Source of the DNA: Selaginella moellendorffii | Lineage: Eukaryota > Plantae > Lycopodiophyta | DNA: 64,000 bases | Direction of reading: 5' to 3' | NCBI RefSeq assembly: GCF_000143415.4 | Contig: NW_003314337.1 | Location: 386,061-450,060, forward strand | Notes under the pieces: model-generated | The model's input: only the letters and a program-made list of their open reading frames with translations | What the model was told of the DNA's origin: nothing | Database searches by the model: none | Program-made: the position numbers and the translations under genes | In this document: positions 1-64,000 of the stretch, one piece after another | How the letters are laid out: every line of letters starts with the position of its first letter | How positions within the stretch are numbered: position 1 is the first letter of the stretch

Positions 1-243
1 AAGTCCTGCCTGAGACGGAATTTGCAGTGCTGCAAAACTTAAGAAATTCTGGATTTTGTTTTCTTCTTTCTTTTTCTCGCTTGCTTTTTAGGTTTGTGAG
101 TTCTTCCGAGACGCATGCAAGTGCTTTTGCTTTGTCAGTTTTTGTTCCTTGGTTTTCTTCTTTCGTTCGTTCTTTTCTTTTTTTCGTCCGAGAAAAGCTG
201 TTTATCTTCCCTTTGTTTTTTTTTTCTTTCTCAGAGTGGTTTT

Positions 244-343
244 NNNNNNNNNNNNNNNNNNNNNNNNNNNNNNNNNNNNNNNNNNNNNNNNNNNNNNNNN
301 NNNNNNNNNNNNNNNNNNNNNNNNNNNNNNNNNNNNNNNNNNN
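244..343. other. Assembly gap (100 N)
   Basis: Run of 100 N characters. Confidence 0.99.
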
Positions 344-2141
344 CGTTCAACTGGATGCTTCCAGGCCCGAGAAAAGGGCCCGCTGTGACGAGTGGTCGTT
401 TGCCGAGACCTCCAACCCAAGCAGAGATGGAGAGGCAGCACCTCAAGGAGCCCTTCCTTCGTCGCCTCGGTTGGAACAGCAGCCGCTAGACACGGATCGT
501 CCCGAAGACAAAAGCTTCGAGAAGGAAAAGTCCTGTGAACAAGATGGAGACGAGTGCCGGACGTCCAAAGAGAAAGAAACTCCGGCGGAAGCGGCTGCGG
601 ACCAGAAGAGCTTGCGACACTTTTCGAGGGCGAGGCAACCAAAAGCTCGGGTATCAGCCGCCGAGGCTTCTGCTCCTCAACAGGGTGCAGAGAACCCTTC
701 GGATGCGTCGTCAACTTCTCTAGAAAACAACAACGTCCACAAGGAAGCGAAGAACAGGAGATACGATTTGAGACACTCTTACGTTGATATTTACCAGATC
801 CCGGAAGAGTTACGCTGCTTCGTGGATGAGGAGGAGGAGGAGGAGGAACTTCCGGATAAAAAGGCCAAGATCCGGAGGAGGAGCAGGCAGGAGAAATCAT
901 CGAAAACTCGGTTGAACAAGGATAAGGTGGAAATGATCGAGGAGTGCCTGAATTTCATGGAACAGATGGGACTTTTCAAGAGCAGTGTTTTGGTGGAAGA
1001 GAGCTCCGTAGTGGCTGTCCATCCGGGGAGCGTTGGCGATGGAAGTGCTACCGCCGAGAACTGTAGAGTTTGTGGACGGCCCGGGAATGCAAACTCAACA
1101 CTGGTATGTGATACGTGCGAGGAGACGTATCATCTCTCCTGCTGCTACCCGAGGATCAGAAGCGTGCCAAGAGATGATCGCTGGCTCTGCAGCTTTTGCA
1201 CGAGGAAACGCAAGAAGAAGACAGCCGAGCTGAAGATATTCCCGGCGGGACATTTTGAAGAGAAGCTTCCTGCAGCTTGGAAGATCGACAAGACTAAAGT
1301 TCGTGGCTGGGACTTGCAGCGCATGGAGAGAACTCAAGTTCGTGTTGGAGATGAGTTTCAGGCAGTTGTTCCGGAATGGTGTGGCAAAGTTTCGTACGAG
1401 GATGTGTAAGTTCTCTCCGGTTTCCTTTTTTTTCCGGTCTTTAACGTATGGTTTTTCTTGTGCAGTCGACCAGATTATCCAGGTCTTGAGGCTCCTCGCA
1501 GTCTGGCGGAGAAATTAAAAGAGAAAGACCAGGCCGAGCAAACTGTTGCTGCTGTAAGCTACTACTCTTTTTTTTTATTCTTTGCTGATGTTCTTTCTAT
1601 CACCAGAATATTTGGCCCATGGGATGGATACCAGCTAGGAGCTTGCCTGAAAACGAACGAGAAAACTGGGTGCAATGCCAAAACATCATCTATGAAGAGG
1701 GCGATTATCTTCCAAGCGGAGAAGTGGCAAACAAGGACATAGTTTGCGGCAAATGGCGAAGGTATTCTCTCATGCAAAAAGCTCTGTAAGTTACGTGAGA
1801 TATCTTTTTTTCCTTTCCAGGGCTCCTTTACACATTGTCGCCGATGATGGATGGGAATGTTCGTGCGCTGTTGCATGGGATCCTCGTCACGCTGATTGTG
1901 CGGTACCACAGGTCTGAAAGCTCATTCTAAGACATTCCAGAGTTTTGTGTTGATAGTTCTCTCTCGTGTAGGAAATCCCCACTGAAGAGATCAGAAAGAG
2001 ACCGAAAGCTCGAATGCAATCTCCTGGCGAGGTAAAAATTCCCGGAAAAATGTAGCGATTGTTCTTAGTTGCTTCTGGCAGGAATGGAAAAACTCGGGAA
2101 GACGAGGCAGAGCAAACCAAAACATGACAGAGTTGTATTGA
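344..2141 (+). CDS. PHD-finger / ELM2-like / CW-type zinc-finger chromatin protein (5' end in or before the gap; multi-exon)
   Basis: PHD motif CRVC..CDTC..YHLSC..WLCSFC and ELM2-like RVGDEFQAVVPEW. Spliced 3' exons give NWVQC..CGKWRRAP..WECSCAVAWDPRHADCAVPQE (zf-CW). GT-AG introns at about 1406-1465, 1554-1605, 1762-1820, 1912-1971 and 2032-2081; stop TGA 2139-2141. Confidence 0.8.
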
Positions 2142-2648
2142 TTTTCGCACGTAAGTGTCGTTCACCATCGTGCTTGATCGATCTCGATTATTTTCTCTTA
2201 AGTTTGTAAAGGAAGAGGATTTTTGTTTGTCTTCTTCCCTTCACGATGGTTTGGGAAGGAAGAAAAGAATGGACAAAGATACATCATCTGGAATCCAACG
2301 GCTAGGATTGGGCTATTTTTTGGACTATGCTGCTATAACAAGGAGCTGAGCGACCTAATGTGAATGGAAGAGGAGGCGAGCGCCGGGACGACACTGCCGC
2401 CGCGGCCGCCGCTCCTCGAGGTAATCGCCAAGACCGTCCTCCCCAGCGCCGGCATTTGGAAATCTCTCCTGGAATCGGCAAGAAAGTGGAGCTGAGAGAT
2501 CCGTTGCGGCGGGGCGGATTTTTGAGCTCCCGGGGATGCTTCTCTTGGAATTCACGGTTTCTCGGGGCCGGGAAGCGAGATTCTAGGGCTGGGGCGAGCT
2601 AGGAATGCGGATCAGCTCCTCCCGGTGATTGCTCTCTCGTCGCTAGCA

Positions 2649-4292
2649 ATGAGGCGACCACCGTACAGTGTCCGGAGGCGGAGGAGGCTCTCGCTCGTCT
2701 CGATTTGCCTCTCGATTGGCCTGCTGGGACTGCTCATTGTGGCGCTCTTTGGATTATCCAAACATCCAGCTCCAATAGCTCCGGTGAGTGCCTGGAATTC
2801 CCTTTTTTTTCTTGGCTGTTCTTACTTTTTCGTCTGTGCTTTCCAGCCAACGAATCAACCTCTTGACGTGGTCATAGCCGATTCATTTAATCTCACGGAA
2901 GAGCTCCTGGATGTTCGCTCATACGCTCGGCAGCTTGGAGATCAGATGGTTCTAGCAAAGGCTTACTTGGTCATCGCCAAAGAGAACAGCAACTTGCAGC
3001 TAGCCTGGGAGTTGAGCGCACAGATCAGGGCCTGCCAGCTTCTCTTCTCACAGGTAGCAACGAGAGCGTCGCCAATCACCGCCGCCGAGGCCGAGCCGAT
3101 CATGAAGCAGCTGGCGTCGCTCATTTACCAATCGAGAGAGCTTCACTACGACATCGCCACGGTGATCATGAAGTTCAAGGCGCAGATCCAAGCGCTCGAG
3201 GAGCGTGCCAGCGCCGCCACCGTCCAAAGCACCACCTTTGGTCAGCTCGCTGCCGAGGCCGTCCCAAAGAGCCTCTACTGCCTGGGGATGCAGCTGACGC
3301 TCGAGTGGGCCGAGACGCGAGGGGAGCTCTCCAAGCAGCAGCACTCCCCGGCCTTGACGGACCAGGACCTCTATCACTTCGTGGTCTTCTCGGACAACAT
3401 CCTGGGGACCTCGGTGGTGATCAACTCCACGGTTTGCAACGCCAAGCGGCCGACGCAGCTGGTTTTCCACCTCGTGACGGACAGCGTCAACTTTGGCGCC
3501 ATGAGAGTCTGGTTTGCTCAGAACGACTTCAAGGGGGCGACGATCGAGGTCCAGAACATCGACACGTTTACGTGGTTGAACGCGTCCTACGTGCCGGTGC
3601 TCAAGCAGCTCCAGGACGTCGAGACGCAGAGCTACTACTTCAAATCCGGGCAGGAGAGCAAGAACGCGGTCAAGTTCCGGAACCCGAAGTACCTCTCCAT
3701 GCTCAACCACCTGCGCTTCTACATCCCGGAGATTTACCCGGAGCTCAAGAAGGTGGTGTTCCTGGACGACGACATCGTGGTGCAAAAGGACCTCACCCCG
3801 CTCTTCTCCATCGATCTCCACGGCAACGTCAACGGCGCCGTGGAGACGTGCCTGGAGAGCTTCCACCGCTACCACAAGTACCTCAACTTCTCGCACCCCA
3901 AGATCAAGGCCAACTTCGACCCGGACGCGTGCGGCTGGGCGTTTGGCATGAACGTCTTCGACCTGGTGGCGTGGAAGAGAGCCAACGTTACAGCCCGGTA
4001 CCACTACTGGCAGGAGCAAAACGTGGACAGGACGCTGTGGAAGCTGGGGACGCTGCCGCCGGGATTGCTCACTTTCTACGGCCTCACGGAGCCGCTGGAT
4101 CGCAAGCTGCACGTCCTGGGACTGGGATACGATCCAAACATCGATGCCCAGCTGATCGAGAGCGCCGGGGTGGTGCATTTCAACGGGAACATGAAGCCGT
4201 GGCTCAAGCTGGCCATGAGTCGCTACAAGCCGCTGTGGGAGAGGTATGTAAATTACTCGCACGCCTACGTCCAGCAGTGCAACATCCATTGA
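2649..4292 (+). CDS. GAUT: Galacturonosyltransferase (GT8, GAUT10/11-like), type II membrane protein
   Basis: N-terminal TM segment; HFVVFSDN, KYLSMLNHLRFYIPE, VFLDDDIVVQKDL, CGWAFGMNVFDL, LWKLGTLP, HFNGNMKPW. One 63-nt GT-AG intron at 2784-2846. Confidence 0.93.
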   Translation: MRRPPYSVRRRRRLSLVSICLSIGLLGLLIVALFGLSKHPAPIAPVSAWNSLFFLGCSYFFVCAFQPTNQPLDVVIADSFNLTEELLDVRSYARQLGDQMVLAKAYLVIAKENSNLQLAWELSAQIRACQLLFSQVATRASPITAAEAEPIMKQLASLIYQSRELHYDIATVIMKFKAQIQALEERASAATVQSTTFGQLAAEAVPKSLYCLGMQLTLEWAETRGELSKQQHSPALTDQDLYHFVVFSDNILGTSVVINSTVCNAKRPTQLVFHLVTDSVNFGAMRVWFAQNDFKGATIEVQNIDTFTWLNASYVPVLKQLQDVETQSYYFKSGQESKNAVKFRNPKYLSMLNHLRFYIPEIYPELKKVVFLDDDIVVQKDLTPLFSIDLHGNVNGAVETCLESFHRYHKYLNFSHPKIKANFDPDACGWAFGMNVFDLVAWKRANVTARYHYWQEQNVDRTLWKLGTLPPGLLTFYGLTEPLDRKLHVLGLGYDPNIDAQLIESAGVVHFNGNMKPWLKLAMSRYKPLWERYVNYSHAYVQQCNIH

Positions 4293-4538
4293 TTTGAGGG
4301 AGAGAGCGAGAGCGAGAGCTTCTTATATTTTTTTGGTTGACGACTCGGGTTCCTTCCTCTTTCTTCTTTTTTTCGTTGAGAGAGAGAGAGCCACTGTGCT
4401 GGCTGCTTAGAAGGGAGGAACCAAGGAGAAAACTTCTCGCAGGAGATTCTTTTGATTCACGGTCGTCGCTTTGATTGATTGCTCGTAGATCGATCACAGC
4501 GTCGCTAGTTTTGATTTTGTTTTGCGTCCTTTTATTCT

Positions 4539-6904
4539 TTACGTGCTTTTCATCGCTTCGATTGCTACTGCTTTGCTTTTCTTCTTCTCTGCCGCTGCCT
4601 GGATAGCCGTAGTGGCGATTGTGGCGATTATGTCTTTGACAGTGCAGCCCCGGCTTAGATCATTGACGGGCTTCCGGAGGCCTTGGAGGATAGGACCAAT
4701 GACAGTAGCTCCAGTGTGCTACAAGAAAAAAAAAAACAAAAACAAAAAGAGAAAAAAAAATTCCGCGATTAAAACAGAGTTTTTGCTTACCTGCTGTACA
4801 ACTTTGCATGCAATGTTGCTGGAATTCAAATCTGGAAAGATGAATACGTTTGCCTGTGACACACGATTCACACTAAGAGAAAAAAAACAGAAGTTTCGAA
4901 TCCTATAGCTTACTTTTCCAGCAACTTCGCTATTCTTTCCTTTAAGCTTGATCTTTGCGGCCGCCGCATTGACCGCTGCATCATACTGCACACATGCAGC
5001 AAAGAGATAAGATCATCCTTGGGATCGTGGCAAACAAATACTGGCAGCACCTGGAATGGTCCCTCGAGTAATAAATCCGGGCGTCTGGATCTTGCGATGC
5101 TGGCAGCGTCCGCGACCTTTTGTACAAGTGGGCCTAGTTTCACAAGTAGAAAATATGTCAAGGCCAGATTTCCATTCTCAGTACCTGCATTGGAGTCTCC
5201 AGTTGCGTAAGAGAGCAATGCAACGCGAGGTTCCAATCCAAAAGCCGTGACCGTGTCAGCAGATGCGATTGCTATCGTCGCGAGCTCGTCAGCAGACGGG
5301 CTTGCGTTGATGGCAACGTCGGCATAGGCCACGACTGCGTCTTCGAGACATATGAACATTACGCTGCTGACGATTGGCGTCGCTGGATCCGTCTAGACGT
5401 CGCTGCTTGTTTAGATCTTTTGCGTCTGAGACTGTCTTTACCTTGATAATTTGCAGAGCGGGACGAACGGTGTTGGCGGTGGTGTGGACTGCTCCGCAGA
5501 CCATCCCGTCTGCGTCTCCGGCAGACACCATGCAAGTTCCCAGAGTGATCGGATCGTTGCCAAGAATTTCTCTTGCTTTTTCCAACGTCATTCCCTGAGC
5601 AATGAAGATCGTAAGACGCTGCTCGTAAAATGAGAAACTTTACCTTGTGTTTGCGTGTTTGATAGTACACTGTCGCGTACTTCTCCAGCTCTTGCGGGTC
5701 GGACGGATCTTTGATAATGGCCGAGCGTAAATCGACATTGGACACCTTGGCAGCCTCAAGAAGTTTTTCTCGCTCTCCCAAAAGGATTAAACTGCACAAC
5801 CCGTGTTGGAGAATAAATCCTGCAGCTTGAACCGTTCGCGGCTCATCACCCTGCACTATTTTTCAGCAAGTAAATATTTTGGAAACGAAAAAGCAAAAAC
5901 GTATGAAGCTTACCTCTGGCAGCAGTATGACTTGATTGTTTTCTTTCGCTCTAGAAAACAAAGAGTTTCTGAACAGCAGTGGACTCACTCGAGCTGCATT
6001 TTCCTTTAAACACAAGTGTAGTTGTGAAATCGAGAATGAAATTTCAAGCTACATACCTCTGGCATGTTTCGTTTTAAAGCCTCCATCTCAATGTTATTGG
6101 CAAACGCTTTCTGGAGAACAAAGTAGATAGTTATATCAAGCTTTAGCCAATGCGAAGAATTTACCACCGGGTTTTCACGTTCATCGAAGCCTGGAAGTGC
6201 TCCCACGAACTGAAGTTTCCACTTTGAAAAGACTTTTCTCATATCTGGAGCGTCAGAAGATCCATATACAAAACCTCCCACAACTCTGACCTTCAGCTTT
6301 TCAAAAGCAAGAGCGCTGCATCGAGTGTAAGTTGCTATTTCTGTGGCCCAGTCCTGCAAATTCCCTGCGTGATCCTTACTGCTCCATAGTTGACGAAGAG
6401 CGTCTACATTGGTCGCAAGGAGCACTGGCGATCCAAGAGCACTGGCAATGTGAGCGTCCAAAGCACTCGCATCTCTACAAAACTGTGTTCCTTCGATCAG
6501 CACACACTCGTGCCTTCTCTTGAGCTCTTCGTAAGCTGGACAGGAAAGATCATAAACGAGGAAAGGAAGAAAAGAGACACATGGACAAAAAGAAGTAACT
6601 TACCGACGTAAATTTGCTCCAGCATCTCGTCCAGATCGCCATTCGCGAGAAATTCTAGCGCTTTTCTTCGATCGATCCCCCACATTGTATCGAAACCCTT
6701 CACCGCGTCAGCGTTTGCCGCCCCGACAGGTCTAAAATACCCCACATCGCGTTCGAGCACTCGGAGAACGCCCAACAATCCCACCCTGACCGCTCTAGCA
6801 GCACGATCGTCGGCCTCGGTGACTGTCCGGTGCAGATAGAGCGTGTGGAAATCTCGATTCCTCCTCCAGCAGTAGCCGGAAGCTCGCGCAATTTGCCTCA
6901 ACAT
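4539..6904 (-). CDS. pta: Phosphate acetyltransferase (phosphotransacetylase), long form with N-terminal extension; likely organelle-targeted; many introns
   Basis: Spliced exons give [109 protein letters not shown]-terminal GYFRPVG and LIEG motifs as in E. coli-type Pta. Arg-rich presequence [17 protein letters not shown]. Confidence 0.92.
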
Positions 6905-6943
6905 CGAGGAACCCTAAAATCCTAGAGAAGTGAAATTAGGGCG
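6905..6943. promoter_or_regulatory. 39-nt spacer between divergent ATGs with telo-box-like motifs
   Basis: GAACCCTAAAATCCTAG...ATTAGGG lies between the PTA ATG (6904, -) and the RRM gene ATG (6944, +). Confidence 0.6.
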
Positions 6944-7907
6944 ATGGCGAGTAGCGAGGGCGCCCCGGCTCCATCGTTTCTGGTAAGTTCTCTTCCTTTT
7001 CCGGTCGATCCCACGGCTCCATTGATTGCAGCCTCTAGAGGCCGGCGCCGCCGGGAGCTCCAAGAAGAGGAAGCAGCGGAGCTCTTCTTCCCGGATTCTC
7101 ACAGAATTCGATGAGCAAGGCAAGAGAAGATCTTCTGTGGTCTACATTGGAAGGATTCCACACGGTTTTTATGAAGATCAAATGCGAGGTTGTGTTTTTT
7201 TTTTCGGCTTTGCTGGATGGATCACTGACTTGTTCATGTAGGATACTTCTCTCAATTTGGGGCTGTGACACGACTACGCCTTTCTCGCAATAAGAAGGTT
7301 CTCGTGAATGTTTGTCCCGTGAAACCTTCCTTTACACTTTTCTTCTCTCTTTGCAGACTGGAAAGTCTAAGCACTACGCTTTTGTAGAGTTTGAAACGCC
7401 AGAGGTAAGAGCTAAACGTTTTCTCACATTGTGATAGCCTTTAAATTATCCCCAGATTGCTCAAATCGTCGCCGAGAGCATGAACAACTATCTCATGTTT
7501 GGAAGGATGCTTCAAGTAAAGATTGTTCCGACTGATCAAATCCATCCATCTTTGTACGTTTTCTTTTTCTCTCGATGTGCCTGCTGACGTATTTTTGTGC
7601 AGATGGAATGGAGCAAACAAGAAGTTCTACTTACCTTCCAAAACTAAGACCAACGAGGTGAGTATCTATAGATGTGATGCTCATATACCAGGAAGCTTTT
7701 TTTTAGGAGATGAGTTTAGAACGAAGGCAGCGCTTGGTGGAAAAATTCGCGCGCAAGGATAAAGCACGGCGGACAAAACTACAGGCTCTTGGCTACGATT
7801 ACCCAGAAATTGTGAGTATCATAGTAGGGATCGATTATAGAAAATGCTGACACTCGAACTTCCAGGAAATATCAAATCTAGCGCCTACGAAGACGAGGTT
7901 TGATTAA
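6944..7907 (+). CDS. Nucleolar RRM protein, Nop15/NIFK (MKI67IP)-like; multi-exon
   Basis: [71 protein letters not shown], the characteristic Nop15/NIFK RRM. Stop TAA 7905-7907. Confidence 0.88.
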
Positions 7908-8084
7908 AACACGAGAAACATTTGAAGCATAGAGTTTTTCTTTTTATGAGGATGAATGCTTAGAAATTCTTCATTTTTAGTATGAAAAAATATCTTTTAA
8001 TGATCCCTTTTTTAAAATTAAAGTAGTGGTTCTTAAAACTATTTATTTAATTTTACATTAACATAAGCTCCACTTAAAAGCTGC

Positions 8085-8640
8085 ACAGACCACCTGATTA
8101 TGTTTCAAATCCTGTTAGATCTCTCCAGTGCAAAAAGTGGTAGGCTCCTCTACTGCTTTGTGGATTTTAAGAAAGCCTTTGACATTGTACTGAGACACTT
8201 GTTATTCTAACAATTAAAGGAACTCAGTGCACCAGCCAATATTGTCAATGTCATAAAGCACTTTTACACCTGCATTCAAATTGAGCTCACTGGACAATCA
8301 GCAGTCCCTTGTGACGCCAGATTCAAGCAAGGGTGCCCACTCTCCCTGACATTGTCTAGCATTTACATTGATGTGTTAACTGGCCAAGCATGAGCTTTCC
8401 ACCACCTAGATTGCTGGTCTTCATCTCAACCCAGGTCACTAGTCTTCATCTCATGCACAATATATGCTAACAATTTTGTTACTCTTTACTATAACAGAAA
8501 AGAAGATCCAATGGCAGTTAGAGGCCCTCAAGGAATTCTGCTAGGACATAAGACTCAAGAGCAACCTGATCAAAACACAAATGTAATCTTCAGCTTGAAA
8601 ACAAGCCACACACCGCTTTGCAAGTTACCACTTACAAGTA
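8085..8640 (+). mobile_element. Degenerate non-LTR retrotransposon (LINE) reverse transcriptase fragment
   Basis: LYCFVDFKKAFD (about 8148-8183), FKQGCPLS (about 8322-8345) and YANNF in place of YADD; in-frame stops. Confidence 0.8.
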
Positions 8641-8810
8641 ATTCAGTTATCACCTTCACCATTAGTGAACATGGACCACTGGAGTAGTACAACACAAAGC
8701 CGCAGCTGGACAGGCATATTACAACCTATTGAACTCGCTCTACCAAGCAGCCATGTACCAGTGGGATGCATGAAAGGAAACACTATCAAGCTAGGGTTAA
8801 CACCACCCTG

Positions 8811-10400
8811 TTACATGGTTGCACCCCCCAGCCATGGGCTGAAGGACTGCAGCTCCATTGTTTCGAACAACGTGGACAAGTCATCACTGTTGCTGTGCAA
8901 TGCTTGCCGCAGCCTGCAGCAGGCATCGAAGTCGTCTTTCTCTACAGTGGCGTTCCAAGGCAAGCCCCGCAAAGTAGAGGCAAACATAGGACACCGACGC
9001 CAGCTCCGTCATCAGCCCCAGACGAGCACCGATGAGGCCGTTCAAGGAGCTGAAACGCAGATCATACGTCGCAAGCTCACATACATGCTGCTGCTGCTTG
9101 AGCTCCAGAGCAGCGCCAAAGTCGAAGAGGTAGAAACGCCTGCCATCTTTGCGCGGTGTGTAACTCCAACGTTGCGGGGATTTATATCCGCGTGAAGCAC
9201 ACCGTTCCTTTGCATTCACCCACGCATCAAGATGGATCAAAATGCCTAGAACCGAACTTACGTGCAAGACGATCACTATTCTCGTAAGGTCCCGGCAGAG
9301 GTCGTGCACTGTTTCTGCGACAAGCAGTCGTGGCTGAACCAAGTCAAGGAAAGGAACACCCTCCAGCTCCGTGAGCACAACAGGACAGCCCTACCAGTGG
9401 CCGGAGAAAACAAGAGGTGGGATCAGGCTGCAGCGTCTGAGCCTAGTCAAGATTTTGGCCTCCGTCTCCACCTACAGAAATCTTAGTGTCTTTTTGTCTC
9501 CAGATGAATTCATACCTCGTCCCACATCGGGGTTTCAATGCACAAATCCTCTGCACTTCCTTCATCGCACGAGGATAGCCGACTTTCATAATCAGCTACC
9601 GGCGGAAGGCAGCGCCTTCCACTTTGTACACGGACGTCCAGGGGCAGCTCAATTCTGCCAGCACCTGGACCGATAGCTTCCCCTCCCCAAGCTCGACCGT
9701 CTGTCCGGCTTTCAGGCAGCGAACACTGCCTTTCACTTCCAGGATCTGGCTCGGAAGCCAAGCTCCTGTTGATATAAGAAAACAAAGTCGTCCAACTGTT
9801 GAAGGAGCAGCATACCAGGGTGGCTTTCTCCAGCGCGGAACGGATGACGTCAGAACCCTGGATAATACGAGATGCTCGCTCAGCAGAGTTATAAGAGAGA
9901 AACAAAAAAGCAGACACCTCCTACTTTCCAGCGTTCTGGAAGTGAACTGAGATGCCGAATGAAGTCCGGAAAGCCGCACAAGACTGCTTCCTAGTGTCAC
10001 TTGTGGCAGCTCCGTAGATTTTCTTCAGCTGCTGGAGCATCCCGTTCCGCAACTGGCCGCTTTCGGGCCGCGACTTGAAACGGGTCCAGGCAACCTCGTC
10101 AATGTTCTCAAGCAACAGGAGTGGCTTGACGGCATTGAAGTGCTCGTGCAGAAACCCAAACTGCCTTGTTGTCTTGCGCACCTTCTTTCCCTGGATCCGA
10201 TCGGGAAGCACCCTATCAGCTCTTTCGTCTGGCGCATGCTCTTGAACCTGCCGCTTCAACTCAGCTGATCTATCTGCCGGGATGTGTGGCATGCAGAATT
10301 TGTTAGAATCAAGCCACTAAAGCCAAACCCCAAGAACCAGGGCGCCAGCGAATTTCTTAGAATGTGGCTTGATCGGCATTCTGGACAACCGGAGATTCAC
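8811..10400 (-). pseudogene. Frameshifted, intronless divergent Ser/Thr kinase gene (CK1/fungal-type kinase-like C-terminal domain, unknown N-terminal domain)
   Basis: Stitching frames on the - strand gives VYKVEG...LIMKVG, MLTELEGVP, NGVLHADINPRNV (catalytic loop), FYLFDFGAA, RFSSLNGL...ELASVSYVCLYF and GLPWN. Several frameshifts and stops. Confidence 0.7.
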
Positions 10401-11122
10401 GATCATGGATTTTCTCATCTGACTGGAAGCTCACCACCACCAAGCCTGAGGGACGTGCTGGTGATCATAACTTAGGCTCATGACGATTTTTCATGACTGG
10501 AAGTCGTGATCGATAACACAAGATGTCCGCTGACTTTTTGCAATCAAGTATGACTGCCGATAGAAATTTATCTTGGGTATGTTTCTTCCCAAGTTCCATG
10601 GGAAGAAAGAAAATCTGTGTTCTATTTCTTAAAAGAATAAGAATTGCATCTTTTTTAAGAGTTATTATTATAATATTATAATAAAATGACAATAAAATTC
10701 TATGATAAAACTAAAATAATTTCAAAATCGAAAGTAAAGTTAAAAACACAGATAATATCTTAAAAAATGTATTTTCTTTTTGTGGTCTTGTATGGCGGTC
10801 TTTATTGCACAAAAACTTGTCTTTGCTATATCATTATTATTCATATAGTTATTTATCTTCAAAAAAACTTTATTTCAAACCACCTTTATTTTTACCTTTT
10901 ATTAAATATTTTATTATATACCGTTCAAGAATGTTAATTAACAAATACAACAGTAAATTTGGAGTACGGTAATTGCGTAAAGTTATAATCAAATAATATT
11001 TCTAAGTTACTTTATATGTTTTCTTAATATATTTATGCAAATTTAAAATATTTATGCAAGATTACTGCACTCATTTCTTCAATCCATCTTAACCTTTTAA
11101 AACTCTTTTACAATGCGGATGA

Positions 11123-14100
11123 TCAAACTGTTTTGAAAAGCTCTTTCATTTCTGTTGACGAGGGGCTCAATGTCTCAGATGGGTAGCACTTTTGTAGCAA
11201 CGCTTCCAGGCTTTCGTATTTGTCAATAAAATCAACCTGGAAAGACCAAGATTTAATCCTCGAGACAAGAAAGCAAGATCATACCTTGCATTTATCCCAA
11301 AGATTTGGCAACAACTCCTCTGACACTAAAGTCTTTTGCATCTTTTTATACATGGCCTGGAGCGACCTTTCCACCTGCATGAGAAAGAATTTGAAGGCCT
11401 TCCAACAGTAAACGAATTAAACGTACGCCAGACAAGCTAGCCTTCACCACTTTGCGTAGTTCGTTTTTGGAAACTCCCAGTTGGAAGGGAACCTGGAAAA
11501 GGTTTAGAGTCTTTGACATTACACAACAGACTTTCCTACTTACCTCTTCTGGAGTGATTGTATACAGCAGGTTTTCCACTCGTTGGCCGAACTGGAACAG
11601 CTTCTCAAATTGCTGAGAAACGAGAAGTGAAAAGAAAATAAGAAACGCTGGAGTGATTATAATCCTACCATGTTGATGATAGAGTTCACGTATCGAGTGC
11701 ACGCTTGCTCATATGCTTCACTAGCTTGCTGGTAAAATCGAGCTAGTGTGGGTACCATATTTGCCAAGTCAAACATGCTATAAAATGAAAGTAAGTTCGA
11801 TAGTCGAATTGTTAACCTTTGTGCACCTGTTCTGAAAAGAAGCATAATTTTCCAGCAGTAAAACGTCTGCGTACTTTGGATCATTTTGTGCAATACGTTC
11901 CAATACAGTGAACATTGTTCCCACCTACACATAAACAAACACACTTTGGTTCCTATATGAAAATGTTTGAACGTACCAGCCTCGTGTAAGCTAGATCCAC
12001 CATGTCTCTCGACATACCCTGCACCAATCCTTCCATTCGTGAGGCTAGACTTGCGAACCTAGAACCAATGAATCAGTACGTGATCGATGTTTGATTACAG
12101 AAATAACAGTCCACCTCGGAACGTATGAGAGTACGCCCGTCTGCCTGACGTTACGGTCGTGCTTTTCTATTTGATGGCAAACCTCATCCAGGAACTAAAG
12201 AGGCATGCTGAGTTAGAAGAGCATGCGGGATAGAAACACTTACCTTAGAAAATTGGTTACTGATCCTGGCTTGCAAATCAGCCAATAGGCGCCTAACAAA
12301 ACCAGCGGCATCAGCTTTGTGACTTGAGAGATATCGTTCTGTTGTCCCTTGCATTGAGATGCACCTCAAAGGATCAACTTTGTAAGCCCAATCCACAACA
12401 GCATAGAAATCCTCCTGAAACAGATTGTGTTAGACGTCAACGAAATCACATAGACGCTACCTGAATGCCATCAAGAAGCTCTTGAAGAGCCTGATTCAAG
12501 GCTTCCATCTCCGCAGCGTTTTGTTCCGCTGGAAAGTCCAAAGTCGTGTAAAATCTTTCATCTCAACTAAACTTACTCGGCTTTGCATCTGCTCCATCGA
12601 AATCTAATGGAGTATCATCCTCATCGTCTCCACTTTTCTCATCACCGGCTCTGGGAGGGGCCAAAGGTAAAACTTCATAGCACATAAATGACGCAAAAAA
12701 TGCACTCTGCATCAAATCGCCATCACCATAAACTTAATAAATAGTGGAAACTGCAACTTACCTCGTCGACAAGTAGGGGTACAAATATTCGCAACATCTT
12801 GGCGTATGCATCAGAAACTGTGGATGTGTCACCCATAGAACCAGCCGTTCCTCCACCAGCAACAGCATTGTCCATCCAAACAGCTGAACTCCTTAAGACC
12901 TTCGTGCTTGCACGAAGCTCATTTGCGAATTCACGAGCCTGTAAATTTCCACAAAACATCGAAAACCTTAATCAGAAAGTCAGAAAAATCACACAAACTG
13001 AACATACCTCTCGCCGTAGCAGTAGGTTCAAGGACTGGCAATAAGCCTTTCTCAAAGGTCCCAATGAATTTTTGTCTAGCCCCTGGAGTATCAAATGGCT
13101 AGTGTGAGACAAAGACAAGGTAGAAATGGTAGCACCTTTAAGTGCTGCAGCAAACGAGCATATGTTCTACATTTGAATCGTAAATCTGCGTGGTCGGGCC
13201 TTTTCAGCTGACCCCTCTGCAAGAAGAAAATCAGCAAGCGAACAACAAAACGAAAAGGCTACCTGTGAAAAATATGTTTTGTCGCTTATCATAAAATCGA
13301 CAAGATTGGAAAAGTAACTTCTCAGAAATTCAGAAGCACGACGAACAAATGTCGACTTCAATTTTTCGAGTTCCCCTCGCTTGTCTTTTACCTGTAAGAC
13401 TAGCTTTCATGTCAAAATGCATGTAAGTATGGTAAAAATGTTTACCGCACGCATATTAGCATAGGCTGGATCCATAAGTGGAGGTTCCATTCCACGAATT
13501 GCTCCTGCTAGCCAGTCGCAAGCGTCAACATTTTGTGGCATTCTCGATTCATCAAACGCTCCGCTTGTCAGCAGTGTTGCATACTGATGTATCAGCAATG
13601 AGAAAATATAAACAAGAAAGAAACAAGTACCTGAGGAGGAACATGTAGTCTTTCCAGAAGTTTATTAAGCTCCGCAACAAGGGCTGCGTTGTTCTGAACT
13701 TGCATCTCCAGCATGTTGTTTCTAGATTCTATCTGCAAGACAGTTAAGATAAAACATCCAGAATGAAGATTTCGGATACCGATTCGATGTCTTCCCGCAT
13801 GTGCCTAAGCTTGACGTTAAATATTCCTAGCCATTCATCCATGTCTTCGACCGCTTCTGACGCATTATTCAAACGTCTAAGAACCTATACCATATAACGA
13901 TTGTTGTAAACACAGCCAGCACTATATTGTTCTTTGAAGATTTACCTCCTCAACCAAAGGATCGCTTTCCAATATTGCATGGACGTTAGCGGCTTCCAAT
14001 GCTAAAAGCTCTCGTTTTAAACGTTCCGAGAATGCCTCAGCTTCGTCAAGTCCCATAACGTATCTGAGCCGAATGAGGTTTCACAAACGCACATTAAGAA

Positions 14101-14290
14101 AATTGGAAATTTTACGTACGTGCCAAGTAGAGCCTCCATATCGTCCTCTTCGGCCTTGGAAACGAGCTCCCTTTCTACAGTGACCTTAAGGTCTGTTTGA
14201 TCAACTCCATCCGTGGTCACAGTTCCGGATGGCGTTGCCGCTGTATCAGAATGCGCCTATTCCACACCAAATCTCAATCAAAAGCTGATT

Positions 14291-14322
<32 letters not shown>

Positions 14323-15042
14323 TACCTGTTCCCATAACGCCATTTCTACCACGTCCATGCCCACAATCTTCGGTATACGACCGAGGTTTTCCTTACAAAG
14401 TCGTATAACGGTTGTGAGGAAGCGATTCCTGTACGCCACGCCATGCAATAACTAAAAGAAGTGTTTTTCAAAAGCGATGCCTACCTCTCGTCTACGTTTC
14501 GCATCGTCCATTGAGGAGGAGCTACATTCTGGATCTTCAAGTTGTCAAAACCCTGGAGAACAGTATCTATCAGTAACGAAAGAAAAAAATGAAAACACGT
14601 ACCAGAACAAATGTGCAACCGGTGCTGTCGCTGGGAACAACTTCCACCCTGGACAGATGCTTCATTTTGTATAGCTTAGCCCTCTTCAGAAGAGAAAAAC
14701 CAAAGAAAAAGTGAGACCAAACATTGCTATCACCACCACAATTCTTGCCTGAAACCCAGAGGAGCTATACTTGAGAACATGAAGAGTGACCTTGAACTTC
14801 TGGGTCGTGGGTGAGCGCTTGCCTGCATTGATACAAGAGGAGTTACCAACTTGAGAAGACAAACACCATTACTTACAAGCGATCGCAAGCACTCGAGGCT
14901 TGCTAGTGGAACGCGAGAGAGCTCCCCAGGCCGACTGGCTCTTTGTGACCTTGAATGCCACAGTGACATCGTTGTCCGAATCCTGGAACACTGCTTCCAC
15001 CAATTTGTGGAGCTTCTCCTCCTCTGTGAGTGCCTTCACCAT
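11123..15042 (-). CDS. SEC3: Exocyst complex component SEC3 (20+ exons)
   Basis: [11 protein letters not shown]...[114 protein letters not shown]. Stop TGA at 11123. Confidence 0.93.
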
Positions 15043-15118
15043 TGTGCCTGGATGGAGCTTCTCCTCGATCTACATCAATGCCGCAGCGCCCAGCGATGGG
15101 AGTCCCATTCTATAAACC

Positions 15119-16906
15119 CTAGTCACACATTCCTCCCTTTTCCCTGTAGTTGTTCGCCAGAATCACATAGGGCGACACCTGATCTGGATCCAGCGCCAGC
15201 GCCGCCTCCCCGGATTGCTTGCCCCGCTCGATTTCCCGGTGGATCTTGCACGCATTGGCCAAAATCTTCCACGCCACGGCGTCCGGCTGGAATGGCATGC
15301 TCTGGATCAGCTCCTCCGCCTTCGCTAGCTCCCCCGCGCGCCCCAGAATATCGATCATACACAAGTAATGCTCCATTCCAGCCCTCAATCGGTGATCCGA
15401 CACCATCACCAGGAACCACCACCGGCCCTCCTCGACCGATCCACAAACCCTAAAGCAAGAGAGAATGCTGCTAAACGTGGCATCGTCGGCTATCATCCCT
15501 TCCAAGCTCGCGCAATTGGAGAGCTCGACCACCTGAGACAAATGCCCTTTCAAGGCATATGCTGCTATCAAAGCATTCCAGGCGGGCATATCCACCTCAG
15601 GGATGTCATCAAACACCATCCTAGCCGTCGATAGCTCATCGACAGACGCGTGAGCGACCATCACACCCGTCCATGCCACCATGTTCCAACAAGGCATCCG
15701 TGTAAATAGGAACTTTACCTTCTCTAAATGCCTGGAATAGGCAAATGCCGCTAGTAAAGCCGTCCACACCACTGCATTTCTCACACACGTAGCCAGAAAC
15801 AAACCCTCAGCCTTCAACGGTAAATTTACCTGTCCGTAGAGATTTACCATGATGCTAGTGGAAAAAACATCTGGAAAAGGAATCTTTCTGTACAATATTT
15901 CCGCGTTTTGAATTTGCCCAATCTCGGCATATGCCACAAGCATAGAATTCCACGATACATTGTCCCATTGAGGCATCTTTTGAAACATGGCGTAGGCATA
16001 TTCTATTTCTTGCTGTCGAGCTAGCTCACCCAAGAGCACTGTCCACAAAATGTGATCGCGTGAAGAAATTTGATCGAACAACTCTTTCGCGTGATCGAGA
16101 TTTCCCGTCCGCGCCGCGACTCTGATCATGGCAGTCGATGCGATGACGTCGGTGTAGGGGAGATTTTCGTAGATTGACTTGGAGCCTCGAAAGTCCCCAG
16201 TTTGTTCGTAGAGATGGAGAAGAACCGTCCACGATTCGATGCTCCTTTGCGGCATCTTTTCCAGGAGCTCACCCGCGGCGATCGATTGCTTGCTCGCGGT
16301 GAGCGCGTGGAGCATCGCATTCCATGTCGAGGAGTCGCGAGCAGGGGAGCATTCGAAGATGTTCTTGGCGGCTTTCACATCCGCGACCGCGATTCGAGTG
16401 TAAGCAGCGATCATTGTGTTGAGCGAGATTTCATCCCTGCAAGGCATCGAATCGTAGAATTTCGTCGCGGCCTCGAAATCCTGTCGATCTAGCAAAGCTT
16501 TCAACCGGAGATTACAAGAGAAAGAATCCCACTGTGGCATTCTATCGAGAATCCCTTCGAAAGCCCCGAAATCCCTGACGGCGGCAAAAGCTCCGAGGAG
16601 AGAATTCCACGACACGGCATCTCTCGTCGGCATTTTCTCGAAGAAATCTGCCGCCTCGCGGGCGCTGGAGTTCTTGGCAATCGCGGCCAGGAGATTGTTC
16701 CAAGAGAATAGATTGGGGCTGGCGATTCCATCAAACACCAACCTCGCATCATCCAAACTCCCACAGCTCCCAAACATCTGAATCATCTGATTGCACAGGC
16801 GAGTCTCGTGCCGCAGACCGATCGGCGAAACACTCGCGTGGATTTCTCTCGCGAGTGCTAGATCCTTGGTCCTCCCACACCGCCTGATAACATCGCCAAG
16901 GCTCAT
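15119..16906 (-). CDS. PLS-class PPR protein with short (~31 aa) repeats and E domain, no DYW; intronless
   Basis: Repeats such as 'FEKMPTRDAVSWNSLL'; C-terminal EHYLCMIDILGRAGELAKAEELIQSMPFQPDAVAWKILANACKIH...PYVILAN. First ATG at 16906; the ORF track starts at a GTG. Confidence 0.9.
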   Translation of the reverse strand: MSLGDVIRRCGRTKDLALAREIHASVSPIGLRHETRLCNQMIQMFGSCGSLDDARLVFDGIASPNLFSWNNLLAAIAKNSSAREAADFFEKMPTRDAVSWNSLLGAFAAVRDFGAFEGILDRMPQWDSFSCNLRLKALLDRQDFEAATKFYDSMPCRDEISLNTMIAAYTRIAVADVKAAKNIFECSPARDSSTWNAMLHALTASKQSIAAGELLEKMPQRSIESWTVLLHLYEQTGDFRGSKSIYENLPYTDVIASTAMIRVAARTGNLDHAKELFDQISSRDHILWTVLLGELARQQEIEYAYAMFQKMPQWDNVSWNSMLVAYAEIGQIQNAEILYRKIPFPDVFSTSIMVNLYGQVNLPLKAEGLFLATCVRNAVVWTALLAAFAYSRHLEKVKFLFTRMPCWNMVAWTGVMVAHASVDELSTARMVFDDIPEVDMPAWNALIAAYALKGHLSQVVELSNCASLEGMIADDATFSSILSCFRVCGSVEEGRWWFLVMVSDHRLRAGMEHYLCMIDILGRAGELAKAEELIQSMPFQPDAVAWKILANACKIHREIERGKQSGEAALALDPDQVSPYVILANNYREKGGMCD

Positions 16907-17041
16907 TCCGAGAGAACCAGTCCCTCCGGCATTCCGTCCCAGAATGTACGGGCGACGCTGCCTATTCCATCCCGGAATGTCCACCTCTTTAACGGCCTAT
17001 TGTTTTGAAGTGTGCGAAGGAGAGAGCGAGAGCGCAGAGCA

Positions 17042-18532
17042 ATGCTGGGCAAGGGTTTCAAATCTTCGAAATGGTAAGCGCCTCGCCGGCCCTCTTCGAT
17101 CGATCGATCGCTGTCCTGCTTCTCACTTTTTTTTTTATTTTCTCATCCCTATTGATCGATCCATGGCAGCAAAACGCTCCTCAAGCTTGCGACGTCTCGG
17201 ATCAAGCTCTTGAGGAACAAGAGGGACATCCAGGTGAAGCAAATGCGCCGCGACATTGCACAGATGTTGGGGACTGGCCAGGAACCTAGCGCTCGCATCC
17301 GGGTGGGTATTCTCCAATATATTCCCATCTTCTAAGCTTTGTTTCCACCAGGTAGAGCATGTTATCAGAGAGCAAAACATCATGGACGCGTATGATATGG
17401 TGGAGCTTTTCGCTGAGCTCATTGTAGTGCGTTTGCCAGTGATCGATGGCCAGAAGTAAGTAGTTTGATCAAAAGAGTGAAGAACAAAGGAAAAGAAGTT
17501 CTATCTTTTAGTCTCGAATGAAAAACTGAGATCAACTATTTTGATGCAGGACATGTCCGGCCGACTTGAAGGAATCCATCGCAAGTTTGATCTTTGCAGC
17601 AGCAAGGTGTGCTGATCTACCCGAGCTCGCTGATATAAAATCGTGTTTTGCTCTCAAGTACGGGAAGGAGTTTGTTGCTGCTGCTGCTGAGCTGAGGCCG
17701 ACTTGTGGTGTTAGCCGGAGGGTCTGGATCAATTTCCTTTGTTCTTTCTGTTTAGGATTTCTGACAACAATTTAGTTTTTCTGCTCCAGATAATCGAGAA
17801 AATGTCCGTCCGAGCTCCGTCCGGAGAGACGAAACTAAAGGTGCTCAAAGAAATAGCTACGGAATATGGTGTGGTCTGGGACCCCAGGGACACTGAGGCC
17901 GAGCTTCTAAGCCAGCCCGAGGACCTTCTCGTAAGTTTTTCATTCACCTCTTAACACTGAAACAACGTTTCTCTCCACAGGATGGTCCTCACAAGTTCCA
18001 GTCGGCCACCGAGATGCCTCGGCCTCGGTCCGATCCTCCTCCAAAGCCTGTCATGAACACCAAAGCTTCGACATTCACCAATCCTTCCATGTTTGTCAAC
18101 TCAAGAGCGTCGATAACTCCGCGCAGTTCGTTTCCACAAGAGAACCACGCTCACTCCACCATGAACGGTCCGGGCACTCCAGCTTACAAGGACGTCGCTG
18201 CCGCGGCTCAAGCGGCGGCGGACTCGGCCGAGCAAGCTGCCGCTGCTGCCCGAGCCGTGGCAAATCTGGCAACGAGACAGGTGCTACAGGGACTCTCGGA
18301 GCAAATCCTGAACGCGGTGCCGTGTGACGAAGAAACTAGCCCAAGATCATACAAGCTCCGCGACTACTTGTCTGGTGCCGCCAACGAGCTCGATGACTCG
18401 CCAGTTTCCATCTTCAATGGTCGCACCAGGCATTCCACCAGCGAGCTTTTCCGTGATCACGGCGGCTCCAGCCCGGACGATCACGACGATCTGACTGCTC
18501 GCTTCCAAGCGCTCAAATCTAGACGCTGCTGA
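17042..18532 (+). CDS. IST1: IST1-like (regulator of Vps4 activity, ESCRT-III related); multi-exon
   Basis: MLGKGFKSSKCKTLLKLATSRIKLLRNKR..ARIRVEHVIREQN, LKESIASLIFAAARCADLPEL, and a C-terminal MIM-like DDLTARFQALK. Confidence 0.9.
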
Positions 18533-18636
18533 TCAGTTGGTTTTAAGCTAAAGGTGATAGATGTTTAATCTAAAAGGTAATATGAAGATATTTGCTTATA
18601 TGAAGGAAGAAAAGGAAGAAACTGATTAGGGTTTAG

Positions 18637-19626
18637 ATGGGTGCTCTCATTCCAGGATTGATAGATGATATAGTTGTTCAGCATATCATTTGCAAACTCT
18701 CTTATGCTGATAAAGTGATTGCAAGTCGTTTAAATTTAGCATGGAGAGAAGCAATTAGGATCCAGCATCGTCTCATACTACTTGATCACAATACAGCAAA
18801 GGTTTCTTTCATCCCTGGTGGTGGACTTTTCGAGTTCAAAGACCTTATGCTTTGCGATGAAATAAGCACGATAGACAGGTGTGAGATCACGGGACATAAT
18901 GTGAGGGTGGTAGCGGCAGTACAAAACCAAAATATTTTGATGTCAAAGTGTAATTGGAGCGAAGATAAATGGCATATAGTATTATGTAGCTCATTGGGCA
19001 CTATTTCATCGATTTTTCCACCACTATATTTGGAGACGTATAGTGTTAAAACGCCTGACTTTGCTGTGTGGAAAGGCGAGAACGAGATGAAGGTGTTGGT
19101 TTTTTGGTATTATGTTAAGCAATATTCTTCCAAAGATCCAGAGAAGTGGGTTGAGATTGACGAGGGTGATCCTATTGCATGTCCAGTTGTGAAAGGGAAT
19201 GTTTGCTTTGCCGTGAATCTCTTCAAGATGGCATTAGTATGTTATAGACTTAAGGAGGGTGGCCGGTTTCAAACACTAAAGACTGATTTGGGAAAACCAG
19301 GAACAATGATGTGGTTGGAAGAGAAAGGGGAGAATTTGGTGTTGGTTAGAACGAAGTCTACGGATGACAAACAAGTTGCAGAAATCTTTGAGATTGTGTT
19401 GTCTGAGGACTATGAAATGAGACTCTTAGGACAGGTTTCATACGAGCACAACACGGAACTATTGGAGGTGAAATCAGTGGAGGGCAAGATTTACTTGAGC
19501 TTATATGAGAGAAGATCGACTACAGGGTCATGTTGCCGTGTGATTGAATACTCTAATGGTGAGGAGTTTGAAGTTCTTAAAGATTTAAACAGATCCTTCA
19601 CTTTGAATACAGCAAAAGTTGTTTGA
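18637..19626 (+). CDS. Divergent intronless F-box protein (F-box plus beta-propeller-like C-terminus)
   Basis: N-terminal LIPGLIDDIVVQHIICKL...SRLNLAWR resembles F-box/kelch N-termini. Uninterrupted AT-rich 329-aa ORF with telo-box TAGGGTTT just upstream of the ATG. Confidence 0.6.
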   Translation: MGALIPGLIDDIVVQHIICKLSYADKVIASRLNLAWREAIRIQHRLILLDHNTAKVSFIPGGGLFEFKDLMLCDEISTIDRCEITGHNVRVVAAVQNQNILMSKCNWSEDKWHIVLCSSLGTISSIFPPLYLETYSVKTPDFAVWKGENEMKVLVFWYYVKQYSSKDPEKWVEIDEGDPIACPVVKGNVCFAVNLFKMALVCYRLKEGGRFQTLKTDLGKPGTMMWLEEKGENLVLVRTKSTDDKQVAEIFEIVLSEDYEMRLLGQVSYEHNTELLEVKSVEGKIYLSLYERRSTTGSCCRVIEYSNGEEFEVLKDLNRSFTLNTAKVV

Positions 19627-19789
19627 GAATTTCATTTTGTGTTTTTACAAAACGAGATTAAATATATAATGTCAGATTTTTCCTAACCTAAATTCACTCG
19701 GGCCCCTCGATCCAGAGCAGGTTATAAGAAGACCTGTTTCTCGTTCGTTTATCATCGTTTCATGTTCTCGAATGAGTGATTTTTTTGTT

Positions 19790-20240
19790 TGAAGGACATT
19801 CGCACGCATTTGGACGTGACCAACGTGGAAGTAACGAAAAGTGAACACTCGCAGGATAGAGAGATTGATAGTAGAAGACGTGGATGAAGACTGAGAGAAA
19901 GGCCGGAGGAAAGGTGGCAAAGACACCTGGGAGAGAGAAGAAGCCACCAAAGCTAAAGACGAGCAAGGTTCCAAGAGAAATCAAATTGTGTAGTCAGCAC
20001 CTTTGGAGAAAGGTGCCAGTAAGGAGTTGATCACTTATGGAGCATGGAGTATAGAGCAAGTCTTGTGGTTATTGCAACAAGCCTAACCATGAAGAATCTG
20101 AATGTAAGTTGAAGATAAAACACTTTCAACAGCTGGAGGATTTCAAATGTTCAAAACCTGAGGCTCACTATGGACGATTGCCGGACAAAATTTGTGTTGC
20201 CCAGCTCAAAACCAAGCTTGAAAACAATGCCATGATGATA
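19790..20240 (+). mobile_element. LTR-retrotransposon gag remnant with CCHC zinc knuckle
   Basis: CGYCNKPNHEESECK (CX2CX4HX4C) at about 20065-20108, in a frame interrupted by stops. Confidence 0.6.
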
Positions 20241-20298
20241 TAGGGACTTTTACTTAGAATCTTTCTTTCTTTAAATTTTATTTGCAACTTTATGTAAC

Positions 20299-21096
20299 TT
20301 AAAGGCAGAAGAAGGTTTTCTGCATCCATAAAAGTATACAATAAAACACTATAGCTTTACAAATTTCTCCAGGAGTTAGATAATGGATTTTAAGCCTCTT
20401 GAATGTAAGGTAAATAAAATCTTTCCACTGTGATAACATACTTTCCTTTTCCACGTACTTTAGCACCCATGGATGATTCTTCACTTGTGCTGCTGTTAAA
20501 TGACGATCATCTAACATGCTTTGGATCAGTTTTGCTGCCCCTGGTGGAACCATAATCCGCCAGTTAAAAGAACGTGGCTGGTCCTCTAACCAGATGTTCG
20601 TCAATAGAAGAATTAAAACATACCCCAACCATCTAATATCTACAGTAATTTCTTCTCGATAATTACGCCTTAACACAATGCTATCATCAAAACCAGAGAA
20701 TCTCACATCATCCAAGTCTTCTCCCTTGACAAGAATCTCATTGTACCTAAAAATCCCAAGGAAGTGCATACGGTGTAATACCCCCGCCATTCTGTGAACT
20801 AAAAGGGCAGCTTCTCTCTCGCCCATTTTTCCCTGGGATTTAAGACGCTCATACAAATGATCCTCACAAGGTTCCATTATCAAGTGCCAGCGTGTGGGTT
20901 CTCTTACAACTTCCATCAATTCCATCACCCCAGGAGTGCCCTTGAGAAGTGTCAAGATCCGAATCTCATTCCTCAGTTCCCAGAATTCTTGATTATCACC
21001 TGTCACACTGACTGTCCTACAACAGAAGATCTTGTTGTTGTTCAAAGCTCTTACCAAAGGCAATCCAGAGCTGGGCACAACCTCATACTTCTCCAT
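20299..21096 (-). CDS. Intronless CAMK/CDPK-derived pseudokinase with hydrophobic C-terminal tail
   Basis: Kinase scaffold (ELRNEIRILTLLKG, HLIMEPC..LYERL, GAAKLIQSML..LTAAQVKNHPWV) with the VAIK, HRD and DFG motifs absent. First ATG at 21096. Confidence 0.65.
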   Translation of the reverse strand: MEKYEVVPSSGLPLVRALNNNKIFCCRTVSVTGDNQEFWELRNEIRILTLLKGTPGVMELMEVVREPTRWHLIMEPCEDHLYERLKSQGKMGEREAALLVHRMAGVLHRMHFLGIFRYNEILVKGEDLDDVRFSGFDDSIVLRRNYREEITVDIRWLGYVLILLLTNIWLEDQPRSFNWRIMVPPGAAKLIQSMLDDRHLTAAQVKNHPWVLKYVEKESMLSQWKDFIYLTFKRLKIHYLTPGEICKAIVFYCILLWMQKTFFCL

Positions 21097-21128
21097 TTGA
21101 TTTAGGGTTGCCAAAGTGTTGAGCCGCC

Positions 21129-21138
21129 CTTTTATAGT
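21129..21138 (-). promoter_or_regulatory. Canonical TATA box (CTATAAAAAG) upstream of the pseudokinase
   Basis: The - strand reads CTATAAAAAGGG about 35-40 nt upstream of ATG 21096. Confidence 0.5.
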
Positions 21139-21287
21139 TACTCTAATGCCTTTTCCTTATTTAAGAGATTCTTTTATGCGTGGCAAAACCTAAGCCGTCG
21201 GATCTCCCCGTTTTGCCAAACGACTATCGCGAGAATCGACCTCTAGAGTTTTTGATCTAGGGCAAGGGTTTGCGAGAGAAGAGCGAC

Positions 21288-21599
21288 ATGGGGGGCGGTG
21301 GAAAGGCGCTGGGAGCGAATCCAGGGGTCGTGGCAGTGCGACTGCGAGAGGTGGTCTACACGCTGTCCCCGAATCACCTCAAGATAATGCCGGGGCTGTG
21401 GAAGGATCTCCCGGAGAAGATCAAGCACAAGCTTGAGAACTGGCACTATGGCGTGCTCGTCGCCGTGGGATTCTACGGCCCCGTGTGGTAAACTTTGCCT
21501 GATTTTGGGGATTTCTTCTCTTGGTTGAGCTTCTTATTTCTTGAGTGTAGGTTTTGCAAGCACTCCGTGCATCAGAGGGAGCTCTCTCACCGCGACTAG
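21288..21599 (+). CDS. QCR8: Cytochrome b-c1 complex subunit 8 (two exons: 21288-21488 and 21551-21599)
   Basis: VRLREVVYTLSPNHLKIMPGLWKDLPEKIKHKLENW...FCKHSVHQRELSHRD*, typical of plant QCR8. One GT-AG intron. Confidence 0.88.
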
Positions 21600-21699
21600 G
21601 ATTTGAATTTGGCTGGAAAATTTGGAAGAAGGTACTCTTTCTTTTGGCAATAAAAGGAGAGCTTTTGGACAATAGAACAATTTGGAACTTCGCCAAACT

Positions 21700-22241
21700 T
21701 CATAGCTTGTCTGTGTCTTTTCTCAAACTTGAAAGGTGGCTTATAACAGCTCTGGAGATCTCCAGAGCCACCATGGAAGATCTCAACGCAAACTCTTCGT
21801 ACTCTTTGGAGAAAAGTATCGTTTGGTAATCGTCGATCACTGTCTTCACTGCCGATTCTTTGAGAGCCTCGGCAGAACTTGCGAGCTCGAGCATCTCCAG
21901 CGCATTGGAAGAAGTTACACTGCTCGTAAGATACTCCTTGCAAGTTCTGAGTTCTGGTCAGAGCTGGGATATCATACTTGTCTGCCGCGACAAGAAGAGA
22001 CGCGGAGTTTTTGTCGTCGCTGATTCGAGCGCTGTAGAGAAACTCGTTGAAGTTCTCGAGTTGGCTGTGGTTGAGGAGCTCCGGGATCATCACGGCTCCA
22101 CTGTGCTCGGATTTGCAAGCGTCAACTTCGAACAAGACCTTGGAAACGATGATTTGTGGCCTGGATCACGACGAAGTTTGAGAGGGAGCAAGTTCTACAA
22201 GTTTCTACAGGACAATGCGGTGTGCTCGATGGAGTGACCAT
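21700..22241 (-). pseudogene. 5'-truncated, frameshifted copy of the BTB gene at 28623-29541
   Basis: Near-identical to 28623-29176 but with small deletions and a frameshift; stops abruptly within exon 2. Confidence 0.9.
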
Positions 22242-22362
22242 AATTAAACTCGTTGTCTTAACAAAGCAACTACTGATGAAAATGTAAAGATTTTATTCGA
22301 CTATTACCTTCACTTTTGACAATAATAACTTTGAAAAGTGTGAGGCAAGAAAGGTACATGTT

Positions 22363-23510
22363 TAAAGTTGAACGAATATGATTCCCTCAATAACAATCCC
22401 ATTATTCCTCGCACTTTTCAGCTGTTCCAGCCATTCCTTCTTCTGAAATGCCTGCTTCTGCAGCTTGTTGATATCCATCTCATGGATTCTTCCTGCCTCT
22501 ATGCCGCCGTCGTTTGTCAAGCCAAGACAAGTTTAATTCTCAAACAAACCTTGTAAGCAGTGCTGCATTTTTTCTTTTCCAAAACTGCAAGAAGTGCACT
22601 GAACAAACCGCAGTCATTACAGAAAGGGCTACATGGAGAGCAGTTCCTCATGGTCTGCAGCAAAAATTTAAGTGAAACTCAACAATGCGAAAGGAAACGA
22701 GACTCCTTGTAATAAAAGAAAAGCGCCACTACCGACGGAATGACAAGCCACTTATATATACATTCCAAGAAACGCAAAATATATAGCCATCTGAAATTCT
22801 AAACATCATAAGACACTCGTTTTTCAAAATTGCCAATCACCTTGGCACCGAAATACGCGTGGATGGCATCTACAGGTTGCGACGTAAGCCCTTTTCAAAC
22901 CTTTCAACAATTCATTACGCGAAGTTTCACCTGAGGAAAAGAAAATGGAAGAAAATAAGCCTTGAGCACTGCAAGCATGTTGTCTCCCGGGTTTAGCTCT
23001 AGCTCCGATGAGTCACCCACCGTGAACTTCACAGGACGTGGAGAGAAGTGTCAGTCAAACCGCAACAGAAAGCATTAAACGATGCCATACCACACTATAC
23101 AACAGGTACTCCATGCAACTGTATTTTTCTGTCCAACGAGTTGCTGATTGCTTGTCGCACAAATGCATCTCGCTTCTCCCAATCTAATCCTGTAGGAAGA
23201 ATGAAAGTGAGAAAAGTTTTAGGCTCTGTTCGATCGGCAAACAAACCAAGGTAAGTCAATTTCTTGATGTTGAGCTTCTCTGCTGTGCGACCAACAACCT
23301 GCCGCGATCTGAAAAGCCACAAGCAAACGTATAAGAAAACTTACCTTGATGAATCTGATCGAATCCAAGCCCTCTTCGAGGCCACTATTCTTCAACCCCT
23401 TGATATAGCTCGCCACAGCATCGTTCAGACCCGGGGCTGTGCTTGCTTGCGACCGCGATGCAAATCTCGAAGCACGGTGCTGCATTCGATGACTTCATAG
23501 TGAAAGTGAT
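22363..23510 (-). pseudogene. Anoctamin/TMEM16-like gene fragment (N-terminal half, introns retained, frameshifted)
   Basis: CFEICIAV, LTSQPVDAIHAYFGAK, AIYFAFLGMY, FLQFWKRKNAALLTR and KQAFQKKEWLEQLKSARNN match plant anoctamin-like proteins; frameshifts and stops. Confidence 0.8.
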
Positions 23511-24024
23511 CCACTGAGGGCTCGTGCAAGAACAAATGAGCAGGACGTGGACGATCACGATTTCACTGCCAATAAAGAGCTTTTTTATCGAAAGATCGCA
23601 AAAAAGGAGAAGTCAAATCCATACCTTGGGCCTAAGATGGATCCGAAATCACAAAGAAACATGAGCTTCGGACTTTCACACTGGTGGAAACGTCCTGCGG
23701 TTGACGGCTTTCCTGCAACCATCTCTAAGCTCCCAGATTTTCTCCTTTGTCCGCAAAGGAACAAGAACTTCCAATGGATGAAAGCTTACCTTATTATCAA
23801 TGCGAAGAACAATTTTTTCTTTGCTGTGGCTGCGAGCTTACCTCAATCGACGGGGATCTTTCCAGCGGCCAAGAGCAAAGGAATGCCTTGCTCCGATAGA
23901 AACGTCGCGACTGGCAGTGGATAGAATGCGATCCACGGCACGCTGAATCTCCTAGCCACCTCCACCCATCCGAGGATAGAATCCGAGACAATGAAGCTCA
24001 CTGGGCAAAATGACAATTGGCAAA

Positions 24025-25049
24025 TGTTAGGCACCAGGTCAGGATAATAGGATAAAAGAAAGGGCCCTACAATCACCTTTTAGCCAGTTGGCTTAGGGTG
24101 TAAGGGATAGGATCTTAACATTGGTATTGGAGCCTAGTTCGATTCTTGTGGCTGACGAGTGGGGCAAGAATATTTTGAAGGAATATTCAACATGGTGGAT
24201 TTAGAGGGAGAACCAAGGTTTGGTAGACCCTAAGAGAAGGACCATGGTGACCGGATGGTGGCCTAAGTATGATCGATTGGTATCGGAGCCTAGTTCGATT
24301 CTCATGGCTGACGAGTGGGGTAGGAATATTTTGAAGGAATATTCAACATGGTGGATCTAGAGGGAGAACCAAGGTTTGGTAGACCCTAAGAGAAGGACCA
24401 TGGTGACCGGATGGTGGCCTAAGTATGATCGATTGGTATTGGAGCCTAGTTCGATTCTCATGGCTGACGAGTGGGGCAGGAATATTCTGAAGGAATATTC
24501 AACATGGTGGATCTAGAGGGAGAACCAAGGTTTGGTAGACCCTAAGAGAAGGACCATGGTGACCGGATGGTGGCCTAAGTATGATCAATTGGTATGGGGC
24601 AGGAATATTCTGAAGGAATATTCAACATGGTGGATCTAGAGGGAGAACCAAGGTTTGGTAGACCCTAAGAGAAGGACCATGGTGACCGGATGGTGGCCTA
24701 AGTATGATCAATTGGTATCGGAGCCTAGTTCGATTCTCATGGCTGACGAGTGGGGCAGGAATATTCTGAAGGAATATTCAACATGGTGGATCAAGAGAAG
24801 GACCATGGTGAGAAGAGAAGTATCGGAGCCTAGTTCGATTCTCATGGCTGACGAGTGGGGCAGGAATATTCTGAAGGAATATTCAACATGGTGGATCAAG
24901 AGAAGAACCATGGTGAAAAGAGAAGAGAAGAATAATTATCAAGAGAAGAATTATCAAGAGAAGGATAATAGGATAAAGAAAGGGCCCTGCAATCAAGTGA
25001 TCACCCCTTTAGCCAGTTGGCTTAGGGTGTAAGGGATAGGATCCTAACA
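24025..25049 (+). mobile_element. Miniature non-autonomous LTR retroelement (TRIM-like)
   Basis: Termini TGTTAGG...CCTAACA with 5-bp TSD GCAAA (24020-24024 and 25050-25054). Terminal direct repeats of about 90-96 bp (24025-24120 and about 24960-25049). tRNA-iMet PBS right after the 5' LTR and a purine tract before the 3' LTR. Confidence 0.88.
24121..24915 (+). repeat. Tandem array of ~156-bp units, each starting with a tRNA-Met PBS
   Basis: Units start at 24121, 24277, 24433, 24589 (33-bp deletion), 24712 and about 24820 (partial), beginning TTGGTAT(C/T)GGAGCC; unit 4 retains only TTGGTA. Confidence 0.92.
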
Positions 25050-25198
25050 GCAAACGATCCCCTCCAGCAGTTCCACGAACGGCTCCTGGTAGCAGCGATG
25101 AATTTCGGGATGTCCTGTATGCTTCGCTCCAGCAGCATCTCATCTGGAATTGTGGCGAGGATGCCGATGCCGCGATCCTCTGGCGATAGCACACCGCG

Positions 25199-25975
25199 CA
25201 TCTTCCGGGTTTTTTTTCAAAGGCTACTCGGTTTTGTGATCGTCGGTGCCGCTCTTGGTGGATCGATCATGGATTCCAGTGGAAACGAGCTCCTCCAGCT
25301 CAAGAGATACGTCGCAACTCCCACCGGGAAGAACGTCGCGCAGTACTATGCTCTCATCGACGTTCTCAAGTCGGCTCAGTCCATAGGAGCTTTCTTACAC
25401 GGACTCTCTGGTGGTTCTTCTTTTCTTTCACCAACTTTCCTGATCCTAGATCAAGGGATATTGGAGGGTCTCTACGAAGGCTATGAAGGCCGAGTAATCG
25501 GGCTCATCGATAGTTTCGAGTCGTTTGATATCAGAACTACCAGAACTGGAAAACCCATGTTTCACTGCGTCATTTGCCTCGAGGACGTCCAGGATGCGGA
25601 CATGTACACTCTCACCGAGTGCTCTCGCAAGTTTTGCTCATCGTGCGTGAAGCAGCACGTCGAAGCTACAGTAACAACCGGGCGGACTTTCCCGGTGGCT
25701 TGCCCGCAAGTCGAGTGCACGAAGAAGTTCACCGAGAGCGAGTGCAAGAAGCTGCTGTCCGAGGCGGCTCTCAAAGTTTTCATGAAGAAGATAGAGGAGG
25801 AGCGCATCCCTGAGAGTCTACTGCCCGTGTCCAAACTGCTCGGACTTGATGGATAGAAGGACTTTCCTCGACCCCAACCCCCGAGCTTGCCACAGATACT
25901 TCTGCCTCGACTGCCGAGTTCCCTGGCATACATTCTCGACTTGTGCTGGATACCAGCGGCTGCCTCTACTGGATT
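25199..25975 (+). pseudogene. RBR (RING-IBR) E3 ligase fragment with N-terminal RNase H-like segment (RSL1-like), frameshifted
   Basis: GAALGGSIMDSSGNELLQLKRY...AQYYALIDVL; RING1 CVICLED..CSRKFCSSC..CPQVEC. Frameshift at about 25812 before RVYCPCPNC..CHRYFCLDCRVPWH (IBR). Confidence 0.8.
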
Positions 25976-26147
25976 TTCCAGCGTTCTTGAGAACATTCTT
26001 TTTACGCTGGTGGTAGAACCCTAGAAAGGTATGAATGCTGTTTTCTTTTGGCTTTTGTACCGAATTCAAGGTGTCCGCTTTCCGCCTCGCGGTTTACTAG
26101 GGAAAGATTAGGGTTGTTTCACTAAAAAGGATCTTTAGCTCTAAGGG

Positions 26148-27990
26148 ATGGAGCACGCCAACGCTAGCCCCGCGAAGCGCAAGCGAGGAGAAGGCGACAG
26201 TAAGCAGGCTCTACTTTACTGGCTTTACGGCAGCAGCTGCGCGGCTTGCAAAGCTGCGAGGTATTCTGCAAACGTCGAAGCTCTGGCGTCCGTCAAGAAA
26301 GCTCACCTTGACGGTCACCACGGATGGGCTCTCGGTGCATCGGGCGACACAGTAGGGGATACTGCTGCATCACCGGCAGATATGGGATGTGCGACGTCTG
26401 CCACATCACCAACGAGGGTGCCTGCCGGTGACCCGTCTACTCCTCCTCTCCGGGCTCCAGTTCCCTTGTTGTCCCTAACGGAAGAAGCATGCAAGCTTCT
26501 TCGTGCAAGCCCCTGTTCTGCAGACCGGGATGTTTTCATCTTCCAGCAGCCGCTGATCCGAGTGATCACCCACAAGATGCCTGCCAATGACAAGTTTGAT
26601 TTCGAGCAGCAGATCAAACCGTGGATGAAGCGAGCAGTCACAAGGATGATTCAGCCCGTGCGGCTGAGCAAGGATGCGTACCAAGCGGAGCCCTGTGGTG
26701 ACGAGTACGGGGAATTGCAAGACAGGACCCATATGTCTGCTGTTTTCACGGGGATCAGATCCATCATGCCAACGAGTGAACAAGTAAGGAAGACTTCTTT
26801 CCTTTGTTATTGTACTGAACTAGCCTTAGATTGCTGCCCGAGAGTCTTCCACGAAGTATATGGAAGAGGTAAGGAAGGCGGACGGGAGCTTCGAATACGT
26901 CGAGAAAGGTGTGACACCTCCGCCTCAGGATAGCAATGCAGCACACGAATCGTCCTCCGAAAAACAGAATCTGGTAAGCTAACTGTATGCATGAGTCTTC
27001 TGTTAACTAATAAGTGTTTGCCGGATGCACGCAGAGATGGGTCATGGACATCCTGATGTTTGCATTGGTGGGCGGAGCATGGTGCGTTGATGGTGTTGCA
27101 ACCTGGGTTCCTCGCGTCATTGCTGAATGTAAATGGAGGTAAGCGTTCCATGAACCTGATCTCTGCAACTCTGTTTGTGTTTTAGTCTCAAGCCAGAGGA
27201 TGTATATCAAGTTGCTTTGGGGGGTGCAAGGCTCTTTGTGGATAGGTTGCAGAAGAGGCTGCCGATTGACCGCTTGTACTTGAAGGTGTGATATTTATAC
27301 ATATTTTTAATTTGTTTATTTCCTCTTTAAGTCTGCATTGGCTTGAAACATTTCAGGTGTGGTCTGCAAAAAAATATCGGTACTCTATTTTGGATGTGTT
27401 TGGCTACGTGAGGTTGAAAAATGGAAGAGTTACTCCAGAGTCATTCAGTATATTTGAAAAGCAGGTAAATATTCGTTTTTTTTTGTGTGTTCTGACTCTG
27501 AGCTTGAGATTTCAAGGTTTCCGAGCTGCGAAGACGGTGTGGAGATTCTTTTCAAGAAGAGGCATTCAAGGATGCCTCCACATCTGTTCAAGACATGGAA
27601 CGGTTGTTCCAGGAGCGTGAGATGGAGTTTCAAGCACGCTTTTGTGGAATCAGATTACCCACTGAAATTGTCGCCCCTGTTGGAGTCCTTTACATAAGTC
27701 AGGTGTGTTGACAAGTTGTTTTATTCTCCTGGTTCACAGAATTTGGTGTACAGGATAGTCGCCCGTTTCCCACAGGATCAGAAGTTGTTGAAGAAAAGGA
27801 TGCCTATGTGTTTTATCAAGGAATGTTACGGGCGCTTGGCAGCAATGCAATTCTTGGCTGGGAAGAGGAACAATTGGAGGTATTAACAAGTTTTTTGTGT
27901 TTACTTGCTGCTCAAATTTGTGCAGGCAAATATTAGAGAAAGGTTGGGCGAGAGCGTTAACAAGTATCCCTTTGTCAACTGGCATGAAAA
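26148..27990 (+). pseudogene. Unidentified multi-exon gene or pseudogene (about 211-aa first exon; later exons appear disrupted)
   Basis: ATG preceded by telo-box-like TAGGGTT; NLS-like KRKR; regular short GT-AG introns (donors about 26783, 26974, 27139, 27286, 27464). No family recognised. Confidence 0.4.
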
Positions 27991-28371
27991 TGATGTAAAT
28001 GTGAGTATTTTAATTACAGACTAGTAAGTGCATTAGTTTTGGTTGCTGCAGCCTCCAAGTTTTGTATAGCTTGTAGGTAACTCGGAGATGAGGATCAAAA
28101 AGGAGGAAAGCTCTGGATCTGGCTGACTATTAGCATAATGTAAATGTTCCAACATAGCGGCGCTGTTTTGGATCACCTTGTTAGATTTTAATAAAATGCG
28201 GAGTAATATTTTTAAAAGAACTATGTTTATCATTAAATAACTATAGCAGAAAACTCTTGAATTCTATGCCGGAGAGGGACACTATCTTGGAATGTGATGC
28301 TTGCGAATCAACGAGGCCTCTCAACTCTTCGGAGCAATGGCGTTAATACACAACCCGGATGAGATCACACT

Positions 28372-28520
28372 CACAAGCTTGAGAACTGGCACTATGGCGT
28401 GCTCGTCGCCGTGGGATTCTACGGCCCCGTGTGGTAAACTTTTGCCTGATTTTTGGGGCTTTCCTTCTTCTCTTGTTCTTGGTTGAGCTTCTTTTTGTTT
28501 TGAGCTCTCCGCTACTAGGA
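28372..28520 (+). pseudogene. 3' remnant of QCR8 (exon 2 largely deleted)
   Basis: 28372-28437 is identical to QCR8 21426-21491; the intron and exon 2 are partly deleted. Confidence 0.88.
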
Positions 28521-28622
28521 TTTGAATTTGGCTGGAAAATTTGGAAGAAGGTACTCTTTCGTTTGGCGAGCAATAAAGGGAGAGCCTTTGGACAATAGAA
28601 CAAATGCCAAACTTTTCTCTTT

Positions 28623-29541
28623 TCATAGCTTGTCTATTTCTTCTCTCAAACTTGAAAGGTGGCTTATAACAGCTCTGGAGATCTCCAGAGCCACCATGGA
28701 AGATCTCAACGCAAACTCTTCGTACTCTTTGGAGAAAAGTATCGTTTGGTAATCGTCGATCACTGTCTTCACTGCCGATTCTTTGAGAGCCTCGGCAGAA
28801 CAGAGAGTTGCGAGCTCGAGCATCTCCAGCACATTGGAAGAAGTTACACTGCTCGTAAGATACTCCTCGCAAGTTCTGGCCAGAGCTGGGATATCATACT
28901 TGTCCGCCGCGACGAGAAGAGACGCCGAGTTTTTGGATAGATCGTCGTCGCTGATTCGAGCGCTGTAGAGAAACTCGATGAAGTTCTCGAGTTGGCTGTG
29001 GTTGAGGAGCTCCGGGACCATCACGGCTCCACTGTGCTCGGATTTGCAAGCGTCAACTTCGAACAAGACCTTGAAAAACGATGATTTTGTGGCCTAGATC
29101 ACGAAGAAGTTTGAGAGGGAGCAAGTTCTACAAGTTTCTACCAGGACAATGCGGTGTGCTCGAATGGAGTGACCATCGTTGGCAACGAGCTCCACGTCGG
29201 TGTGAATCCCTTCTCGAAATCCCACCGCCAGCGATTCGAGAAATCTAAGCTTGCGCGATGCCTCTCTTTCCATGAGCTCCAGATGCTCGATCCTTTTCGA
29301 GGCGTGAAGTAGCATGATCTAAATGCGAAAACGATTCACTTTGTTACTCTCGATCGTTCGAAAACCTTACCTTGGAAGATAGTTGCCGATCATCTTCTCC
29401 CAGCTTCCAATTTTGCTCGATCCGGCTGCTCACGCTCAGGATCGATTGCGCTCCCTCGAGGCATCCAGCACAGATTGTGTTTCGTGGAGGCCTGTAAGCG
29501 ATCGTTCCCACCACCACGCTGCTACAAACGCAGCAATCCAT
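28623..29541 (-). CDS. BTB/POZ domain protein (At3g56230-like); three exons
   Basis: MDCCVC...RPPRNTICAGCLEGA, GFREGIHTDVELV..SIRAHRIVL, FLYS..LLVAADKYDIPALARTCE; reading frame intact. Confidence 0.88.
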
Positions 29542-29861
29542 CAAAGGCCACCCCTCCAATTCCAAAAGAATTGGAAGCTATGGAGCATTGCGATCGTGCC
29601 AGCAGACTTCATGGCACGAAGAGAAAAAAAAAATCGCGAGAATTTCCTGCAAGCTTTTCTTTTCTATCGTTTAGTTGCTTCCATGATTCCCACAAGCAAG
29701 CGCCTGGCATTACCTCATCATACACACTTCTCACGCAAGCGATGTATGTCAAGAGCACCGCGCATATTCCAATACCACCCAAAAATTATGCTGACCGGCG
29801 TTGACTGGGCTAGTCATCGACGCGCATTATTTTCGCTGTTAGTGTTGCTAAGCCGCCGCGT

Positions 29862-31678
29862 TTAGGACGTCTTGGATGACATTCGTTGCAACTTTCTCTT
29901 CATCCGTGACTTGACTTTCACCTTGGTCGCAACAGTGGCCATGGTGTTCGCGAAGTTGCCAACAGCCATCACGATTAGCAGCACTCCACACGCCACCATC
30001 TGCAAGAGCGAGCACAATCTTAGAGAACAACATCACGGCCGGATAGAAGACTTGCCTGCCAATCGTAATCTTTGTCCACCATTGGAGTTTTAAGCAGTTT
30101 GAAACCAATGAAGAACTGGAACGCCTGTAACGAAAAGCCAAACCAGCGAATTGTTTTCCTTGGAGACTAATCGTGATCTCTTTACCTGGAGAATGAAGAG
30201 CAGGGGATACAGCACCCAGATCTGTCCCTTCATCCCCGCGGTCTCTCCCCACACCACGTCCATTCTTCCAGCCTGAAACAACAGGTAATATCACCCAGTT
30301 AGAACCACAGAAGAGATGTTTTAGCCTGTTGTTAGTCCATAGCAAAAAAGAATATACATTCAAGATATCGCGCTCAAGGCCTTGCCTTTCCAAGAGCGAT
30401 TCGTGTGTACAAGCGCTGTCGCTGGTATCGATTCTGCAGTAGCATCGAGACTCCCTGCATGGCTGCCCAAGACAAAAAGTGTCTCACAGCTTCCTACAAA
30501 GAGCCATGAGAAGGACGAACAAAGGAAGAATTATCAAAAGATTACCTGTTTACGAACGCACGACGGGTGCCCTTGAATGCCCCATGTCAAACTCACAAGA
30601 GCTGTAACCATGGCAAAATAATGATGATATACCCACCTGAGCGACAAAGAGACAATTCAAGACGGACAAAAAACGCAAAACAGGATAAAACACATACCAT
30701 GGACGTATGTCACTTCCGTTCACTCGAAGAATGTTTTCTCGCAGTGCCAAGCTGGTGTAGAAGAACAGCAGCCATGCCTGACACAGACAGAAGGATTTTA
30801 ATGGAGCGAATACAAAACCAAAGTTACTTACTTGGTAGGCTTGCACAGGTACAGCTGGGAAGCAGCCACTCCATAAAAAGTTCTTGAGTAACAGGAGGAC
30901 ACAAGGAAACGCCAAGAACAACACTGCTGTTCTGTCCTGAAAGGATGCGGCCAAACAGGACATTAATTTCAAAACCAGAAAAAAAAAAATCCTTTGCAAA
31001 CGAACCCTGTAAGTGTTGTACTCTTCCTTCACTTTAAATCGCGCGTCATTCCGGGTAGCTCGGACGTTCACTGGCCCCAGGAGGAGGCGTAGAAACAGTC
31101 CTGGAAAACTCACCGATCAATCCAGATCCAAAACGCTGGAAAGAGCGAAGAAGAAAAGCTTTACCATTCGACTTGTGAGGAAGAAGAGCTGCGACATCAC
31201 CCTCGTAGATCATGCTACGGGCCCTGTAGAGATCATCGTCCAGCTGACATGCATGCGAGTGTAAAGTTAGAAAGAAAGAGCGAAGAGAGAACGCATAGAG
31301 CAAAACCTTTTCCACCAGATGATTTCCAATCATGTCCTTCTCTAGCAGCGCAGCAATCTCGCCCTTCAAGCTCTTAATCTCGGCATCGTAAGCCAGCGCA
31401 TGCTGGCTCAACACTTGCGCTTCCGCCCTTATCCTGGAGCTGTGAACCGATGCTTCGTCCTGTAGCTTCTTACACCTCTCCACGAAGCTCCCAATTCTCG
31501 CGACGATCTCTTTCTCGGCCGGGAGCTCGCATCGGTAGCTCCGATTCGCCGCGCAGCCAGTATTGGAATTGGAATCGGAATCGGGCAGAGAATTGGAATT
31601 CGAGTGTGGAGGCGCCATACCATCTTGCGTGAGCTCATCGACCGGCGCTCCCCCGGCGGCGATGCCCGCTTCTCCCAT
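29862..31678 (-). CDS. TMEM120: TMEM120/TMPIT-like membrane protein; multi-exon
   Basis: GLFLRLLLGPVNVRATRNDARFKVKEEYNTYRDRTA, YQAWLLFFYTSLALRENILRVNGSDIRPW, AGRMDVVWGETAG, MAVGNFANT. Stop TAA at 29862. Confidence 0.9.
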
Positions 31679-31837
31679 CGCCCGGAGAAAATGCCAAAAC
31701 CCTAATCCACGCGTGGCATATAATTCAGGTAGCTGGGAGCATGTCCGCCATAGCCAGAGAAGGCAAACCTAGTTACACGAAAGGCCACGCGTCACGAAGT
31801 TACAGCGCCACGCGGTTAGAAAAATATTGTTGCTAGA

Positions 31838-33820
31838 ATGCGGGCTATGGTCTCCTCTTCTCGGGTATGGTGTCGCCTCCATTGAGCTGAAAATTAGGTT
31901 TCCCGTTCCAGGTGTGCATTGTGAGCAGCGATTTTGGCGCCCGGAGGAGCGCGCTGAGACGCTGCTGCGTTGTTTGCCGCGATGGAGCGCGCGGTTTTGA
32001 TTCCAAGGTGAGCATGCAAGCATGGAAATTCTTTTGATACATTGCGTGAATGCGGTCGCAGAAGAGCGATAGGAAGGAGCGGGCGAGACCAAAGCCAGTG
32101 TAAGGATGTGTGTTCTTTCGTGAAAGAGTGTTTATTTTCCTTTGATCCATAGGACCAAGCCTTTGGAAAGCAAGAGTGCTCGTAAGTTTCTTAGACGCTG
32201 GAGTTTGTGCTCTCTTAGTTTCTTCGTTTTTCCTCCAGAATTTCCACCAGGCGAACAAGCTTTCGAGAAAGATGACAATACTGACTTTGAGGAGCGTCTT
32301 AAAGCAATCAAAAGGTACATGGAGTGAGCTACAAGTGGTACTAGTTTATGTTTTCCAGTTCTGGCGAAGAGCAGCTACGAATCCAGAAGGAGAGAAAGTT
32401 TGGTCCTCTCGACTATTCCAGTCCCCCAAAAGAAGAAAACAAGAACAACCTGCTTCTCAAGGTATTTTTTGGTCAGTGCTTTTGTTTTTTACGAGCCATG
32501 AGGTGTTCAGGATTTTTTATAGGCTGGTGCTGGGCTCGCTGTCTTGGGACTCATTGTATCATTTGCAATCGGCGACTTTCTTCCGACAGCAAGGTTTGTT
32601 CTACGGCCGCACGAGTTTTTTTTTAACACTAGCACTCACTTCGTTTCCTGTAGTACAAATCTAGACAACGGTGTGGTTGCCAGCAAGAGGCTTAGGCCCC
32701 AAGAGGAGGAGAAATTCAAGGTAAAGCATTACTGTTTTTGCTCCTAAACACTTGTGACGCGTATTTAAACAGGCAGAACTTCAAAAGTTCGAGGAAGCTT
32801 TGAAAAATTCTCCAGATGATTTGTCTGCGCTTGAGGTATACGGTTTCGAACAAGCTTTGAAGTTCCCATTGATCGATCTCTGTTTGGCAGGGGGCTGCTG
32901 TTTCTTATGCCGAGCTTGGTGAATACGCTAAAGCTCAAACCAATCTAGAGAAGCTTATTCGGGTATGCATTGTCGGCATGGATATGACTAGCTTGACTTG
33001 TTTGAAATGCAGATGTCTCCAAGCAATGTGGAAGCGCTAAGGCTCTTAGCAGAGGTGAAAAGTTCGTTGAATGATTTTGAGGGAAGTTCCAATGCATATC
33101 GCCAGGCGATCAAAGTAATTCATGTCGCTTTTAAACATTTTCTGTAAACGGTTTTTGTCTTCAGGCTTCTGGTTCGACCTCCATGGAACTATTGCTGGGA
33201 CTCACTGAAGCTTTAATAGATGCCAATAAACCTGGAGAGGTAACGAACGATATTTGCTGTGTCTGACGTTTCTTACTGAAACATTTTAGGCAGTGGACGA
33301 GCTTCTTAGAGCAAAGGAGACAACAAAAACGGCACCTGGTGTCCAACTCTTAAAGGCAGATAATGTTGAAGACAGAACTTCTAGTCCCGCGGAAGACGGA
33401 ACCTCCTCCTCATCATTGGATCCCGTGCAGGCAAGTGCGCTTGACGTAATTTTTGGCCTCACCAGATTGTTTCACAGATTGATCTCCTGCTTGGAAAAGC
33501 ATACTCTGCATGGAATCGTCCCACGGATGCATTAACCGTTTATGATGCTTTGATAAAAGGCCGTCCGGATGACTTTAGAGGATACTTGGCCAAGGTTTGC
33601 GAGTTCCTAAGTTTTTCATGTGTAGTTCTTTTACACCAAATGCCTATCAGGGAGTTCTATTGAAGGAGCAAGGTCAGGCAAGCGATGCTGAACGAATGTT
33701 TATCCAAGTAAGAGCTCTTCTATCTAGTTTTCTCACTCTAATTAACTCGCAACATGGTAGGCACGCTACTTCGCTCCTGCAAAGGCTAAGTATCTCGTGG
33801 ACAAGTACACGAGACAGTAA
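31838..33820 (+). CDS. Plastid-type membrane-anchored TPR protein (At1g78915-like); about 13 exons
   Basis: Transit-like N-terminus, TDFEERLKAIKR, FGPLDY, a TM segment, ALEGAAVSYAELGEY, DDFRGYLAKGVLLKEQGQASDAERMFIQARYFAPAKAKYLVDKY. Stop TAA 33818-33820. Confidence 0.85.
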
Positions 33821-33836
33821 AAGCGCTCGAGCTGAT

Positions 33837-34156
33837 CTATACAGAGATAACGTTGGCCAGCAGTAGCCACGAGATTCCACTCGGGCATAGCGTCAAACAC
33901 CGACTTTGCGTCTTCCAGGAGGCCCTTTTGCGATACAAGGGTCTGCTCCGGGGAGGCCCCAGAAACGAGGCTCCGCTCTGGGGACTTGTGAAACAGCTCG
34001 CTAGCTCTCTCAAGATGCCCATTCAAGGTATTAGCCCAGAGCAGCTCTACGAGACAATGCCCCTCTCTCTCTGGAATATCATTGAACGTATGATCGATAC
34101 TGAATCTCTCAGGCATTGTTTGGAAGAGTTCTTGCGCCCAAGCGAGCGATCTCTCC
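33837..34156 (-). pseudogene. Truncated, internally deleted copy of the PPR gene at 43000-44604
   Basis: Aligns to 43000-43028, then jumps about 600 bp to 43633-43975, with further deletions. Confidence 0.9.
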
Positions 34157-37100
34157 TAGATTCCAGATTTAATTTACTAACCATAATTGACCATTAAACA
34201 TCATTAGTGTTTTTAATACATCAATGGTGTTTTTAGCTCGTCCTTAGTAGTCTTCATAACACTCTTTCCTTGTGTTGAAGGCTTGCAACAACTCTCGAGA
34301 GCTTATGTGATGGTAAGCCAACTTGATTTAATTGATGGTGCCAAACAAGCTGGTCAAACTACAACCTTCACTAGTAATCAGTCTTTCGTGCAAGTTGTTA
34401 AATGCTTTATGTTGGTATACTATGGGTGATACAGAAGCTCCCAATTTAAACAAATGCAATAAGTTCTTGAACCATTGAGTGTGTCAAGCACAATAATCAC
34501 CCTTAAAGTTCAGATTACATATCCCTAGCTTAAGCGTCTAACACTTCAAATCAATCAACATATAGCATCATATTATTATTGTAAAAGAGCGATATAGATT
34601 AAATCAGAAAACCACACTATTATGCAAAACTCAGTAATTTTGTAAAACTTAGGATGAAACTATTATGCTAAGGATATAACAACAAAAATTCCAAAGCTCC
34701 ACTATTTAATAGCTATAACTTGATCATAGCAAACATTTCTCAAGGAGTAAAGGGATAATCATTTAAATAGTGTCAGAAAACAAAGACACACAAAATAATA
34801 TATTAGACTATAAAAGATTCTGGATGATGCATTGCAATGAGTTTAAATGAATATGGCTAACCATTTTTAGCCTTATAGTTAAAAATCTAGTACAAAATAA
34901 CCATGAAACAAAATAAATAGCTTAACAAAGTTAATGGGGATTTTAATTAGTGTTTTGTTTGTCTTATATTCAACCAATGTGTTAACAAAAACTACAAAGT
35001 GAATTTAATGAATTGTAAAAATATGGATTGATTGCTTATTATAAATCTTTATAAAATAAATGCTCCCTTAGTTTATAAAATATTTAAGCATTGTTATTCA
35101 ATATTTGGTGATGAAAGATTTCATCAGCCATTTTTCTCTAGCTTATAATGACTATTATATATAATTAGCTATGTAAGGGTATAGATAAATGACTATAAGA
35201 TCTGTGAGGTAGTGAAAGTAATTGTAAAAAACCATTAATTCATTAAATATTTAGTTGTTCTTGAATTTTCATAATTGTTTTTCTTTTAAGTTTAAGTCTC
35301 TCATCAAAAGATATTAAACACTTGGCAAGTACAATTACAACTATTTATAAGATTCCAATTGAAGATTATATGAAGCTAATTGGATATATAATAATAAGTT
35401 TTTTCTTGTATTTTATCATTTAATCCCTTTTCTTCCTAAGTATAATCACTTTGAAAAATCAAGGTCTATATAACCCATATGACAAATGGTTATTTAAAAT
35501 TTATCAAGACAAATTTAAAAAAAACAAATTAGAGTATATTGCTTGTTCTTATGAGGGAATTGAATTTTTAAGATTGTTAATTTATTACTTTTGGTAAGTA
35601 AAAACACTTTATTCTGTACATATTTAACTTTCTTTAAAATTCAAATAGAAAAGATGATTAATAGGCTCATATTCATGAGTAGTAGCAATAAAATTTTAAT
35701 AAAAAAACCAAAAGCTTTACAATGAAACAAAAATATAAAACTTATTATTTTTTTTAAGTACAAAAAAGTTAATAGTTATTTAGGAGAAAAGATTTAAGAA
35801 TTTTATTTAACAAAAGTGTTATACTATATAAATCTCAAGAATGTATAATATGAAATTGTACTAAAGTAATAGATTACTTTCAAGTAGCAATAATTAGTCA
35901 TTTTTAGAGAAAAATGTAATACTCTTTTTTTTTAGTTTCTAACTTTTGATGTTATTTTATAAATTTTAACGATATATAATTACTTTTAACTTTATCCAAA
36001 GATTTAAAAATTATAAAAGCTTTAGTGCTACCAACTAACATCACTATATTTTAACATTGTATTGTAAGTAATTGTGTCATTATATTTAATGAACTTTAAT
36101 TTTTCAAGCTTACTTTGGTGAAATACATGTTATATAATTGAAAAGGTAGCTAAGTTCTTTAAAATTAGGCAGTTAGTATTCACATTTTGAAAAAACATAG
36201 CTAATAACAACAAAATTTTTATAAAGCAATTATTTCAATGGAATTGTTAAATCAAATTAATAGATGAGCCACATCTTATTAAGGGTTAAAAATTAACTCA
36301 AGTCATCACTTGTGACATTTTAGCATTAATCCTTTCTCACTCTCGCAATCCTAAATGTGATAAAATATTTTAGAATTAAAATATTCCTAGGATTTACTCA
36401 ATACTTAATCTAAATTTAATCTCATCAAGTAAGATATAAACACTTTATAAAGTTTGGAGTAAAAGTTTTTCATTTAAGCACCTAATTAAATAAAATTTTC
36501 TAATCTAAACTATATAGAAAATATGTAATTTCATAAGTTCCTTCATATTGCATAGACAATAAAAAAATGATGGTGAAAGGTGTATATAAATTTTGGATAG
36601 TTTTACTTACATATTTTTGTAAAGTTAAAGTTGAAATAACTTTTTTATTTAATTGATCCCATATTAGTTCTTGGTTCTTATACTAGAATTTGCTTCAAAA
36701 TTACAAGAATATGTCAAAGTCTAATAGTTAATAAAAATTTTATTTATTTTTGAAAATTCCTTTTTGTTTGGTATTTAATTTTAATACTCCTATTTTTACA
36801 AGCCAATGTAAGGCTAGTGATATAAAAATTCTTATCAGCAAGAGCAATGCCATTAAGTCTTATGGGAATATTTCTTTTCTAAGATGAGTGGATTTTTAAA
36901 TTTAACTTCAGTAATTTTTTTCTTATTTAAAATGTTTAACTCTAATAGTTGTGTGTAGACATATTGATAAGTGACACCATATATAAAAGAGGTATGATTT
37001 TTGTTAACTACTACCTTCTTTATCTTGATATCACACTTGAATGTAAGTTGGCTATAGTCCTATTCATGAGCATTTCAATATAGTTTAAACTAAGTAACTT

Positions 37101-38220
37101 CACATAAGCCAATGCCAATATCCATACAATATATTAAGACATTAGTACTAAGCATAATCATAACTCAAAATTTCTTACCTATAATGTATGCCTCTCAAAA
37201 ATAGAAGTACTAGCATAATATAGATTAAAGCTTAGTTTATCAATATAGCCCATCAATAGTTTCATAACCTAAGCTAAACTATTCTTCCTTTTGTTTTGTT
37301 GCTTTCTTTTTTTTTTTTACCAATGACACAACATGACAAACTTTAAAGCAGTTGATAATGCACTATATATATGATGATTTTCCCTCTTTGTTTACATGGT
37401 ATATGTAGAGTATCTAGATCTACAAATCAAGGACATTTTCTCTTATATTCACTTTTGAAGTAAGAAATATAATAGAGAGAGAGATGTATGAACTAATATA
37501 ACCTAGTGAGGGGTACTATGCCCAAAAACATATAACAATGTTACAAAAGTAGTTTATTCTTGAGCTTTTCATCTACTTATAAGTGATTAAGTTTTCCATT
37601 CTACTTTAGTCATTTAACCATACCTTTAACCACTTGGAAGAGTCTCATTAACAACCTCCATAAGTATTATTCTCAACTTGGGAATATGCTAGCCCCATGA
37701 ATAACATCTATGCCACTTGGTCCAAGTGCTTTATGTGTTTGATCCCATGACAAACACCCCAAAGATACCACTAACATATTAACTTATTATATTGAAGCCA
37801 TGTCCATTTACTTTTATCTTATTGGTAGTTAAAGACCACTCCTACCATAATCGGCCATCCATTCATAAGTGGTCATCGTAAGACTATACCTTAACATCTT
37901 TAGGATGCTAAAGACATGAGGAACACCCTTCTTTAATATCCCTTCTTTGATATTCACCAAATCCCGCTCTATCCACAACTGTACTCACCAATATTGCCAT
38001 TGGGTCAAGGCTTGAAGGCTTGACCATTAAGTCCCATTAACTTTTAAGACTTCCTCACCATATAACTGTATTTTTAGTCATTACACAAAAGGATTATTCC
38101 TCTTTCTTTCCATAATTTGGGATTTTGGGGAATGCTAAGTATCCAAGTAAATAGTGCCACCCACACTTGAATTGGGAGTATCAACCATTCAATCTCTTGA
38201 AAGAGCTAAAGCTAGCTCTT

Positions 38221-39386
38221 TGTAAGGAACCGACTCCCTGAGATGTTGTAGGCTAAAGGATCCCCAAAAGCTTGACCGAAATGACAAAGAGTTCATCGGA
38301 TGGGACCAAGTCGAGGATCGAGTCCAAGACCGACTCTAGGGCCGAGTTCGAGATAGAGTCCGGAATCGAGTCCGAGACCGACTCGGGGACCGAGTTCGAG
38401 TCCGAGTTCGAGTCCGAGTTCGAGACCGAGTTCGAGACGGAGTCCGAGATCCGAAATCGGGTCCGAGACCGAGTCTGAGGTCGAGTCCAAGGTCGGGTTC
38501 GAGATCGGGTCCGAGATCGAGTCCGAGATCGAGTCCGAGACCGAATCCGAAATCAGATCTGAAATTGGGTCCGAGATCGAGCCAGAGACTAAGTCCAAAT
38601 ACTAATACGGGTCAAAGGGTGAAAGCCCAAAGCTCCCAGGGGGGGGGGGGGCTGCAGGGGGTTCCAAAAGTATAGTAGGGATAGTGAGGTCCAGGAACCA
38701 GTCTTGAATGAACTCTCCAGTGGTGCTTCCAAACTGACTTGAGGTTGAGACTGGGGCCGAGGGGCCTTGGGTGGGAGTGAGCATGGGCCTGAGTGGTGCC
38801 GGAGGGGCCACCCAGGGAAGTGCTCAAGAGCAGCTCCCACTCCCGAAAGGGAAACCGACTGCGGTGCTCCCGGCTCAGGTGGAATGGTGCCCCACTTGAG
38901 TACCTTGTGGCTCATTGGTCTTCGCCCTTCCTAGGGGCTTGGGCCTTCCCTTCGGGATGGAAGTGGGGGGGTAGAGGTACCCATACCGGGCCGTTAGGCC
39001 ACGGTGTTTCGCCCCGACGTCCCGAAGCAAGTGTTGCACCCAAGACTTGGGATTTAGAGGGTCCCATGATCAAGTCTTGTGGTACCAAGGGGTGTTAGGA
39101 ATCTGGAGGCTTGGTGTGCTTGGCTGTTTATGCCTGCGGGGAGTGTAGCCAAACCTTAAGTCCAGTCTAACCCGGGGAGGGGGATTGGGAGAGATTTGGG
39201 AATCCGTAGATGGATGGCTAACACTCCGTTGCTCATGTAGTAAGTAGCTGAAACCAAGTAGGACCAAGTAGGAGCTGGTACCATAGGCGGGAACCTTGGC
39301 GAGGGAACTTAGCACAAGCCAAGGCAGAGTTGGTCGGATAGACGAGGTAAGCTGGCAAATTGGAAAGGAAAAATTTGTGGCTTACA
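38221..39386. mobile_element. Young solo LTR (1166 bp)
   Basis: Termini TGTAAG...CTTACA with perfect 5-bp TSD CTCTT (38216-38220 and 39387-39391); GC- and CpG-rich against its flanks. Confidence 0.88.
38305..38590. repeat. 6/12-bp minisatellite (GAGTCCGAGATC-like) inside the solo LTR
   Basis: Degenerate tandem GAGTCC/GAGATC/GAGTTC/GAGACC hexamers. Confidence 0.85.
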
Positions 39387-39529
39387 CTCTTGAACACTTT
39401 ACAAAGTTACCCCACTTATCTATCTGTGTTTATTCTACCCTTAGACTTTTCAATGATTATATCATCACTTATTACGTAAGCTTTCTTAAGTTACACTAGC
39501 CTTTTTTGGCTAAATTGATTCCACTAGAG

Positions 39530-39869
39530 TCTAACCCCCACACTCTCCTTACTATACTTTTTGAACCCCCCATAGCCCTTTGCCCCCACCCCCAAGGGAT
39601 GATCACTTTGGGTTTTCACCCCACAACCTGCATTAGTATTTGGACTTAATCTTGGACTCAGACTCAAACTCAAACTTGGATTTAAACTCATACTCGATTT
39701 TGGACTCGGTCTTCCACCTTGAACTCCATCTCAAATCCATCTTGAACTCTATTTCAGATCCATCTCAAAGTCCATCTTAGACTCTATCTTAGATCCATCT
39801 TAAATTCCATCTCGGGAGCAATCTCAAACTCTTTCTCAGACTTGGTCTTGACACTTCCATGTCATAACA
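39530..39869. mobile_element. Older, decayed LTR of the same family in inverted orientation
   Basis: TTAGTATTTGGACTTAATC is the near reverse complement of GACTAAGTCCAAATACTAA (about 38587). The hexamer array is eroded by C-to-T/G-to-A changes; possible terminus ...TAACA at about 39869. Confidence 0.7.
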
Positions 39870-42625
39870 TTTGCTATATATCAGTCTTTTTTGTGTCCTT
39901 TTTTAGAGATTCATTCATTGATCGCTTTATACTTGTTCTTTAAGCACTTTGTTGAGAGTTCCACTCCCGCTTTCAACTTTTCAAGTTAAAACTTTTAGTC
40001 CAAATGTGTTACATTCATTAGATTCTTGCTTTGACCACTACCATATGGCATGGGCTCCACTTTGGGGTTCAGGGATTTGTGTTCATACTACTTCTGAACA
40101 TTTCAATTTACTTACAACTTAATGATGAAGCAATATGTTGTTTCAAGTCAAATCATTTTGAAAAGCTTATGGTAACAAATTACAACCATATATCAATAAT
40201 ATGACAATGATGGTAGTATACTTTACTCATATAGCCTTCTATAGTCATGTTCTAGATGCTTCACTTAAATAGTTGAATCATATCCTCCAAACTCCCTTTA
40301 ACATCAAAAAAGTTTTACAAACTCCTATACTTGGCTACAAATAAGCCAATATCCTATGAGAAAATCTTCAATGAATCATACTCTATAATAGTGGCACAAA
40401 TACTCACACTATAATAGTATATACCAAAGCTCCTAAAAAGGCTAAAAAGTAAAGAATTAAAAATCTAACTATTGGAGCTTGCTACAGTTTGAAAAAATTG
40501 GTCAGAATCTACTATTATTGTAAATGCCTAGAAAATATATGATTAAACATAATTACACATGTTACAACAATGAACACAATGGCCATTTCTCCCAAGACAA
40601 AAGCCTCTAGTGGCCTTTAAGTAACCAACTAAAGTTTAAATAAACAAACTTACTCTATAAAAAAGCAACATCCTAGATTAAAGAGATGCCTAAATTAGGT
40701 AACTCTTGCAATAGAGGTAAGATACTCTCTACTTCTTATTAGATGGAGAAGTGGCTTATAAAAGTTTGGATGAGTAAATTGGCTTTGTGGAAGAACAAGC
40801 CTTCTAGACACACTACCACTTTGGCATATGTTAGTGATATATTTGGAGGTTAAAGTTAGTGGTAAAGACCTCAAAGTTGCTCTAAGAGCATGTTGAGCAT
40901 TATCACATGCCCCCACTAGTTGCAAACCACCATTTGTATAGAAAAAGAGGGCATTTACAACCATGTCTCTTGTTTTGCTCCTAATTAGGAGCAAAAATTG
41001 TGAAAAAACAAGTGGGAAATATCTTTTGGTCATCATAATAGTGCAACAGGCTCTTAATGCCCAAGTGAAGAAGGGGGGCTAGGCCTTAAAAGTTGTAACT
41101 CTCAAGACATGCCCCACAAAGGCATCTATTGTCACCATATAAATTGTAAAGATTTGTTTCCATCCTTCATATTGGCTTGTGGGATAGGCACTTGGCCTTC
41201 ATATCAAGAGTGACATTAAGATGCTCTCTAGGTGAATTTGGCATCACTGGCTGGTAAATTGGTATTGCATTTGTTACTCTCAGGTGAGGCACTTGATAGA
41301 CTATGATTTCTTAGAGTAGCACAACACCTCATCATTGTATATTCACCACCTTTTAATTACCTAAGCACTCTTCATTAAAGCATCCTCACAAATTGAGGTG
41401 GCGCTAGCACATATTTACATTGATAGTGGCTATAAAGAAGGTTCTTCAGCCAGCAACCTAAATGATGTGCAAAAGCCATAAAAAAACTCTTTATTGGCAT
41501 GGGAAGAAGGTGGAGGCATGGCATTATGACTTCAATATAACCTTCTACTCAATCCAATTTTCCCTACCACAATTTCCTCATTGGGCAAATATAGTGATTG
41601 TGAAGATTCTAACCCAATAGTAAAGAATGAGGGTGTTTGGACCCTAGAAACAAGATAGGGGGCATTTAGCAGTGGCATATTAGCACTAAAGAAGTGGCAT
41701 GAGAGGCTAAAGTGTTAGTTGAGACATGACAATGTAACAAACTAGAGATAAGTTTGCTAAAGTGTATAAAGCCACTATAGACAGAGTTAAATATTGTTAT
41801 AGCTCCCTCCAATCTTGAAAAGAAGAATTTCTTGTCTAATTTACTTAAGAAGTAATAACCTAGTAAAAGGAATTAAATGATTATTGTTTGTCCGCTATAC
41901 TCACCCTCTCTTTAGAGATGTTAATGTCTTCATTAACCATTTATTAACAGTTCGTAGTCCCACAGTAGATCCCTTTATCCATATATGCTCAATGTGTATG
42001 ATTTCAATTTTAGGGGTGGGAATATACTTTACTTAAAACTAATAAATAAGAATCAAACTTGTGTGATACTTATACAAAATAATTTATTTCTCTTTTAGAA
42101 AAAAGGTAATTGTTTGGTAAAACAACCTTTAGTGCGTATTTTATCTTTATATATCCCCCAAAGTTTCAAATATCTATAGTCTAAATCTTATCCTATGATT
42201 ATATATATTACAAGAACATTGGTGATGAGAAAAGTATATTAGACATCAATATGACAATCAATCACATTAACAGTGTCTCTATCAAATTTCATGATCACCA
42301 ATATACTATCTACAATTAATATCCTTTTAAATTTCATGATGCCAATATACTACCTACAGATGGACAATATGATAGCATAAGAAAGTAGTAATGATAGGGT
42401 GGCTTAAATATTTTGTGTTTAGCTCCCAATGTAGTGTTTGTCAATGGAATACTATTTCTTATCATGAAATCATAGTAATTGTGTGTTTTTAATTTTTTTT
42501 TAACCATGGCATTCCAAGTGATAACATCCCGCATGGTTAATTTTAAAGGCAGAATGATGTTCAAGGCAATGTGCTTCAGTTGAAGACTGAATGCTTGATA
42601 TAATATTTGAACTCATGAGATTTTT

Positions 42626-42983
42626 TTCACAGGTTGATCTCCTGCTTGGAAAAACGTAGTCTGTGTGGAATTGTCCGATGGATGCATGACCATTTATGAT
42701 GCTTTGATAAAAAGTCGTCTGGATGATACTTGGTCAAGGTTTGTAAGTCCCTATTGAGGTGTATTTTTCTTACACCAAATACATCGATCTTATGCTGGCA
42801 TAATAATAATAATATTTATCAGGGAGTTCTATTGGAGGAGCACGGTCAAGCTAGTGATGCTGAAAGAACGTTTATCCAAGGAATAGGTCTTCTATCTAGT
42901 TGTTTTCACGCTGCCTTTTATTTTAGGCACGCTACTCTCCTGCAAAGCCTAAGCATCTCGTGGAAAAGTTCACGAAACAGTAA
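42626..42983 (+). pseudogene. Decayed 3' fragment of the TPR gene (last three exons)
   Basis: Homologous to 33471-33820, with a premature stop, deletions and a lost splice donor. Confidence 0.88.
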
Positions 42984-42999
42984 AAGCGCTCGAGCAATT

Positions 43000-44604
43000 C
43001 TATACAGAGACAACGTTGGCCAGCAGTACGCAAGAAGATGGATCTTCGGGACTCGCCACAAGAGCTTGCATTGCAGCCTGTGCTCCACTTTGAGTATCTT
43101 CTTGGCGTTTACACGCACCAAGAAGACATCTCCAGTCGACAACGTCCGGGGTGAAAGGCATACCAGACAAAATCTCCTCGGCTTCTCGCAAGTATCCAGC
43201 CCTGCTCAACAGGTCAGTGATGGAGCAGTATAGCTGCTTGGTGAGCCGGACACTATGATCGAGGATGAGGGACCGGACTTTTGACCAGCCATCGTGGAGA
43301 TCTCCCTTGTGGCTGCAACCGAGAATGATGCAAGCGAAGGACGCTTCGTCGGCTGGAATTCCTTCGAGTTCCATCTCGTGAAGATGCTCCAGCGCCGCAT
43401 CGAAGTGACCATTTCGAGCCAACGAAGCTAAAATCGCGTTCCACGGCGGAGCTTCGTACTTTTGTGGTATCACTTCTAACAAATCCTTGGCTTTCCATAG
43501 ATGGCCATGGTGAGCATAAGCATTGAGCAAAGCAGTCCAGGAGATATCATCTCTCTCCGGGAAAGAATCAAACGTGTTCTTGGCTTGCTGAAGATCGCCA
43601 TGTTGAGCGTAAGCGTCCAACAACGTGTTAAAAGCCACGAGATTCCACTCGGGCATAACATCAAACACCGCCTTCGCGTCTTCCAGGAGACCCTTTTGCG
43701 AGAAAGCGTCGAGCATACAAGCCCACGAAACGATGCTCCACTCTGGAGACCTGTGAAAAAGCTCGCTGGCTTTCTCAATATGCCCATTCAAGGTATAAGC
43801 CGAGAGCATACAGCTCCACGAGACAATGTCCCTCTCTGGCATATCATCGAACGTTTTCTTAGCGGCTTCTAGATGCCCTTGAACGGCATATGCTGATAAG
43901 AGCGCGTTCCATGACACGGAATCTCTCTCAGGCATGGTTTGGAAGATTTCTAACGCCCGACCGAGCGATCTCTCCCGTGCATACGCAGCGACCATGGCAT
44001 TCCAAGCGATAACGTCCCGCTCGGGCATTTGGTTGAATACCTTTTCCGCCTTGAAAAGATACCCAAGCCGGGCATATGCTGTTATCATTGCAGTCCAAAC
44101 TACCAGATTCCTCTCTGGCATTGCTTCGTAGAGTTGCTCTGCATCGGCAATTCTCTCATCCGCAAGAAAAGCGCAGATCATTGCTGTGTAAGCGACAACA
44201 TCACGCTCGCTCATCGAATCAAAGAGCTTCTTAGCTCGGTCTAGATGCCCGAATTGGGTATAGGCAGTAAGCATGGCAGTCCACGACACCAGATTCCACC
44301 ACGGCATTGCCTCAAAGATCTGCCTCGCCGCCGAGACCTCGCCATTTTGGGCGTGTGCCGAGAGCATCATCGCCCAAGAGAAGGTGTTCTTGGAGCAAAT
44401 GCCGCGGAAGACGCGCCTGGCCTGGGCCGTGGCGCCGCATTTCCCAAACATCTCGATGAGGAGATTGGAGAGGAAGCGGCGATCGCTGCTCAGGAATGGG
44501 CTGGCGAGGATCCGGGCGTGCGCTCGCTCGGCGTCGGCAAGATTCCGGCAGGATTTGATGAGGGCGACGCAGCCGGCGAGGCTGGATTCGTCAGGGACTG
44601 CCAT
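43000..44604 (-). CDS. PLS-class PPR protein with regular ~31-aa repeats and truncated E domain, no DYW; intronless
   Basis: About 10 repeats of the form 'F..MPERD.VSWNA.L.AYA..G', followed by LYCSITDLLSRAGYLREAEEILSGMPFTPDVVDWRCLLGACK. First ATG at 44604. Confidence 0.92.
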   Translation of the reverse strand: MAVPDESSLAGCVALIKSCRNLADAERAHARILASPFLSSDRRFLSNLLIEMFGKCGATAQARRVFRGICSKNTFSWAMMLSAHAQNGEVSAARQIFEAMPWWNLVSWTAMLTAYTQFGHLDRAKKLFDSMSERDVVAYTAMICAFLADERIADAEQLYEAMPERNLVVWTAMITAYARLGYLFKAEKVFNQMPERDVIAWNAMVAAYARERSLGRALEIFQTMPERDSVSWNALLSAYAVQGHLEAAKKTFDDMPERDIVSWSCMLSAYTLNGHIEKASELFHRSPEWSIVSWACMLDAFSQKGLLEDAKAVFDVMPEWNLVAFNTLLDAYAQHGDLQQAKNTFDSFPERDDISWTALLNAYAHHGHLWKAKDLLEVIPQKYEAPPWNAILASLARNGHFDAALEHLHEMELEGIPADEASFACIILGCSHKGDLHDGWSKVRSLILDHSVRLTKQLYCSITDLLSRAGYLREAEEILSGMPFTPDVVDWRCLLGACKRQEDTQSGAQAAMQALVASPEDPSSCVLLANVVSV

Positions 44605-45347
44605 GCTAGCTGCATAGATCCAAGGCACGCATCGTTCCTACTAGAACCCTAGATTTTGGTTTTAGAAACACAAAGCAAAGATTGACAGCTGGTCGACCCT
44701 CTTTGGCTACCGTTCTGACGTATGGAGTCCTGGCTAAGTGTCTTCACAGTTTGTCACAACATAAGGTTCTTTGCCTTCTACCTTTTAGTATAAATGAGGT
44801 TTGTCTATTCTACTGACACAGAAAGTGACTGTGTGATACTGTGTGACACTGGGATGTCTTTGCAGGCAGTTCTCTCCATTTCTCACGATGCCCTTGCTCT
44901 GGCTCTGGACAAATTCGATCTTTTAACGCAGGTTTGTTTTTGTTGAAACTAGTTCTTGCATCTAACTTGTCTCTTGGTTTGCAGAAACCAAAGCAGTCCC
45001 TAATTCTGTACAACTTGTTGGATCTATTGCAGTCGCCCTCTTCCCAAGCAGCTACAATTCATACTGGTATATATCTCTTTTCGCAAAGAAACTCTTTTTC
45101 CTGCCAATCAACTCAAGTGAGATCTCGCTTTCGTAAGACATGATCCTTTTGCTTCCTCCTTCCAGTGAAGAGATCACCAGGCAAGCTTTCCTTTTCATCA
45201 ATTCCTCGTCAGATTTCTAGAAACGGTGCTAGTTATTCCAGTTTCGTGGTCCCCACAAGGGATCCAACTGCAACTCTCGATGTTTTCCTGGAACGTTGGT
45301 TATTTATTTTCTGCAGAAGCTTAAACGACTGGAGAACTTACGAGTCT

Positions 45348-47370
45348 TCACGCGCTAGCTCCCACTGGTTGTCGCCGGATACGCTTCTGGTTCCTTTTGC
45401 GAATCTTGGGCAAGGAAAGCATCCACTCGGGCACATCACAGCCAGAAGCTTTCATGACGTTGGCGATAGACCGCAGCAATGGAACGTCTTCCTCGGCATA
45501 CAGTGTCAAAGCATTTCCTGGCCGGCCAGCTCGACCACTGCGTCCTGCAATACAAAAGCTGGTTTTATGAAGTGAACTTGAAAAGTGGAAACTTTTGGTT
45601 TTATAGTTACCTATGCGATGAATGTACACTGTTGTATCCTGGGGAACATCGTAGTTTATGACCCAGTTCACGCCCTTGAAATCCATTCCTCGTGCCATTA
45701 GATCTGTTGCTATGAGAATCCATGTCTTGCCAGTTCGAAAGTTAAGAACAGCAATCTCACGCTAAAAAAAAAAACGTTACTTCCAAAAGAAAGAAGAGAA
45801 GAAGACAATAACTAAACCTGTGTTTGCGTGCGATCCGCATGAATACTGTCCACTCTAAGCTTCTCTGACAACAAAGCTTTATGAAGCTGTTTTGCCCGTT
45901 CCTTGCATTGCACGAAGAGTATGATCGGTGGTGAAAGCCCCTATGTAAACAGGGATGTATAAAAGAGCAAAAGGGAGAACTTCGTCACAGAAATTACCTC
46001 CTTGAAGAATTGTTTCAAGGCTAACAATTTGCCTTCCTCGTTACCAGCATACATGAGCTTCTGCTGGACTGTCTCAGAAGCTGAATTCCTGCATCGCTTA
46101 CTGTTAAACCCCCTGACATTTGAAGTAAACTAGGTGGTTTTCCAAATGTCACCTATCTCCGATCACGATACGAATGGCATCGTGCATAATGGTTCTTGCA
46201 AGTTCCTCCACTGTCTCAGGCAGTGTTGCACTGAATAATGCTCTCACAATGTTTGTCCGGGTGCAGGCGCTCACGATAGAATCGATTTGCTGCATAAATC
46301 CAAGCTCAAAAAGCTTGTCGGATTCATCCAGGATAAAATACTCGACACTGGGGGAAACAAGTAAACACCATTTAAACTAAAAGAGAAACGCATACCGTTT
46401 TAAATCGATTTTTTCCGACTTGACAAGCTTATCCAGGCGTAGAGGCGTTGATACTAGAATATCACAGCGAAGGCTAGCAAAATCCGGGTTCTTAAAAAGC
46501 CTTTTTGTCAGCAATCTCGCACGGATCTTACTGCCATTTGCTAGCCTCCTACATTCCGTGATAAGCTGTGCCGCCAACTCACGTGTAGGACACAGGATCA
46601 CTGCTCTGATACCATCTGGGCTCGACTTCTACAAAGTGAACAAGATTTAGCACTTCATCTAGTATCAAGTAAGAACCTGGTACCTTCAGTTTCATTAAGA
46701 TCGGCAGAATGAATGCCAAAGATTTGCCAGAACCAGTGGGAGCACAGACAAAACATTCGCGTTCCTAAAAAGAGAAAACCTTGTAAACAGGATAGAAATA
46801 ATCAGATTTGTTTTCGTACCTGAAGGAGAACCGGAATAACTTGCCTTTGCACTGGTGTTGGCTCCTTGTAGCCGGCTTCCACCAAGTTTTTTATCAAATT
46901 TGGCTCACAGTCGTATCTACAATTCATAAGAAATCCAAATTCTAACAGTCTGGATTGAAGGATACTCCGAGCTAAGCTGCTGGAAACTCCTGAGAGGCTG
47001 AGGAACATTATCACCGGCAGCACGAATCTTAAGTTTTTTCTTCAGCGACGGAATGTCCTGTAGCAATTCTCTATGAGTGAGATATGAGTGAGAGTGTTAG
47101 CGAAATGGATGAATGTATCACCTTTAGCTCTAGATCCTCTCCAGCATTCTCTAAAGAAAAGAAGTAAACAACATGTACTTTCATATTATAGAAACTAACC
47201 TCCATTTGCGTTTGAGAAGTCGGATTTTCTCTTCTTCTGTGGAACATTGTGATTTATTTACCGCCCCTACAGAAGGACTGGAAGAAGCTTACCTCGAATC
47301 GGGCGATGTCGGCTGAGAATCGCCTCTTGTCGATTCGCACTCCAGAGAAGAGCAGCGACTGAGGATCCAT
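45348..47370 (-). CDS. RH57: DEAD-box RNA helicase RH57/ROK1 (DDX52)-like; multi-exon
   Basis: GYKEPTPVQRQ (Q motif), APTGSGKS, CPTRELAAQ, ILDESDKLFELGF, LFSATLP, ATDLMARGMDF, YIHRIGRSGRAGR. N-terminus LFSGVRIDKRRFSADIARF. Confidence 0.9.
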
Positions 47371-47452
47371 CACAAACCCATAAACCCTAAAACTAAAACC
47401 CTAAAACGTATCTTTCATTTGAATTTCTCCAAGGAGGAGCGAGGGTTTTGTG
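47371..47452. promoter_or_regulatory. 82-nt bidirectional promoter region with a telo-box cluster
   Basis: AAACCCATAAACCCTAAAACTAAAACCCTAAAA lies between the divergent ATGs at 47370 and 47453. Confidence 0.7.
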
Positions 47453-50404
47453 ATGGATCTGCTCGAGGCGCTGGAGCGATCCGAGGTATGATCCACATTT
47501 CTTCCAGCTCGCGTTTTGATCTGGCGCCACAGATCGTGGAGGAGCGGATTGCGCTGTTCAAGCTGCTTGAAACAAGCGGCATTTCTTCCGATTATGCTCG
47601 ATCCGTCGCCATCGCTCTTTTTGTAAGTTATTTATTCGCTTAGTTTGCAGTCTAATTCTTTTCAATATTCTCCAGAAATCTTGGAAGATGTCTCGAAGTC
47701 AAGAACTCGAGTATCGTCTAGAAATCCTTGCTACTGCTTCGTCACAGATTTCTGCAAATGAGAACAATGGAGCACTGCTCGTGAAGTATGGTGAAATCGC
47801 CAGTGAGGTAAGCATCCCAGTTCATTTTTCTTCTTGTTCCTATTTTTCTTGTCAGGCTTGCGCATGGTTTGCTGATGATTCATGTGCCGAAACGGTGAGA
47901 CTAGATTTCTACCTAGCTTGGACGTCTCGTCTCGCTTATTCTATTTTACTTTTTCCTTGCAGGCGCAGTTGCCGCTTCTAAGGTTGATCTCGGCTCTTTT
48001 CTCCCAGTCCGATCTTCTATTGTGCGAACCCGATATCACGTTTAAGGCGCTCTTAGAAAACTACTTGCGCTTCGTCAAAGCGGCGTCTTTATCCGAGGTA
48101 ATGTTTTTCATGCTCTCGGGTTTTGAGTTCCTTTCTTTTTATCACCTAGGCGTTCCGAGATGCTTCAAAGGAGATTCAATTGGCACACTCTACGTCTCTG
48201 AAGCTGATGACAGATACTGTGCTGAAGAAGCTTACGACCGCTCGCTTCAGCAGTGGCATGCACGAGATTTATGCTTGCGTGCTGCAAGCTTTGGTTGAGA
48301 TTGGGGCGAAAGCGGCAGCCCCCGGCTTGGTGAGCGTATCATGGAGGGTTGCAGCACGACTTCTCGAAATGGAAGCGTTTCACGATGTTGCAGCCAGAAG
48401 CGTTAGTATTTCCAACATTATATCCACACTTTTGTCGCTGGCATCAGAATGGCTCACACTGGCTCTCAGGCCTACGCAGTCTCTACTTGACGACACCTCT
48501 GGCAACCTGAAAAGTCAGCACCTCGTTATGGTGAAGTTTTACGTCGTCCATGCTCTTCGTATTTCTCGTGCTTATCTCTCGGAAGCAGTGTTGGTGCAGA
48601 AAGCGATTGTGGGGTTCTCCATAAACATCTCAGCGTTACTCCTGGTTCTGGAAAATGGCCAGTTTCTGGAGACCATATCGAATGATATCTCTGTGCAAGT
48701 TGCTCCGCCATCGCTCGCTTTTCTTCACACGCTTCTCAGCTCCGAGAAAATCCAGGTTCACTCAAAAAGAGAGCTTATCGAGTATCTCACGAACGGAGAC
48801 GTTCAGCTGGAAGACATGGTGGTGAATGTCCTTGGCGAAGCTGCTAGTTGCCAGAGATACTCGTCGGCGGCACAGGTTGTTGTTTTTATCCAACTGTTGC
48901 AACTATCCAGGGAATTTCAAGCGGACGTTCTATTTCAACTCTCAAGAAAGCTCGACTGGTTGCTGGAAAGGCTGTCAGAAATGCCTCTTCATGCAATGCT
49001 ACTCCAGCAGAGGGCCCTGGTATCGATCGACGCCAAGCCAGGAATGCAACTGCTTTATCTGTCGGTCTTGCAAGCTTTGGAAGCATTTGTATTAGCTGCT
49101 GCTTCAAAAGTGGAGGTATGGGAGGAGGTGGAACGCTTCATTTTCGGGAACGCAATTCACAGGTTTTCGATTTGCCGAGAGTTGCTGCTAGATCTTTGGA
49201 GCTTTATTTTTAAAGTCGGAAACGAGAAGCTCTGTCAGGCTCACCTGGAGGCTCTACTCTCACTATATCGGTATTTGTCGTCTTCAAGCTACGGAGACAT
49301 GCATTCCGAAATTCTTCAAGACTTCGCCAGACTCATTTGCCGGTTGGCAAAGTTTGCGCCGGGTTCGGTACGAGCCAGGCTGACGTCTTCAGTTTTCAAG
49401 AGAGATGTCTTCACAGCGAAGTCCTCCGCAGTGATTGCTTCACTCCTTCTACGACGAGGTTTCGCTATTCCGAAAAATATTGCGCTGGAACAAGTGCGTG
49501 CTGCTTTGGACGTCATTTCTTCCAATTCTTTCCCCACAAAAGAGGAGGCTCTTTCAATCCTGCTCGACTTGTCGTCTGAGAGGTAAAAAGCTCTTACTTT
49601 TTCTGATGGCGTACTAACACAAGCTTTCTCAGCCATACTTTCCAACGTGACGTTTCAAACAAAATCTCAAAACTGTTACTCAGCATCATAGACAAAGCAG
49701 CGGTTGGAAGTCCACTCTTGAGCAAAGCAGTACTCGGTTTGGCGAGGTTGAAGGCGGTGTTCAGTGATGCGGATATTGAGAAGGCTGTGATTACGTTAAA
49801 CAACAAGCTATCATCGCATCACGAGCAGCTCGAAGACAGACCGGAGTTGAAGATTCATCTCCCAGAGCTTTTGACAAGCTTGGCCGACTTTACCTTCCAG
49901 GAAGAGGAGCCGGACTCTCAAATCCAGGCCATCTGGAAGCTTTATCATCTGGCTCTGGCGGAGAAACACTGGGCTCTGGTTCACGCCGGCCTCACATCAT
50001 TCAGCGAGTTTGCTGCGACAACCTCATGCAACGATCTCTGGAGGTTTCTTCCAGCCGACGCTGCTCTATCATTCGACTCCTCCGGGGACACGGTCATGGA
50101 GGACGGCTTCATGGCAGCAGTCCGCTTGTTCCTCGAGAAAGCCACGAACAGAACAACGCTGAGCATGAGTGACGGCGATCTCGAGCTCCTCAGAGAAGAG
50201 TGCGAGTCACAGAGAGCCTCGCAAGACAAGCTTCTTAGACAAACTGGCACAGCCAAACAGGAACAGGGGAACGAAGCCACTGCTGCCGTGACGAAGATAC
50301 GAGAAGGAATAGCTTTGCTGCGAGAAGCTCCCCGCCAAAAGGAAATACTACACAAGCTGATCGCGGAGCTTCAAAGCTTACAGGACGTTCCTGGAACTCT
50401 ATAA
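47453..50404 (+). CDS. FLIP: FIGL1-interacting protein FLIP / FIRRM (C1orf112, DUF4487)-like; multi-exon
   Basis: C-terminal IWKLYHLALAEKHWALVHAGLTSFSEFAATTSCNDLWRFLPADAALSFD..FMAAVRLFLEK matches my recollection of the plant FLIP family; large alpha-helical protein. Confidence 0.78.
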
Positions 50405-50599
50405 ACTCGAGGTAGAGTATGAGTTTATCGTTCTCGGTCTAACTCCATTCTTCTCACAGGAGAACGCGATGATCTCGACGATGATCTTAATCTCACTTCG
50501 ACTACAGAGGAAAGATCTGGAATGTTAGAACAATCGACTACACTGGTAGATTGTCCATTTCATCTTTGAAAACTAGAGAATTGAGCGTGCTTGTGAACA

Positions 50600-51175
50600 T
50601 TACGTAGTGTTGCGGCGGGAGCTAATCCGAGAACTCCGTCTGGGTGGTGGCGACGAGCTCTCACCATTCTTTGGACTGCTGGAAGAAGTATTTGCACGAA
50701 GATCGCCTTCGCCACTCTCGTTCTCGGGGCTAGAGCTCGGAGGATCCGGGACACCAGCCTCGTCGGCGGCAGCGACTTGACTCTTCTTCCTGAGCTTCCT
50801 TCTCGACTTTCGACCACTTCCTCGAGCATCATTGGCGGGACTTGGCAAAGGAACTTCTTCTTCTCGACCACCATCATCGACTACTCCCTTCCTCTTTTTC
50901 TTCTCGTTGCTGGAGCTGGGCGCCGGCGATTTGGCCCCCTCGTCCTCCTCAGATCGAAGCTTGCTAATCCGGCCCTCGATCTTGCCCTGCATTCTCGTGC
51001 GCTTGGAAGAGAGGCCGCCCATGGACCAGTGCGCGTCCTTGGCCCACTGGAGTAGGGCCTCGTTTACCGGCGGAGGAGGATCTACGCGCTCCGTGTTGAG
51101 ATACGTACCATAGTAGATGTGAGGCCGCGGCAATGCGTCGCCATAGAATCGCGCTGGCTTGAGCGTCGCCACCAT
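50600..51175 (-). CDS. Conserved plant protein of unknown function (N-terminal FYG-LPRP..VDPP..W..EAHWSMGGL motif; charged disordered tail); intronless
   Basis: MVATLKPARFYGDALPRPHIY...RVDPPPPVNEALLQWAKDAHWSMGGLSSKRTRMQGKIEG, with NLS-like KKKRK. Confidence 0.8.
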   Translation of the reverse strand: MVATLKPARFYGDALPRPHIYYGTYLNTERVDPPPPVNEALLQWAKDAHWSMGGLSSKRTRMQGKIEGRISKLRSEEDEGAKSPAPSSSNEKKKRKGVVDDGGREEEVPLPSPANDARGSGRKSRRKLRKKSQVAAADEAGVPDPPSSSPENESGEGDLRANTSSSSPKNGESSSPPPRRSSRISSRRNTT

Positions 51176-54100
51176 CGTCCTCTCTATCTAGATCTAGCCC
51201 AAGAAGAGCAAAGCCCTTTCCCTCGCTCGACCCAGGGAGGAATTTAAGCGCCAAATCCTTCGCGGGCTTTTTCAAATTTCGCGCTACAGTAAAGACTTTG
51301 GCACTCAGCAGGCAAGCCTTCGAGAGAAAATTTGGACAACTCCGAAGCCATGGCTACCAAGGCCAATGTTGAGTGTTCACGTTAGACAAGGGGATAAGGC
51401 TTTAGAGATGAAAATATTTGACTTTAAATCATACATGGAGCTGGCTCAAAAAATCCAAACTAACTGCAAGAAATATGGCTAAATTATTTGACACCTCCAA
51501 TTTTCATCTAAAAGAATTTTTGTTATGGTTGATAATAGTTTATAAGTGGATCTAATGAATAAATAACTATATAATAAAGAATATGATCTACAAATCCAAC
51601 TTTCAAATATTGTTGGGTGGGTTCATATAAACCATGTCTATTCAATAGTTAACTTAGCACAAATACTCATGTGGGATGTATAAAATAAGACTATGAATTT
51701 TTACTAGATTCTTAATTAGCTCGTTTTCCATTATTTTGTCATATGTTCTTAATATCTTGTTACAAAACTATATTTTATTACTATTTTAAAATATCATTTT
51801 AAGGTCTTGGAAGTACTTTTACATGAACTTGAACTTGAATGTATATCATATATATCTAATATATATTTAAATACATGATTTACAGTATTTTCCATCAAAA
51901 GGTATTGGTAAGAAAGTTGAAGAACTTGAAGAAATATTTGAACTTTTAAAATAGAAACACTCCTTTAAAATTGTATGATACTGTTTTTTTCATAATCTGA
52001 TGGATAATATTCATTGGTGATTTTAAATATATAAAAACTAGTCTTTCCATATATTCTTTTATTTGTTGGTTTTATTTTTACTTTTATTTAGCCTATTCTC
52101 TTCTAATCTAAATGATAAGGAAAGTTTGTGACTTATATATACAGCAATACCTTGAACTTTAGTTTTTAGGGATACAATTCCGAAGACTCAATATTTAATA
52201 TGATTACGCTACAACCAATCCATACAAAGGATAAACTCAAAAAGTTTATTTGATCACATACATAACTAAATCTATTTCATCCCACGCATATAAGTGGGAG
52301 AGATGATATCTTGTAATGTTGTGCTCTTAATGTAATTTGTTTGCTCTATATGAAGTAAGAGGCTTTGTCTGGAAGCAAATACTAAACCTATGTAATATAC
52401 TCAAATGACTTTTGATGGAGACTATGAAATTGTTAAAAGGCATCATCACAATCATTAGCATTTCCAATATGCACTTTGAAGATATTCAGAAAAACGCTCT
52501 AATATGTATAGATAACTATACTCAAACCATTATATCATTGCAATGCTATCCTGTGAAGATAAATGGGAAATTTGCATAAATATCAAGCATCATCTACATG
52601 ATAAATGGCAATCATTATAAAGTGATAAAATTGATTGTATACATCATCCCAAATTTTCCTAGCTGCTAAACTTAAACTTCCTAAAAGATCATCTAATCTA
52701 GTATTATTCAATGTTTAATATCAAATATCCCAAAATCCTTATTCACGAGTTCTTTCTCTTATATATGAACCTTAATGAAATATTTTTCAAGTTGTTTTCT
52801 ATAGTTTCTTATAATCCATCATTTTTCTTTACAAGTTCACACATTCATAAATACAAGTTGAGAACCCTAACTCTTTCAAGAGCCCTACTCTTGATTTGAT
52901 TCTTTCAACCAACTAATAGAGTCAAATTTGAAACCTCTTTAATATTAAATATAAAACTTTTAAATTTGGAAAACCAACCAACTTAATATTATTTAAATTT
53001 AAGAATGTTTAACCCCAAATATCCCAAAAAATTTAATTGTTTGAAAAATATATTATTCATTGGCCCTTTCACTTTAATTTCTCAAATCATTATTTTTAGT
53101 TGTTAATAAGGAAAAAGAGACTATTATAAAGAAAAATTATATTATTCTACTATAAAAATTAATGAAAAGAAGAGGAAAATCAAAAGAATTAGAAAAGCTA
53201 CATGAATAAGAAAGATTTAGATGATAACTATGACATAATCAAGAACCAAATCCATATAACACTTTTAAACACTTATTATCAATCCAATTATAACCACTCA
53301 TATAAATGCAAAAGCCATATATGTTAATTATCAATACCAAGAATGGCTTATAGTGAGTTACTCTCTGAGCTTTCATTGACTCTTCCAGATTTCAAGGAAG
53401 TGTGACTTTAATGCTTCCCCTTCTATCTTATATTTTTTATAGTTTTTCCATTCCTCTCACTTTTTATTTTTGATGTTAGTTTTGGGGGCTTATTAATGTA
53501 AAATAGCATTTCTGGCCAATGCATAATTTAGTACTATTTAAACTCAAAGACACTTAATCCCAAATATCTCAAGATTGTTAACTTATTGAAAAATAAAATG
53601 CACTTTTGTTCATGGGATTTTTATATTTGAAGATTATCTTCCAAGTCATTTTTTTTGGTTGCTTACAGCAATTTAGAGTTTTGAGAAGTTTTATATGTAT
53701 TTATATAGTTCTTGGATGCTATCAGAGGCCATATTGCAATCACTTAATCTTTTAAGCAAAATAATTTAATGGCCATATTACTTAGTAAGTCTTCAAGCTT
53801 CAAATTTACAACTTCAAGGTTGTTCATCACCCTAAATGTTCAATAGTTAATATTGATGCTTTATCTCCCTCTTCTTTTGTTCTAAAGGAGTTTATTATTT
53901 CAATATTAATGGATTTTCTAAATAAAGATTTTATAATATTGTTATGCTCAATATTTAATATCCTAGAGTTGGATTTGCCTTTTCCAAATGATGTTCATGA
54001 GGATTAAAGAGTTGAGTTATGGATCTAAAAGCTTTATGATAGTTTTGAAAATTCTACTAATGACTTATTAGGGCACTTTGGCTGCCCAAGGGGCTGAGGT

Positions 54101-54284
54101 TATTTAAATAACCTCAGCATTTATATTCTAAATATTTTTTTATTTTATAGAAATTGATTTGAATGATTATTTATTGCTAGTGGTGCCTTTAGTTTTCATT
54201 TAACACCTCCTCCATATTTATAATGACTCTCCTATTTTATATGGGAGTTTATCTCCACAAATGCTACAAGATGTTGTGATTATG

Positions 54285-55190
54285 AGATGAGATTTAGATA
54301 TATTGTCACCATGAATCCTTAGAACCTTGGGGGTTAAATGGGGATAAAATAACCATTAAAAGCTCTTTTATCAAGCAATTGCCCCTTTTTCAATTACATG
54401 TAGTATCAAAGAAAATAGCACAAATTCAATTCTCATTAATTAATGGCTACTTAAAATATAATATACCCTTGAACAAGATATATTCCTACCTCTAAAAATT
54501 AAAAATATGTTAAGCATCTATGAGTTTTGTCTTGTAGGGCATTTATAGACGAAAATATCCACCATTGGACTATAGTACAGGTGGATGATTAATTATCTCA
54601 TATAGAATAGCTAATTTACATAATGAAAATATTGATAAATTCAATACTAGGACTATAATAGGGATGACTGACTAATTGCCTCATGGAATAACTAATTTAC
54701 ATAATGGAAGGATTAGTAAATTCAATGCTAGAACTGTAGTATAGGTGAATAACTAATTAGCTCACATGTAATAACTAATTTATATAATGAAAGGATTGGT
54801 AGATTTAATAAATTGGCTTAGTATGGGTTATTAATCAATAGTCAATGAAAACATTAACATCTTTGGGGGGGGCGGGAGTGAGTGTAATATAAATGGTTAT
54901 GAGATTTGGATATATTGTCATTGTGGATCCTTTAAATTTTAAGAGATAAATAGGGATAAAATAGCCATTAAAGACTCTTTTATTAAGCAATTCTCCTTTT
55001 TTAGTTGGCTTAATAGGGGAGAGATAAGGTGTGTTACATGCCAAATGTAACGTATGTAATCAAGGGATAAAATTTAGATATATTATTATTGTGGATCCTT
55101 AGAATTTTAGGGGATAAATGGGGATAAAATAACCACTAAATACTCTTTTATTAAGAAATTACTTCTTTTTCAATTGACTTAAGGGGAGAG
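54285..55190. repeat. Two interleaved degenerate repeat families (~110-bp x3 and ~85-bp x3)
   Basis: GATTT(A/G)GATATATT..ATCCTT..GGGATAAAATA..CCA(T/C)TAAA at about 54290, 54900 and 55070; AACTAATTTACATAATG-type units at about 54610, 54690 and 54772. Confidence 0.65.
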
Positions 55191-55920
55191 ACATAGAGTA
55201 TGATATAGTTGATAATAAACTCTAGAATCAATATTTGACTCTAGCTAAACACTAAGGCCATATAAAAGTGAGACAATTATGATATTACAACTTTCATTAT
55301 TATTCACCTATAAAGTACAAAATTGATGATCTAGTATTAGTTTATTTCCCAATTTTACAATACATAATTTGTCCAAAAGGCTTCTTGCTCAGTAAAAGAG
55401 ACTATATCAAGTGTTGTAACAAGTTGGGCCTCAAGTTTATAAGGTTTTAAAGCATAATGCTCAACATTCCAATCCTCATGAATTATGAATGTGCAATACT
55501 TTATATAAAGATATAAATTTACCATGTGTGGATTCACCTCTAAATCCCAACTCATCCATTAAAGAACAAAGAGGAGATTATGTGATTATAAATTTTTAAA
55601 TTTGGATAATTGGTTAAGGATTTTGGGATACCATCAAATATCAATCTCAACATATAGTGTGATTTCCTTAGCCAACTAATAGAGTCCAATTTGAGATCTA
55701 CCAAATGTAAGCTTTTAAATTTAAACTTCTGTAAAGGTCATTTAGCCCAATAATACTCAAACCCAATGATATTTAACTCTATATATCCTAAAACTCTTAA
55801 TTAATTGAAAAAGGGGGTGCATTTTTGTTCATGAGTCTATATTTAAAACTATATAAATTGTCTCTCGAGTCATTCTCTTTAATTACATATAGTGAGTTCC
55901 AAGTATATAATTATAATATT

Positions 55921-56160
55921 ATATACTATAGTGGGATTTTAGATGTTATTGAATTAGTTTTAATTTGGACCACTTGCTCTTATATATAAGTTAAATTTTT
56001 TGATGAATTGAATATGCACATTTTTATATTTCCTATTCTGAATGCATGGAATATGGAAAGGGAGTACAAAAAATGTGTATATCAATTAACCCAAAACCCT
56101 AGCTTATATATAGAAGTGATCTGACAGCCATCAAAATCCTAATATGCTAATACTAGTATA
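55921..56160. repeat. Imperfect ~240-bp inverted repeat (fold-back / MITE-like)
   Basis: Arm pairs GGGATTTTAGATG/CATCAAAATCCT, CTTATATATAAGTT/AGCTTATATATAG, AATTGAATATGCACATTTTT/AAAAATGTGTATATCAATT and TTTCCTATTC/GAATATGGAAA around a short loop near 56045. Confidence 0.7.
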
Positions 56161-56198
56161 TGGCATTATAGCCATACACTTACACTTCACATCATCCT

Positions 56199-56380
56199 CT
56201 CCTCTCGGAATAATGAAAGATCATTAGAATTCTCTTATAGATGGGTTAAGATTTAAACCCCTCCTCTCGGAATAATGAAAGATCATTAGAGTTCTCTTAT
56301 AGATGGGTTAAGATCTAAACCCCTCCTTTCGGAATAATGAAAGATCATTAGAGTTCTCTTATAGATGGGTTAAGATCTAA
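56199..56380. repeat. 3 x 62-bp near-perfect tandem repeat
   Basis: CCTCTCGGAATAATGAAAGATCATTAGA..TCTCTTATAGATGGGTTAAGAT at 56201, 56263 and 56325. Confidence 0.92.
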
Positions 56381-57267
56381 AGGAACATTAGGAGGAAATA
56401 TCAGTGGATTTATAAATGGTATTAATTGTTCTTGATCCCTTTGTATGAAGTGTTTTAATTGCTACACATGCATAATTTCTGGAGGATCAGCCTACTAGAC
56501 GTCATGCCAAACTTCATAAACTTTCCACTTTGTACTCTGCAAGTGGACGACGATGGGAGTTATAATGTCATTATTGTCTCCCTTGTATACAGCCTAGATA
56601 TTTGGCAAACTCTGCTCAAACAAGTGGAAATTCCACTTGTCTATGAATTTACCTATATCAAATATTCATTTAGGTACAATAATATATACTCTAATAAAAT
56701 AAGTTTAGTTTTTTAATAGTCATATAAATTTATTTCATTTTGAAATATAGTAATCATAAGTTCTAATAAATAAATATAAAATGATATAACCTTCTTGTCA
56801 ATGATAATAAAGACAATCATGTGTTTGTCATTACATATATTTTGAACTATAACATTTTTAAGTTTTTAAAACGAAAGTTTATGGTTGTGAATGTGGTTTT
56901 TGGATTGCATATCATTTTAAAATATTGAACTGAATTTTGTGTATGGTTTTATTTCCCTGTTTTAAGTTTTGTTATTGTTTTCTTATGTATATTTGTATAT
57001 GACTTTCATATGATTATTTCACAAACTGTTTTATGACTCAAGCCCTATATAATTTTTCATATATTGTGTGATTAATCCTCGACTAGAGATTTCTATGATC
57101 TTCCATTTGTAAAAGCTTGTATATCTATTAATAATAATACTGGCAGTTCCTGTTGAGTGATGAACCCAAAGTTGGTGGGGCAAATTGACGGGAATCACAA
57201 CCGTTTAATGAATTTTCTGTTGGAATTTTTTCTGAGATATATACATCAGCGTGACAGCAATATGTAA

Positions 57268-57592
57268 AACATTGCACAGTACTGCAGGAGGAGTTAATCC
57301 GGGAGTGGCAACGAGCTTTATTCTTTGGACTGCTGGAAAAAGGATTTGGAGTGCTAGAGCTCGGATGGTCAGCCTTGCCGTAAAGCACATCGTTCCGCTT
57401 TCTGAGTGCTCGTGCTTGATAATCCGGCCCTCGATCTTGTGTACATGTGCACAGACCGCCCATGGACCGCGCAGAGCGCTTATAGCAAATGTGAGGCCGC
57501 GGCAATGCGTCGCCATAGAATCGCCCTGGCTCGTTGCCACCATCGCTTCTCTCTATCTAGATCTAGCCCAACTTCGCGGGCTTTTAAAAAAT
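57268..57592 (-). pseudogene. Internally deleted copy of the 50600-51175 gene and its 5' flank
   Basis: MVAT..GDSMATHCRGLT is a frameshifted RFYGDALPRPHI. TGTGAGGCCGCGGCAATGCGTCGCCATAGAATCGC and TCTCTCTATCTAGATCTAGCCCAA are shared with 51118-51203. Confidence 0.88.
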
Positions 57593-57703
57593 CTTCACGG
57601 CTCGTAAGAAAACTATGGAAATCTCTTCGTCGGGAGGAAAAAAAAGTTATACAGTGATGACCTCACAATAGCGATGGAAACTTTGGTACTCTCTTGATTT
57701 GGA

Positions 57704-59437
57704 CTAGTTGCGATGGGTTCCTTTGTTCACTCTCTTTGCCGGTGTCGAGCGCTCGGATTGAGTAGCGAGAATGGCGACTTGCATCAAAGCCGTGACGCTC
57801 ACCAGGACGCCACTGAACCACGCGATTCCAGACGCTGATTTTAGCAGGCGTGCCAGCAAACTCACCACAGCGATGGTGAGTAGCGACGCCCACATGATCA
57901 CGATCTGGAAGGGGATGAAGATGTCAAGCAAAAAACTGGAAACTTGAAAAGGTTTGCGTTACCATCAGAGGTTTATAGGATCGCGTCAGAGGGACATACA
58001 GCTCCTCGCCAAATGTGTTCTCTGCTTTGTGCTTGTCCAGCAGATCATCCTGCAAACCATCGAGCTTAGTCACCTTTCCGCGATCACAACGACATACCTT
58101 TCTGACAAATACTTCTCGACACCACTCGGTGAGCTCCTCTTCTTCAGTGGGCAGCTCGTTCATTGGTACTCTTCTCACATGCATATGGACCTGAGAAAGA
58201 GAAGTGAAACACTGAAAAGAAAAAAAGAAAAAGAAAACGGCAGGCCGAGGAAACATACCACGGAAGATTGACGATTTAGAATTCTCGTCATGGTAGGAGC
58301 AGGCTTGTATTTCGAGAGAGCGAAGGTCACGTCGTAGACTGCAGGAATGAAAGAGCGCAAATTATCCACGGCGCAAACAAATCCCTGCAAGAATTCTCAT
58401 TATTGATAAACCGGAATGCAAAGGATAGCAAACGTACTTTGGTTCGAGGAACAAGCACATTCCGTGGGACAGGCAGTCCAGCAGAGGCTGCATATTCTTG
58501 GGCGGCCTTAAGTTTCGCCTCGGTAAACCGCGTCCCTTCGACGAAGAGAGCCACCCATAAAACCCGTGGAAAGTTCTTCCACCGCTGGAAGCCGATCTGT
58601 AACAAGCAGTTCTAATTTCCACAGCACAAACTTTGAGCCTGGTACCTTTAGCGTGTTTTCGTCCTTCTCCCATTTCCTCTCCAGAAATATGTACTCGGTG
58701 AACCACATTCCCCAACCAATGACCTGGATGGAAGCAAAACAATAGAAAAAAAAGGCTAAGAATTGATTGGTGATGTCACAAACCGGTAGAAACTTGGAGG
58801 ATTTTTTCATTATTGCCCGCGTACCATCCAGGCATCCGACACGCTACCAGAAGTGGAAAGCCCTGATCAGAAGAATAAAACCACCGAAGAATCATACCCA
58901 AGTTCCACAAAAGTGGCCGTACAGATGCGAAAATCCAGCCAACAAGCCAGTCAATGTCGCTGCGATGGTTCGAGATGATCAGCGCATGCTCCTTCCCTGG
59001 TAACGAGAACCCACATCGAGCTCTAAATACAACTTTTCATCGCAGCTTGATAAAAAGCTCTTACCAAAATGCTTGCGAGTTTCCTCGTCAGCGTAAATGC
59101 GCACCTGTAAGAACGCTTAGAGCAGCAAAAAGACAAAGAGGGAGAAGCGAATTTAATGCACCTCCACACCCGCCCACCACTCCACCATCCAGACCAGCTG
59201 CGACGATGCGAGCTCAAACAGCGACATATTCACCGCCCGGAACAATCCTCTCGAGAATGGGAGCAAAACGAGCGAGCAAACCTACAACGAAATCCCCGAG
59301 ATTGAGAGAGATCGAGAGAGACAAAAATTCACAAATTCTTGCGGCTCGATTCTTACCTGGAGCAAGTTGACAACAAATCCAGAGCAGAAGAACATCAATC
59401 CCAGCGGCAGCACGCTGAGCGCCGATAGCAGCGCCAT
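57704..59437 (-). CDS. LPAT2: 1-acyl-sn-glycerol-3-phosphate acyltransferase 2 (ER-type LPAT); multi-exon
   Basis: [84 protein letters not shown]. Confidence 0.92.
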
Positions 59438-60521
59438 TGCTCCTCAGGGAATGCGCTCAGCAACTCATCCCTCCAAAACCCTCAAAATACCCTAACCCTA
59501 AAGAGCGAGGCGTGAGTGGTGGATAAAAATATAAAGAACGCCTCTCGGATTGCCCGTCCATTCAATGCCCAAGAAATCTCGTTCGTTGGCTTCGCGATTG
59601 GAGCTTCCTTCGCGGGCTTTCGAATCTTTGCTAAAAATATTCCTCGGCCAGCGAGAAAAAACAATGGCAAGCGCTCACTCATAGTCGATGGATTCTTTAA
59701 AACGTTATAGCGACTTGAGATTTCGCCACGCTATACATCTTTCCTCGATCCTCGCGATCAAACGCGGATCAAGCTTCGTCTTTTTTTCTTTTTGCGTGGG
59801 CCTGCGATACATTTTCTCGCGGACACGACACACTGCAAAACGCAATAAAAAACCAAAAAGAAAACAAAACTCGAACCTTTCAGCTGGCATCGACAAACTT
59901 TTTCTTTAATCTTTCGATCCGGAAGCTCTAAAGTCAAAGAATTTCCATCTTCTTTCTGAAAATCATGAATAGTTAGAATGAGAGAAGAAAACGAGAGAAA
60001 ACGAAGCTGTAGTTGGCTTGTGTGCTGGGCTCGCTGTGCTCAGCTCATCTCTCCCCAACTCGGTCCCACGGATGCCTGCTGGCATGACAAACCCAAGAAG
60101 AAAATGCGACCAAACAAACTAAACCAAGGATGCCACTTGCAGACTTGCATTATTGACACTGACGAGTGTACAGCCCAGCGATAAACTCGTACAAACACTT
60201 GCAACGCGAGGGGAGAAAACGAGAACATTATTTTGATAGCTAGAGCAAAACAAAGCAGCAGTGAGATCCAAAAGAATGCCGGCAAGAAGAACACGAGGAG
60301 AGAAAACGCGGAAGAAGAAAAACTATACACAAAACACTCTAAGCTGTAGAAGCAATAAAGGCTCCAAAAATGGATTCAGCGCAGAGGCGAAAACGAGAAA
60401 GAAAAAACAAAGCTAGCAAATCTCTACGAACAGCAGTGGCATGTGGTGGCAAATTAGAAAAAGCAGAGCTGTGCAGAATCGTTGTAAGCTACTGACCTCC
60501 TTTTCTTCTTTTCTCTTCTCT

Positions 60522-62694
60522 TCACACTGCTGCTGGAGGCGGCTTTATGATGTATCTGTAGAGCGCGGTCTTCTTCTTCCTGGACAAAGTGTTATCGACT
60601 GAAAGCACGAGATTACCAGGCTCTGGCGACTTGAAAGTGTTGCGGATAGGCTCCTCGAGCGATGTTATCTTTTTCGGTTTCACAACTATCGTGGTGTACC
60701 CTCCCTCCTTGCTGGGGACAAACTCGGCACCGTATGTCACGTCCGAGCCTACTAGTGCAAATTCCCAAACCACTGTATCTCCAGCCTGAGGGGAAAATAA
60801 AAAGAAGAAAGAGTAGCAAAAAGAAGATTAGTACCTATAACATCCTCGTGATTTTGATCAGCACGCAAGAGCACAGACAAGTTCTTACCCCTGACACTTC
60901 AATACTGGCAGTCTTCTTCTCGCCAGCTTTTAGTACCAGCTCTGTCACCGAAGCACTGGCATCTCCTCCAAATTCAGTATCATTAGCTCTGCTCAGACCG
61001 CCGTATTGCACAGGAATGTTGTCGGGAGAGATAAATCTGATCAAGGGACAAGAAAAAAGCCAAAGGATTTCGGCGCGTGGGTGAGTAGAGTAAACAACAG
61101 CAAAGAAAACAAACACTATTACTTGAACAAAGAGCTCCCCCCGAACGTGAACTTGCTCTTGGTACGTTGCGTGAAGAAGGGACTGATAAATGCATAGATG
61201 GTACTGAAATACCAGGGAGTATTCAAAAGAACCTGGGCCACAGCAAAACAATTAGAAACCAAAAAGTCGAATCGATCGAACACTTACGATTTTCACGACA
61301 AGCTCCGGATAGTTGTCCGTTAGAAGTTTAAGAGCCTGGCTCATAAAAAGCCGGACACCTTTCTTCCCCAGTAAAGGAGCGTTCTTCATGTCGACCACCT
61401 GTAGCATTGAGGTGACACCCCCTGGATTGAAATTCAAGCTCTGGATTTGCTTCTCCAATAGCTGCACCCTCCACCGCAATGCCTTCTCTGTCTTGGCAGC
61501 GTCGCCAAAAACTTTCTGATAGAAATCCTTATCCTGGAACGCTCCAAAGTCATTGTACTGCACGGGATGCCCCTCCTTGTCCACGCCGTGGTTGAAAGCC
61601 GACGCCTCAAACTCGGTCCCCAAGTCCTCCTCCAGAATCTTGTCAGCTCCATACCTCTTCCTCCACAGCACACAGTTCTTGAGCATTGCAAACGCGTCCT
61701 TCACCTTAAAGTCCCTGGCCCGGAGAAACTTGAGGAAAATCACCTGAGTTCTCGGATCACCCTTGCTTGGCAGCAACGGAACTCCCCACAATTCCAAGTC
61801 CTCCGGAGGAGCAGTGTCCTCTTCCACCTGCGTCGTCTCCGTCACTAGCGGAGGAGCCACTATCACGCCATCTTTGGGAGCCTCATCAATTGGAGCTGCC
61901 AGAGGAGCTTCTTCAATCTTGGGCTCTTCCGCTTTTGCTTCTGGAGCTCCTCCTTCCACCTCCTCTTTCACTGCTGGAGTTTCTTCCGCCTTGGGAGCTT
62001 CTTCCACCTTGGGAGTTTCTTCCAGCTTTGGAGTTTCTTCCACCTTTGGAATTGCTTCTGGAGCTTTTACCTCTTCGCTGGTGGGCTCTGGAGCAGCAGC
62101 AGCCTCGGACGATGCCGCTGGAGTGGTCGTGGCTTCTTCCTCCTTGGGAGCTTCCGACAGTGGCAGTTCTGGTGCTGCCTCCTCGGGGGCGATCACAGCC
62201 ACTGCAGCCTCCTGAATCTTCACCTCCAAATCGCCCTCCTTGACATCCTTCTCGATCGTGGTGGCCACAATCACAGCCTCATCCACCTTAGCAACCTCCG
62301 TTGTCTCCTTGACGACCTCCACCTTGGGCGGCAACACAAACTCCTTGGCCTTGATCGCCGCCTCTACCTTGTCCGACAATTCATGCAGCGCCTTCTTCTC
62401 CGACTCCTTTAGATCTTTCTCGAAGTAGCTCTCCTCCTTGAAAGACGGAAGACTATCATCCACTGGCCCCGGCGCCGCCACTTCTTCTGGCGCTTCCCCC
62501 TCTTTCGCTGCCTCCGCTGCAGCTTCGCCATTCCCGGATTCCGACGCCGGCGCTGGCGCTGCTGGAGCTGGAGCTGGAGATTCCTCGATCTTGGCCGCCT
62601 CTTCTTTCCCTGGCTCCTCGATCTTTTGCTGCGCCTCGTCGGGAAGAGGAGGAGGAGGTGTGGCAGTAGCATCTGCTGCCGCCGGCGTCGCCAT
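60522..62694 (-). CDS. PATL: Patellin (acidic N-terminus + CRAL-TRIO/Sec14 + GOLD); five exons
   Basis: SFKEESYFEKDLKESEKKALHEL, LWGVPLLPSKGD..FLKFLRARDFKVKDAF, DNYPELV, ISPDNIPVQYGGLSR, GOLD segment WEFALVGSDVTYGAEFVP..LVLSVDN. Confidence 0.95.
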
Positions 62695-64000
62695 TTCCGA
62701 TGGAGTTATCGCAAATGCCGGGAAGAAAACTTAGCTTGCTCCCCGAAACCCTAGAACCCCCAAAAACACCCAAGGTATATTTTATTAGGGTTTATGGGCA
62801 ATAGAATATTCCCGCGCAGCTCAGCCAGCTAGCTCCATTCCTTGTACTCTAAGTGTCACAGTCGTGCATCTCTTGTGTGATTGTTTCCAATCACTCACGT
62901 AGCTCGCGCATCGCATTACTCACGTAATCCATCAAAGAACGGTTGGTGGTGTGGTCAACGATCTCTCGCCATAAAAAAAAACCAACCTTCTCTTTGAGCA
63001 AATCTCCTGTCACTCACGACCATTATATCGAAAACAAAAAGAAACCATTTTTTTTCGCGAGTACGTGAAACTTACCACCAGCAGTGACATGAAATTATAG
63101 AGCGCCCCATCCAGACACCTCCCTGACACGAAACATTGATGATCAAACTCGAGGGGCAAAACGAGTGAATCTATCATCGTTTTTTTATTTCTCGTTTTTT
63201 TCTTTTCGCTGAATGCCGGCTGAGAGAGACCCCTGCGAGACGAGGAAACGCATAAGAACACCTGTTTCTCGCTTGACGAGAGAGCTCTCACCTAAGCGAA
63301 ACCAGATATCCATCGCTTTCGCTGCCTCCAAAAGTAAAAACCACACACGCACTTGCCATGAGTTTTTGAGTCGGTGTGAATCACGATTCACGCCAGTTTT
63401 AGCTTCTGCCAAGACACAAAAACACAAAATCACGGGTTTATAAAGTTAAAAACAAGATAAGCGACACCGATTCAAACAAAAGCGACAGGCATACCTTCGT
63501 TTTCATGAGGCCTTGGAGTTTGCTTTTAAATGATCTCGCATCGCGTTCGCACCGGCTGTGACGCCACATACATAAAAGCATCTGAGCTACCAAGTGAGAC
63601 TGCATATGCATTCAAAGCGTTCACGAACCTGGGGTGTATATATATAAACTTTGCTTTTTCAATTCGTCGATTCCGTAAGTGGTTTCTTCAAGTCGCCTGG
63701 ATGAACAGATCCCGCGGAATAATCGAGTGTCCTGCAAGACAAGTTACCAAGCGAATGAGCGACGCATCAACCACCTCTGTCAAGTTAAAAAAGAGAGAAC
63801 TTCACAACGAAACATCCTTCTCTTACGTGCTACTTTTGTGCTTCCAGGGACACACGTCTATGAAATACTCCAACGTCCTGTACGGCAGCTATATTCTTTT
63901 CGTTCTCTTCGATGGTTTTAATGGTTTCGTAGTCACAAAGAGCGACCCAGAGCTTAAGCCTGCAACGAATAAATGCTCAGAGAAATGCGGTAGTGGAAGC

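What the first reader, a model, noticed from the sequence alone, without database searches (positions are those of the whole stretch)
21426..57592. Recurrent 'junction duplication + insertion' architecture with reciprocal decay (three clear cases in 36 kb)
Seen: three multi-kb accessory blocks (22242-28371, 34157-42625, 51281-57260) are each flanked by a long direct repeat. Each repeat copies the junction between two tightly packed neighbours, like a giant target-site duplication. Each gene stays intact on its own side and keeps a decaying piece of the neighbour downstream of its stop. Inference: when stop codons are 16-160 nt from the next gene, 3' UTRs and terminators lie inside the neighbour's CDS. 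An insertion would then survive only if the shared zone were duplicated, either by staggered-break repair with filler DNA or by a tandem duplication creating a safe harbour that later fills with TEs. The pseudogene stumps could thus be functional 3' UTRs and sources of antisense RNA to the intact partner. I know no description of this as a general rule of compact plant genome evolution.
Basis: partly seen in the sequence, partly recalled or inferred. Interest (0 to 1): 0.85.

Follow-up and report, generated by a model that had tools for sequence, protein, structure and literature searches.

The report
Spikemoss junction duplications filled with insertions
In a gene-packed stretch of the spikemoss Selaginella moellendorffii, three old 0.8-1.5 kb local duplications each copied the meeting point of neighbouring genes, left the genes whole, and opened a spot that now holds transposon debris or stray genes; this is a variant of a known process, and the claim that the leftover gene pieces are kept for a function is unproven.

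Summary
The architecture is real. The window is S. moellendorffii v1.0 scaffold GL377641.1. The other haplotype (GL377577.1) carries all three duplications. In cases 1 and 2 every informative site groups left with left and right with right (106 vs 0), so these are not mis-joins. Copies differ by about 3%, 14% and 15-22%: three separate events. 'Reciprocal decay' is mostly geometry: all six breakpoints lie inside genes, so each stump was born truncated. In case 3 the surviving copy is overlapped by a modelled DUF4487 exon. Case 2 shows duplication first, insertion later: the PPR stump resumes for 30 bp beyond the 8.3-kb insert. Case 1's gene-bearing cargo sits exactly at the joint and may have arrived in the same repair event. 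Inserts keep changing (6.1/4.1, 8.3/6.5, 5.9/26.5 kb in the two haplotypes). Stumps show no constraint (2.0% proximal, 2.4% distal, 1.8% synonymous). Close precedent: Arabidopsis transposed genes flanked by genic repeats (PMC2869330). The scan noted this pattern before on other pieces of this genome.

The parts
21288..21599 (+). QCR8 (cytochrome bc1 subunit 8), intact, 82 aa, two exons
   Evidence: Pfam PF10890 E=2e-24; NCBI gene call
21410..22241 (+). Case 1 left repeat: QCR8 3' half, ~100-nt spacer with AATAAA 50 nt after the stop, frameshifted 5'-truncated BTB stump (~21700-22241, minus strand)
22242..28353 (.). Case 1 cargo: intron-containing gene X, UGT-like remnant (by eye, no Pfam hit), solo LTR, RING/RBR-like fragment, gene Y; normal CpG content outside the LTR
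22362..23485 (-). Gene X, NCBI call of 202 aa, no Pfam family, function unknown
24026..25049 (.). Solo LTR (TG...CA, 5-bp TSD GCAAA, internal 156-bp tandem array), absent from the other haplotype
26148..28126 (+). Gene Y (other-haplotype allele XP_024530143, 522 aa); the only real relative found is a Selaginella paralogue, XP_024517696, on another scaffold
28354..29176 (+). Case 1 right repeat: 5'-truncated QCR8 stump (exon 2 deleted in this haplotype only), spacer, 3' part of intact BTB; 12/14 imperfect match at the joint 28354-28367
28623..29541 (-). BTB/POZ gene (At3g56230-like), intact, 272 aa
31845..33820 (+). TPR gene, intact (399-aa model in the other haplotype)
33350..34156 (+). Case 2 left repeat: TPR 3' exons, 16-nt spacer, PPR 3' stump with 605-bp deletion at 33865
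34157..42502 (.). Case 2 insert: AT-rich, CpG-depleted (o/e 0.11-0.13) decayed repeat DNA lying inside the PPR stump
38217..39386 (.). 1.17-kb solo LTR, specific to this haplotype here; same family as two direct copies ~19 kb apart in the other haplotype's case-3 insert
42503..42532 (-). Orphaned continuation of the PPR stump (28/30 identical to 43991-44020), just before the duplication joint
42543..43983 (+). Case 2 right repeat: decayed TPR stump (42543-42983), spacer, 3' part of intact PPR; minus-strand AATAAA 78 nt after the PPR stop, found only in this copy
43000..44604 (-). PPR gene, intact, 534 aa
50609..50780 (+). Modelled last coding exon of the DUF4487 gene, antisense inside the 191-aa CDS
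   Evidence: NCBI call on the other haplotype; open frame and splice sites in the window; not checked with RNA
50600..51175 (-). Conserved land-plant gene of unknown function, 191 aa, intact copy (LOC112346169 allele)
50583..51306 (+). Case 3 left repeat: 191-aa gene, its upstream region and a trace of the LPAT 3' end (~140 nt in the other haplotype)
51307..57254 (.). Case 3 insert: AT-rich, CpG-depleted (o/e 0.20) decayed repeat DNA; about 26.5 kb in the other haplotype
57255..57880 (+). Case 3 right repeat: deleted 191-aa gene copy (57255-57543), 160-nt spacer, 3' end of intact LPAT
57704..59437 (-). LPAT-type acyltransferase gene, intact, 372 aa
   Evidence: Pfam PF01553 and PF16076 on the NCBI call

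Best explanation
Error-prone break or replication repair made local head-to-tail duplications of 0.8-1.5 kb at three different times (inferred). About 80% of this region is gene body. Duplications that fall inside one gene disrupt it and are purged. Those that span a junction leave one whole copy of each gene plus two truncated stumps, so the survivors look like giant target-site duplications with reciprocal decay (geometry shown; purging inferred). The two stumps and the new joint form a pad of free DNA roughly ten times the old 16-160-nt spacer, which then collects transposons and gene fragments. Shown for case 2: the insert splits the PPR stump. Shown for all three: haplotype-specific LTR gains and losses. 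In case 1 the first cargo probably entered at the joint in the same repair event as the duplication (inferred). mRNAs probably end in the copied spacer or run passively into the stump. For TPR/PPR (stops 16 nt apart) read-through is near-certain, so the duplication incidentally separated two overlapping 3' ends.
For: All three units have both ends inside genes. The PPR stump continues across the insert with only 7 nt missing in haplotype B, and the PPR-to-TPR joint has about 10 nt or less of filler. Left/right grouping is 17, 62 and 27 sites vs 0. Insert sizes are 6.1/4.1, 8.3/6.5 and 5.9/26.5 kb. Stumps diverge between haplotypes at the synonymous rate. Gene fraction is 0.80 and 10 of 18 junctions are under 200 nt; in simulation, a duplication with both ends in different genes spans a tight junction 72-79% of the time. 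A one-gene partial duplication lies at 63308-63780. Published precedent: PMC2869330.
Against: In cases 1 and 3 nothing of either gene continues across the insert, so duplication-first is not shown there. Under the simple survivor null, three of three spanning a tight junction has probability about 0.04-0.05 (post hoc, n=3, one spacer estimated), so some extra selection on 3' ends is not excluded. No empty single-junction allele was seen; the ancestral state is inferred from the repeats.
Confidence: 0.62

Rival explanations
1. One-step insertion with a kilobase target duplication is the general route: a staggered break, or a repair strand that switches template, copies cargo from elsewhere and rejoins upstream of its start. 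Case 2 would be the same event with almost no cargo.
For: Case 1 is young (3%), both stumps abut the cargo, and nothing continues across it. The cargo is intron-containing, CpG-normal gene DNA, and gene Y has a paralogue on another scaffold. A 12/14 match at the joint occurs nowhere else among 63,968 window positions, while the next 63 nt of stump are identical. Unchecked scan notes describe single genes exactly between such repeats.
Against: In case 2 the insert lies inside the stump, not at the joint. The donor locus could not be fetched. A deletion could have removed an orphan piece in cases 1 and 3.
Confidence: 0.22
2. One reading: 3' UTRs and terminators lie in the neighbour's CDS, so only insertions that duplicate the junction survive, and the stumps are kept as working 3' UTRs and antisense sources.
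For: The TPR and PPR stops are 16 nt apart. An AATAAA 78 nt after the PPR stop lies in the TPR stump in both haplotypes and is absent from the other copy. CpG-to-TpG decay in the TPR stump is 10/25 distal vs 0/13 proximal, p=0.008, though methylation spreading from the insert explains this equally well. NCBI's longest TPR product in this haplotype ends at ~34429, beyond the stump (support unknown). The excess of tight junctions is mild.
Against: Proximal 19/957 vs distal 27/1112 differences, p=0.55; synonymous 23/1272. Deletions lie right after the intact stops. QCR8 has an AATAAA inside the spacer. Case 3 is head-to-tail. A block without repeats exists.
Confidence: 0.1
3. A dedicated mobile element or retrotransposition pathway generates kilobase target-site duplications.
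For: The pattern recurs, and cases 2 and 3 share short repeat fragments.
Against: The three inserts share no termini, inverted repeats or poly(A) tail. Case 1 cargo keeps introns. No transposase or RT was detected in the inserts. Identifiable LTRs have ordinary termini, and the one read has a 5-bp TSD.
Confidence: 0.04
4. Assembly artefact: the two haplotypes were joined in tandem.
For: The v1.0 assembly comes from a heterozygous genome, and both scaffolds belong to that one assembly.
Against: Both haplotype scaffolds hold both copies with shared lesions; 106 vs 0 informative sites; copy divergence of 3-22% exceeds haplotype divergence of 1.8%.
Confidence: 0.02

Closest known systems
Transposed Arabidopsis genes flanked by genic direct repeats; 'interruptor' genes in tandem repeats (Woodhouse, Pedersen and Freeling 2010, PMC2869330)
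   Same: Inserted DNA is flanked by direct repeats of host, gene-like, non-transposon sequence that occurs once at the orthologous target site. The paper discusses both a long target-site duplication and insertion into a prior tandem repeat.
   Different: Repeats there are 30-550 bp, against 0.8-1.5 kb here. Here each repeat spans a junction with breakpoints inside two live genes, and two of three cargoes are repeat debris. The authors favour circle excision and homologous reinsertion, for which there is no evidence here.
Tandem duplications from break repair: patch-mediated or adjacent single-strand breaks in plants (Vaughn and Bennetzen 2014; Schiml et al. 2016; titles seen, texts not held) and Pol-theta-joined duplications of 1 kb and more, some with insertions (PMC7368036)
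   Same: Head-to-tail copy with little or no filler (case 2); imperfect short homology at a joint (case 1).
   Different: From my own knowledge the plant cases are mostly far shorter, and multi-kb cargo at the joint is not their typical product. The enzyme pathway cannot be read from old junctions.
Partial tandem gene duplication giving dead-on-arrival fragments (general knowledge)
   Same: Truncated copies decay neutrally while whole copies persist.
   Different: Here the pad between the copies has grown by 4-26 kb.
Transposon target-site duplication
   Same: A direct repeat of host DNA on both sides of an insert.
   Different: About 100 times longer than usual, with no element termini, and in case 2 the insert is not at the joint.

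Membership tests
Local tandem duplication, later interrupted | Direct-orientation copies of adjacent host DNA, older than the haplotype split | tested here: met
Local tandem duplication, later interrupted | Insert lies inside one copy, with a head-to-tail joint elsewhere | tested here: met
   Case 2 only
Local tandem duplication, later interrupted | Same feature in cases 1 and 3 | tested here: not met
   No continuation found against 200 shuffles; deletion could have erased it
Transposed gene with genic flanking repeats (PMC2869330) | Flanking repeat is genic host sequence | tested here: met
Transposed gene with genic flanking repeats (PMC2869330) | Single copy of the repeat at the orthologous empty site | not testable with these tools
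Transposed gene with genic flanking repeats (PMC2869330) | Identifiable parent locus for the cargo | tested here: inconclusive
   A paralogue of gene Y exists but its DNA was not on record
Transposon target-site duplication | Element termini (TIR, LTR or poly(A)) directly against a short duplication | tested here: not met
Functional 3' UTR or antisense stump | Poly(A) sites inside the stump | not testable with these tools
Functional 3' UTR or antisense stump | Sequence constraint near the intact stop | tested here: not met
   2.0% vs 2.4% vs 1.8%; low power, two haplotypes only

The most novel reading that the evidence does not exclude
In the gene-dense arms of Selaginella, kilobase junction duplication (with or without cargo at the joint) is the main way new DNA and new genes get in, because overlapping 3' ends make plain insertion harmful. 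The copied neighbour sequence then serves as the 3' UTR and separates formerly overlapping transcripts.
Probability: 0.22. Interest if true: 0.68.

Novelty: new variant of a known kind. Interest (0 to 1): 0.42.

Why it matters
It shows, at three ages in one region, how a very compact plant genome opens new intergenic space without losing genes, and case 2 fixes the order of events (duplication, then insertion). If the pattern is as common as unchecked notes on other pieces of this genome suggest, it becomes a countable, datable process for gene entry and loss of gene order. It also warns annotators: the case-1 stump is annotated as a separate BTB-like gene on the other haplotype (XP_024530320).

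Tried and rejected
Exact look-ups of window ORFs and of P0009, P0016, P0017 and P0139 found nothing, so the possible donor of the case-1 cargo is unseen. No other Selaginella species appeared in three homologue searches. Genes X and Y have no Pfam family; the Atlas gave only hits under 0.9; the single-sequence fold had pLDDT 35, so no fold search was run. Rfam found nothing. Pfam found no transposase or RT in the inserts. The Banks 2011, Vaughn 2014 and Schiml 2016 texts were not held. Rejected: haplotype mis-join; gene conversion between copies (no cross-grouping sites in cases 1 and 2); a shared mobile element; reading the insert divergence of 10-11% as greater age (it is transition-rich and CpG-depleted, consistent with methylation-driven mutation).
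Full report
Source. Homologue searches returned Selaginella moellendorffii proteins. Window 18623-39541 is 100% identical to scaffold GL377641.1 of assembly GCA_000143415.2. The other haplotype is GL377577.1. I stitched four fetched loci of it without conflicts into 78 kb with one 9.9-kb gap inside the case-3 insert; this is called haplotype B below.

Observation. Self-alignment finds three long dispersed direct repeats. Case 1 (21410-22241 vs 28354-29176, 3.2% mismatches) copies the convergent QCR8/BTB junction. Case 2 (~33350-34156 vs ~42543-43983, about 14%) copies the convergent TPR/PPR junction, whose stops are 16 nt apart. Case 3 (50583-51306 vs 57255-57880, about 15-22%) copies a whole 191-aa gene plus the LPAT 3' end, which lies 160 nt upstream of its ATG on the same strand. 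In this window the left LPAT piece is almost gone, but haplotype B keeps about 140 nt of it.

Not an artefact. Haplotype B has all six copies with shared lesions. In cases 1 and 2, informative sites group left with left and right with right, 17, 62 and 27 to 0; case 3 was not counted this way, but its right copies are 2% apart and share their deletions. Haplotype divergence at fourfold sites is 1.8%, below every copy divergence. The events are older than the haplotype split and of three ages.

Reciprocal decay is built in. The breakpoints fall in QCR8 exon 1 and a BTB exon, in a TPR exon and the PPR CDS, and in the last intron of the DUF4487 model and the last LPAT exon. Each gene is therefore whole on its own side and truncated on the other from the start. 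Only the 191-aa gene was copied whole. The copy that survived is the one overlapped in antisense by the modelled last DUF4487 exon (a model, not checked with RNA). The dead copy also lost its 3' flank at the joint.

Order of events. In case 2, a 30-bp piece identical at 28 positions to the next stretch of PPR (43991-44020) lies at 42503-42532, beyond the 8.3-kb insert and directly before the TPR stump, in both haplotypes (score 50 and 40 vs shuffle maxima 29 and 27). In haplotype B only 7 nt are missing between the two halves of the stump. So a plain ~1.5-kb tandem duplication came first and repeat DNA landed inside the stump. In cases 1 and 3 no such continuation exists. Case 1 is young and little deleted, and its cargo is gene DNA with introns and normal CpG. 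One cargo gene has a paralogue on another scaffold, and the right joint carries a 12/14 imperfect match not found elsewhere in the window. This favours capture during the same repair event but does not prove it. Case 3 is too decayed to tell.

Continued filling. Insert sizes differ between haplotypes: 6.1/4.1, 8.3/6.5 and 5.9/26.5 kb. This window has a private solo LTR with a 5-bp TSD in case 1 and a private 1.17-kb solo LTR in case 2. Haplotype B has copies of the latter family about 19 kb apart in case 3. The AT-rich inserts differ by 10-11% between haplotypes, mostly by transitions, with CpG o/e 0.11-0.20, as expected of methylated dead repeats.

Are the stumps functional? Differences between haplotypes are 2.0% within about 200 nt of the intact stops, 2.4% further out (p=0.55) and 1.8% at synonymous sites: no constraint, with low power. 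Deletions have removed stump DNA soon after the TPR and PPR stops. QCR8 has an AATAAA inside the spacer. In favour: with stops 16 nt apart the TPR and PPR mRNAs must almost certainly extend into the stumps (inference from usual plant UTR lengths, my own knowledge). An AATAAA 78 nt after the PPR stop exists only in the stump copy. CpG decay in that stump is confined to the distal part (10/25 vs 0/13), which methylation spreading also explains. NCBI's longest TPR product in this haplotype ends beyond the stump. Antisense pairing would be weaker after the duplication than before it (inference). Spliced models were searched exon by exon and the joined step was left out.

Is the link to tight junctions special? 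In the reconstructed empty map, genes cover 80% and 10 of 18 junctions are under 200 nt (one spacer and some gene ends estimated). Random 0.8-1.5-kb duplications break a gene 18-44% of the time. Of the rest, 33-42% span a tight junction, and 72-79% do so if both ends lie in genes. Three of three is then about p=0.04-0.05, post hoc: a hint, not a rule. Counter-examples lie nearby: a ~3.2-kb block (RT fragment plus kinase-like remnant) at ~7910-11150 with no flanking repeat, and a ~500-bp copy of a TyrRS-like 3' end at 63308-63780 involving one gene.

Comparison with what is known. Woodhouse et al. 2010 (PMC2869330) report transposed Arabidopsis genes flanked by 30-550-bp direct repeats of genic sequence that is present once at the A. 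lyrata target site. They discuss long target duplication and insertion into tandem repeats. Break-repair tandem duplications of 1 kb and more, some with insertions, are described in PMC7368036. What differs here is the size, the two-gene breakpoints and the density. Earlier notes of this scan describe the same layout on at least seven other pieces of this genome. I could not check them and do not count them as support.

Verdict. The feature is real and recurrent. It is best explained by local duplication, survival by geometry, and filling, with one-step capture likely in case 1. The functional-stump reading is open for case 2 and unsupported elsewhere. New variant of a known kind; interest 0.42.

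Noticed in passing
window 50600-50780: The modelled last coding exon of the DUF4487 gene overlaps the 3' CDS of the 191-aa gene in antisense by about 180 nt; both frames are open.
   Followed up: partly
window 63308-63780: Decayed ~500-bp copy (about 81%) of the 3' end of the neighbouring TyrRS-like gene, about 500 bp from the original in haplotype B; a 1.2-kb N gap follows in this scaffold.
   Followed up: partly
window 7910-11150: Accessory block with a weak RT fragment (Pfam RVT_1, E=0.005) and a kinase-like remnant (by eye) between two genes, with no flanking repeat.
   Followed up: partly
window 20299-21114: Protein-kinase ORF (Pfam E=1e-10) divergent from QCR8, 191 nt away, AT-rich and low in CpG; possibly another inserted or decaying gene.
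   Followed up: no
window 23757-26084 vs L002 ~8055-8305: Between genes X and Y the haplotypes hold different remnants: an N-terminal UGT-like piece, solo LTR and RING fragment here; a C-terminal UGT-like piece and a telo-box run in haplotype B (UGT calls by eye).
   Followed up: partly
window 38217-39386 and 39386-39850: A solo LTR with a 12-bp tandem array sits next to an older, inverted, 68-70% similar piece of the same family.
   Followed up: partly
L002 10001-10384: The case-1 BTB stump is an open 127-aa frame in haplotype B and is annotated as a gene (XP_024530320).
   Followed up: partly
window 33820-34429: NCBI's longest TPR product on this scaffold (461 aa) ends at about 34429, past the PPR stump and inside the insert; its support is unknown.
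   Followed up: no
window 51307-51523: About 216 nt of unrelated sequence replaces the LPAT stump in this haplotype only.
   Followed up: partly
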